Source: Leucoraja erinacea
Lineage: Eukaryota
DNA length: 64,000 bases
Assembly (NCBI RefSeq): GCF_028641065.1
Contig: NC_073384.1
Coordinates: forward strand, 72,044,001-72,108,000
Direction of reading: 5' to 3'
The notes under the pieces were generated by a model. The model saw nothing but the letters and a program-made list of their open reading frames with translations, searched no databases and had not been told where the DNA came from. The position numbers and the translations under genes are program-made. Each line of letters begins with the position of its first letter. Positions within the stretch are counted from its first letter, which is position 1. Shown one piece after another: positions 1 to 64,000 of the stretch.

Positions 1-1021
1 CGAGAGTTCCCCAATTTATCACTCGCGTTGTATCCAATTTGTGTCATAGACACACACGTAATAGAAAAGCTACCTGCATGCATATCCACTTTAAGATTAT
101 TTGTGGAATTATTCTTCACCAGCTCTTCAGGTATGGTGTCTCAGCAGTTGGTTTAAAACAAACGTTAATTAAATTGAGTCCACTTAGCACATATTTTTAT
201 GGGTAAGTTAGTCATAAAATTATTTTTTTCCCCACGTTAGATTCAATTGAGTTTATTTGTCATATGCCCTGGATATCCTCTGGAAGAATTCAATTCTTAG
301 TTCCACTTTAGACGCAAGAACAAAAAAAATGTACAATTATCAGTTATTTTAATGTGGTCAAGGAAAGAGCGTTCACGTCGCGGCCCTGTTTCCACCAATC
401 TTTCACCTCCACGCACAAGAAGCGACAGAGACAGACACCATTGTATGCACTGACTAAACTTTGTGCCTTCCACCACAGATGAATGCTGTGGCGGATGTTT
501 GTGTTAAATTTGTATTGTGTGTTCTTTTCTATTGTACCCCTGCTGGCAAATTCATTTCACTGCACTTTATTGTGAACGTGACGAATAAATCTGACTACTA
601 CTCACTACTGAGATGCCGAGAAGTGTGTTCTGCTCTGGCTGAACAACTTCTAATCTTGTGCGCGGACCACGACAATGCACAAAAAAAAAACAAAGTACAT
701 GGAAGAACTACATTTGTGCAAAGACTGGATGCTGAGGTAGGGTTATGATTAGGATCTGCAGGGTAGTTTAGGAGCCTGATGGTTGAACTTGCAGGTTACA
801 GTTCTCAGTCTCCTGTACCACCACCTTGATAGCAGCGGGAATGTGGTTTAGAATTTTGATGATAATAGCTTCCCTTTTCGTGGCAGCGCTGCTGTAGATC
901 ACTTAGATAGTTGGGAAGTCAGTAACCGTGATGGACTGTGCAATGTACACCACTTTCTGCCATCTCCTTCAAATTTCTGAACCAGGCCATAATGCAACCA
1001 GTCAATAAGCTCTCTACTGTG

Positions 1022-1243
1022 GACAGACACAAAATGCTGGAGTAACTCAGCGGGACGGGCAGCATCTCTGGAGAGAAGGAATGGGTGACGTTTCGGGTTG
1101 AGACCCTTCTCAGACTGAAGAAAGGTCTCGACCCGAAACGTCACCCATTCCTTCTCTCCAGAGATGCTGTCTGCCCCTCTGAGTTACTCCAGCATTTTGT
1201 GTCTATCCTCGGTGTAAACCAGCATCTGCAGTTCCTTCTTACA
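1022..1243. mobile_element. Penelope-derived fold-back (palindromic) short element with hammerhead motif
   Basis: gacacaaaatgctggagtaactcagcggg...cttctcaga|ctgaagaaaggtctcgacccgaaacgtc...gagttactccagcattttgtgtc; the arms are inverted copies. Confidence 0.8.
1115..1146 (+). ncRNA. Minimal type I hammerhead ribozyme motif (family 1)
   Basis: CUGAAGA-a-aggtc-tc-gaccc-GAAAC-GUC-accc: conserved core, stem II with a mismatch at its base, loopless palindromic stem III. Confidence 0.6.
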
Positions 1244-1819
1244 CAGCTGTTTACTGCAGACTTGTAGAAGTGTTTGGCAACATGCTAAATCTCCTCAAAC
1301 TTCTTGGTGAGCTTTCTTTGTGAATGCTTGGGAGATCATTCTTGAGTTGATTTTCACATTTTCGGGGCTAATAATATCATCCAATGTGCAACATCGCTTT
1401 TCGCATTTATTAAAAACATTATATTAAAAGCCTGTTACTCAACTTAATGCATGAATACATGCTGATATTTGCCAAGATGATCCATGCTTCGTAATTTCAT
1501 GGGGCACTCATGAAACAGAACTCAATCTGTTCACACACTTGTGGGGAATGCTTAGGCACCAGCAGACAGGTGTTCCCCCTCACCCAGATTGTCTCTCACC
1601 TCATGGCAGCCATTTGTGTTGCCGCTACATAATTACTATGGAGATTGTTTCTGCTTTGCTCTGACAACCATTATTTTATTCAATAGCTGCAAACTCTGTC
1701 GACAGCTGTTTCACAAACCAAGATTTTTAGTGCATGATTCAAAATGAAAACCACCTTAATTACTTTTATAAGTTCACTAGACCAAGTGCAGACCCGTTGG
1801 GTCTGTTTCCCCAACGGCG

Positions 1820-2625
1820 TTGGCGGGGGGGGGGGCTGCGGCTTCACACTAACCTTAACTGCCCCCCAAACACACAGGTGGGGGGAGGGGGGGGGGAGAG
1901 AAGAGGGGAGGGAAGGGAGAGGAGAAGGAGGAAACGGGACCGATTTTGGAGAGAAAGGAGAGCGGGGTAGGGGGTGAGAGAGGGGGATGGGGAGAGAGAT
2001 GTGGGGGGGGGGGGGGGGGAGGGGGGGGGGAGGGAGAGGGGAAAGGTGGGGAGGAGAGGGGAGGGGAGAAGGGAGGAGAGAGTGGGAAGAGTGGGGGAGG
2101 AGGAGGGAGGGGTAGGGGGGAGGGGAGGAGGAGGAGGGGTAGGGGGAGTGATGGAAAGAGGGACAGAGGGATAGGGGGAAGGGGCGGGGGGAGAGAGGGA
2201 AGTGGGTAGGGTAGAGGGGGAAGGGGGGGGGGGAGAGAGGGGATGGGAGAGGGGTGAGGAGAGGGGGAGAGGGGGAGGAGAGAAGGGGGAGAGAAGTGGA
2301 AGAGTGGGGAGGGAGGGACGGGTAGCAGAAGTGGTGGAAGAAGGACGGGGGAGTGGTGGAAGAGGAACAGAGGGGTAGGAGGAAGGGGTGGGGGAGAGAG
2401 GGGAAGGGAGGGGAAGAGAGAGGGGTGGGGGAGGAGAGGGGTGGGGTAAGGGGAGAGAAGTGGAAGAGTGGGGAGGGAGGGGTAGGGGGGGGTGGTGGAA
2501 GTGGGACAGAGGGGAAGGGGGGGGGCTGGGGGGAGAGAGGGAAGGGGGTGGGGGGAGAGAGGGAAGGGGGGGTGGGGGAGAGAGGGGATGGGTGGGAGAG
2601 GGGAGGGGGGTGAGGAGAGGGAAAC
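1820..2625 (+). repeat. G/A-rich low-complexity purine tract
   Basis: About 800 nt of almost only G and A, with many G runs; it generates the spurious Pro-rich and Gly-rich ORFs. Confidence 0.95.
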
Positions 2626-2626
2626 A

Positions 2627-3145
2627 TATAGAAACATAGAAATTAAGTGCAGGAGTAGGCCATTCGGCCCTTTGAGCCTGCACCACCATTCAATATGATC
2701 ATGGCTGATCATCCAACTCAGTATCCCGTACCTGCCTTCTCTCCATACCCTCTTATCCCTTTAGCCACAAGGGCCACATCTAACTCCCTCTTAAATATAG
2801 CCAATGAACTGGCCTCAACTACCCTCTGTGCCAGAGAATTCCAGAGATTCACCACTCTCTGTGTGAAAAAAGTTCTTCTCATCTCGGTTTTAAAGGATTT
2901 CCCCCTTATCCTTAAGCTGTGACCCCTTGTCCTGGACTTCCCCAACATCTGGAACAATCTTCCTACATCTAGCCTGCCCAACCCTTTAAGAATTTTGTAA
3001 GTTTCTATAAGATCCCCGCTCAATCTTCTAAATTCTAGCGAGTACAAGCCGAGTCCATCCAGTCTTTCTTCATATGAAAGTCCTGACATCCCAGGAATCA
3101 GTCTGGTGAACCTTCTCTGTACTCCCTCTATGGCAACAATGTCTT
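2627..3145 (-). mobile_element. CR1 (HER1-like) LINE, 5'-truncated 3' end
   Basis: ORF2 C-terminus [13 protein letters not shown]...RTRGHSLRI...FFTQRVVNLWNSL, followed by the 3' UTR and an (atagaaac)n tail. Confidence 0.9.
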
Positions 3146-4124
3146 TGAGCATTGGGCATTGTGACATCACACGATGGAACGTTCACCAGGGGCCGGGGCT
3201 GGTGCTGATTCTATGGGTGAGAAGCCAGTTTATGGAAAAGATGTCGGTGATTCTGCGTCTGGTTTTGGAGTTGCAGGGAATCAAAGGAAGAAAGGCTGCC
3301 GGCAGCCGTCCATGTAAATGGATCCATTCCAATTGGACATCTGCGAGCATTGGGCATTGTGATTGGATATCTGCGAGTATTGGGCATTGTGACATCACAC
3401 GATGGAAACGAATCAAAAGGAAGAAAGGCAGCCGGACGGCAGGCGGCAGCCACAGACTTTTATACAACTAGACCAAGTGCAGACCCGTTGGGTCTGCTCC
3501 CCCAATGATGTGATCCCCCAACCCAATATTCCACCATGCACCCGTCTCCTCCAATGGAACTGAAGCCGTTCCCAAATGTAAGATTCCAGCACTCCCCTGC
3601 CTCCCTCAGCAGTGGATTAAAAAAAAATCCAATTGCACCTTCCCTGCCTGCTGCAGCAGTGAAAGGTTCAGAGTGTTCCTATCTTGCAACTATGTTTTGA
3701 AGTGTGTGACAGCTGATAGGATGGAACAGCCGTCAACGAATCAAAACGAAGAAAGGCAGCCGGACGGCAGCGGGTCGGATGGGCACGAGAGACTTTATAT
3801 ATTAACTACTAGACCAAGTGCAGACTCCCCCAATGATGTGATCCCCCAACCCAATATTCCACCATGCACCCGTCTCCTCCAACGGAACTGAAGCCGTCCC
3901 AAATGTAAGATTCCAGCACTCCCCTGCCTCCCTCAGCAGTGGATTAAAAAAAAATTCCAATTGCACCTACCCTGCCTGCTGCAGCAGTGAAAAGTTCAGA
4001 GTGTTCCTGTCTTGCAACTTTGTTTCGAAGTGTGTTGGAGGCTGATAGGAAGGAGCAGCCGTCAACGAATCAAAAGGCAGAAAGGCAGCCGGACGGACGA
4101 TATAATGATAGATAGAAGATAGAT

Positions 4125-4583
4125 AGTTCAAAAGTGACAGGAGCAGAATTAGGCCATTTGGCCCATCAAGTCTACTCCGCCATTCAATAATGGCTGATCT
4201 ATCTTCCCTCTCAAACCAATTCTCCTGCCTTCCCCCCATAACCCCCGAGACCCGTACTAATCAATCATCTATCTATCTCTGCCTTAAAAATATCCACTGA
4301 CTTGGCCTCCACAGCCTCCTGTAGCAATGAATTCCACAGATTCACCACCTTCAGACTGAAGCAATTTCTCCTCATCTCCTTCCCAAAGGAACGTCCTTTA
4401 ATTCTGAGGTTATGACCTCTAATCCTAGACTCTTTCACCAGTGGAAACACCTTTTCCATATCCACTCTATCCAAGCCTTTCATTATGCTGTATGTTTCAA
4501 TGAGGTCCCCCCTCATCCTTCTAAACTCCAGCGAGTACAGGCCCAGTGCCGACAAACGCTCATCATATGTTAAACCGCTCATT
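4125..4583 (-). mobile_element. CR1 LINE 3' fragment
   Basis: ORF 4265-4582 [17 protein letters not shown]...VVNLWNSL. Confidence 0.9.
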
Positions 4584-5014
4584 CCATTTATTTAAAAAGT
4601 TGTGTAAATTTCCTGACGTTTTGATGGTGATGAGATTGGGTATAAGCACTACACATGGTTGCTGTTTAGAGCATCTATGAGGTTAACTCCCATGTTCAGT
4701 TTTTTGCTATTGTGCTTGATTAATTCTTGAATAGCTGACACCAGTAGTAAACATGGCAGCCCATCCAAGTCAAATCATGTTCTTGGATGAAAGACAATAA
4801 GCTTCTGTACAGAACAGCGACATAAAAAACAAGAAAGCTTGAAGCAATCAGAGTGCAATTCATAGGAAACCTATTAAATGAAAGTCCATTCGACTGTGGA
4901 GGACATTTCAAATTTGCTTCGAACTAAGCTTCTCCTTTAGGAGTTTTGCACAACATTATATTGTTGGACAGGATAAACCTTGGTGTACGGAATAAGGTTT
5001 AAACATTTGTTTAA

Positions 5015-5700
5015 AATCAGAATCAGAATTTATTCGCCAAGTATGTTTTGCAACATACGAGGAATTTCACTGGCCAGGTCAGTCATACTCCTACACATTC
5101 CTCACTGTGATGGAAGGCGGAATAAAGTTCAAGTCCTTCCTTTTGTTCTTCCTCGGTCGGGGGCCTCGAGCCCTCCGTTGACGGGACGGTCTTGACTCCC
5201 ATAGCCGGTGGCGTTCGGGCCCTCCACGTCGAGGCGTTGAGCTCCTGCACCAGGGGGATGTCAGCTCCCCCATGCTGGGCAATCGAACCTCTCGTCGGGG
5301 CTGGACGAACCTTCCGCGGGTGTTGGAGCTCCCGACTAGCCTCTCCCGAGACTGCGAGCCCTTGATGGTAAGTCCACGGTGATCACGGTGGGAGCGATCC
5401 CAGGCAAGGGATCCGCTCCGATGTTAAGTCCGCGCCCCGCGGTGGGGCTCAAGGCAGTTTGAGGAGGCCTCCAACTCCATCGATGGTAGGCCGCAGAGAC
5501 CGGGGAATGTGATCCGAAAATTGATCATATCTCCGGGAAGGTAGGAACTTGAAAAAAAGTTTCCCCCGATCCCCTGCCCCCTCCCCCACATAAAACATAC
5601 CGAAGTACATTAAAACAAGCATTTTAACGCACTAAAAAATAACAAAAAGAAAGAAAAAACGAACTGACTGCTGGCAGGGCAGCCATCTCCTGGTGGTCTT
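5015..5700 (-). mobile_element. GC-rich non-autonomous retroelement with Rex1/L2-type 3' tail
   Basis: Tail (atcaga)n-tttattcgccaagtatg...aggaatttc resembles the tails at 36260 and 24214; GC-rich body. Confidence 0.55.
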
Positions 5701-6629
5701 CTAAAAGGAGGATTTTAAAAGTGCCCATGTATAAGCTTGTCTAGAGGTGGCACTGTGGTTCAGTGCATTGTGTAACTGGCAGGAAGTAGAACCATTTAAT
5801 CTTGGGCACAGTAACATATCATGTAAAAAAACTCATTCACAACCGAATGATTTACATCAGCAAGGATCCCCTTACGGACTGAGACTTAGCAATCATGACA
5901 GGTAAATGGGAGAATAAAGTATTTGGGAAATAATACTTGAAAAAACGCAATCGTTATTTCGACAAACTGTTAAGCTTGGTAAGATCACAAGTGATAGGAG
6001 AAGAATTAGGCCATTCGGCCCATCAAGTCTACTCCACCATTCAATCATGGGTGGTCAATCTCTCCCTCCTAACCCCTTTCTCCTGCCTTCTCCCCATAAC
6101 CCCTGACACCTGCACTAACCAAGAATGTTCAAAGGTTTGTGCTTTTAAGTGCCTTGAATAAAGGCAAATTGATAGGTTTAATGAAGTGTTTTGATAAAGA
6201 GAAAGTACACAAAGTATTTCACTTCCAGTTGAAAGCAACCTGTGTGCTGTACACACAATGCCTGATGTAAACTACGACAGCAAGCGTGAATGCTTGTTGG
6301 CACAATCTCCCTTACCAGTAGGGGTATTCACAGTTTTGGCAAATTAATACCACTTAGTTTGCCAACACATTTCCCAGAACGTTGCTCGCTGGCTGCTGCA
6401 ATCACAATTAATTATTACATAAAATATGTAGGAGCCATTTCATGGCAGCTAATCTGTGAATGGATTGTGCATTCCTTTTAATTTCTCTTCCTTATGGATT
6501 CTGGCAGCAAGCAATGCTTGCTCATCACCTAACCCGAGTGCATAAATGCCAGGATTCACCAATTTCCTCAGCTGCATTACAATAAATAAATGTTACCTCT
6601 AGAAATAAATACAGGGATTCAAATATATA

Positions 6630-6985
6630 GACAATAGACAATAGGTGCAGGAGGAGGCCATTCGGCCCTTCGAGCCAGCACCGCCATTCAATGTGATCAT
6701 GGCTGATCATCCCCAATCAGTACCCCGTTCCTGCTTTCTCCCCATATCCCCTGACTCCGCTATCTTTAAGAGTCCTATCTAGCTCTCTTGAAAGCATCCA
6801 GAGAACCTGCCTCCACTGCCCTCTGAGGCAGAGAATTCCACAGACTCATAACTCTCTGTGAGAAAAAGTGTTTCCTCGTCTCCGTTCTAAATGGCATACT
6901 CCTTATTCTTAAACTGTGGCCCCTGGTTCTGGACTCCCCCAACATGTTTCCTGCCTCTAGCGTGTCCAAGCCTTTAACATGAATT
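6630..6985 (-). mobile_element. CR1 LINE 3' fragment
   Basis: RTRGHSLRI...FFSQRVMSLWNSLPQRAVEA with a (tagacaa)n tail. Confidence 0.85.
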
Positions 6986-7164
6986 CCCAAGATACAGTGA
7001 GATCCTGCTCTGCAAATTAAACTAGGTCTGTGCTAATCAATTCAAACTGAACTGAAATATTCTTGCACTGGAAACACCATTCAGTTTTAAATGGGTATAA
7101 AACATATATTGTTATTTCAGGCTGATGCCAGATAAAACAAGATTTTAAAGAAGCATTGTGCAGG

Positions 7165-7430
7165 AAGAAAATGCAGATGCTAGTAAAGATACAAAAAGCT
7201 GAATTAGCTCAACAGCATCTCTGGAGAAAAGGAACAGGTGACATTTCTGGTCGAGACCCTTCTTCAGACTGAGAGTCAGGGGAAAGGGAAACGAGAGATA
7301 TAGACGGTGATGTCGAGAGATATAGAACAAATGATTGAAAGATATGCAAAAAATTAATGATGATAAAGGAAACCGGCTGTGTTATCTGAGGCCCAGGTGA
7401 GAACGAGTATAGACAATGAGACTCAACAGA
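7165..7430 (-). mobile_element. Penelope-like element 3' fragment with degenerate hammerhead
   Basis: Same terminal sequence as 53562-53930; minus strand ctgaagaagggtctcgaccagaaatgtc. Confidence 0.7.
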
Positions 7431-7447
7431 TGACAAGGCACATTGTT

Positions 7448-7571
7448 TAAGAAGGAACTGCAGATGCTGGAGAATCGAAGGTACACAAAAAAGCTGGAGA
7501 AACTCAGCGGGTGCAGCAGCATCTATGGAGCGAAGGAAATAGGCAACGTTTCGGGCCGAAACCCTTCTTCA
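7448..7571 (-). mobile_element. Short hammerhead-bearing element (family 2) with 16-bp TSD
   Basis: Flanked by gacaaggcacattgtt and gacaagacacattgtt; minus strand CUGAAGA-a-ggguu-uc-ggccc-GAAAC-GUU. Confidence 0.8.
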
Positions 7572-9204
7572 GACAAGACACATTGTTCGTTTTGATGAAG
7601 GATGTGAATTCTGACAGCACGCAGTGCTTTATTCACTTTCTTTTAAGAATTATGATAAGATTAACATTGGGATATATGCACAGTTGAAATTTAAACAATC
7701 ATACAAAGATCTAAGTGGAAGTCTAGCCATAACATCACCTGTGCCAGAATATTTCTTTAGGCCAACGTTTGATGAGAGTAGTTCACGTTTAAATTATAGT
7801 GTTTTATTTGTAATTGTCCACTGTATATTGTGTTGTTACTTGCGGGCAGAGCACCAAGGCAAATTCCTTGTATGTATACAGACTTGGCTAATAACATTTA
7901 TTCAATTCAATTCAATTTATTCAAGATTTTATCCATTTTAGTGCATATAATCTATCCATTTCTATTGCAGATCTTATGAAAAACATTATGTTGCAACTGA
8001 TGCAATGGCATGGCAAACAACGTTAGAAAGGTGATTTAACTGCTAATTTTCAAGAAAGGCTATAATATGAGATTTCAGTAGGCACTTTCCTGGTGTCTCG
8101 TTTAAATGTACATGGTTCAATTTCAGCAAATGATCAGATACATCAAGTTGTAACAGTACTGATACGTGATCCTAGATTCAGAGCCTCTCAGGTCAGGTCA
8201 CTTCTTGGTAAATTGTTTGATAATTAACCCTAACCCCAATTAAATAATTTGCAGATGCTGCACAACTCCTTGATCAAATAAATACTTAAGTACAATCAAT
8301 GCATCATTCCACTCTTATGTTTCAGATATCCAAAATGGTGTAGATACTCCATGTTAATCTAGTATCTCTGCCAGGAATTCATGTGCTTGTACATTGTGGC
8401 TATGCCAACCTAGTTCATAACTGCTTTCATTCATTGAACTCTGACAACATATAGTCCAATTCAACTGTACGAAAGAACTGCAGATGCTGGTTTAAATCGA
8501 AGGTAGATACAAAATGCTGGAGTAACTCAGCGGGACGGGCAGCATCTTTGGAGAGAAGGAATGAGTGACGTTCTCGACCCGAAACATCGCCCATTCCTTC
8601 TCTCCAGAGAAGGAATGCCTGTCCCGCTGAGTTACTCCAGCATTTTGCGCCTACCTAGTCCAATGCATGATTAATTCAAGGAACACACAATACTAAATGT
8701 GCATTTAAAACAAACTGCTCGACTGAGGGCCCAGATGATTGGCATCCGCTGCAAATTCGTAATCCAAGCAAACCAAGCGGTGGGAAGTTTGATTTCCCGT
8801 TCCAAGATTACTTTAAATATTGTAATTCCACATTACCCTTTCATTTCACTCCTGTTATTGGGAAGAAGATATAGGAGCCTGAAAACTGTAATATCCAGGT
8901 TCAGGAGCAGCTACTTCCCGACAATCTTCAGGTTATGAAACACCACAGCCTCCAAAATAGGCTTCGAACTACACCGATTTGGGGACATTACTTTAGACTT
9001 TACTGCATCATTGTTTGTTTGTTTGTTTGACACATATTCAGATACACACACACACACACATATATGTAAATATATATGTTTAGGAAGGAACTGCAGATGC
9101 TGGTTTAAACCAAAGATAAACACAAAAAGCTGGAGTAACTCCGTGGGTCAGACAGCATCGCTGGTGGGTCGAGTCGGACGAGTCTGGGTCGCGTCTGAAG
9201 TTGG

Positions 9205-9895
9205 TGGAAAGGGACAAGAGCTTCAAATTCCGGGGGGGTGCACATCTCTGAAGATCTCTCCTGGTCCGAGAACACTGATGCAATTATAAAGAAAGCACAT
9301 CAGCGCCTCTACTTCCTGAGAAGTTTACGGAGTGTCGGTATGTCAAGGAGGACTCTCTCGAACTTCTACAGGTGCACAGTAGAGAGCATGCTGACCGGTT
9401 GTATCGTGGCTTGGTTCGGCAGCTTGAGCGCCCAGGAGCGGAAAAGACTCCAAAAAGTAGTAAACACTGCCCAGTCCATCATCGGCTCTGATGTCCCTAC
9501 CATCGAGGGGATCTATCGCAGTCACTACCTCAAAAAGGCTGGCAGCATCATCAAGGACCCACACCATCCTGGCCACACACTCATCTCCCCGCTACCTTCA
9601 GGTAGAAGGTACAGGAGCCTGAAGACTGCAACGTCCAGGTTCAGAAATAGCCGCTTCCCCACAGCCATCAGGCTATTGAACTCAACTCAAACAAAACTCT
9701 GAACATTAATAGACCATTATCTGTTTATTTGCACTTTATCTGTTTATTTATTCATGTGTGTGTATATTTATATAATGGTATATGGACACACTGATCAGTT
9801 CTGCATTCATGCCTACTATATTCTGTTGTGCTGAACCAAAGCAAGAATTTCATGGTCCTATCTGGGACACATGACAATAAACTATCTGAAATCTT
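9205..9895 (+). mobile_element. Rex1/Babar-type LINE 3' end
   Basis: ORF 9238-9702 KKAHQRLYFLRSLR...FYRCTVESMLTGCIVAWFG...LPSGRRYRSL...SRFPTAIRLLN, the typical Rex1 RT C-terminus. Confidence 0.85.
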
Positions 9896-10015
9896 GAAGG
9901 AAGGGTCTCTTGCTGCCCTTATTAATAGTCAAGCATATTGAGCGACTCCAGCTTTTTGTGTCTATCTTTGGAATATATATATATCGATATATATAAATAC
10001 CACAATATCTATATC

Positions 10016-10062
<47 letters not shown>

Positions 10063-10134
10063 TGAATATTCTTGTTGTTGTTTAGTATAGGTTTTACAGG
10101 GTACTATGTTTCCATATTCTGTTGTGCCGCTGCA

Positions 10135-10831
10135 AGGGCCTGTCCCATTTACGTGTCCTTGGCACGCAAATTACTCGACCTCGTGGTCGCTTTGAGCCGC
10201 GATGGTCCTGCGAAGGTCGGGCGCGATTACATGCGTACGCACAGCCGTCTGGAGCACGTGACGTCATTTGAAGATGGACACAAAATGCAGGAGTAACTCA
10301 GCGGGACCGGCAGCATCTTTGGAGAGAAGGAATGGGTGATGTTTCGGGTCAAGACTCTTCTTCAGTCTGAAAAGAAGGGGTTTGACCGGAAAAGTCACCC
10401 ATTGCTTCTCTCCAGTGATGCTGCCGGTCCCGCTGAGTTACTCCTGCATATTGTGTCTATCTTCAATTTTATTGGCCCCGCTCTGGGAGTAGAAGTGGGG
10501 GCGGATCCGGACCGCAACGGCCGTGAGCCCCAGGCCGAGTTCGGCGATCGTTTGCCTGCTTCTGCTGCTGTTGGAGGTGAGACGTTGCGTCGCGCCAGGG
10601 TCTTGGGCCTGTCCCACTTTGGCCGTCAGTTACGCGACAGGCCGTTGGCGCGCGAAGATTTTGTTCACTACAAAAATTTCGGAGCCCCACGCGATGTCGC
10701 GCACAACAACATACCCCTCCGCGCTTCTCAGTGGGACCGGCCCCGCGCGGCCACACGATGCCCGTGCGCCTCAACGCAACCACGAGGTCGCGTAATTTGA
10801 GTGCCAAGGACAGGTAAGTGGGACAGGCCCT
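10135..10831. mobile_element. PIF/Harbinger-type MITE carrying an internal Penelope-derived palindrome
   Basis: TIR agggcctgtccca...tgggacaggccct with subterminal inverted arms; internal gacacaaaatgcaggagtaactcagc... palindrome at about 10270-10465. Confidence 0.8.
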
Positions 10832-11671
10832 TAAGGATTTCATTGTTCCTTTTTGGGACATATGACAATAAAACATGCTTAATTAATAATAAATGCAGCA
10901 AGAGCGGCTGTTTATGTTTGAAGCAAATGAAAATTCAGCTCAGAATTCTGACACGATATCCAGTATTCCCTAAAGTATTCTGTATCCGTGCAGGAAATTA
11001 GAATGTGGCCTCCGTATTGCCACTAGCAAGGCCTCCCACAGGAACAATAAAGCAGAAACAGCAATGAGACAAAAAACACAACACACATTTATGTTAATCT
11101 TTCTGATGGGCCAGATCACATCCATGCACATCTGTTGAGGACAATGGTTCAACTTAAACCTCTTAATCAATATGCACGATTTTGAAGTCATCCAACTCAA
11201 AACTAGATCACTATTAAAGACTTGCACATGGTATTGGGTAACCATCTTCTCTTCCATATGTTATGCTGACAAAATGCTGCTGCCGTTTCTTAATGCCTTC
11301 TCCCTTTAAAAACTATGCTAATTTAAACGCAGCCTATGAAATCCACTATTAAAAACACATCTCCACGTGCATTGGTAAAATCAAGGATATAAATGAAAAA
11401 TTATCTTAGAAAAATATTGTGACGTTTTACACATTCCTCTACAAAGACAGGTGGGTTTGAGCCAGTGTACGCATGAGTGTGTATTCTCACTGACTGCCAA
11501 TTTTGTTTGCACAAATGAAAGCGACTCTGACAGTATTATATACTGCTCTCAAGAGGAAACTGTGAAGCTCAAATACCCTTCAGGGATGGAATATTCTCCG
11601 GGATGGAAGAATTTGCAAATTAATAAAGAATCAGTAAAAGGACAAACAGTTCTTCTAAACGTGAAGCTAGA

Positions 11672-12822
11672 CCAGAGATAAACACAAAAAGCAGGAGTAA
11701 CTCAGTGGATCAGACCGCAACTCTGGAGAAAAGGAATAGGTGACATTTTGGGTCGAGGCCCTTCTTCAGATCTGAAGAAGGGCCTCGACCCGAAACGTCA
11801 CATATGAAAGCTGGAAGTGGTGGCGCTGTCCTGGCAGCAGTGGATCGCCGGCAGTCCGTTTGTTTTTACTTTTTTGTGGTTCTTTTTCGTTTTGTCTAGT
11901 TAAGTTTTTGGTTTTTAGGTTGTGTTTATGTGGGGGGGGGGGGGGTGAAACAGGGCTTGCTGTCTCTCCCTTCGGGGGAATGCGACTTTTTTGTCGTATC
12001 CCCCTTCTCTGCCTCCGTCTGCGCTGAGGCCTAATGGCGGAGCTGGCGACCTCGAGACTCCGGAGGCTGCCAGTCAGGACTCACCCTGGGCTCGCTCCTG
12101 TGAGGGCGGCCCAGCTCGGGGCTGGAACGGCACTCCCGTGAGGGGCTGTGACGCTCCCGTGAGGGCGGCCTGGCGCGGGGCTGAGACTCTCCCGTGAGGG
12201 GCTGTGGCGCTCCCGTCGGAGCGGCCCAGCTCGAGGGAGGAACGGCGCTCCCGTCGGAGCGGCCCAGCTCGAGGGAGGAACGGCACTCACGTGAGGGCGA
12301 TCCGGCTCGGGGCTGGAACGGTGCTCCGGTGGCTGGGACGGCGTTCTGGCGGCGGTGACCTGAGTCCGGGGTTGAGCCGCGGGCCGGCGGCTGCGTCCGC
12401 TGGACTGGAGGGCGGCAGCTTCGACCACCCCGGGCCGCGGTGTTTGAGCCGGCCCGTTCGCGGGGTTCGGTGAGCCGCGGGACTGTTTGTACCATCGCCC
12501 GGTGGGGAATCGCCTCAGCGCAGAGGGAGAAGAGGAGGGAAGAGACTGCAGCCCTAAGATTTTTGCCTCCACCACAGTGAGGAGGTGCTTGGAGGACTCA
12601 CTGTGGTGGATGTTAATTTGTGTTTATTGTTGTTTATTATTGTATTATTGTATGTATGACTGCAGGCACGAAATTTCGTTCAGACCGTAATGACAATAAA
12701 GGTAATTCTAATTCTAATTCTAATATTCCTTTTCTCCGGAGATGCTGTCTGACCTGCTGAGTTACTCCAGCTTTTTGTGTTTATCTTCGGTTTAAACCAG
12801 CGTCTGCAGTTCCTTCTTACAC
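11672..12822. mobile_element. Penelope-derived palindrome split by a GC-rich retroelement insertion (about 11803-12722)
   Basis: The left arm and core ctgaagaagggcctcgacccgaaacgtc (11772-11799) resume as attccttttctcc at about 12723. The insert has internal GC-rich tandem repeats (about 12090-12330) and an aataaa-(aattct)n tail. Confidence 0.75.
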
Positions 12823-13554
12823 ATTTTGTGCAGCTAAATCATGCTGGTCAACTGGGAGAAAACATAGATTCAATGACTTTGATTCTCAACAGGCACATCA
12901 ATTTAAATGTCAGAATTGACAACTGTTCAGTTCTTGCTCTCTTTGATTGGATAAGCTTTAGTAGTTCACTTGGGTACATGAATTGGAAACCAGGAATTCC
13001 ACACCTGGAAGAGAGTGAATAGGGAGTGGGTGAATGAGGGGGGACTAAATGCTGTTACTCAAAGTCAAAATCCTCCCTTAATTCCCAATGATCTGAAACT
13101 CTCAGCCAAAAAATGCTGACTTTAATAGCTACCAGCAACTTACCTCACCTTTGCTACAGAAAGAGAATATATCAAAGTGTTACCTTCTCCTCAATTAACA
13201 ATCCCTTTTCACATGCACAAAATCTATCACTCATGGTCTATCGACCGTTAATGATGAAGCATAGCCATCTGCAAATAGGTTATTGGAAACAAATTATATC
13301 CATTTCACAAATAAATGATGAACATGACATATAGCTGAATCCTGAACTAATTTCATACTTGTTTCAGAGTTTCTCAATAACCATATAACCATATATAACC
13401 ATATAACAATTACAGCACGGAGAACAGGCCATCTTGGCCCTTCAAGTCCGTGCCGAACACTTATTTTCCCCCAATGAAAAGACTAATTGCAAATGGTACA
13501 TTTAAAATTTGATAACTTGGTACTAAACAAGTTTTTTGAAGCTATTGGGATGAT

Positions 13555-13630
13555 GAGTAACTCAGCGGGACAGGCAGCATCTCTGGAGAGAAGGAATGGG
13601 TGACGTTTCGGGTCGAGACCCTTCTTCAGA
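13555..13630 (-). ncRNA. Penelope-derived fragment ending in an intact minimal hammerhead motif (family 1)
   Basis: Minus strand u-CUGAAGA-a-GGGUC-uc-GACCC-GAAAC-GUC-accc at 13597-13630. Confidence 0.7.
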
Positions 13631-15120
13631 TAGAGTGGCACATTATTCAACTTTTTAAGATTTAAGCTTTCAATTTTCTGACAACTGTCAGGAAATCCAT
13701 CACTCAGGTTTGCCCTCAGGCTTGATCAAGTCTACTGTGAAATAACATTATTAACTGTTCATTAAAAAACAGACACAATGTGCTGTAGTAACTCGGTGGG
13801 TCAGGCAGCATCTCTGGGGAACATGGACCCTTCTTCAGAGGTAAACTGTTTGTTTATTCCAATGCAATAATTCATAAAATAATTCAAACAAGATCAGCCT
13901 ATATACAAGTGTCACTGCATAAATGTCCACTTTTTTTCCGTACGGTTACCTTTTTCCCTCAATGAACCAGAATACCATCCTTTTTTCTGGCACAAGTACT
14001 GAAACATAAGCTTTGTCACTATTTAAAAACCTGTAATTACCAACAAACAGATCCAGTCCAAAAATCTTTGGAAGATTTTGTGAAATGCATTGAACCTTAC
14101 AATGAAAATAAGTTGAGAAGAATATTCAATGAGTAGGTTTCTAGTGTACCATCATACATTTCTAGTGTAGCCTGAGTCCATTAGATTTGGAAGATGCTCT
14201 CAACTGTCTTGGAGAAAAAGTCACGGGCATGTTACTGTTTAAGCGCCAAACTCATAAATTGAAAGTCCCTGCCAAACTCTGGACGGTTGTCAGGGAGGGC
14301 TATTTTCAGTTGACTTTAACGGAACTACCAACCAAGGGCTGAGTGATCGGCAGCCTGCTGCATAGCATTTCCTGTACGATACAAGTGAGTGGTAATTTTG
14401 TCACCTCGACAAGCTTCCTACTCTCCCCACAATCTGCCCGGCCGTTAGCTTACCTCACATGTTGGGTTCAACTGTAACGACTGCTGGGCGAGATAATCAA
14501 CTGCAACAATACCCTTGTCAGGACCGTTGATTCACTACATTCGTGTCATATTTGAAGCAACAAAACTCATCCCCTCACCACCAACAGTGCAACTCAGCCG
14601 CACATGACACCAAGGAACTCTCGTACAAATCTCAACGTACAGCAGCAGCCGCTGGAGAAGCTTGTGCTAATCTTTTAAAAAGTCACAGTGTGACCAGGAA
14701 GAAACAGTCTGGAATTGTTTTAGCTTTGCCATAGCTGACTGAGGTGGCATGGGATCAAATTAGAAACCGTACACTAACCAGAAATCTGATCTCGCTTTCA
14801 ATGTAATGAAACTAGAAAATTAAAATAAATGTGATTCTAAATTATCTTTTATCTACATGGGTCCGAAGAAGGGTCTTGACCCGAAACGTCGGCTAGTCTT
14901 TCTCTCCAGAGAAGCTGTCTGTCCCGCTGAGTTACTCAAGCTTTTTGTGTCTATCTTCAGTTGGCGCCAGCATCTGCAGTTCCTTCCCACATACTAAATT
15001 ATTTAATGTTGACTCAGCTCACTTGTTGATCAGTGAATCAACAAACTAGAAGTTTGAGGAGCAAAATATGGAATTGGTGTGTACGTTAGACTGATGCTGC
15101 GGTGAATCAGCAAGGAACTA

Positions 15121-16281
15121 CAGGTGCACAACCTTTTATCCGGAGTTCCAGAAACCGAAAAACTCCGAAAACCGGCCATTTTTTCCAGATGTCGTCTGCG
15201 CACCAAAGCTCGAGTTTGGCGCCAAACTTGACCCAAAACGACCCACGGTCAACCCAGGTCTGTACTACTGTAGCGGCTGTCTCCTCCCTGGAGACCGGGA
15301 GACGCTTAAACATCTGTAAATCATTGCTTAAATGTTAGTCAGTTAGTTTGGAGGGCTTTTATGTGAAGGGGGGTGAAGGGGTAAACTTTAATTCTTAGTC
15401 CCCTACCTGGTTGGAGAGGCGGGGAGCGGTCAATGCCTTACCGGGTCGTCGTGCAGTAAGCTCCGCAGCGCTGAGGCCGGTGGGGCTGCGGGCGGCGCCA
15501 GTTGTAGCTCCGACCCCGGCAACTCTACCCCTGGCTGCGAGGCGCTCCAAATCCAGCGCGGCCCGCGGCCGGACGCCCCAGCTCCGCGAATGTTGGGAGT
15601 CGGCAGAGCGCAGCGCTGGGTGCGGTCAATGCCTTACCGGGTCGCCGTGCGGCAAGCTCCGGAGCGCTGTGGCCGCCGACACACAACGTTCGCGGAGCGT
15701 CGCTGGATTTGGAGCCGCGCAGCCAGGGGTAGAGTTGCCGGGGTTGGAGCTCCAACCGGCGCCGCCCGCGGCCGGACGGAGCCCCCAGCTCCGCGGCTCC
15801 AAATCCAGCGACGCTCCGCGATGTTGTGTGTCGGCGGCCACAGCGCTGCGACGCCGCCGACTCCCGACATTCGCGGAGCTGGGGCGTCCGACCGCGGGCG
15901 GCGCTGGATTTGGAGCGCCTCGCAGCCAGGGGTAGAGTTGCCGGGGTCGGAGCTACAACCGGCGCCGCCCGCGGTCGGACAGAGCCCCCAGCTCCGCGAG
16001 GTTGGGAGTCGCCGACCAGGTAGGTAGGGGACTAAGAATTAAAGTTTCCCCCTTCACCCCGACTCCACCACCACCACATAAAATCCCTCCAAACTAACTG
16101 ACTAACATTTATGCAATGATTCTCCCGGTCTCCGGGGAGGAGGCAGCTGCTCCAGACTTTTCAAGTAGCCCGCGCTACCTACCTAATCTACGCTAAAAAT
16201 CTTCCATTCTGAAATCCGAAAATGTCCGAAATCCGACAAGTGTCTGGTCCCAAGGCTTTCGGATAAAAGGTTGTGCACCTG
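15121..16281. mobile_element. Non-autonomous Tc1/mariner (pogo/Tigger-like) element with CpG-rich repetitive interior
   Basis: TA|caggtgcacaaccttttatcc...ggataaaaggttgtgcacctg|TA; inner inverted repeat at about 15330-15410 and 16010-16105. Confidence 0.85.
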
Positions 16282-16439
16282 TACTGCATTACAATGAATG
16301 CTGTTTCTGATTTCAAACGAATGTCACAGCATCTTTACCACTTAATTACTAAGATACTGTGTGACGTGCAGAAATCATCTAAGAGGAACAGGAAAGTCTT
16401 GGCATCCAGGCCAATATTCCCAACTCAACTGGGAGTTTG

Positions 16440-17020
16440 GGCGGCACAGTGGAGCAGTGGCAGTTGCTGCCTGCCACGCTTGTAGTGCCGGAGACACAGG
16501 TTTGATCACAACTACAGGTGCTGCATGTACGGAGGTTGTATGTTCTCCCCGTAACCTGCGTGGGTTTTCTTTGAGATATTCAGTTTCCTCGCACATTCCA
16601 AAGACGTCCAGTTATGTAGGTAAATTGGCTTGGTATAAATGTAAATTGTCCCTAGTGTGTGTAGGATAGTGTTAAGGCCCTGTCCCACTAACCCGAGTTA
16701 CTCACCAACTGTCCCGAGTTTCCCCCTGGATTTGAACTAGGGGAATGTCGGTTAATGTCGGTAGGTGGCCGTAAGGAGTCCGTAGATGTTTCGTAGCGGC
16801 TCGTAATACCAGCCGCTTTTTCAACACATTGAAAACTGTACACGAGTTAAAAAAATAGCCCCGAGTACCTACGAACGGCTATTACCGTATTTTCGAATCA
16901 AGGGGAAAACTCGGGAGAGTTCGTGAGTAACTCGGGTAAGTGGGACAGGCCCTTTAGTGTGCGGGGATCGCTGGTCGGTGCGGACTCGGTGGCCTGTTTC
17001 CGCGTATATATCTCAAAACT
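16440..17020 (+). mobile_element. tRNA-derived HE1/V-SINE interrupted by a Harbinger MITE
   Basis: Head ggcggcacagtggagcagtgg with box A/B-like motifs, central V-domain and CR1-like tail. Confidence 0.8.
16675..16953. mobile_element. PIF/Harbinger-type MITE, TTA TSD
   Basis: gatagtg-TTA|aggccctgtcccact...agtgggacaggccct|TTA-gtgtgcgg; the uninterrupted SINE copy near 21690 shows a single tta. Confidence 0.9.
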
Positions 17021-17854
17021 AGACTGATTTCTAAAAGCAGATTATTCACCCGCTGGTACGTGATGAATGCTCGGTGTCAACAAACCAAATGACTGGAAAT
17101 AATTCCAGTTCTACAACTTTGCAGTTGACTCTCTAAAGCCCTCTGAAGTAATTTAGCAGGCTATTCAGTTTATTAAATAATATACGATACTGCTCTTGAT
17201 CATATTCCTTTGGCCGTATACCATCATAAAAAAATGTTTATTTCCATATTCCCTGTCTGGAGCTCTTATCATCCTTTAAGTCATAGTTTGTTGTAGTTTG
17301 TATTTGATCTGTAAGTCACTTGGACTGATGCAAGTTTTGTCTTTTGATTTTATGTGATTCTTTACCTCCCCTGTCATTCCTTACTTATAACTGGGCAGGA
17401 CACAAAACAGTCCAGTGATCCTAAATTCCAGTTGATTAGTCGATTTGCTAGTGTTTTAAGTGGAGTCAGCCTAACCTAGAGGTCGAATCTCAGTTGGCAT
17501 TTCCCCATTTTGCGTTGCTCATAATAAAACAGCTATTAGATAAGCGTGTACACACCAATGGGATGTTAAAAATACACGCCTCAATTCTCATCACTAAATC
17601 TAGAACAAGCTGACCCCTTTGTTGGTTCTAGGATGTGCCGTCCGTGAAGTTTCTCGAACATATCCAAACAATTTACAACCTTTCAGATAGGCTTGTCACA
17701 CTGAAGTTTAAATTCCCAATTAAAATCGCCCTCAGACTTCAACGGAGAAGTGGTGACGTTGTCACAGAAGGTGTTGTCATGTAACACTGAAACTCGGATT
17801 CCATACCGCCACAATGTTTCAGTCTGGTGAGGTCTGCAAGGGTCCCTATCACGG

Positions 17855-18300
17855 TGTTTTCCGAACAGCTCCGTCACAGAGGACTCTGTGATTTACGGAC
17901 TGTTCCCAGGGACACATTCAGAGACTGACATCGAGTGCTGGTGGAAGGTCGTCAACTGGGTGAAAGACGCTCCTTGGTCTTCCTGAGCTTTGTTGACCAC
18001 CCAGCGGAGCGAGATGACCGTCGGGGAATGTTGCCGACTGGCCCGCTGCAGACTGCAGGAGTACGTGCTGGCGGACGCACTGAAGCTCGGTGCAGCCAAC
18101 GCCAAGGCTCGGTGGGGGAGGACCACAGTCTCGGGTCCTTCCGCTGCTGGACATGGGGGGGAGCAGGGTGTGGTAGAGACCCCCCCCCTCAAAAATAAGG
18201 GAAGGGATTCCATGCCAGTGGGCCACATGAGTGGCAAGATTGAGGGATACATTTGTGTAATTGTTGTACACAGTATTGGATGTATGCATTGTAGTAGCCA
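17855..18300 (+). mobile_element. Tx1/L1-clade LINE ORF2 C-terminal fragment
   Basis: Translates PNSSVTEDSVIYGLFPGTHSETDIECWWKVVNWVKDAPWS*...ECCRLARCRLQEYVLADALKLGAANAKARWG, recognised as a Tx1-like ORF2 end; contains an in-frame stop. Confidence 0.7.
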
Positions 18301-18863
18301 TTTAGTTGAACTCAGTATGTTATAACTATACCCAGTTACCGTTAAATTTTATCTGCCTGTAATTATGTGAGTGGGATTTACACGTAGTCTGAGGCGTGTT
18401 TGCGGCTAGGATTCTCACGCGGACTCGCTAGTAGTTTTAGTTTAGTTTGAAGAAGCATGGGGGGAGAGGTCACAGCTTTCAACCATACAAGAGTGTGACC
18501 ACAAGTAAGATCAAAATGTACTTAAACAAGAAGAAGTTTGGTAGAATATCTTACTGTTTTTACTACTACAAAATAAAGAAACTATTAATCAAGAGACTGT
18601 GTTTGGAAGATTTATCTTTGCAGGTATTGAATGTCTCGTGCAGAGCTCGTGAGTGCGTTTCAATTAATCTCCTCAACCCCTGTCTTCAATCATAGTGACT
18701 AAAAGGAGGAATCCTTGAAACAATATGAAAATCTGTCATTATATGTATAGCCTCCGAGAATGTTGGATGGAGTCTTATACGGATCATGTATTGGATATAT
18801 TTATTTCTCAAATAAAGTATAGTCTGAAATTATCTTAAAAGACCTCATGCAGCCTTTGGCTTA

Positions 18864-19249
18864 AGGGCCTGTCCCACTTTCATGACTTAATTCAAAACCT
18901 CTGCCGAGTTTAAAGGACCTAAAACATATCAAGATTGTGGTAATCTACAAACTCCTACCAGTATGTCTACGAATTCCCACGACTATTTTGATGCCCTCCT
19001 TACGAGTAAAAAGTTGCAATTTCTTTCATCCTGACCATTTTTTTACGTTGACATTTTTTATCGGGCTGGAAAAAACGTCCCGACTTGCCTGATACCACGA
19101 ATACCTACAGCTGGCATTACGAGCCGCTACGATATATCTACGGACTCCTACAACCTCCTGCGAACTCGTTACGAACATTCTGCGAGTTTGAATCAAGGGG
19201 GAAACTCGGGAGAATTTGTGAATTACCTCGTGAAAGTGGGACAGGCCCT
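18864..19249. mobile_element. PIF/Harbinger-type MITE (same family as 54529-54941)
   Basis: tta|agggcctgtcccacttt...aaagtgggacaggccct|taa. Confidence 0.85.
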
Positions 19250-20199
19250 TAAGTCTGGACAGAGGTGCTGAATATCAAGGGTGAGGATCAGTTACTGCCT
19301 CTGAGTGACTGAAGACAGCGCAGTAAGGCAGCTAGTAGAGCTGCTACTTCACAGCTCCAGCAAGCAGGATTTAATTCTGACCTCCAACAATGCCTGTATT
19401 GAGTTTCTCTCAGTTATTGTATTCTCTCTGTGACCATGTGGTTATCCTCTGGGTGCACTGGTTTCCTCCCACACCCCAAAGACCAATCCTGCTATGACCG
19501 ATCCCATTTTAGTCTCCCAATTTCCCATAATCTCCACCCTGACACTGACATGGTCCCTGGTGTGTGGTTGAGTGGCAGAGTCTGGGGTCATTAATGGGAA
19601 TGTGGGAGAATAAAATTATACCTCTGCAGGATTAATGTGGATGGTAACTTCATGGCCAGTGCAGACTCAGTGGCCTGAAGGGCCTTTTATTGTGCTGAAT
19701 GACTCTCTTACTTATAACAGTAAAAATGCATTTAATTGTGGTGCCGTGAATGAGATCTGATAAATAAAATCAAAGCGTAAACTTCCACATTGGCTTGAAT
19801 CATTGTGGTTATTGGACACAATCTGCCACAGGCAATGATGGTCCAATTCTATACTGTCCTCACCTTCTCTGGGGCCGACTCTGGTGTCCACGCCGCTGAG
19901 GACGTCCCACAGCCCCGACGTCGGACTTACAACACCCTGGTGAGCGGTCCTGAACATCGGGCCGCCCGTAGCTGCAACTGCGGAGGGCACGGGGAGGCCC
20001 TGACCACGGGGAACAGTGGAGGAAGAGACTGACTTTGGTGCCTTCCCACACAGTGGGAAACTTTGATTCTGCTGTGTGGGGATGTTTTATGTCAAACTCT
20101 ATAGTATGTTGTGCCCCTTTTTTTATTGTATGGCTGTATGGGAATTTCATTTCACTGTGCTATCTGGCACATGTGATGAATAAATCTATCTTGTATCTT

Positions 20200-20655
20200 G
20201 TTCTCCATCATGGTCTGGTTTGGCTCCAAGCACGAAATCTGGAGGCTGCAGCGCATCATTCGATCAGCTGAGAAGGTTATTGGCTGCAACCTTCCCTCCA
20301 TTGATGAACTGTACACTGCAAGGGCCAGGAAGCGAGCGGGTAAGATCATCTCTGACCCCTCTCACCCTGGCCACAAACTCTTTGAATCACTTCCCTCTGG
20401 AAGGCGACTCCGGACTGTCAAAGCCGCCACAGCCAGACATAAAAACAGCTTTTATCCACGAGTAGCAGCTCTACTCAATAACCAAAATTCTGTAGCCTCC
20501 TTTTGCTCTAGTATTTTAAATCATTTACATGTTTAAACTGTAATGTTTTATTCTTAATGTTTAATGTTTTATGTGTCATTCTTAATTATTACTGTATGTC
20601 ATATTGTTACCTCCGAACGGAGCACCAAGGCAAATTCCTTGTATGTGTACATACT
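20200..20655 (+). mobile_element. Rex1-type LINE 3' end
   Basis: RLQRIIRSAEKVIGCNLPSIDELY...LPSGRRLR...NSFYPRVAALLN; the same family lies at 36260-36695 on the minus strand. Confidence 0.8.
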
Positions 20656-20656
20656 T

Positions 20657-20972
20657 GGGCCTGTCCCACTGTACGAGGTAATTCAAGAGCTCTCCCGAGT
20701 AAAAAAAAAAATCAAACTCGTGGTAAGCACGTAGAATGTACGTAGTGGGTACGTCGGAGCTCGGGACGTCTCTTAGCGGCTCGTAACGCTAACGGCAGGT
20801 ACTCGGGAAACGCGGTAAGCTTGTGAAGACTCGTGAAGATTTATCAACATGTTGAAAAATGTCCATGAGAGCTCTGAATACCTACGAGCGGCTATTACCA
20901 TAATTCTCTGAGTTCGAATCAGGGGAAACTCGGGAGAACTCGTGAATTACCTCGTACAGTGGGACATGGGCT
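20657..20972. mobile_element. PIF/Harbinger-type MITE
   Basis: gggcctgtcccactgtacgagg...cctcgtacagtgggac; interior related to 16675 and 50050. Confidence 0.8.
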
Positions 20973-21614
20973 TTATTCATCAATTAATTAATTAATCAAT
21001 CAATCAATTAAATCATCAATCATTTTAGCCCCAGGGCACTGCTGCACGAGCTCATTAGGGCAGCATTTTAAGTTTTTTATTGATGAGATGTACACATTAT
21101 TGGCAATGTTGCCATTTGTTTACTACCTGTTTAGTCCCTGAAGTGAATAGGCACACGGTACTCCAGATATAGTCTCTGCAAGACATTGTATAATCGTACA
21201 GTGGCAAACTTTCTCATCCGCACATTGTCTTGGGGTGAAATCCAAAATACCATTTGCTCTCTGATCTGCAGCACTTGTGAGTTTGCGTCTTGTGGCTAAT
21301 AAACACAAACATCTAAATATCTTTATACATAAAGGCTTCCTATAATACAACACCTCTTTTCCCCTCTGTTGGATAGCCTCACATTTACCCACGGTTGAAC
21401 ATTTGAATTTCCCATATTGCCTTTATGCCTGGGAAATAACAGGGTGAATCATTTATTGAAAATTTGCATCTATTCTAAGCCAAAAAATAACTTTGTGATC
21501 AAGCATCAGTAACGTGACCAGTCATTAGAATCTCATCCATTATGAATTTGTTCTGTACCTCAGTTCTTGCCTGGGTTAAGAAGATGTCCAAAGATGATGT
21601 TTGGTATTCTTACA

Positions 21615-21922
21615 TTTAGTTGAGTTTAGTTTAGAAATACAGCGCGGAAACAGGCCCTTAGGCCTACCGAGTCTGAATCGACCAACAATCCCCGCACACT
21701 AACACTATCCTACACACGCATGGGACTATTTACAATTTTACTAAAACCAATTAACCTACGAACCTGCACGTCTTTGGAGTGTGTGAGGAAACCGGAACAC
21801 CCAGATAAAACCCACAAGTCACAGGGAGAATGGACAATCTCCATACAGACAGCACCCGTAGTCTGGATCGAGCCCGGGCTTCTTGCGCTGTAAGGCAGCA
21901 ACTCTACTGCTGCGTCACCACA
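21615..21922 (-). mobile_element. HE1/V-SINE
   Basis: Reverse-complement SINE head at 21922 and (ctaaa)n tail at 21615. Confidence 0.85.
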
Positions 21923-23204
21923 TACTAAGTGTTCCTCATAAAATACCTTGTAGATATGATCCTAACATGGTTAATAATCATTTATAGACAATGCAGAAAG
22001 TTAAATCCAGGCAGAGCACTTTGATACATGACAAGCTGTAGCAATGGATTGATGATGCACTCTGAGGAAGCTAATGATTCTCCTTGGAAACTGAATCCCT
22101 CAAGTTCATACGTGAAGGGACTACTGTGATAAGCAATATCTGAACACGTTAACACTGGCTAAGTGCGTTCAGCAAGGCTTTGAAATGTGCTATCCTTCAT
22201 TTATTTATTATTTAAATACTTTGTGAATCGCAATTACACAAAATAATAACACAACAGTCCTCATCTCAATAGATTTTCATTCCATGTAAAATTTTGTTTC
22301 TTTATTACATAATTAAGGAGGCATAAAAATAGACCTCGAACTCTATTTTCATCTTGATATCAAAAGTGAAAGTAAGTTATAAATTTAAAATGCAACTATT
22401 TTAAATTTACATGTGTGAGAAGTCCAAAGCTGAGTCGACTGAATTATGCAGTATACTTTGGTACACAACTACACCTTGGAATAAACGTGGGCATTTAAAG
22501 ATTGTAACACTTTCTTATGGCTTGGTATCAATGCAAAATCGTCCCTAGTGTGTATATCGTAGTGTTCGTGGTCGGTGCGGACTCGGTGGACCGAAGGGCC
22601 CGTTTCCGCACTGTATCTCTAAACTAAACTAAACTATGGTGACGTTTTGGGTCGTGACCCTTCTCCAGTCTGAAGATGGGTTTCGACCCGAAACGTCACC
22701 TATTTCTTGATCCACTGAGATGCTGCCTGACCCCCTGAGTAAACCAGCATCTGCAGTTCCTTCCTACACAGTTCTCATACCTCCTCCCTGAAAGGGCATT
22801 TTGTTTTATAACACGTTGCTTGATTGTGGATGTGTCTCACATTAATGTCCCTGAGGAGTGCATTGGCATATGTTAGACTATCCTCAGGACTTCTACTTTA
22901 CAGTATGGTCCCCATCTCTGCTAACACAAGCTTGTTACTTGTAATCTCCAGTTACTGTGGCATGGGCCAGTGGGTGTGATGTGATGTGATGCATACCTTC
23001 TGCCATTCACACTGGGCTTTTATGTCCACTTGGTGGTTGGACTCAGTGCCTCCCAATGGTAGTGTGGACAGTGAAGCAGGTTGAATGATCTAGATCAACT
23101 GGGAAAATGGGCAAAGGAATGCCAGAAGGAATGTAAGTGCAAAATGATGCATCTCGGGAAGTTAAACCAAGGAGAACACACACAGGCTGTTCTTCTTTTA
23201 TTAG

Positions 23205-23795
23205 GGCAGCACGGTGGCACAGCAGTAGAGTTGCTGCCTTACAGCGCTCACAGCCCCAGAGACCCGGGTCCAAACCCGACTACGGGTGCTGTTTGTACGG
23301 AGTTTGTACGTTCTCCCCGTGACCTGCGTGAGTTTTCTCCAAGATCCTTGGTTTCCTTCCACACTCCAAAGACGTACAGGTTTGTAGGTTAGTTGGCTTG
23401 GCATAAGTGTAAGACAGTGTTAATTTTAGGTTAGTTTAGCGATACAGCGCGGAAACAGGCCGATCAGCCCAGTGGGTCCGCGCCGACCAGGATCCCCGCA
23501 CATTAACACTATCCTACACCCACTAGAGACAATTTTTACATTTATACCAAGCAAATGAACCTACAAACCTGTACGTCTTTGGAGTGTGGGAGGAAACCGA
23601 AGGTCTCGGAGAAAACCCACGCAGGTCACGGGGAGAACGTACATACAGTCAGCAACCAAATCGATCCCGGGTCTCCGGCGCTACATTCGCTGTCAGGCAG
23701 CAATTCTACCGCTGCGCCACCATCACCGTGAATGTGCGGGGATCGCTGGTCGGCGCGGACTCGTTTCCGCGCTTTATCTCTAAACTAAACTAAAC
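23205..23795. mobile_element. HE1/V-SINE (+) with a second HE1 SINE (-) nested at about 23425-23725
   Basis: Plus-strand head at 23205 resumes at about 23730 (gtgcggggatcgctgg) after an inverted full SINE copy. Confidence 0.8.
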
Positions 23796-24139
23796 ACACC
23801 GGTAATGTGGGAGCCCAGGGGAGGTACTGCAGAATAGAGAGTCTTTGGCGTATAAGTGGAGTTTAGTTTTGTTTATTGTCATATGTACCGAGGTACAGTG
23901 AAAAGCTTTTGTTGCGTGCTAACTAGTCGGCGGGAACACAATACATGATTACAATTGAGCCATTTACAGTGTAGAAATTTAAAATTGTGGAGCGATTGTA
24001 ATGAGTGATTGCAGATCCACCTCTGTGACTAACACACAAACAGAGTCGCCTGGGTTGAGTGCCATCTTTCCTAACTGTATCTAGTTCGACAAAAGTGGTG
24101 ACAAGGTGATGAATGGCACAATTGCCTTAATCAGACACG

Positions 24140-24860
24140 GCATTTAGTACAAGAGTTGGGACGTCCTAATACAGCTGTACGAGATATTAGTGAGACGGCA
24201 CTTGGAATATTGTGTGTGGTTGAACTTTTTTTCGACTTCCATCGCTGTGGGGAATGTGGAGGAGTCACGGTGGTGGATGTTTATGTTAAAATGTATTTTG
24301 TGTGTTCTGTTGCTTTTTATTAGTATGACTGTGTGGCAATTCAAATTCCTTGTATGTTGCAAAACACACTTGGCTAATAAATTATGATTATGAGTTCTGG
24401 TCACGGGACTATAAGAAGGATGTAATTAAGCTAGAGAAGGTGCAGAAAACATTCATTAGGATGTTGCTGGGGACTGAGGGACATGGGTTACAAGGAGAGA
24501 ATAGATAGGCCTGTTTTTTCCCCTGGAATGAACGAGGTTGAGAAATTACATTAGAGAAGTTTATCAAATCATGAAGAGCATAGATAAGAAGGATGATCAG
24601 TGTTTTCCCCAGGCTAAGGGAATCTAAAATTAGAGAGCAAAGATTAAAAGAGAGAGGGAAAAGATTTAAAGGGGCAAGTATTATTTTAAACAGAGGGTGG
24701 TGGGTGTGTAGAACAAACTTACAGAGGATGTTTAAAAGACCTTTAGATAGATTTCTGGATTGGAAAAACGGTCCAAATTCAGGCAAACAAGTTTTGCTCA
24801 GGAAGGCACCTCGGTCGACAGGGCTGAGTTGGGCTGCTGGACCTGTTTCCATGCTGTAGC
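24140..24860 (+). mobile_element. Decayed CR1 LINE 3' end with a short retroelement inserted at about 24214-24392
   Basis: LVRRHLEYCV...FW motif split by an insert ending aataaa(ttatga)n. Confidence 0.75.
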
Positions 24861-25599
24861 ATTCATACAGTGATTGAGGGAGCGGCTGGGAGGTGGTGGT
24901 TGAGGAGAACTCTGGCAGTAATTATATTCCTTGTAGCAGGATCCAGGGAGGCTCCTTTATATTTATTGGCGTCTCCTTTCTTGAACACTGTTATGATTAC
25001 AGAGTGGCTTTCCATTCCCACATGGGGATGAGGAGGGTATGGGTTCACGATCAAAGCTCTTCACAGCTAATCTTTGGAGTCTCAGCAGGAATGTCATTGT
25101 CCAAAGGCTTGATGTTTTTAGTTGGGACCAGTAGATAATCTGCCATTGCTTAAAACAATTCATATCGTGTTTGGCATGAGAATATTCAGAACTCTGACAT
25201 TATTGAGAGAATGATATGATATCAACTTCAGAATTTATTTGGGGGGGGGGGGGGGCTACCTTACTGGTGTGGTGATGCTTCGCATATTGATAATGACAAA
25301 TGTCATATTGCCTCGGTACAGTTTAACTGGTCATAGAGTCATAGAGCACATAAACAGGCCCTTCAATCCAGCTCATCCATGCTGATCAAGATGCCCCAAG
25401 ATACTGGTTCTTGGTTCAGAAGGCAACATCAATACTATTCTAGATGTTTTAAACCAGATATGTCTGTAGCACTCCACTGTGATTTAATAAAATCTGTTGC
25501 CTGGTCAAATAAACAAGCAAACCTAGATAGAAGATGTTGTTATTATCAGGCCTATCTCATCATTAACCAAAGAACCAACGCACGTATTAAAAGTTATAG

Positions 25600-26010
25600 T
25601 TTAGTTTAGTTTAGAGATAGAAAATAGGTGCAGGAGGAGGCCATTCAGCCCTTCGAGCCAGTACCGCCATTCATTGTGATCATGGCTGATCGTCCCCTAT
25701 ATAGAAACATAGAACCCTATATAGAAACATAGATACGGCACGGAACAGGCCCTTCAGCCCATCGAGTCCGCACCCACCAGCGATTCCCGCACATTAACAC
25801 TATCTTACACTAGAGACAATTTTTACATTCATACCAAACCAATTAACCTACAAACCTGTACGTCTTTGAAGTGTGGGAGGAAATCGAAGTTCTCAGAGAA
25901 AACCCACGCAGTCACAGGGAGAACGTACAGACAGCACCCGTAGTCAGGATCGAACCCTGGTCTCTGGCGCTGTAAGACAGCAACTCTACCGCTGCGCCAT
26001 CGTGCCACCC
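25600..26010 (-). mobile_element. HE1/V-SINE with CR1 3'-tail insertion at about 25618-25730
   Basis: SINE tail (gttta)n and body are separated by a CR1 3' UTR fragment. Confidence 0.8.
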
Positions 26011-27113
26011 CGTTGGCTTAAGAAATGAAGCACATATCCTGAGCTCCTTCTATGACGTTTTTGAGGTGCAGAACTATTGGAAATTCGTGTAGCTGAGGTC
26101 TCAACTGCAGTATTTTATTTTAAAAAAGGCAGGTTCAGAAGTTTGAGGGACCAATGCAAGGATACCTAATTCTGCTGAAACATATGGAGTTGCAAAAATC
26201 CCACGATTGATCTGTACGCCCCAAGCTAGAGATGGTGAAAAATATAGTTCACCAGGTTTTATGCCCATACGACAACGTAATAAAGACTGCTGGTGCTTGA
26301 GACGGCCTTAGCTGCAGTAAAATGGTACGCCAACATTTACAGCCATCATTTACATGAAATCTGACCTTTGGGCAAGGTGCCAGAGGCCCGCTATCTACAT
26401 ATTTATACTCCACGCACAAAATTAAAGAAAGTGGTTTATAAAGCTGCAGACAAAAACTGAGGCAATTTATCATTTTCATGATATGTCAACATAGTTTGTA
26501 TAAGATGGCAAATTTACCAATGACCAGATTCTGCATATCATTTTATATTTATCTTTAATTTGCAGGAAAAACTTGAATTTGCAGTTGATTTGCCAGTCTT
26601 CTCCAAAGTCACTCAATCATCTAATTAGTTACACTTCAATTAAATAACGGGAGATTTTTTTTCTTCTGTTGCATATATTGGATGCTCGATTTCAGATTCA
26701 GATTCAATTTTAATTGTCATTGTCAGTGTACAGTACAGAGACAACGAAATGCATTTAGCATCTCCCTCGAAGAGCGACATAGCAAACGATTTGAATAAAA
26801 AAAATAATAAGTGTCCGGGGGGGGGGGGGGGGTGATTGGCAGTCACCAGTTACTGAGTCATTCTGATTTAGTTACTGAGTCATTCTGAGTCATTCGTAAT
26901 TCTCACTGGATTGATCTTGTTAATTGTGGACGGAGCACCAAGACAAATTCCTTGTATGTGAATACTTGGCCAAAAAAATGACTTACTTACTTGATGGTAA
27001 TTGGATTTCGTCAGTACAAACAGTTTTTAGAACTTTTACAAACAAATATAGCAGAGACCAAATCTCTCCCCCAACTTCTCAAAAGGGCTTTTTCGATTTT
27101 AAAAGTGGTTTAC

Positions 27114-27259
27114 CTGAGGAGCTGTTCACCATATTAGATGCCATGTTGTAAGTAGTGGTCTGCGAATTCATTATTAAAGAGGTGTTGTTCATCGGCTGGC
27201 TGTAGGGAGAGCTAGAGCCCATCATTCCGCTTTGGTTCATGCCAGTGTATCCCGTTTGC
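27114..27259 (-). CDS. ARID1B: Internal coding exon of ARID1B (BAF/SWI-SNF subunit), 146 nt, phase 2 to phase 1
   Basis: Minus-strand translation (R)[48 protein letters not shown](G) aligns by eye with recalled vertebrate ARID1[50 protein letters not shown], and better than with ARID1A. Acceptor tttgtttttcttcAG|G and donor CAG|GTAAAC are both canonical. Confidence 0.9.
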
Positions 27260-28364
27260 CTGAAGAAAAACAAAAGACAGTATACATGGCTGTTTGCATA
27301 AACCTGACACAGATGTACCACAAGTGTAAAACAAGAGACAAAGAGTGGAGTCTGACAGCAGCAGCATGCTCTGTGATCAGTAACGGAGGGGAGAAGACTC
27401 CAGGTCTGGAGACAGATGCTGGATTGAAAGCAACAGTGTGGGGCACCAAACAAAAGGGCAAGGAAAAGGAGAGAGGATGAAAACATGTCAAATGTTAAGC
27501 AACAGCAAGCACAACGCTGGAACGGCATTAGTTAAAACAAACTGATGCCCATTAAGCTGTCACACACCACTGCCAATTTTCAGGAACATTTATACCACAG
27601 AATTACCAGAACCATTGCAAACTCAATGTGTTTGATTTTCTATCGTTGTCCTAATATATTGAATTTTAATGTTTGTTTATATATCATAGTTATTCATGTG
27701 AAAATACTTTCAGGAACATAGAAAACTGATAACCTAAATGTCACCAATTCTAGTGATTTTATTGAAATCAATAAAATAGCATTGGCTAATATGGATGGCA
27801 TGGGGGTATGGAGAGAAGGCAGGTACAGGATACTGAGTTGGATGATCAGCCATGATCATATTGAATGGCGGTGCAGGCACGAAGGGCCGAATGGCCTACT
27901 CCTGCACCTATTTTCTATGTTTCTACAAGCTTTATTTGTGATTTTAAAATATACAATAACCCTTTAGAAAATTATAATCAACACATTTTGCTGGAATCCC
28001 TAAAGGATATGAAGAAACCTCTCCACTTTAATGGTCAGAATCAAGAGGAGTTTGTTGCTAAATCGTCAGAAGAAACAGAGGTGTATTTAACCCTGTCCTG
28101 CTGAAATTTCAAGATAGCAGAGTTATTCTAATTTCTGTTTCTTGTAAGTCACTGGTTGTTGCTGCCTAACGCTCATGCTGTTACTAATGTATAAGTGCTG
28201 TCACTTTCATGTTCTGCACATTTCTGCAGACGGAGCAGCAAAAGCGACTACATCATAAATTTCAAGTAACATTTAACATGTCCATTCCAACCCTATACTG
28301 AAGATATAACAATTCTCAAGCACTGTGAATGCTGCTGTTCCAACACGACATTTCTTAAATATTA

Positions 28365-28600
28365 CATAGAAACATAGAAAATAGGTGCAGGAGTAGGCCA
28401 TTCGGCCCTTCGAGCCTGCACCACCATTCGATATGATCATGGCTGATTACCCAACTCAGTATCCCGTCCCTGCCTGCTCTCCATACCCCCTGATCCCCTT
28501 AGCCACAAGGGCCACATCTAACTCCCTCTTAAATATAGCCAATGAACTGGCCTCAACTACCTTCTGTGGCAGAGAATTCCACAGATTCACCACTCTTTGT
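28365..28600 (-). mobile_element. CR1 LINE 3' tail fragment
   Basis: Near-identical to 2627-2860. Confidence 0.85.
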
Positions 28601-28702
28601 GTAAATGTTGCAAATGTTGTTCAATTATATACCTTGCTAAAGTGGGCCAACTGGCAATGTCCGATGTCACAGATCCCAGAGAGACCTCATCTTTATTAGT
28701 AT

Positions 28703-28982
28703 CAGCGGCACAGTGGCGCAACAGTAGAGTTGCTGCATTACTGTGCCAGAGACCCGGGTGCGATCCTGACCACGGGTGCTGTCTTTACAGAGTTTGTAAG
28801 TTCTCCCTGTGACCAGGTGGATTTTTTTCCGGGTGTTCCGGTTTACTCCCACATTCCAAAGACCTGCAGGTTCTGTAAATTGCCTCTAGTGTGAATGATG
28901 GAACGAGCGTGCGGGTGACTGTTAGTCAGTGTGGACTCGGTGGGCCGGAGGGCCCGTTTCCATACTGTATCTCTAAACTAAG
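28703..28982 (+). mobile_element. HE1/V-SINE
   Basis: gcggcacagtggcgcaacagtagagttgctg...ctgtatctctaaacta. Confidence 0.85.
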
Positions 28983-31021
28983 CGAATCGTGATGAAATTA
29001 CGCATGTACAGTATTCCATTAGTACAACAGATGGAACTCTGCAATTGACCTCAATATACCTGAATTCTGAAAGAAGCAGAATCAGCAGGGACCCCCCCCC
29101 CCACTCAAAGACCCCCCTGAAAACTGTGTGCAAAGGGTCGCAAATGAAAAACGGTCCCAAGACCAGGATCAAGTTTAGCACCAATTCCTTGCAAAAACAA
29201 CCTGAAATCTGTTCAAGCCACAAATAAAGAATAGCAATTGGAGAGATAAACTGCCAATTACAGTTGAGACATTCTGCTCTTGGCACAGATTTTAAATCAA
29301 TGAATTAACTTTTACCGATTCTTCCTACATAGCAGACATAATGTATAGGAAGGAACTGCAGGTGCTGGTTTAAACTAAAGATAGGCGCAAAAAGCTGCAG
29401 TAACTCAGCGGGTCAGACAGCATGTCTGAAGAGGGGTCTCGACCCGGAATGTCACCTATTCCTTTTCTCCAGAGCCCGCTGAGTTACTCCTGCTTTTTGT
29501 ATCTATCTTCCTACAGAGCAGTCAGAATCATCAAACGGAAAGAGGCCAAGATAGTTCTTCTTCTATCACTGGAAGCTGTGTGTCATAAGAATTACTGAGA
29601 TTAATCAGCTATTTCTATCTACAAATTTGAGTCCGTCTCATGGGATAAAACTTATTTTCTTGTGTGCTAAACTAAAACATTTGGGAAATGGTAAACAGTG
29701 AAGCAGTGCTCCATACAGACTGGAGCCTGGGGTGAAGGCAGATGCGGAGAGATCAGAGTGCATTTCACCAGCCATTCAGCATGGAACAGAAGAAACACCA
29801 GGAAGATGGTGATTGTCCACATTATTCGAGTGTGTCCTCTTCCAACTCACCTAAAACACATTAAGATCTCTGTCTTTTTGGAATGACAGTTCATGAATGA
29901 AAGTAGTAAAATTATCATCACTAATTTCTGCTCCAACATCGGAGCTTTCTTTCAATATCATTTCAGTACTTTTTTCTTATTTCCATCAAAGAAACTGAAC
30001 GGTTGTTAAAAAAAAGTAACGAGAATCAACAGGCAAGTTATACTAGCTGTTTACAAGGCTTTCCACTGGTGTGAGACATCTGGGGTTGCTACACAATCAA
30101 TTTTTTCTTTCTTTCATATTGGGAATTGTGAACCACTCAATATTCCTAAGATGCAGTAAATCACATAGTACGTATCTTCACTCACTTCCAGTTCTTTAAC
30201 CCGGGGGAATCACAATATGAAAGTTTACCATTGATAATATTTCACTTTCAAACGAAAATTGCTAAATATAGGTAGGTCGGTTCAATAATTTTAAAATATT
30301 GTTTGTCCAAAATTGTATTCCCCGGGTGAAATATTTTCAAAGAGGTGAACATAAAGAAATAATTCCAAGACATTCCCCCTTGACAAAGTAAATTATCATT
30401 CATCATTCCCAAATGTTATTTTTGGCCTGTGACACAAAACTCTTCATCACATTTAGGTAATCCCTACAAAATATGTCATTTACATCATCTGGGTCAGGTT
30501 CTGTCAAAAGTGGAAGATATTCTGAAGAAGTACGTGGATTTTGACTGAAAACATTAAATTAGCTTGATACAAATTGACACAAGCTGGCATAGGGACCAGA
30601 AAAATGACGTGAATGCAACTCAAAGCTTCATCTAATAATCCACATGAAATTTGCAGACTTTTGACACCTTCTCAGATCCTTTATGCCTTTTTTTTCTGGG
30701 GAGAAAAATGTCCAGCCTGAGACAAGGAGCTTTCTGTTTGGGGAATCAGAATATGGAAACTCACATCCTAGCAAATGCAACAATGGAATACATGTGACAC
30801 ACTTCAGACGCTGCACAGAAATGCCAGAAGATGTGTCCATTTGAAGACGGCAACTGAGAGCTGATACATCTTTAGAATCTTGAAAGAGTTGGCAAGGATG
30901 CACCAGTTATCATCTTGCAAAATGTTGAATGTACCAGACCTGTTCTGACAGATGAGAGGTAAGGCGGTGAATACCAGTATTTAAGACAATAGGGAGAGGA
31001 AACCAGGAACAAGACTTGATA

Positions 31022-31621
31022 AGGGCCTGTCCCACTTGGCCGTCATTTACGTGACAGGCCGGTAGTGACTGTCGCGCGAGTGTTGCGTGCGTCATCATGT
31101 GTCCGCATAGCCGTCTGGAGCGCGTGACGTCATTTGAATACCCGGTTCATGATATTTATGGTGATTTTCTAAGATGTTCCAGTTTCTTGAGTGGTGCTAG
31201 CAATTGGAAAAACTGCAGATGTAAAGCGCCTATTCAAAAAAAGAGGTGAATGAAAAGTAGCAAGCTGCAGACCAAACTAATCTGTGGGAAGGAACTGCAG
31301 ATGCTGGTTCAAATTGAAGATAGACACAAAATGCAGGAGTAACTCAGCGGGACAGGCAACATCTCTAGAGAGGAATGGATGATGTTTCAGTCTGAAGAAG
31401 GGTCTCGACCTGATACGTCACCTTGTCCCACTTAACCATCATTTTCGCGACAGGCCGGTGGAGCGTGAAGATTTTGTGCAGCACGAAATCCTGGTGCGCT
31501 GAGCGATACCGTGCGCAAATCCACACTCCTCCACGCCACTCCATGTGCCCGTCCCACGCTACCCACACGCTACCAGGTCGTATAAACGGCGTGCAAATGA
31601 CAGCCAAGTGGGACAGGCACT
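31022..31621. mobile_element. Rearranged Harbinger-type MITE with CR1 and Penelope-derived pieces inside
   Basis: TIRs agggcctgtcccacttgg and ccaagtgggacaggcact; interior related to 10135-10831. Confidence 0.7.
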
Positions 31622-32440
31622 TTAGTCTGACATCAGTAATAGGGAAAGTGCTCAAATGTATTATTAAGAAACTGCTACAGGCCACTTAGAACAAAGTCCA
31701 TGTGGATTGATGAATAAGAAATCAAGTTTGATAAATCGATTAAGAGTTATCTTGAGTCGTACTGTTATACTGTGAAGAAACAGGCCCTTCGGCCAAACTT
31801 GCCCATGCCGACCAATGTGGCCCATATACCCTAATCCCACCTGCCTGCGTTTGGCCCATACCCCTCTAAACCAATCCTATCCATATACCTGTCCAAATGT
31901 TTTTTAAACATTGTGATAGTACCTGCTTCAATTACCTCCTCCAGCAGCTCGCTCCATATACCCACCACCCTATGTGTAAAAAAGTTGCCCCTCAGGTTCC
32001 GATTTAAACTTTCCCCCTCACCTTAAACCTTAAATCTTTTCACGGTACCTCAGTACACGTGACAATAAACAAAACCAAACTTAAACTTGTGTCTTCTGGT
32101 TTTTTAGGTACTCTGGGTTAAATACTATGCATTTACCCTTTCTATTATGATCTTATACACCTCTATAAGATCACTCCTCGACCTCCTGCACTCCAAGGAA
32201 TAATGTCCTAGCCTGCCCAACCTCTCTCTATAATTCAGGCCCTCGAGTACAGGCAAGATCCTCCTAAATCTTCCCTGCACCCTTTTCAGCTTAACAACAT
32301 CTTTCTTATAACAGGGTGACCAAAACTGAACACTCCGAATGTGGCCTCATCAATGTCTTATACAACTGTAACATGACCGCACTTCATCTGTATTCAATAC
32401 ACTGACTGATGAAGAACAATATGCTGAAAGCCTTCTTGAC

Positions 32441-33206
32441 CAAAGATCCTATAGCAAGGAAGATAGTGCACTCGACGAAAAAGACGTAGTACGGTCATGG
32501 GTAATTTCCGTAACCGGCTTCCGTCTCCACCATCTTTGTCCGCCATAGCGGAGCAAAGGTACTAGTGCGGAGACGGAAGGCGTTTACGGAAACATCCTCG
32601 TAAAAATCAAAGATCTTTGGTAAAAATCTTCCCCTCATTTTCTCTCTGCCCCGTTAAAGAGACTCACTGACGGGGGGAAAGAGGGTGGGGCATGGGATCC
32701 GAAGCTGAGAACAGGCGGCCCTTCGGTTTCTTCCCCCATCAAGCTCGCTGCCCGGCTCCCAAACTCCGGTCTGCTCTTTTTGCGGAAAAAATAAACAACT
32801 AATTTTGAAAAGGCACAGCGGAGACAGAAAGAAGGAAGCATGGATTGGAAAGGTCTCCCCTTTTACACTGTTGTGCGGGCACAGCCTCTTTGCCTTCAGT
32901 GCCCCCTCCACCCTTGCACAGTCCGATCCCAATCCCGGAGCTTTGAATTCAAAACATTAAAAAAGAAAATTAACAGAATTATAATTCATTAACATATTAA
33001 TCACAAAAAGTAACAGAAATATGAATCATGAATCTAACACTATATCACATACACAAACTTTCCCCCCGCAATGCTGATTACACTGAGAGACGGATATACA
33101 AAGTCGGGTCTACTGAAATGGCCGTCGAAATGGCTGACGTTCCACTCCGTTGCGTTGCCCATTGGTTTTCGCAGGAGTGCACTATCTTGCTTGCTATAGG
33201 ATCTTG
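32441..33206. mobile_element. Non-autonomous DNA transposon with TIRs of about 32 bp and probable 2-bp (AC) TSD
   Basis: caaagatcctatagcaaggaagatagtgcactc...gagtgcactatcttgcttgctataggatcttg inserted in CR1 ...ttcttgAC|...|ACtaccc. Confidence 0.8.
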
Positions 33207-33306
33207 ACTACCCAATCGACCAGTGAAGCCGCTTTCAAGGAACTATGTACCGACACTCCTAGATCTCTCTGCTCGACAACCAGAGCCCTGCTATTCATTG
33301 TGTAGA

Positions 33307-35072
33307 TGTTGTGTTTGATGGCTAATAACTCAATATCGACTCATGTTGTACCGTGTCAGTAAGTGGGTTTGTTCAAGTCAAGATGGCTGCGTGACTGATT
33401 CCGGGAAAACATACATATAGGGGTGGAGCCCTCTTGTGGTGACTGTAAGGACAGTCTTACATAGACACAACATATTTTCCTCTCTTTGTAAATGAAGGCG
33501 TTCATTTAAGTCCAGTTATCAAATTAAATATAAGTCCATATGAAATCAGCCCAAAGCCCTTTCAAATTTCCTGTCCTCTATTAATAAACGGAAGTCCAAA
33601 AAATAACTGCTCAGTGAATATACCGTTCAAGAAGGAAAATCGGAGGTAGACAAAAGTGCTGGAGAAACTCAGCGACTGCAGCAGCATCTATGGAGCGAAG
33701 GAAATAGGCTCGAAACATTGCCTATTTCCTTCGCTCCATAGATGCTGTTGTTTCTCCAGGCACTTTTGTCTACCTGCTCAAAACGGTTTATGGTTTCACA
33801 GCTGAAAATCTTGCAGGCACTGAGGTCTCCACTTCTGTCGCTGAGAGTGCTGAGCGGGATTGGGCTGCTCTGCTGCATGCTAACCGCGATCGGTCTTGAC
33901 TGAATATTGGGAAAGGAAAAGCATCCGGTTCGTCTTCCCCCTGTCCCTGTCTGCTTGCGATGAGACGCCTCGCGTTCCATCTGGTGTCATCTTGGAGGAG
34001 GTACGCGTTCTTGCCGAGTCTCCGTTTGATCTGTATCGGCTTTGAGAGTGTGCCTGCAAGCTTATGCTGTCTGTTTGGATGGCTGATTCGTACCCACTCA
34101 TCGACCTTGAACCGCGCGCTCGTACTCTGCGTTTGGCATCACAGTACGCTTTCCCTTTCACTTGTCTGGGTGCTATCATTACCACTCTCGCTTTTGTGTC
34201 TGGATTTGGGTGCGATGGTGGTTGAAAACCATTCAGTTTTGTTTGCAGGTTTCGCCCTACCATCAGCTCTGCTGCCGTTTTCCCAGTCAGCGTGTGTGGT
34301 GTGGATCTGTAGGAACGGAGGAGGACATGGATTGACTGTTCAAATGTTTTCCGCTCCGACATGCTCGCTTTTACGCTTTCTTTGATCACGCGATTGAATC
34401 GTTCAACCCCGCCGTTTGATTGGTGGTTGTATCGCGACGTCCGATCATCATCCTCCATTAGAAGGCGCTCTCTGATACGTGGGATACATGACTTTTCTAT
34501 CAGCTGGCCTCTCACCAACACATGAGTCAGTGCTCCAAAAGTGCACTTTGCAGTTAGTTCTATCAATGAAGAAACAAAGTGCTTCACTGGTTCGCCATGT
34601 CCCCGTGAACATTGACGAAAACCTGCCAAATATTTGCCAAGTGCAGTAACAGCATCACTGTACTGACTTGTTGCAGCACTGTCAAACTGCATGAAGATCC
34701 GTTGTCCCTCCGTTCCGAGGCAATGCAGCAGGATCGCTCGGCGGTGAGAGTCCGATATTGCCTCGCCGTCCAGGCCACTTGCGATCACGTATATGGTGAA
34801 ACTTTCGATCCATCGTGTCCATGGTACAGGAGGCTCTCCTGGACTTTCCAAGAACGGGCGATGGGGCAGCGAGAGTTAAAGATGTGTTTGACGGCTCGTC
34901 GCCAGATGTTGTGTTTGATGGCTAATAACTCAATATCGACTCATGTTATACCGTGTCAGTAAGTGGGTTTGTTCAAGCCAGGATGGCTGCATGACTGATT
35001 CCGAGAAAACATACTTATAGGGGCAGAGCCCTCTTGTGGAGACTGTAAGGTCAGTCTTCCATGGATGCAACA
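33307..35072 (-). mobile_element. Internally deleted Ty3/Gypsy LTR retrotransposon
   Basis: 166-bp LTRs at 33307-33472 and 34907-35072 (TG...CA); PBS tggcgacgag next to the 5' LTR; PPT aaagagaggaaaata; TSD gtaga/gtagg. Confidence 0.9.
33880..34851 (-). pseudogene. Gypsy gag N-terminus fused in frame to the C-terminal part of integrase (PR/RT/RH absent)
   Basis: Gag-like GEPPVPWTRWIESF...AILLHCLGTEGQRIF followed directly by integrase HQSNGGVERFNRVIK...LRSYRSTPHTLTGKTAAELMVGR. Confidence 0.8.
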
Positions 35073-36259
35073 GTAGGTCCTGCCCCGGTTAGACTTCCCA
35101 AACACATCACACTTCTCTGTATTAAACTCCATCAACCATTCCTCAGGCTACCTGCCCAACTGATCAAGATCCTACTGACAACCATCTTCACTATCAACAA
35201 TACCAACCACTTGAAGGTCATATGCAAACTTACTAATCATGCCATGTACGTTCTCATCCAAATCATTGATGTAGATGACAAACAGCAATGGGCCCAGCAC
35301 CGAACCCCGAGGCACACCACTAGTCACAGCCTCCAGTCCGAAAAACAACTTTCCACCATCACCCTCTGCTTTCTTCCATGAAGCCAATTGTTTATCCATT
35401 CTGATAGCTCTCCATGCATCCCTTGCGATTTAACCTTTCAGAGCAGCATACCATGCAGAACCCTGTCAAATGCCTTGCTGAAATCCATGTAGACAATGTC
35501 TACAGCTCTGCCCTCATCAACCTTTTTGGTCGCATCTTCAAAAAACTCAATCAGATTCATGAGACCCGATCATCCACATACATAGCCATATTGACTATCC
35601 CGAATCAGCCCTTGTCCATCTAAATGCCAGTATATCATATCCCTCAGAATACCAATAACTTTCCAACCACAGATATTGGGCTCGTTGGCCTGTAGTTCCC
35701 AGACTTTTCCCTGCAGCCTTTGTTAAATAGAGGCACAATATTTGCTGCCCTCCAGTCTTCCGGCATCTCACCTGTATTTAATGGCGACTCGTAAATCTCA
35801 GCCAGAGCATCTGCATTTTCATCTCTAGCTTCCCAGTGTCCTCGGATATATCTGATCAGGCCCGGGAGATTTGACTACCTTCATACACGTCAGGACCTTC
35901 AGCACATCCTCGACCGTACATTGAGACCATCAAGACACTTCTATTGACTGCCCCAAGTTCCCTGATCCTTGTGTCTTTCCCCATGGTAAAAACAGAGGAG
36001 AAATACTTATTGAGGACTTCGCCCATCTCCTGTGGCTTCACACAGAGTTGACCGCTTTGAGTCCTGAGGTGACCTATTCTCTCTCTGGTTACCCTTTTAC
36101 CCTGAGTACATTACAACATTTCTTGGGATTATCCTTAATGCTGTATGCCTGATCTATCCCCTGCTCCCTTTTTCTCCTCCTGATTTCCCGTTTTTAGCCT
36201 GCTCCTCTGGGGATACACTTGATTACAGTTGCCAATACAAGCTCCATGTCTCCTTCTTA

Positions 36260-36695
36260 TCAGTAAGTAAGTAAGTAAGTAAGTTTATTGGCCAAGTATT
36301 CACATACAAGGAATTTGCCTTGGTGCTCCACCCACTAGTAACAACATGACATGCAGTGACAGTTACGAACGACTCAGAAAACACTAAACATTAATAATAA
36401 TAAAACATTAATGATAAAACACTATTGATCAAGCATGTGAACCAACAAAATACCAGATCAAAGGGAGGCTACAGATTTTTGGCTGTTGAGTAGAGCAACT
36501 ACTGGTGGATAAAAACTGTTTTTATGTCTGGCTGTGGCAGCTTTGACAGTCCGGAGTCGCCTTCCAGAGGGAAGTGATTAGAAGAGTTTGTGGCCAGGGT
36601 GAGAGGGGTCAGAGATGATCTTGCCCGCTCGCTCCCTGGCCCTTGCAGTGTACAGTTCATCAATGGAGGGAAGGTTGTAGCCAATAACCTTCTCT
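36260..36695 (-). mobile_element. Rex1-type LINE 3' end
   Basis: Reverse complement of the 20200-20655 family; (agta)n tail. Confidence 0.8.
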
Positions 36696-36896
36696 GCTTA
36701 TTATTGGCCAGAGCATCAATTTCTCTCGTTATTCAAGCTTCCTTATGCCCACCTGCCTTGTTTTTCACTCTAACTAAGGTGTTAATCAGAAGGGTACATA
36801 GGAGGGAAACAGTGGAATGAAAGTTATTGACCTTTTAAGCCTTTGATTATCACACGAGATTATTAAATAAAGGTAAAACCCACATACTGGCTTTAT

Positions 36897-37200
36897 ATAA
36901 TAAAGGGGAATAATAAAGGGGAGGCCATTTAAGACATTTCTCGGGAGGAAAAACATTTTAACCCAGAGAGTTTTGAATTTGTGGAATTCCCTGCCACAGA
37001 GGGCAGTGTAGGCCAAGTCACTGGATGGATTTAAGAGAGAGTTAGATAGAGCTCTAGGGGCTAGTGGACTCAAGGGATATGGGGAGAAGGCAGGCACGGG
37101 TTAAATGATTGGGGACGATCAGCCATGATCACAATGAATGGCGGTGCTGGCTCGAAGGGCCGAATGGCCTCCTCCTGCACCTATTTTCTATGTTTCTATA
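36897..37200 (+). mobile_element. CR1 LINE 3' end
   Basis: LNLWNSLPQRAV motif and 3' UTR ...ttctatgtttcta; same subfamily as 63088-63390. Confidence 0.8.
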
Positions 37201-40200
37201 ATGGCATGGATTAAGGATTGGTTCAAGGGCAGAATATAGAGCAGGAATAAACAAGTTATTTTCAGTTGTGAATGGTGCTGGTGATATTGGTGGCGGGCCC
37301 CATCTGTTCACAATCTGTGTGGATGATTTGGATGAGGGGACAAAGTGTGACATGTCAAAGTTTGCTGGTAGTAAAATAGTGTGTAGCAGTGTGGTTTGTG
37401 AGGAGGATTCAGAGGGACTTTGAGAAGATATAAACAGGCCAAGTGAATGAGCAAGGACATGGTAGATGGTATATAATAAGGAAAAATGCTGGCTCATAAG
37501 GTCAGGGATAATGTTACAATGAGCTGGGATTTCGAGAAGAGCAGTCGGAGTCTCAAAAGCAAGGTTCAAAGCCGAGAAGAGAAGAAATTCCTTCAACCAG
37601 TGGGCACTGAAACTTTAAAAATTTCCATGCAAGGCAACTCAGTTACTAAATGACAGGAATTGAGAGATTTTTGGCTCTTAAGGGACTTAAGGGACGTGGA
37701 ATTAATAGAGGAAAGTTACATTAAGGTAAAATATCACATATTTGCAGAGCAATGGTGTTGTCCCAATGGCCTATTCCTACTTCTGTACCTTACACTCTAT
37801 CTATATATCATTAGGTCATTTATAAATCTATTTCTTTTGCAGACAAATGCATCATCACAGATGCCGTCTTAAGGATACTTAAAAGAAGGAAAACAAGTCT
37901 ATTATTAACTCGGTTAACATTTTTTCGTGAGTTCGTATCCCAACAGTCTACAGAAGGTATGAATTTTATTTTAGATCATACATAAATGATACAGTTAAAA
38001 ACTGTGAAGAACATCATTTAATGCATTATCATTCTGGCTGCATTTCACTAGTAATGGCGATGGGAGAGGGTTAGATACTTCACAACCATTTGTGACAAGA
38101 TAGTACATTTAATTTTTTAAACCTATAATTCTGTTTTCATTGGCTTACTTACTTAATTCATAACCAATTGATTTCACCACTTGCTAATACTGTGAATAAA
38201 AACTTCCGATGATCCCCACAAATCGGGAGGAAGCATTCTATGGCAGTCCATTTTTCAAAAGGTGATTTGCAGTAATGGTCATTTGTCATTCGAAAAGTCC
38301 ATCAGCGAATATTTCTGAGATTTTTCACAACGCACATTGTTAATATGTTTTTGTGATATGAGAGGCAGTAAGAAACACAAGATGGCAATAACAGTTGCTT
38401 CACTTTTTTGATTGTATAACTCAGCTCAAAGAAACATGGAAAAACATGGAGCAAACCATTCAGTCCTTCATGCTTGCTCCACCATTTTATATAATCTTGC
38501 CGCTCATCCACCTCAAAAGGATATAATTGCTATTGTTCCAGACCCCTTTATGCCTTTGAATCTAGAAATGGATCAATCTGCTTAAAAATACTCAGTAACT
38601 TGGCTTCCAGCCACCTGCGGTGGTAAATTACATAGGTTCATCACCATCAGAGTGAAGGAATGTTGTTCTCATCTCAGATCTAAATACTTAATTTCCTGAG
38701 ACTGTGACTCCTCATTCTAGACAACCCAGCCATGAGAAACATCCCTCATGTATCCAGTCAGGCTAGCACTGTCAGAATTTCATGAGTTTCAATCTGATTC
38801 CATCTCATTCTCCGAAACTTCAATGAACACAAATCCAGTCAACCTAATCTCTCTATTCACTTCAGTCTCGCCATTCCAGCGATTAACCTGGTGAGCTTTG
38901 GTTTACTTCCTCACTAACAGATTGATGCGTAGGTCACTCCTTTATTTGTTTAGTGAGTCTCAAGAGAAACCATTGAATCTTGAGGAAGCAACATGTTTTT
39001 GATTCATAGAGCTAAGCTTATACAACAATTTTTCAGAAAAATGTTATGAAAAATGTTATCCATTTTTCATATCTGCTTCTATGATATCAATACACCCAAA
39101 TATCAGGGTGACTACTGTGTTCAATTATCATTTGCAAACAAAACCACATTTCTACAATAATTTGGGTTTTGTCTCAACAGGACTTGTCGACAAATGCTGC
39201 ACTTTTAGGATAAGATGAACAAGATTACAAAACTGAACTACCAAAAATAATTGTCACCTTTATGCTACACCTTAAATCAAGATGTATTTTTGAATGTAAG
39301 TCTATGTCTTGGTTTGGCAGGTTACAATCAGAAAATAAGAAACTTAAAGTTCAATGATTTATCTCTGAAAAAGACTAAAGATGAAAACACACCCTAATCA
39401 TGTACTTGATTGGAAATGTTTAGATAAAGCTAATCATCATATACTTGAAAGAAAACAGCACTCAATATTATTGTGTTGTCATTTACTAGAGATGTACAAG
39501 ACTATGGTGAGTTTAGATAAGTTACCCAAGTTGCCATGAACAGAGATTTCAATTATGAGAGAGAGCAAAGATTCAGTCTGAAGAAGGGTCCCGACCCAAA
39601 ACATCGTCTGTCAATTTCTCTCCATTGATGCTGCCTGACCAACTGAGTTCCTCTAGCAGTTTGGCTTTTATTTTGCTCAAGATTCCAGCATCTACAGTTT
39701 CTGTAAATGTAAAAGGTTTTATGTGATCGGCAAAAGATATGGGTGGGGGGGGGGGAGAGGGATTACAGGGAGACTTATTTTGCAAAGGACTGGTATTATC
39801 TGGATTTTTATACTTGTATGAATAGTGAATCAGAGATTTCAAAAGGACATTGAATAGGCACAAGAAAACACATTTTGCAGGAAAGAACTCCAAGGTACAA
39901 CAACTGACACTGGCTGGATTGGAGCAGGTTTGGACTGAAGGGCCAAATGGTCTCTATCTGTTCTGTAGTAATTTTACAAATCTGTGTCAAATGCGTGCCT
40001 TTTGCAATTCTCACCCCCCCCCAAAGTATATTATTTTTACTTATCACTCTTTAAAACAAACTATTTTCAATGCTGAAAAGCAAACTTTCCAACTCTGACA
40101 TTGTTCAACATTCAACTCAATGATACCTCACAAGTCTTAAGACTTAAGTCTTAAGCCCCTTATGCTCTGTATCTGCCGAGAATAGACACAAAATGCTGGA

Positions 40201-42359
40201 GTAACCAAGCGGGTCAGGCAGCATCTCTGTAAAAAGGAATAGGTAACGTTTCGGGTCAAGACCTTTCTGAAGACTTCAGTCGGAAGAAAGGTCTCGATCC
40301 AAAATGTTACCTATACCTTTTGCCCAGTGATGCTGCCTGACTCGCTGCGTTACTCCAGAATTTTCATGAGCTCATACGTTATAGAAGCAAAATTAGGCCA
40401 TTCAGCCCATCAAGTCTACTCCACCTTGGAATCATGGCTGATGTATCTCTTCTTCTTGTTCAAGAAAGAACTGCAGATGCTGAAAAAATCGAAGGTAGAC
40501 AAAAATGCTGGAGAATCTCAGCAGGTGAGGCAGCATCTATGGAGCGAAGGAATAGGTGACGTTTCGGGTCTCGACCCGAAACGTCACCTATTCCTTCGCT
40601 CCATAGATGCTGTCTCACCCGCTGAGTTTCTCCAGCATTTTTGTCTATCTCTTCTTAATCGCATTCTCCTGCCTTATCCCCCTAGCACCCCCTGCTAATC
40701 AATGCTCATCATCTTACAGGGCAAGCATAATTGAGGTCACTAATGTTGATGGTCATTTTGTGTCGAACTTTGGTGTAAATCAGATTCCTACCCACACATT
40801 TTATCTGCCGAAAGGCCCGTGTTAGGCATTTTGCACCTAGTCTTGTTAAATGTGTGCATCAAGGTATTAAAAAGGTATGGAGAGAAGGCAGGTACAGGAT
40901 ACTTAGTTGGATGATCAGCCATGATCATATAGAATGGCGGTGCAGGCTCGAAGGGCCGAATGGCCAACTCCTGCACCTCTGTTTCTATGTTCTATGTTTC
41001 CAAAAAATCATTAACAATAAATGCTTTCTTGATTTAACAAAAGCAAATTGCTACATGAAATATGGAATGAGGAACAAATGGAATCGCTCAGGTTTTCCTA
41101 TGTACGTTCAATAAGAAGCATTTGTAAAAGGCCTATTATTATAAATTGACAACTCCTTGTATCTTTGAAGCTTCTGGAAAATGGAGCATTTGGATATTTC
41201 TTTGCATACACACTTAAATACACATAGATGACTCTGGTCTGTTGAGAGTGGGAACATCTCCACTTACCATCAGGTGATTCAACAATACCAGTGGAAAGGT
41301 TCTGATTATCCATGAAACACCTATCAAATGCAGTTTATCTCATCGTCAAAGATAGACACAAAATGCTGGAGTAACTTAGCAGGACATGCAGCATTTGAAT
41401 TGAAGGAACGGTGACGTTTCAGGTCGAGACCCTTCTTCAGAACTGTCTTGTCCCGAAAAACGTCACCATTCCAGAGATGCTGCCTGTCCTGCTGAATTAC
41501 TCCAGCATTTTGTGTCTATCCTCGGTGTAAACCAGCATCTGCAGTTCCTTCCCACACATTATCTTATCATTAGATGACTAATTGACTAGCCATAAATCCA
41601 GTGTGTGCAGAAAAAAAATTCACGGCTACAAAACTATATCAGTTGGGCACAAAGGTGGTAAATAGTGTTTAATTTGTAGATTCATCTAGGCGACTCCCCA
41701 ATGACTTATACATGCATCTCGGTGGCAGATGTCAGATCTGTTTTACGAGTGTGTAAACTCTTGGAAAGTGACCAGCTCAGATTAAGTCGGGTTCTGCAAT
41801 TGTACACCATTAAACTGGCCAGTCCTCACTTACCCTATCAACGTCTCACTTCAACTATCTGTTGTCCTCATCTGCTTCAAGAAAAACACCATCATTCCAG
41901 TCCCCACTGAAAATACAGTGACCTGTCCCAGTAGCTCTAACATCAACCATAATCAAGTGCTTTGAAAGACTGGTAACCAACCAGATTTATGACGGTCTTC
42001 CAGACAGCGGGACCCCCTGCAGTTTGCAGACTGGAAAAAGAGATCTACAGAGGATGTCATCTCTCTTGCATACATTCAGTTCTGGATCGCCTCGACAATA
42101 CGAATACATATGTCAGGATGCTATTCATCGACTACAGCTCAGCCTTAACACTGTAACACTGAATAAAATCATCCCTATATGTGTTGGATATTGGTCTTGG
42201 GGTCTCCATCTGCAACTGGCTTCAGAAACCACGGTGTCTGCCAGATCTACAACAGCAATAACATCAAGTACAGGAAGGAGATTGAGAATCTAGTGTTAAT
42301 AATCTAGTCCTTCACACCAGCGAAACACGAGTTGGTTGTTGTCCTAAAGGAGAGGGGGA

Positions 42360-43140
42360 ATAGAAACATAGAAATTAGGTGCAGGAGTAGGCCATTCGGC
42401 CCTTCGAGCCTGCACCGCCATTCAATATGATCATGGCTGAACATCCAACTCAGTATCCCGTACCTGCCTTCTCTCCATACCCCCTGATCCCCTTAGCCAC
42501 AAGGGCCACATCTAACTCCCTCTTAAATATAGCCAATGAAGTGGCCTCAACTACCCTCTGTGGCAGAGAGTTCCAGAGATTCACCACTCTCTGCGTGAAA
42601 AAAGTTCTTCTCATCTCGGTTTTAAAGGATTTCCCCCTTATCCTGAAGCTGTGACCCCTTGTCCTGGACTTCCCTAACATCGGGAACAATCTTCCTGCAT
42701 CTAGCCTGTCCAACCCCTTAAGAATTTTGTAAGTTTCTATAAGATCCCCTCACAATCTTCTAAATTCTAGAGAGTATAAACCAAGTCTATCCAGTCTTTC
42801 TTCATAAACCAGTCCTGACATCCCAGGAATCAGTCTGGTGAACCGTCTCTGCACTCCCTCTATGGCAATAATGTCCTTCCTCAGATTTGGAGACCAAAAC
42901 TGTACGCAATACTCCAGGTGTGGTCTCACCAAGACCCTGTACAACTGCAGTAGAACCTCTCTGCTCCTATACTCAAAATCCTTTTGCAATGAAAGCTAAC
43001 ATACCATTCGCTTTCTTTACTGCCTGCTGCACCTGCATGCCTACCTTCAATGACTGGTGTACCATGACACCCAGGTCTCGCTGCATCTCCCCCTTTCCCA
43101 ATCGGCCACCATTTAGATAATAGTCTGCTTTCCTGTTTTT
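42360..43140 (-). mobile_element. CR1 LINE 3' end
   Basis: RDLGVMVHQSLK...[15 protein letters not shown]...VVNLWNSLPQ, with frameshifts. Confidence 0.9.
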
Positions 43141-43312
43141 TGCCAGAATGACTCTGCTCTCATTGACACAGCTGGAAGTCCTCAGGTGTTCATATACCAG
43201 CAACTTGACCTGCTCCCTTTACACCTTCACATGGTGATTAACAAAATACATCATCGTATTTACTCTCTTAAGGACCTGAGAAGATTTGGCATGTCCATAA
43301 GAATTCACTCGA

Positions 43313-43622
43313 ACAGCACGGTGGCACAGCTGGTAGACCTGCTGCATCACAGCACCAGAGACCTGGGTTTGATCCTGATCTCCGGTGCTGTCTGTGAGAA
43401 GTTTATGTAATCCAGATGTCCACATGGGTTTCCTCCAGGTGCTCTGGTTTCAGCCAACATGAGGGTTGATAGGTTAATCGGCCTCTGAAAAAGATGTCGC
43501 TAATGTGTAGGGAGTGGATGAGAGAGTCGGATAACATAAAACTAGTGTGAATGAGTGATTGATAGTTGGTGTAGAATCGGTGGGCTGAAGGGCCCGTTTC
43601 CATGCTGTATCTCTAAACTGAA
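43313..43622 (+). mobile_element. HE1/V-SINE
   Basis: cagcacggtggcacagctggtag...ctgtatctctaaactg. Confidence 0.8.
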
Positions 43623-44368
43623 CTTCCAAAAATCCACTATGGAAAGAATTCTATCCTCAATGTTACTCCAGCACTTTCCGTTTTCCAGCATCTGCAGTTC
43701 CTCGTGTCTCCAGAATGGTAAGGGATGACTCGAGAAGAAAACTGTTTCAATCAGGAATGCTGTGTGTCTGGAAAACTCATTGCCTGAAAGATTGGTGGAA
43801 GTAGAAACGTAGCCTTCAAATTTATGGACTAAATGCTGAAAATTAGTACTCATCTCCAGTGCATTCCAGCATGGCATGAATATAAAGGACTGAACAGTGT
43901 CCTTGTGTGCCACAACGTTCTACGATTCCATGAATTACAATGGTGACAATGACTGCAAGGTCAGTAATTGCTGACAACAACGTTTAAAACAGGATTAAAA
44001 AAATGAGCCAGTAATGTTAAATATTAAATGAATGTTTTATTACATCATGTTCTCTCCTCCTACCAATCCAGTTCAGAATTGTAACAATGAGATAAGGAGA
44101 GAAATGTGGGCTGACTGCAACTCAGCTCCAAGTTCCACTTCTAGCAGCAACACAGAACATTGATCAATTATAAACTACAAGGGCCAAGGTATGTGGGCAG
44201 AATAGTAACAGTGCAGCAGTAGCGAACAAGACGGTATGATCTCAGGGACGTGGATTTCTTCTCTTCCAAAGGCAGCTGCTACAAGGTTTCACCATGAGGG
44301 AAGTCTTGGCATTGTGTAACATGATGTCTTTGTGGAAAATGAACAGACAATCAAATGAAAAATTCTTA

Positions 44369-45263
44369 TGCCCCTGTCCCACTTAGGCGATTTATTTGGT
44401 GACTACAGGCGACTAGGCTGTCGCCACGTGGTCGCGGGGTGACGCCTGTATGGTCGTGAGTAGTCTGCTCAAGTCGCCCAAAGAGTCGTAATGTTTTTCT
44501 AGTCGTCTAGAAATGTTCAAAACGTGACGCCAATGATCGTAGCTTGTTCTCTCCTGACCTAGGCGCTGTAATAGGTTGTCGCCAGGATGACGGGTGCTGA
44601 GCGGTGAATTCCATTGGCAACTACCTACGTCAACTGGCGACAGGTACCGGCGACTGAATTGTGTTACCTAGTCATAGCTTTTTCGCGAGTGGACGTAGGT
44701 TGTCGTAGGTGGATGGCCGAATGGGTCGCCGGTTGTCGGTAGCTTGCCGTAGCTTCATGTCGACTAGGTGGTAGGTTTTGTGTCCATCTTCATGACGTGT
44801 TGCATCAGGAAGGCTGGAAGTATCGTCCGAGATGCCTGCAAACCTGGGCATTCCCTTTCCTTTCTTCTACTTTCTGTGAGAAAGTGCAGGAGCTTGAAAG
44901 CGTTGACGTCCAGACTTAAGAACAGTTTCTTCCCCGCTGCTAAATGACTGCTGAACCAATCACACCCCATTCCCAGAGATGCTGCCACTCTACCTCCTTC
45001 CATTATTCCATCAATGTACTTTAATATGTTGTAGGAAGGAACTGCAGATGCTGGTTTACACTTAAGATAGACACAAAATGCTGGAGTAACTCAGCAGGAC
45101 AAGCAGCATCTCTGGAGAGAAGGAATGGGTGACGTTTCAGGTCAAGAGCTGTCTGAAGTAGGGTCTGGACCCGAAAGGTTGTTGTAGACATTGTCGTAGG
45201 TTTTTCACGGCCTGCTACGACTATGACAGTCGCCGGAAAAGTCGCCTAAGTGGGACAGGCCCA
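44369..45263. mobile_element. Harbinger-type MITE (GGCGAC/GTCGCC-rich) with nested Rex1 and Penelope-derived pieces (about 44790-45176)
   Basis: TTA|tgcccctgtcccacttaggcga...tcgcctaagtgggacaggccca|TTA. Confidence 0.8.
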
Positions 45264-46442
45264 TTAGGGACAGAAAACTAAGTAATGAAATAAGTTGTTC
45301 AACCATTTTACAAACCACAAAATAGACATCATGGGATTGTTGAGCCTATTGTCTATTGTATTTGCAAACATAATTATACCTCAACGTTACTGCAAAGTTA
45401 TTTTAGTGAGGATTAATCTCAGAACAATGCAACTCAGGTAAGATTGAGAAATTACTGCCTGCAAACTTCAAATTCTTTATTATAATTGTAAAAATTGGGC
45501 TATTCAGAAGTTTTCTGTATTACTCCGAAAAGCAGTAGTGGCCGTTTCAAACAGATTCGGACACAGTTTTTCCTGCTGTTAGAGGGCAACAGCCATCCTC
45601 TCACCAGCTTGGCTCCAGTCCTGGACACCCATCTACTTCATTCGTGATCTGTGAACAATCTTTAATTGGACTTTATCTTGCACTAAATGCTGTACTCTTT
45701 ATCTGTGCACTGCGGACTGCTTGATTGTAACCACGTATTGTCCTTCCTTTGACTGGATAGCACGCAACAAAAGCTTTTCACTGTACCTCGGTACACGTGA
45801 CAATAATAAACTAAACTGAACTAATTCAGGCACAGCTCCAACACCACTCTCCTCTGGCCAGGGTCCTTTACTCAGCCTTTAGCCAGAGAAAGGAGACTAA
45901 TCTGTAGGGGGGGGGGGGGGGGGGGGGGGGGGATATCCTTCAATGGTCCAAGCCACTTGCAAGGCATATAGCATTCTCGCACACCTACTAGTGTGTGGAG
46001 CTACCACCATGAGATTAGTTAATCTTAGCATCATAATTCACACTGGCACTGTGAGCCAAATGGCCTGTTCCTGTGCTGTTCTATGTTATATGTTATATGT
46101 TCTCTTAATTATTACTTGGTTGGTACTTGCACCACTGGTCAGGAAACTTCCAGTTATAGATGAACTGGCCTCTGTTTTTCTGGTGCTTGTGTGTGTTTCT
46201 CACTGGCACAACGGCAAGGGTTTGGAGGAATCCCACCACACGAGCGGCCTCAGGGACAGGGACTTCAAACATCAAGTTTAGGCAAAAATAGTTCCAAGGA
46301 CTTTGCATTCAAACACTGGCAGACAAATTCATACATATTCAATAGTAACGGAACATCCTCCAAAACAAAATGCATCTATAGGGCGGTCATTGTTAATGCG
46401 GTGAGAAATCAACATTTCAAGGTCAGCATGTTACAAGCAAAG

Positions 46443-46535
46443 GTACACAAAAAAGCTGGAGAAACTCAGCGGGTGCAGCAGCATCTATGTAGCGAAGGAA
46501 ATAGGTAACGTTTCGGGCCGAAACCCTTCTTCAGA
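46443..46535 (-). mobile_element. 93-bp hammerhead-bearing element (family 2) with perfect 16-bp TSD
   Basis: catgttacaagcaaag at 46427-46442 and 46536-46551; minus strand CUGAAGA-a-ggguu-uc-ggccc-GAAAC-GUU-ac. Confidence 0.85.
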
Positions 46536-47009
46536 CATGTTACAAGCAAAGCTGGCCATGCGATCCCAGTGCGATATTTGCTCTGGTATTTTATGTAATT
46601 CACATGTGTAATCGATAATGTTTTATTATTAATGTTTTATGTGTCATTCCTAACTGTCACTGTATGTCATGTTGTCACTTGCGGGCGAAGCACCAAGGCA
46701 AATTCCTTGTATGTGAATACTTGGTCAATAAACTTATTCACCCATTCATTCATGCTAAATATATGCTAAATGGATGATGTGACCACAGAACCTGCATTGA
46801 TACAACACCTCTAATATATTGTAATGATCCAAGATCCTTCACAGTCTGAAAGGTCTCAATCCGAAACATCACCCATTCCTTCTATCCAGAGATGCTGCCT
46901 GGCCCACTGAGTTACTCCAGCATTTTGTGTCTATTATCAAACAAAATCCGAAAACCAAACCATGTATTTTGTGTCTAAATGGTTGGTCAAATACACGGGA
47001 GAGGAATGG

Positions 47010-47860
47010 AATCTGAGAAAAGGAAATTCAGAGGGTGCAGTGGGATATACATCAGCTGCAGAAATGGGCAGAGAAATGACAGATGGAGTTTAATCCAAGC
47101 AAGTATGAGGTGTTCACTGTGGGACATTGAACGTAAGGGGAAAGATACAGTTAATGGCTAGACCATTAACTGCATTGATGTGCAGATGGATTTTGGAGTC
47201 CACATTTTTAGCTCTTTGAAGGTTGCAGCACAAGTAGATAGGGTGGTAAAGAATGGGTAAGGTATGCTTGCATTCATTGCTTAGAGCATTGAGTTTCAGA
47301 GTCAGGAAGTCCTGATGAAGGCCTTTGGTTAGGCCGCATTTGGAGTACTGCATGAACTTCTGGTCTCCTCATTACAGCAAAGATATGGCACAGAGGAGGT
47401 TTACCAGAATGTTGCCTGGATTAGAGGGCTTCAGGTACAGGGAGAGGCTGAATATACTTGGATTGCGTTCTCTGGAATGTCGGAAGTTTTGGGAACCATT
47501 GACAGAAGTCTATAAAATTTTGCAAGGCCTAGATAAGGTGGATAGTCAGAACCTTTCCCCCAAATGTCTATCACTACAGAGGGAATAGCTACAAAGGTGA
47601 GGAGGGGGAAGTTTAATGGAGATGTACGGGGCAGGTTTTTGTACACAGAAAGTAATAGGAGCTTAGAACAAATTGCCAGGAAGATACGATAGTGGTGTTT
47701 AGGAGGCGTTTTACGATAGGCACATGGAAATGCGGTGAATAGTGGAATATGGATCATGTGCAGGCAGATGCGATCAATTTAACCTGACATCATGTTCAAC
47801 GCAAACATTGTGGGCCAAACGGCCCTGTTCCTGCATTGTAATGTTCGATGTTCTATGAAA
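47010..47860 (+). mobile_element. Decayed CR1 LINE 3' end
   Basis: [14 protein letters not shown]...QRRFTRMLPGL. Confidence 0.8.
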
Positions 47861-48766
47861 CAGAGTTTGTGGTGGAGACTGAAGACCATGTCTCACGACT
47901 GCCAAATATCTAATTGACGAACATTTCTGTTTATTCATTTGTGGATCTCCAAGGAGCAAGAGCCAACGTAAAGACAATGGAAGGATCGGATGTGGTGAAC
48001 TTTTCCAAGATGCCTGACATATCTGGGTGTGGAAGGCCATTTTGGGATCAATGGTCAGAACTCCATAAGTTTTAAGATAGTTATGAATATGGTTAAGTCT
48101 GGACTTTGGAGGGAAAGTACGAAAGAGCCTGGAACCAGGCTGTTTGGTCCAACTAGCCAATGCTGACCAAGATGTCCCATCTAGTCCAGTCACACTTGCC
48201 CACATTTGGTCTATATTCCTCTCATTAGTTAGGTGGCAAAGGTGATTGATGAAGATAGAACAGTGAATTTTAGTAAGGCATTTGATAAAATCCCTCATTG
48301 TAGGCTGATCCTGAAGATTAAGATGCATGGGACCTGCGGTGATTTGGATGTTTACATTCAGAACTGGCTTGCCCCATTGAAAACAGAGGTAGTTTTTGAA
48401 AATCGAATTTCATTGTATTCATGTGACAATAAACTGACTTTGAAACCTTGACCTTAAAATGTTATATTCTGGCAGGAGATATGTGACGAGTGGTGTTTCG
48501 CAAGCATCTGTGCTGGAACCTCTGTTATCTAACTCCCCTGACATCAGTCTGAAGAAGGGTCTCAACCCGAAATGTCACCCATTCCTTCTTGCCAGAGATG
48601 CTGCCTGTCCCGCTGAGTTACTCCAGCATGTTGTGTCTATCTTTGATCAGCATCAGCAGTTCTTTCCTACAACTTTGTTATTTAAAATTGGTGGAGTTGC
48701 AGACCGGTGGAAAAGCTGTTAGAAGGTACAGTGGGACCTAGATCCGTTATAGATATGGCAGATTTA

Positions 48767-49271
48767 AGGGCCTGTCCCACCAGCATGCGACTGCTTGCGT
48801 TTGGCACGACCAAACGGAAGAGGAGTTTGCGCTACGTTCGCGGTAAGTACGCGCTAAACACGCGCAAAGTATGGGCTAAGTTCGCATGTGACGTAATTAC
48901 CAATCAGCTGGGCAGGAGGCGGGACTACTGAATTTGGGCGTCGCACGGCATCGGGTGGTGACGTCATCACATAACGGCACGCCGGGCGGCGACATCATCG
49001 CGCAACGCCACGCGTTAGGCGTACGCCGTCAGACGCTGCCTACAACATCAAGACGCTGCGTATGCCCTCAATGCGCGTGCGGGCCTTTGGCGCGGGGAAT
49101 TTTCGGACAGTGCGGGATTTTTGGAGCCCGCGCGATATCGGGACCAGCCCCGCACAACTCCATACGCCTCCGCGGTTCGAAGTGGGACCGGCCCCGTGCG
49201 GCCGTACGCCTCAAGCGACCACGTTTGGTCGCGCTAGACGCATGCAATTGCATGCTGGTGGGACAGGCCCT
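48767..49271. mobile_element. PIF/Harbinger-type MITE, TTA TSD, inside a CR1 remnant (about 48230-49560)
   Basis: TTA|agggcctgtcccaccagcatgc...gcatgctggtgggacaggccct|TTA; CpG-rich interior. Confidence 0.9.
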
Positions 49272-50049
49272 TTACTTTAATCTGAACAAGTGTGATGCGT
49301 TACACTTTGGGAGGTTGGATCTGAGGGAAAAGTATACATTATTTATTGGCAAGACCTTTAACAGCATTGATATAAAGAGGGGTCGTGGGGTCCAAGCCCA
49401 TAGCTCCCTGAAAGTGGCATCACAAGTAGAGTGGTAAAGAAGGTCTAAGGTACGCCTGCCTTCATCAGTCGGAGCATTGAGTATAAGAGTCATGGAGTCA
49501 TGTTGCAGCTTTATAAAACTTTGGTTAGGCTGCATTTGGAGTACTGTGTGCAGTTTAGTTTAGTTCATGATTGTCACATGTACTGAGGTACAGTGAAAAG
49601 CTTTTTTGTTGTATGCTATCTGCTCAGCAAAAAGACTTTACATGATTATAATCAAGCCGTCCACAGTGTACAGATACAGGATTAAGGGTCTAACGTTTAG
49701 TGCAAGATAAGTCCAGTAAGGTCCAATTATAGATATAATTCAGAGGTCTACAATGAGGTAGATGGGAGATCAGGATCGCTCTCTAGTTGGTGAGAGGACG
49801 CTTCAGTTGCCGGATAACAGCTGGAAAGACATTGTACCTGAATGTGGAGGTGTGCTTTTTCAAACTTCTTTACCTCTTGCCTGATAGGAGAGGGGAGAAG
49901 AGGGAGGGACTGGGGTGAGACTGGTCCTTGAATATGAAGTGTAGATGGAGTTGATGGAAGGGAGGGTGATTTTGTGTGATGGACTGGGCTGTGTCCACAA
50001 CTCTTTGCAATTTCTTGTGATCTTGGACGGAGCTGTTCCCAAACTGAAC

Positions 50050-50312
50050 ACGGAGAATGTCCGTGGCGGCTTGTACGAGTAAAAAGTAACAATTTATTTC
50101 ATCACGAGTATTTTTTTACTCGTGGACATTTTTCAGTGTTGAAAAAACGTCACGAGTTTACGGGATGTCCCGAGCACCTACCGTTTTAGCATTACGAGCC
50201 GCTATGGGACATCCACGAACTCCTACGGACCCGCTACGGACATTCTCCGAGTTCGAATCAGTGGAAAACTCGGGAGAACTCTTGAATTACCTCGTACAGT
50301 GGGACAGGCCCT
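50050..50312. mobile_element. One-ended Harbinger-type MITE
   Basis: Right end ctcgtacagtgggacaggccct|taa matches the 20657 family; left TIR not seen. Confidence 0.7.
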
Positions 50313-51283
50313 TAAGGTGAAGACTGGTCTCTGAGGTAAATATACAGTTAAACTCCACAATATATTTTGTCAAATGACTATCATGATTTTAAATGACTGT
50401 CATAAAATAACTTAGATGTTGTTTGATGAGAATGCAATAACAATAAACTTTGAATTCAAATATTATTTGTTACAAAACATTATTTTTTCAATATTTAGCT
50501 GAAGTTCAATATGTTAAAATAGAACTTCATTGTGTTTAGAGCCAGATATAGTTGTAATCATAAACTGATTCTTTTCTCCTTTGACATTTAAAGGAAATGC
50601 ATGCATTTGTTTTAACATTCTTAGCAGTCTTCAGCCCATCATTACATCTTTATAAGAGGGCAGAAAAGTGCTTGGCTCGCATTATCCCACTGGAGTATGA
50701 ATTATATATAAGTATGCAGCTTTAATACAACACTTTCATCCACTGAACACAATCTGTGATCTTGGACAACTTCAAAAGACTACGAGAATTCCACTGAAAA
50801 TTCCCCTAAAAGGACATAAATAAAACCACTTTATTTTCTTCATTAACCTCTGACTGCTGAGGTCGCTTCATGAGAACAAGATAGATGTATCCCAAATTAT
50901 ATTGGAAAAAGAGAACAAGTGGCATGAATGTCAAATTAATTTTGTTACTCTGCCAATGTCCGAGTCAATTTATTAATTCACAAGTAGCGGAATCTCACGG
51001 GCGCAGGAAATGCAATAATTGATCTGTTATCAGAGTACTTTGTCACTGGAGCTCTTACAGTGCAGAGGCCCTAATATTCATATTACGCCTCTAAAGTAAG
51101 AGGATGAAATGACCGAAGAAGCTTTGGATGAGGCCTGAGCAAAGTCCTCTATTATCAAATGATTTATCACTACTACAAAATCCATGAATAATGGGCAGAT
51201 TGAGGGTGTTAGAAAGGTACTGAAAGTGCTTCAGGGTACAAAGATCAGATGGAAGGAACAAGCACTGAGAGGAGAAAAGGTTA

Positions 51284-51498
51284 AGGGCCTGTCCCACTTT
51301 CATGACCTTTTTTACTCATGGGCATTTTTCATCATGTTGAAAAAACGCCCCGACCTACTTGATGCCACGAGTACATACGACTAGCATCACAACCTGCTAT
51401 GACCTACCTACGACCTCGTGACGACCATGCTGCGAGCATGAGCCAAGGGCAAACTCGGCAGAGGTCGTGAATTAGGTTGTGAAAGTGGGACAGGCCCT
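51284..51498. mobile_element. PIF/Harbinger-type MITE, TTA TSD
   Basis: TTA|agggcctgtcccacttt...aaagtgggacaggccct|TTA. Confidence 0.9.
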
Positions 51499-52087
51499 TT
51501 AGCAATTCGTGATGGCAGAACAGTAACTAAACATCAAGGGATCCATTTTAATATGAGGAATATAACTAGTAAAATAGATTCACTCGAAGCATATATTATT
51601 ACGGAGTTCTATATTATTGCTATCACTAAGGCACGGATCAAGGATGGGCAAGATGGGCAATTTGATGAACTAGGATAAAGACATTTCAGGTGAAACTGAG
51701 GGGAGAGTAAAAGAATAGGAACCATTAAGGTCAAAGATTACATTAACCGTAGTCAAAGATTGCATTTAGGGTAGGTAAACAAAAATGCTGGAGAAACTCA
51801 GCAGGTGCAGCAGCATCTATGGAGCGAAGGAAATAGGCAACATTTCGGGCCAAAACCCTTCTTCAGACTGAACATTTAGGGTACCTTGGAAGAGTCCACA
51901 AATGAGACCATATGGATTGAGACTAGTAAAAGAAGGTGTCATCACTTTGCAGGTGATATATTATAGACCTCCCAACTGTCATCAGGAGATAGAGGAACGG
52001 ATAAGTGGGAAGTTATCTCGGAGCTACAGTAAAAATGGGGTGACCCTACTGAGGGATTCCAATTTCCCCAATAACTGGATTGCCTTA

Positions 52088-52571
52088 AGTACCTGTTCCA
52101 CTTGGGCGACTTAATTGCCGAGTTTGGAAGAGTTTGAAAAAATGACATGTTGAAGACCTCCTTCGACCATGTTGAAGACTAGCTTCGACTAACTTCGGGA
52201 AAATTGGACACTTTATAGTGGAGAGTGAAGACGACCTACTTCGATCTCCGTCGACCTCCCTTTGACTATGATGAAGACTATCTTCGACTACCCACGACTA
52301 ACATGCCAACCTACTATGACCTACTACGACTAAGCCTACGAGTAAAAAAAGTATTGATTTTTTCCATGGCGACCTTTTTTTACGGGCATTTTTTAACATA
52401 TTGAAAAAAACGGCACGATCTAGCCGAGGCCTCAAGTACGCGGAGACCACTCTCGAGCATGAAGGAGAATTACGAAGCCCTCCTACGACCATGTCGACCA
52501 TGCTGTGAGTTTGTGTCGAGGGCAAACTCGCCAGAACTCGTGGATTAGGTTGCCCAAGTGGGACAGCCCCT
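52088..52571. mobile_element. PIF/Harbinger-type MITE, TTA TSD (CTACGAC/CTTCGAC-rich)
   Basis: gccTTA|agtacctgttccacttgggc...gcccaagtgggacagcccct|TTAacg; empty-site paralog gccttaacgtt near 52876. Confidence 0.85.
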
Positions 52572-53561
52572 TTAACGTTTTGTTTATTATATATAATGTG
52601 TATATTATGCTGACAGGCCTGTTATTCTGCTGCAAGTAAACATTTCATTATTCCACTGTTGGTACCCATGACAATTTAAACTGTTGACTTTCTCGCGATT
52701 GGTGAGAATGTGGAAGGGCGGTTGTTTTGAATGTGCAAAGAGTTTTAGACTGACGAGAGATGAAATGAGGTGAAAATGGCAGATGACGTCTAATTCAGAC
52801 ACATATGAGGCGATGCACTAATAAAGATAGGCCCCAACCGGGGGAATTCAATTTCCCCAAATGCTAACTGGATCGCCTTAACGTTAAAGGCTTAGCAGGA
52901 AACAACTTTTTGAGGAGTATCCAGAGGAACATTTTGACATAGAAACAAGAAAATAGTGCAGGAGTAGGCATTAGGCCCTTCGAGCCTGCATGATTCAATA
53001 TGATCATGCTGATCATCCAACTCAGTATCCCGTACCTGCCTTCTCTCCATACCCCCTGATCCCCTTAGCCACAAGGGCCACATCTAACTCCCTCTTAAAT
53101 ATAGCCAATGAACTGGCCTCAACTACCCTCTGTGGCAGAGAGTTCCAGAGATTCACCACTCTCTGTGTGAAAAATATGTTGTTGACAAAATATGTTGTTG
53201 ACACAATATGTTGTTAGACCGCAAGAGGAAGCAGCATGACTTGACCTTGTCTTGGGGAATGTACCTGGTCAAGTGGAGGGAGAATCAATTGGGAAACATT
53301 TGGGTGACGGTGACCAGAAATTCCACTTATTTAAGGTGATTATGGAAAAAGATAGGAATAGGCCAGTAATTACAGTCTTGAATTGTGCAATGCCAATAAC
53401 ATTAACACAAGAAAGGTAGCAAATTGGGAGCACCCATGTGCAGATAAATCAACGTCAGCATAGTGGAAAGCATCCGGAGGAGAAATAACAAGAGCTCAAG
53501 GTCAACATCAAGTAAGGATAGAGAGCAGGGGAAACAATTTAGAGAACTCTGGATATTGAGG

Positions 53562-53930
53562 GTAGACACAAAAAGCTGGAGTAACTCAGGCAGCATCTCT
53601 GGATAGAAGGAATGGGTGACATTTCAGGTCGAGACCCTTCCTCAGACTGAGAGTCAGGGGAGAGGGAAACACGGAGATATGGAAGGGTAAGGTGTGAAAA
53701 CGAGACATCAAAGGGGATGGGGTTCAAGGTAAATGTAGAACAGATCATTGTTAGCTAGGGGAAGGTGACAACGAAGTATAGAGAGATAAAATTTAATCAG
53801 GAGGACAGTTAGACTGGTCAGAGAACTAGGATGAGGGATGGATGGAGAGAGAGGGAAAACAAGGGTTATTTGAAGTTAGAGAATTCAATATTGGTACCGC
53901 TGGGGTGTAAGCTGCCCAAGCAAAATATTG
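53562..53930 (-). mobile_element. Penelope-like element 3' end: GIY-YIG ORF C-terminus, 3' UTR and hammerhead motif
   Basis: 53928-53866 (-) translates IFCLGSLHPSGTNIEFSNFK*, resembling the Penelope GIY-YIG C-terminus; downstream cucucagu-CUGAGGA-a-gggucucgaccu-GAAAU-GUC. Confidence 0.8.
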
Positions 53931-54528
53931 AGGTTGGAAAAAGTGAAAAATGGAAGCTTATGGCAGGCAGAGAGAACTTATGGCAGGGAGACCTGTTGAA
54001 GGTATATGGAGTGCTTCAAAAGAAAATTAGGCAAGTCTAGAGCATTATGCAAAATCACTGGCAAACAGGATAAATCTGAAGTCCTTCTCTGAGTATACTA
54101 AGGGCAAAAAATGAATAACCGGAGAAAAAGTGGGGACCGTTAGGACACCAGGAACAATTGCTGAAGCTGTGGCTGAGGTCCTAATTGAATACTTTTTTTT
54201 TGATATTCACATAGGAATCGCACTTTACAGTTGGAAAATTCAGTGAACGGGTAAGTAAACGTCTCAGCAGGTCTCCATAAATAAAGAGATGGTACTTGAT
54301 GTCTTGGCAGGCTTAAAGGGTTGGAGACAATTTATCCTGGGCGGCTGCAGGAGTTAAAGGAAGAGATGACCAGGGTTGGCTGAGATTGTTACATCTTTGC
54401 TGGATACAAGTCACCCTTTTCAAGAAAGGCAACAGGGAAAAGCCTGGTCATTAGCAATATGTGATCTGGGTGTGCAGGTCCACAGTTCCTTGACAAAATG
54501 TGAAATTCCTCACTAAAAAAATGCTTTA

Positions 54529-54941
54529 AGGGCCTGTCCCACTTCCACGTGTTATTCACGAATTCTCCCGCGTTTTCCCCTTGATTTAAACTCGCAGAAT
54601 GTTCGTAATGAGTCCGTAGATGCCCGTAGATATATCGTAGATGCTCGTTATGCCAGCCGTAGGTTCTCGTGGCATCAGGCAAGTCGGGACGTTTTTTTCC
54701 AGCCCGAAAAAAAAATGTCACGAGTAAAAAAAATAGTCGGGATGAAAGAAATTGCAACTTTTTACTCGTAAAGAGGGCATCGAAACAGTCGTGGGAATTC
54801 GCAGACGTACTCGTAGGAGTTTGTGAACATCGTCGTGGAAGGTTGTAGGAGTTTGTAGATTACCACAATCTTGAAATTTTTTTTAGGTCCTTTAAACTCA
54901 GCAGAGGTTTTGAATTAAGTCTTGAAAGTGGGACAGGCACT
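54529..54941. mobile_element. PIF/Harbinger-type MITE, TTA TSD
   Basis: TTA|agggcctgtcccact...agtgggacaggcact|TTA; inverted copy of 18864-19249. Confidence 0.9.
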
Positions 54942-55689
54942 TTACCTTCACAAGGAAAAACAAATCAACAGAGTAACAATGCAACATAAATTCCCTTTGC
55001 ATTGTCCACCTAATTGACTCTTTGCTATCAAGCTTATGCTCAGTGTGCCATATTTACTGCAGTTGTCCTTCAAAACTGAATTATACTATTATTTATCCAA
55101 TAGACCTTGAAACCTGGCATGGCCCAAATATTAAACAACAGACATTTCAATGGGATAATGATTTGCATGTAAATTGTGATAATATGTAAATCACAATAAA
55201 ATTACTAAACAGAATTGAATTACAGATTTGTATATCATTAAAGAAAGCAATTTGGCTGATAATGTTATCTTGCATTTTTATGAGCAATTACCCAACCAGC
55301 AGCTGCATTCCCACCATCTCACTCTTGTTTACTTTGAAACAACTTCAAAATTATGAATGAAAGGAACATGTTTCCAAACCCATTCGGAGAAGTATGATAA
55401 ATTAACATACTAGAGATCTTCACAATGACAGAGTCTGTGCAATAACTAATCACGATGTCAGAGAGGAGCCCTTAACCCGCAGTGTCACTTAAAGATTGTG
55501 CATCAGAATAGATTGTGAATAATACCGTATGTATCCCCTGGATGGGGCATTTAGGGCACATTCAATGATCACAAGACGGCACATTCAAATCCTGATATAG
55601 ATACAAATTGCTGGAGTAACTCAGCGGGACAGGCAGCATCTCTGAAGAGAAGGAACTCGTGAAGTTTCGGACCTGAAACTTCACCCATA

Positions 55690-56152
55690 ACCTATGCTGC
55701 CAATTACAGCACGGAAACAACTCTCGGCATTTGCCGTCTATCTTTTTTCCCCTTAGTAAACCCTGCATCGTACCATAACCCTTCCTACCCACTCAAATCC
55801 TGCCTATCCAATTTATTTTTAAATGATACCAATGAACCTGCCTCCACCACTTCCACTGGAAGCTCATTCCACACCGCTACCACTCTCTGAGTAAAGAAGT
55901 TCCCCCTCATATTACCCCTAAACTTCTGTCCCTTAATTCTGAAGTCATGTCCTCTTGTTTGAATCTTCCCTATTCTCAAAGGGAAAAGCTTGTCCACATC
56001 CACTCTGTCTATCCCTCTCATCATTTTAAAGACCTCTATCAAGTCCCCCCTTAACCTTCTGCGCTCCAGAGAATAAAGACCTAACTTATTCAACCTATCT
56101 CTGTAACTTAGTTTTGAAACCCAGGCAACATTCTAGTAAATCTCCTCTGCAC
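55690..56152 (-). mobile_element. Young CR1 LINE 3' fragment
   Basis: ORF nearly identical to the one at 62144-62650. Confidence 0.85.
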
Positions 56153-57655
56153 TGTAGGCTAATTGGCTTCTGTAAATTGTCCCTAGTGTGTGGGATGCGA
56201 AAGAGGGGTAACATAGATCCATGTTAATAGAATGATCGATGGTCGCCGTATTAGACAGGAACTCACTCAGGTTGATTGGAGTGGGTTGTTTGCAGGCAAA
56301 GGAACGTAGGGAAATGGGATGTTTTTAAAAATGTGATGACTAGAATTCAGGACATGCATGTTCCTGTTGTACTGCCCCAGAGTGAAGGGCAAGGTAGGTC
56401 AGTGCGAGGAAAGTAGGATGATGAGGGAAATTGAAGCGGTGGTCAGGAAAAAGGAGGAATGCGATAGGTATAGGCAGCTGGGATCAAGTGTTTCCCTAGA
56501 AGAGTTTCAGGAACTGAGGAGCTTACTTACGAAGGACATCAAGAGGACGAAAAGGGGGCATGAGATAGCCTTGGCAACTAGAGGGTAACGGGGAGAATAG
56601 GGCCCCTCAGAAACCAAAGCGGTCGCCACCTCTGTGTGAAAATACAAGAGACAAACAACCAAAGTCCTCAACAGGTATTTCCCCGTTGTTTTTATAAGGC
56701 ACGAAGACTGGGGAACTTGGGACTGTCAATGGAAGTGTCTTCAGGGCAGTCAGTACAACTGATGAGGAGGTGCTGAACGTCCTCAGGTGTATAAAAGTAG
56801 ACAAATCTCCGGTGCCTGATCTATCCAAGGACACTGTGGGAAGCTAGAGACGAGACTGCAGGCACTCTGGCTGAGATATATGAAGCATCATTAAATATGG
56901 GTGAGGTGCCAGAAGACTGGTGGGTGGCTAATGTTGTGCATCCATTTAAGAAGGGCTGCAAGGAAAAGCTTGGTGAATAGACCAGTGAGCTTAACATCTG
57001 TAGTTAGTAAGTTACTGGAGAGTATTCTGAGGGATACCATACCATATATCTGCATTTAGATAGACAGGGGCTGATTAGGGAGAGTCAACGTGGGAGACTG
57101 CGTCTCACGAATCTCATTGGGTTTTTGAAGAAGAAACCAAAAAGGTTGATGAGGACAGAGCCGTAGACGTTGTCTATATGGCATCTGATGAGGTTCCGCG
57201 CAGTCAAGTTACGATGCACGGGTTCAAGGGAGAGCAAGCCAACTGGATGGAAAATTGGATTCACGGAAGGAAGCAGAGGATGATGGCGGAAGGTTGTTTA
57301 TCAGACTGGAGGCCTGTGACTAGTGTTGTGCCTCAATGATCAATGCTGGGCCAATTACTGCTTGTGATATATGTTAACGATTTGGATGGGAGTGTACAAG
57401 GCAGGATTGGTTAGTTTGTAGATGACACTAAAATGGGTGGTATTGTGTTAAGTGAAGATGGCTGTCAAGGGTTACGGCAGGATCTTGATCAGCTGGGCAA
57501 GTGGGCTGAGGAATGGTTAATAGATTTTGAAGCAAATAAATCCAAGGGGTTGCATCTTGGGAAGTCAAGTCAAGTGTTGGGCTGGATCTTCATAGTAAAT
57601 GGCAGGGCTGTGGGGAGTGTTGTGTAACAGAGGGATCTAGGAGCACAGGTGCATA

Positions 57656-59306
57656 CAGTGCCCTCCATAATGTTTGGGACAAAGACCCATCATTTATTTA
57701 TTTATTTGCCTCTCTACTCCACAATTTGAGATTTGTATTAAAAAATATCACATGTGGTTAAAGTGCATAATGTCAGATTTTATTAAAGGCCATTTTTATA
57801 CATTTTGGTTTCACCATGTAGAAATTACAGCTGTGTTTATACACAGATCCCCCCCCCATTTCAGGGCACCATAATGTTTGGGACACATGGCTTCACAGGT
57901 GTTTGTAATTGCTCAGGTGTGTTTAAATGCCTCCTTAATGCAGGTATAAGAGAACTCTCAGCACCTAGTCTTTCCTCCAGTCTTTCCATCACCTTTGAAA
58001 CTTTTATTGCTGTTTATCAACATAAGGTCCAAAGTTGTGCCAATGAAAGTCAAAGAAGCCATTATGAGACTGAGAAACAAGAATACAACTGTTAGAGACA
58101 TCAGCCAAACCTTAGGCTTACCAAAATCAACTGTTTGGAACATCATTAAGAGGAAAGAGAGCACTGGTGAGCTTACTAATCGCAAAGGGACTGGCAGGCC
58201 AAGGAAGATCTCCACAGCTGATGACAGAAGAATTCTCTCTATAATAAAGAAAAATCCCCAAACACCTGTCCGACAAATCAGAAACACTCTTCAGGAGTCA
58301 GGTGTGGATTTGTCAATGACCACTGTCCGCAGAAGACTTCATGAACAGAAATACAGAGGCTACACTGCAAGATGCAAATCACTGGTTAGCTGCAAAAATA
58401 GGTTGGCCAGGTTACAGTTTGCCACGAAGTGCTTAAAATATCAACCATAGTTCTGGAAAAAGGTCTTGTGGACAGATGAGACGAAGATTAACTTATATCA
58501 GAGTGGTGGGAAGAGCAAAGTATGGAGGAGAGGAGGAACTGCCCAAGATCCAAAGCATACCACCTCATCTGTGAAACACGGTGGTGGGGGTGTTATGGCC
58601 TGGGCAAGTATGGTTGCTGAAGGTACTGGCGCACTTATCTTCACTGCTGATGGTAGCAGCATAATGAATTCTGAAGTACATAGTATATAGACAAGTTCAG
58701 CTCAAGTTCAAATAAATGCCTCAAAACACATTGGCAGGCGGTTCATTCTACAGCAAGACAATGATCCCAAACATACTGTTAAAGCAACAAAGGAGTTTTT
58801 CAAAGCTAAAAAAATGGTCAATTCTTGAGTGGCCAAGTCAATCACCCGATCTGAACCCAATTGAGCATGCCTTTTATATACTGAAGAGAAAACTGAAGAG
58901 GACTAGCCCCCAAAACAAGCATAAGCTAAAGATGGCTGCAATACAGGCCTGGCAGAGCATCACCAGAGAAGACACCCAGCAACTGGTGATGTCCATGAAT
59001 CTCAGACTTCAAGCAGTCATTGCATACAAAGGATATGCAACAAAATAGTAAACATGACTACTTTCATTTACATGACATTGCTGTCCCCCAAACATTATGG
59101 TGCCCTGAAATGGGGGGACTATGTATAAACACTGCTGTAATTGCTACATGGTGAAACCAAAATGTATAAAAATGGCCTTTATTAAAATCTGACAATGTGC
59201 ACTTTAACCACATGTGATTTTTTTATATTACAAATCTCAAATTGTGGAGTACAGAGGCAAATAAATAAATGATGGGTCTTTGTCCCAAACATTATGGAGG
59301 GCAGTG
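57656..59306 (+). mobile_element. Full-length Tc1-family DNA transposon with long IR/DR-type TIRs
   Basis: TA|cagtgccctccataatgtttgggac...gtcccaaacattatggagggcagtg|TA; TIRs of about 230 bp with ccataatgtttgggac repeated at the outer and inner ends. Confidence 0.95.
58043..59048 (+). pseudogene. Tc1 transposase pseudogene
   Basis: HTH region with GRPRK, then WTDETK, QQDNDPKH and WPSQSPDLNPIE motifs; stop at 58448-58450 and frameshifts near 58680 and 58810. Confidence 0.92.
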
Positions 59307-60430
59307 TAAGTTCCTTGAAAGAGGCGTCACAGGTAGGTAGGGTGTTCATGAAGGCTTTTGGCACATTGGCCTTCATCAGTTGGGTTATTGAGTATAGAAG
59401 TTGGGGATGTTATGTCACAATTGTACAGGACGCTGATGAGGCCACATTTGGAGTATTGTGCAGGAAGCAAGTGCAAATGCTGGTTTAAACCAACGATAGA
59501 CACCAAAAGCTGGAGCAACTCAGCTGGACAGTCAGAGAAGCAATGGGTGGAGTTTTGGGTCGAGACCCCTCATCAGAATTCTTGGGAGTATTGTGATCAG
59601 TTTTGGTCACCCTGTTATAGGAAAGATGTTGCTAAACTGGATATGGTGCAGAGAAGATTTACGAGGATGTTGCCGGGTCTCAAGGGCCTGAGCTATCGGG
59701 AGAGGTTGTGTCGACAGCACCGAGATCGGGATTGAACCCAGGTCTCTCACACGATGAGGCAGCAGCTCTACCAACTGGGCCACCCCTCAAGTTTTAAACA
59801 TTAATTCAGGTTTCCCTTGCTTTTCAAACTTGCTAGCGTGTTTAGATCAGCGGCTTTACAAGGGAATGGAGATGTGATAGGCAAATCTGGAAGTAAATAC
59901 TGCAACCACACAACTCCCTTCATGTGTAAGGAAGCCTCTAAGCCACACTTAGAAACCCCTGTCCTGAAAACATCCTATCAAATATCCCTGGCCTCGAACT
60001 GCTCTTAATTTGAATAAAAAAACCCTAATGTACTTTGTGGTACGAACATGTCCAAAATTTGGATTTAATTCATCAATAGCTCAATTTGCACAATATGTAT
60101 CTGGTATGTAGAGCTTCCACGTGTCCAATGGACTGATATCCATATAAGACCATAAGACACAGGAGCAGAATCAGACCATTCAGCCCATCAAGTCCACTCC
60201 GCCATTCAATCATGGCCGATCAATATTTCCTTCTCAACCCTGTTCTCCTGCCTTCTCTCTGCAACCTTTGACACTATTACTAATCAATAATCCATCAATC
60301 TCTGCCTTAAAAAATACCCAAATGACTTGGCCTCTGTAGCCGTCTATGGCAATGAATTCCACAAATTCACCACCATCTGACTCAAAAGATTTCTCCTCTT
60401 TGGCATTGATTACCTCATCCAATTTATTGA

Positions 60431-60630
60431 AGGGCCTGTCCCACTTGGGCGTCATTTGCACGTCATTTACGCAATATCATTTACGCATCACGATGCACGA
60501 GTCGTAACGTGCACATGATGCGCACAACACACGCATGGTGCGTGGTGATGTAGGCAGGATTTTGAGATGTACAAAATCTTCGCGCGCCATCAGCATGACA
60601 CACAAATGACGCCCAAGTGGGGCAGGCCCT
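60431..60630. mobile_element. Small PIF/Harbinger-type MITE
   Basis: agggcctgtcccacttgggcgtcatttg...caaatgacgcccaagtggggcaggccct; flanks tga and taa. Confidence 0.85.
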
Positions 60631-61392
60631 TAACATACAACTTGAAAAGTAGCTTTCCCAACATCAACCCCTGCAGAACACCACTAGTCACCGGCAGCCA
60701 ACCAGAAAATATTCCCTTTATTGCCAGTCTTTGCTCATCAGTCAATCTTCTACCCATACTTGTACCTCATCTCTAACACTTATTTTGTTCAGCAGCTTCA
60801 CGTGTGGCACCTTATCAAATGCATTCCGAAAATTCAAAGTAAACAACATCCACTGACTTTCCTTTTAGTCTGTCCTGCTTGTTACCTCCTCAAAAAAACG
60901 GCAACAGCTTTGTCAGGCAAGAACTCCCCTTCACAAAACCATGCTGACATCACCCTATTTTATCATGTGCTTCCAATCTCCTGCTTTCTCCACTTACTTG
61001 TGATGCGCGAAGCACCTGCTGAAAACTCAACTGCCTTTCTTCCTAGAATGAGTGAAGTATCAGTTTCAGAGGCGAATACGCGGTAGACACGAGTCTTGCA
61101 AATGTGCCCTCTCAGAATAAGTAACCACTTCCCTTGCGGTAGGAAGATAGGTGGCAGTTCAATTCTTACACTTAATCTGTGAAGGCTCTGTGGGAGATTA
61201 AGGTGCCACGGCGAGATTACTTAAAGCTATCATTATTCACATTATCACTTTGCTGCTAACCATTTCCAGTTTACTAAGTGTTGGGTGAATTGTGACTGAT
61301 GAATTCTGTCACCAGGTAGCCATGCAAACCAATTGTTCTCTGGGCTTCAACTGTTAATTGCTAGGTGAGTGAAAGGCTACGTCTGGATGTTT

Positions 61393-61576
61393 AAGAAGGA
61401 ACTGCAGATGCTGGAAAATCGAAGGAAGACAAAAATGCTGGAGAAACTCAGCGGGTGCAGCAGCATCTATGGAGCGAAGGAAATAGGCAATGTTTCGTCC
61501 CGAAACGTTGCCTATTTCCTTCGTTCCATAGATGCTGCTGCACCCGCTGAGTTTCTCCAGCATTTCTGTCTACCCA
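61393..61576. mobile_element. Family-2 Penelope-derived palindrome (ribozyme centre deleted) with 17-bp TSD
   Basis: gctacgtctggatgttt (61376-61392) and gctacttctggatgttt (61577-61593). Confidence 0.8.
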
Positions 61577-62062
61577 GCTACTTCTGGATGTTTGTTTTAC
61601 CTTGGCGATCTGAGCTCCCTTCTGTCAGGAAGGAAAGAGGACGCCTATGAGTGAGAATAATGGCACATACTGAACAAATGGATGCTGGGCATTTATTGAT
61701 GGTAGAATACAATGCACTTCCATGAATATGAGACCAAATATTAGTAATGGCTGGAGAGACGGGGATGTGAGGAGCTGTTTAGATAGAGCGACAGATCTGG
61801 TTATCAGAATGTTAATTGGTGCATAGAACCGTTTGCTGGAGTAGGATCAAAATAGTACCTTCAAGGGGTTGGGCATTGGCAAATACGACATTTTCTTCCT
61901 CATTCCTAATGCACTGAGGTCATTAATTTACTTGAGGCAGTGAATTCAGAAGCAGCGACTCCTATTTCTGCCACTCATTACTCTGGCCCCCTCCAACAAG
62001 GCTTCTTCTTCCTCTCACTGGTGTTATTCTGTTGTGGAGGAAGGAACTTCATATGCAGGTTT

Positions 62063-62672
62063 AACCATATAACCATATAACAATTGCAGCACGGAAACAG
62101 GCCATCTCGGCCCTACAAGTCCGTGCCGAACAACTTTTTTCCCTTAGTCCCACCTGCCTGCACTCGTACCATAACCCTCCATTCCCTTCTCATCCATATG
62201 CCTATCCAATTTATTTTTAAATGATACCAACGAACCTGCCGCCACCACTTCCACTGGAAGCTCATTCCACACCGCTACCACTCTCTGAGTAAAGAAGTTC
62301 CCCCTCATGTTACCCCTAAACTTCTGTCCCTTAATTCTGAAGTCATGTCCTCTTGTTTGAATCTTCCCTATTCTCAAAGGGAAAAGCTTGTCCACATCAA
62401 CTCTGTCTATCCCTCTCATCATTTTAAAGACCTCTATCAAGTCCCCCCTTAACCTTCTGCGCTCCAGAGAATAAAGACCTAACTTATTCAACCTATCTCT
62501 GTAACTTAGTTGTTGAAACCCAGGCAACATTCTAGTAAATCTCCTCTGTACTCTCTCTATTTTGTTGACATCCTTCCTATAATTGGGCGACCAAAATTGT
62601 ACACCATACTCCAGATTTGGTCTCACCAATGCCTTGTACAATTTTAACATTACATCCCAGCTTCTATACTCA
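62063..62672 (-). mobile_element. Young CR1 LINE 3' end with intact ORF2 C-terminus
   Basis: 168-aa open frame LVRPNLEYGVQFWSP...FFTQRVVAVWNELP; (aaccatat)n tail. Confidence 0.9.
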
Positions 62673-62679
62673 TATAAAC

Positions 62680-62872
62680 CGAAGAAGGACGCAAAAAACT
62701 GGAGTAATTCAGCGGGCCAGAGCGTCTCTGGAGAAAAGGAATAGGTGACGTTTCGGGTTGAGACCCTGGTTCGGTCTGAAGAAGGGTCTCGACCCGAAAC
62801 ATCGCCTATTCCTTTTCTCCAGAGACGTTGTCTGACCTGCTGAGTTACTCCAGTTTTTTGTGACTATCTTCG
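62680..62872. mobile_element. Penelope-derived palindrome with hammerhead motif
   Basis: ggt-CUGAAGA-a-GGGUC-uc-GACCC-GAAAC-AUC-gcc at about 62773-62806, inside inverted arms. Confidence 0.75.
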
Positions 62873-63429
62873 GTATTATTATGATCCTGTATAAGACAAG
62901 TGAGCTCTAAATACATGAGAACCTTGCCTCATGGCTGGTGTTAATACTTCGCCAGAATTAAACAATTGTGCAAATGTATGCCACAATGAATATTGGAGCT
63001 CAAATTAATCTCACATGTCACCAGTGTACACACTCTAGCTAAATGGTCAGGAAATCCAGAAACAACAGATAAATGCAACAATTGGGTCATAGAAACATAG
63101 AATTATAGAAAATAGGTGCAGGAGGAGGCCATTCGGCCCTTCGAGCCAGCACCGCCATTCAGTGTGATCATGGCTGATCGTTATTGATTGAACCCATGTC
63201 TGCCTTCTCCCCATATCCCTTTACTCCACTAGCCCCTAGAGCTCTATCTAACTATCTCTTAAATCCATCCTATGATTTGGCCTCCACTGCCCTCTGTGGC
63301 AGGGAATTCCACAAATTCACAATTCTCTGGGTGAAAAAGTTTTTTCTCACCTCAGTCTTAAATGGCCTCCCCTTTATTCAAAGACTGTGCCCCCCTAGAG
63401 AAAGATTACAATTCAGCCCTATATCTCTG

Positions 63430-64000
63430 AAATAGTTTGAAAGGAAGACATCTTCAACCTGTCACTTGCCCAAGCAGCTGTCCCCAGTGCCTTAAAACCA
63501 CCTCCATCGTGCCGGTGCCAAAACACTCCACTGCGGTGAGCCTTAATGACTTCCGCCCAGTTACACTTACCCCCATCATCACTAAGTGATTCGAGAGGCT
63601 GGTCCTGGCACACCTCAAAAGCTGCCTACCCCCCACACTGGACCCCCATCAGTTCGCCTACCGCCAGAACAGGAGTACGGAGGATGCCATCTCAACGTCA
63701 CTTCACTCCGCCCTCTCCCACCTCAACAACAGAGCCACCTATGTGAGTATGCTGTTCATCGACTTTAGCTCAGCATTTAACACCATTATCCCCTCCAAAC
63801 TGATCACCAAACTCATTGACCTGGGCATCGACCCCTCCCTCTGCAACTGGATACTGGACTTTCTAACCAACAGACCCCAGTCTGTTAGGTTAGGCAAGCA
63901 CACCTCTTCAACCCTCACCCTGAACACCGGCGTTCCACAGGGCTGTGTGCTGAGCCCCCTCCTCTACTCCCTCTTCACCTACGACTACACACCTGTACAT
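63430..64000 (+). mobile_element. Rex1/Babar LINE reverse-transcriptase region, runs off the window end
   Basis: DFRPVTLTP...[17 protein letters not shown]...[13 protein letters not shown]...[19 protein letters not shown], with a few lesions. Confidence 0.9.

Follow-up and report, generated by a model that had tools for sequence, protein, structure and literature searches.

What are the short hammerhead-bearing repeats that crowd a 64,000-nucleotide stretch of the Leucoraja erinacea genome (the window), and do they form a non-autonomous, retrozyme-like system of their own, as a first-pass annotation had proposed? The annotation counted about 20–25 motif-bearing repeats at roughly one per 3 kb. 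We recovered 23 distinct matches at ≤3 mismatches among 29 insertion loci comprising 39 element arms, a density of one locus per 2.2 kb, and its coordinates proved accurate to about 8 bases (cores relocated at 1115, 11772 and 22670 on the plus strand and at 13605–13629, 41416–41440, 7548–7572 and 46510–46534 on the minus strand). The two subfamilies, family 1 and family 2, were upheld. A strict search for CTGANGA..GAAAC produced 11 matches in the window, nine belonging to the element family and two due to chance. A structure descriptor (CUGANGA and GAAA core, NUH triplet present) identified eight intact hammerhead motifs in the window and 46 in 864 kb, with none in each of three shuffles; 43 of 319 arms carried an intact motif. 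By extrapolation, the genome contains about 630,000 loci and about 100,000 intact motifs. Exact 28-mers of family 1 and family 2 were found 15,042 and 17,430 times, respectively, and the reversed control 0 times. Rfam detected no hammerhead family in the window at E≤1, the hairpin loci giving only sub-threshold miRNA matches, and a screen for further hammerhead families with CTGATGAG gave 92 matches (21 in the control), mostly mutated copies of families 1 and 2.

Fourteen of the 29 loci were head-to-head inverted pairs with arms on both strands, a configuration absent from the first-pass annotation. Positions within copies are given relative to the first base of the motif, and tailed and short refer to the type of 3′ end. 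In the family 1 pair at 1020–1245, both arms begin at −5 (a TCAG-A-CTGA junction), the short end is on the left and the tailed end on the right, and the plus arm has a helix II mismatch. The family 1 pair at 10268–10469 also has a −5/−5 junction, and another lies at 62675–62872. The pair at 8466–8655 is joined within the motif and that at 40457–40650 in helix II, both without the CUGA core; the core is also missing from the family 2 pairs at 33634–33783 and 61388–61575, the latter joined in helix II and with one tailed and one short end. A GGGCC helix II variant (C-A mismatch) is common to both arms at 11676–11805. Intact motifs were present in the pairs at 22638–22771 (22670–22697, plus strand) and 41349–41559 (41413–41440, minus strand). 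The other pairs were found at 29341–29510 (tailed and short), 31280–31423 (right arm short), 40176–40364 (cores decayed) and 45024–45181 (left arm tailed).

The single copies include three family 2 short insertions on the minus strand, at 7439–7574 (−2 to +134, tailed; intact motif 7545–7572), 46440–46536 (−2 to +95; intact motif 46507–46534) and 51776–51874 (intact motif 51839–51866). Family 1 short insertions were found on the minus strand at 13555–13630 (beginning at −1; intact motif 13602–13629) and 59457–59577 (old, beginning at −1, tailed), and on the plus strand at 14855–14988 (core mutated to CCGA), 39573–39702 (beginning at −5, decayed) and 46842–46940 (deletion in the core). A further family 1 insertion at 48534–48671 (plus) spans −15 to +128, with an intact motif at 48549–48576. 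Family 1 remnants without a core comprise 3′ pieces at 9073–9164 (minus, tailed), 12725–12824 (plus, tailed) and 55597–55680 (minus), and a fragment at 13769–13820 (minus), while the family 1 arm at 7154–7307 (minus) includes about 35 nt of 3′ UTR upstream of the core. The longest copy, at 53558–53935 on the minus strand, contains the end of a GIY-YIG ORF, 3′ UTR, an intact motif (53618–53645) and a short 3′ end.

This last copy had been read as linking the motif to a GIY-YIG ORF at 53562–53930, and the last approximately 20 codons were confirmed. The proposed Penelope origin also held, as both families correspond to the terminal-repeat (pLTR) ends of Penelope-like elements (PLEs) with RT and GIY-YIG in the same genome, and the closest protein relatives, from rays and sharks, agree with the suggested elasmobranch host. 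The element unit has the order ORF, 3′ UTR, TCAGT, hammerhead motif, 5′ leader, next ORF, and one tandem unit (L067) was 3,975 nt. In another locus (L060), the RT motifs, a CxxxxCxxC linker and GIY-YIG were found in a single 1,193-aa frame; profile scores were E 3e-6 for RVT_1 (short of the curated cut-off) and E 0.012 for GIY-YIG, the motifs also being read in the frame. The linker between RT and EN, CNRRRCNTC, fits CX2-5CxxC, which marks Neptune rather than Poseidon. A protein search with the EN piece gave no match, Pfam had none for three EN pieces or an old RT piece, and a PDB search returned nothing useful. The genome contains 27,603 RT candidates. In 16 of the 20 RT-bearing loci fetched the family 2 motif stood just after the ORF, two of these with GUC, and seven of 20 long loci included inverted copies at 98–100% identity. 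Family 2 is young, with open frames of up to 1,193 aa, and family 1 is older and decayed. The likely ATG, about 165 nt past the start of the motif, lies further on than either 3′ end site.

Copies of all lengths stop at one of two 3′ sites, about +93 or about +130 (clusters at about +79 to +97 and +119 to +134 among window arms), and short copies are mostly 95–135 bases. At the other end, 112 of 280 arms (40%) begin at −8 to +3 and only seven of 280 at +25 to +31, the cut site, with stop rates per base of 0.062 at the peak and 0.004 at the cut site. As the 5′ ends pile up at the motif start and not at the cut site, the template was likely uncut RNA. Of the young family 2 copies, 48 of 93 begin at −10 to 0 and 33 of 93 reach beyond −60, and 5′ lengths are continuous from about 100 bp up to the full unit. 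Target site duplications (TSDs) of at least 7 bp were present at 26 of 33 short singles (control 3.5%). BLAST ends shrink in old copies and the references miss some 3′ UTR variants, with the result that some of the family 1 arms scored as "short" are in truth long. RNA reads revealed no start or end pile-ups at copies and, being fragmented, are uninformative on self-cleavage; most represent copies inside other transcripts, 96% of those in X24 continuing into dissimilar sequence. A splice acceptor (CAG|TCTGA), at which helix I would have been completed by an exon lying upstream, was rejected: the short copies are preceded by unique flanking sequence, and GT..AG ends were absent from all 15 joints listed of 101; an atlas search gave no usable match for the putative host exon.

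The inverted pairs have a distinctive composition. Among 53 classifiable pairs, 42 combined a short with a tailed end and one was tailed at both (P=2e-5 against single-copy frequencies). Their junctions differ between loci, and many use the short palindromes of the motif. A MITE with a fixed palindrome was rejected, as junctions and end types vary. A template common to both arms gained no significant support, since the arms of a pair did not resemble each other significantly more than they resembled other copies (P=0.13; P=0.12). By analogy with an anole PLE (PMC11167929), the PLE protein would nick both target strands and start reverse transcription inside the leader, so that any cDNA longer than about 95 nt would include the motif. 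Priming from both target ends, one at the short site and one at the tail site, would then give head-to-head pairs.

The 5′ peak can be read in two ways. With close to an even chance of being correct, it reflects a reverse-transcriptase pause or template switch on read-through RNA, caused by a core/3′-flank hairpin or a bound protein, with the identity of the element unchanged. The stop rate climbs gradually through the motif (0.010, 0.026 and 0.062 per base), predicted folds pair the core and the 5′ strand of helix II with the downstream flank, and the motif's palindromes recur at pair junctions, all of which favour a pause or switch. Tentatively, and at somewhat under an even chance, the pile-up at −7 to −1 may instead be the 5′ end of capped transcripts begun at a TCAGT initiator. 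A capped start would make the shortest copies complete leader copies, and long copies would therefore need read-through RNA. This reading, and not a pause, is suggested by TCAGT, which is kept across all subfamilies while the upstream sequence varies, and by the internal promoter in the D. virilis Penelope pLTR (PMC2377424). Of 51 informative singles, 24 carry an additional G immediately before AGT or GT (29% expected; P=0.006, pooled after the fact), which points the same way; the excess lies at −4/−3 and not at −5 (4/12). Against a start site, the 5′ ends are spread over more than one base, TCAGT being kept in 26 of 118, and the RNA reads gave no transcription start. A conserved CUGA-x-UCAG hairpin upstream of the motif was also considered and rejected, the first CUGA being missing from many young copies.

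The fold is weaker than the first-pass annotation held. The core, helix II and palindromic helix III of a putative minimal type I hammerhead were recovered, helix III being the loopless AC-GU in intact copies. Three of the five family 1 "best cores" stand, and those at 1115 and 11772 (plus strand) break a helix II pair. Helix II had been drawn with a 2-nt loop, which is unable to close in a monomer, and is better given as 4 bp and a tetraloop; the G10.1-C11.1 pair and the extra base after A9 are present, and 93.6% of cells are paired in the 22 window motifs. Helix I is only 2 bp, short of the 4–5 bp of the published min-HHR, and these pairs hold in 19 and 16 of 22 copies. The third and fourth (outer) pairs fail in 18 and 15 of 22, and likewise in the young parent L067. 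The case for a fold conserved by covariation is weak: both U-A to U-G stem changes still pair, but helix II changes are one-sided only, and the covariation score, from two related lineages only, did not exceed that of shuffles (0.139 versus 0.152). The families agree at all 11 core positions and differ at 32 of 95 in the 3′ UTR; the contrast between core and downstream flank (0/11 versus 11/58 changes) is not significant (P=0.19). In 12 ORF-picked copies (of 19, those with a short 3′ UTR) core and flank changes were 9/120 and 76/672 (P=0.26), and significance was reached only in an alignment-biased set (94% versus 87.5% conserved, P=0.002).

A further possibility, and an unlikely one, is that ribozyme function has been lost even from the source elements and that the motif persists as a promoter or as a signal bound by protein. 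The failing outer helix I pairs, the non-significant core-to-flank comparison and the GUU of the young family agree with such a loss, as do predicted folds that hide helix II, whose probability rounds to 0 in the five contexts computed. They are opposed by the identity of the core over a divergent 3′ UTR and by the two stem changes that retain pairing. In addition, D. virilis is reported to have a helix I of 2 bp (PMC4209133), and in the anole PLE cleavage by the motif requires the element's protein (PMC11167929). The hammerhead would probably be a poor cutter, working as a dimer or assisted by protein, and the motif is probably selected in source elements only.

The repeats are thus very probably short PLE terminal-repeat insertions, likely by-products of the full-element enzyme and likely inert after insertion. 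Using a 12-nt marker in 93 copies, each of the four commonest 3′ haplotypes was found in short, long and ORF-bearing copies, and no separate lineage with diagnostic changes, as in a SINE, was seen. These shared haplotypes, the copies' own TSDs, the two PLE 3′ sites and the one-tailed pairs leave the separate retrozyme system unsupported. Some observations count against the by-product reading: two minor haplotypes (four copies and several singletons) were seen only in short copies, L228, alone among 89 family 2 loci, is a retrozyme-like 209-nt leader tandem, and the sharp 5′ peak would also fit a short RNA with its own promoter, recopied in SINE-like fashion. It is nonetheless improbable that the short copies are transcribed, hammerhead-cut or circularised and re-inserted by the PLE enzyme as a non-autonomous system, for although the peak, TSDs, very high copy number, L228 and the report of non-LTR retrozymes as PLE derivatives, one chondrichthyan included (10.64898/2026.07.22.740005), speak for it, none of 43 tandem rows in the window is an array of hammerhead-bearing units, the ends avoid the cut site, 5′ lengths are continuous, ORF-bearing copies share the common haplotypes, junctions vary by locus, few arms retain an intact motif and palindromic loci are predicted to fold as a single long hairpin with no hammerhead helix. 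A more speculative and rather doubtful extension of the by-product reading is that, through leader-internal priming, each capped TCAGT transcript yields just a 95- or 135-nt insertion, a built-in SINE-like source, while the hammerhead, lacking room for helix I, would signal dimerisation or a stop and thereby allow both ends of one break to be primed, by two RNAs.

If so, the hammerhead-headed inserts and long hairpins produced in this way would number in the hundreds of thousands. The inverted pairs, in their hundreds of thousands, would give long hairpins in host transcripts. The skate genome is a very large natural data set on PLE insertion: the strong pairing of short and tailed ends supports two-sided priming so far seen in vitro, the 5′ ends point to uncut RNA as template, and the presence of an intact young subfamily opens both the start site and cleavage to direct tests. 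Our literature search found no paper on Penelope/Neptune elements of skates, nothing on this element for elasmobranch Penelope or strong-stop, and no paper linking the CPEB3 ribozyme to shark retrotransposons.

Non-LTR retrozymes (Li et al. 2026, 10.64898/2026.07.22.740005) share the PLE pLTR origin, type I hammerhead and non-coding nature, but are defined by tandem hammerhead units, whereas the window copies are monomers or inverted pairs and only L228 is similar. Neptune-type EN+ PLEs (Craig et al. 2021, 10.1101/2021.04.23.441226; Arkhipova et al. 2013, PMC3846280) share the RT, Cys linker and C-terminal GIY-YIG, partial tandems with an inverted 5′-truncated copy, a 30–40 bp tail on a single end and TSDs of about 7–14 bp. 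Unlike them, most insertions here are only the leader of about 100–135 nt, their 5′ ends peaking sharply at the motif, and the protein has a long Pro-rich N-terminal region, its putative Neptune placement coming from the linker. The anole Poseidon PAc (Frangieh et al. 2024, PMC11167929) also starts RT at two internal sites that match the tail, cuts and extends both strands, takes uncut RNA as template and has no read ends at the cut site; its ORF begins in helix II, with priming inside the ORF, whereas here the likely ATG is beyond both 3′ sites. The skate elements are a further member of the class described in 2014, the min-HHR in the pLTRs from metazoan PLEs (Cervera and De la Pena 2014, PMC4209133). 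They share its type I core with the extra nucleotide before G10.1 and the G10.1-C11.1 pair, loopless palindromic helix III, pLTR location, mostly single dispersed truncated-PLE copies with some opposite-strand pairs, and fish Neptune/Poseidon hosts. They differ in helix I (2 bp versus 4–5 bp) and helix II (4 bp versus 6–8 bp), in low sequence diversity with two main variants, and in number, the extrapolated total of intact motifs standing against 4,000–9,000 for coelacanth and Xenopus.

The hammerhead motif in the window is real, dense and of a known kind. Numbering takes the C of the CUGA core as position 0, with the predicted cut between +27 and +28, and an arm is a single copy on a single strand. 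The window holds 23 distinct motif matches (≤3 mismatches allowed), of which eight have core, helix II and triplet all intact. BLAST with natural copies as references recovered 39 arms at 29 loci, and four further partner arms lay below its length filter. The motif positions in the first-pass annotation were right to within about 8 bases. The hammerhead descriptor search that it proposed gave 46 matches over 864 kb; three shuffles gave none. Outside the window, 80 stretches of 10 kb at even spacing, from large contigs only, contained 280 arms at 230 loci, or one locus per 3.5 kb. Extrapolated genome-wide (2.19 Gb), this large-contig sample gives some 630,000 loci, with some 100,000 motifs still intact. 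Exact 28-mers number 15,042 for family 1 and 17,430 for family 2, and the motif is still intact in only 43 of 319 arms.

The copy at 53558–53935 (−) has a terminal ORF peptide identical with that of longer genomic copies, where an RT, a CxxxxCxxC linker and a GIY-YIG domain lie upstream of the motif. Many open frames of 500–1,193 aa were found when the genome was searched for the RT. The family 2 motif was present in 16 of 20 fetched RT loci, about 110–130 nt 3′ of the ORF stop, with a GUC triplet in two of the 16. At L067, a locus outside the window, a tandem with a unit of 3,975 nt has the order ORF, 3′ UTR, TCAGT, motif, leader, next ORF, and the likely ATG is about 165 nt downstream of the motif start. 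Family 1 goes with older copies, which are about 85% alike and have 3′ UTRs of two or more lengths, placing the motif about 113 or 224 nt past the stop. The closest protein relatives are from rays and sharks, in agreement with the elasmobranch host guessed earlier.

The 3′ ends of arms fall at two sites, about +79 to +97 (short) and +119 to +134 (tailed), which are the 'tail' of Penelope-like elements (PLEs); in an anole element RT starts at two internal sites, which the tail marks (PMC11167929, partial text). As both sites are downstream of the motif, any insertion longer than ~95 nt includes it. The 5′ ends range from within the leader to past −1,000, with the ORF reached by 16 of 280 arms, and peak at −8 to +3 (112/280), while the cut-site zone at +25 to +31 accounts for 7/280. 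Among 93 young family 2 copies, picked by exact motif so that shorter copies are left out, 48 begin at −10 to 0, and alignment artefacts were small. Judging from where the 5′ ends lie, the templates of insertions were likely uncut RNA, as for the anole element in vitro (PMC11167929, partial text). Target-site duplications flank 26 of 33 short singles (control 3.5%), and the four commonest 3′ haplotypes, defined by a 12-nt marker only, occur in short singles as well as in long and ORF-bearing copies. Together these sequence features favour short copies being by-products rather than a separate lineage, and speak against the separate non-autonomous system previously proposed.

TCAGT directly precedes the core in all subfamilies, the sequence further upstream being variable, and it fits an initiator consensus. 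An extra G just upstream of AGT or GT occurs in 24 of 51 informative singles, where 29% would be expected; two tests, with P=0.03 and 0.055 on their own, give P=0.006 when pooled post hoc, and there is no excess at −5 (4 of 12). In LINEs an extra G arises from copying of the cap, and the one here fits what cap copying would give. The 5′ ends of the peak are, however, scattered across −7 to −1. A polymerase pause, rather than a transcription start, would fit the peak as well, and we give a pause only slightly less than an even chance. Transcription start at TCAGT is a tentative reading, somewhat short of even; an internal TATA-less promoter lies in the terminal repeat (pLTR) of D. virilis Penelope (PMC2377424, partial text).

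Head-to-head inverted pairs make up 60 of 259 loci sampled (800 kb plus the window), both arms being of the same family in 57 of the 60. With seven unclassifiable pairs dropped, the other 53 comprised 42 short plus tailed, 10 short plus short and one tailed plus tailed (P=2e-5), and the short plus tailed pattern recurs in six of seven long elements that have an inverted 5′ copy. Inverted copies and a tail at one end only have already been described for PLEs (10.1101/2021.04.23.441226, PMC3846280; partial texts). Pair junctions are variable, often using the motif's palindromes, and the predicted fold of inverted-pair loci is a single long hairpin without a hammerhead helix (−171 kcal/mol for 1021–1245).

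The motif fits the descriptor of the minimal type I hammerhead ribozyme (min-HHR; PMC4209133, partial text) in core, extra A, helix II and AC-GU palindrome. Helix II is paired in 93.6% of cells across 22 of the 23 window motifs, one with a deletion being left out. The conserved fold suggested earlier is weakly backed by covariation, which was not above shuffles; between the families only one side of a stem pair changes, from U-A to U-G, in helix II as well as in helix I. Families 1 and 2 differ at 0/11 core, 11/58 downstream and 32/95 3′ UTR positions (core versus downstream, P=0.19), a contrast that leans, short of significance, towards the hammerhead reading under the conservation test set by the first-pass annotation. 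In predicted folds GGGU pairs with the flank 3′ of the triplet, helix II is not closed and energies are no better than shuffles; predicted dimers reach about −13 kcal/mol when hammerhead-like versus −21 to −25 kcal/mol at best. RNA reads show that copies are transcribed, for the most part with the read continuing into unlike sequence; read ends did not pile up over the copies. Since published min-HHRs cut weakly, as dimers (PMC4209133, partial text), and cutting of the anole motif requires the element's protein (PMC11167929, partial text), weak, assisted cutting in source elements appears the likeliest reading.

A divergent motif (CUGAUGA, helix II AGGUCA/UGACCU, GUA) was seen in L116, a stretch outside the window, and at G000:C20:29074340. 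This could be a third, rare family of hammerheads; two similar matches occur among 92. A CPEB3/HDV-like ribozyme match at 342–405 (+) scores 28.2 bits, under the Rfam cut-off of 35, and is a shorter variant common to L116. Across the genome, 48 of the 59 candidates scored are at or above the cut-off (top 64.9 bits). At six of eight fetched loci (L255–L262) the first G of this motif coincides exactly with the 5′ boundary of a young repeat. The repeats are 87–98% alike, hold an APE-endonuclease/RT-type ORF and are presumably Ingi/Vingi-like; four of them extend for 1.5 kb or more. Their ribozyme core is a close match to the mammalian CPEB3 model. That LINEs can have HDV-like ribozymes at their 5′ ends is already known (PMC5786205, partial text); a near-twin of the CPEB3 ribozyme carried by a LINE in a cartilaginous fish could bear on where that ribozyme came from. 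No CPEB ZZ-domain exon was found on contig C8, of which the window is positions 72044001–72108000.

The window may be largely intronic. A probable host-gene exon at 27106–27276 (−) is Ser/Met/Asn/Gln-rich and, we assume, ARID1-like. A Tc1/mariner transposase N-terminal fragment lies at 57950–58450 (+; HTH_Tnp_Tc3_2, E 3e-18), and a 331-aa open frame at 33880–34875 (−) looks by eye like what deletion has left of the gag/integrase region of an LTR retrotransposon, with no Pfam matches. LINE 3′ ends, presumably CR1/L2-type and several of them recent (up to 99% alike), are at 2628–3182, 9199–9702, 28366–28665, 42360–42659, 52932–53231, 55801–56100 and 62199–62498, and GC-rich, MITE-like inverted repeats (arms 111–117 bp, spacers 123–251 bp) at 15488–15972 and 23302–23646.

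We place the element, by its workings too, among EN+ PLEs that carry a min-HHR in the pLTR. No report on this element or the 5′ peak was found in the literature searched, which mostly excluded subscription papers; the motif may already figure in the alignments of PMC4209133 or the tables of 10.64898/2026.07.22.740005 (one chondrichthyan genome). It departs from a min-HHR in one feature, the length of helix I, which is just 2 bp, young parent included. It differs from a retrozyme in lacking the tandem arrangement, except at L228, a stretch outside the window, where positions 1290–1800 hold the family 2 leader as a 209-nt tandem, which runs from the motif up to about +208, just inside the start of the ORF, carries a short inverted arm and is either retrozyme-like or a template-jump product.
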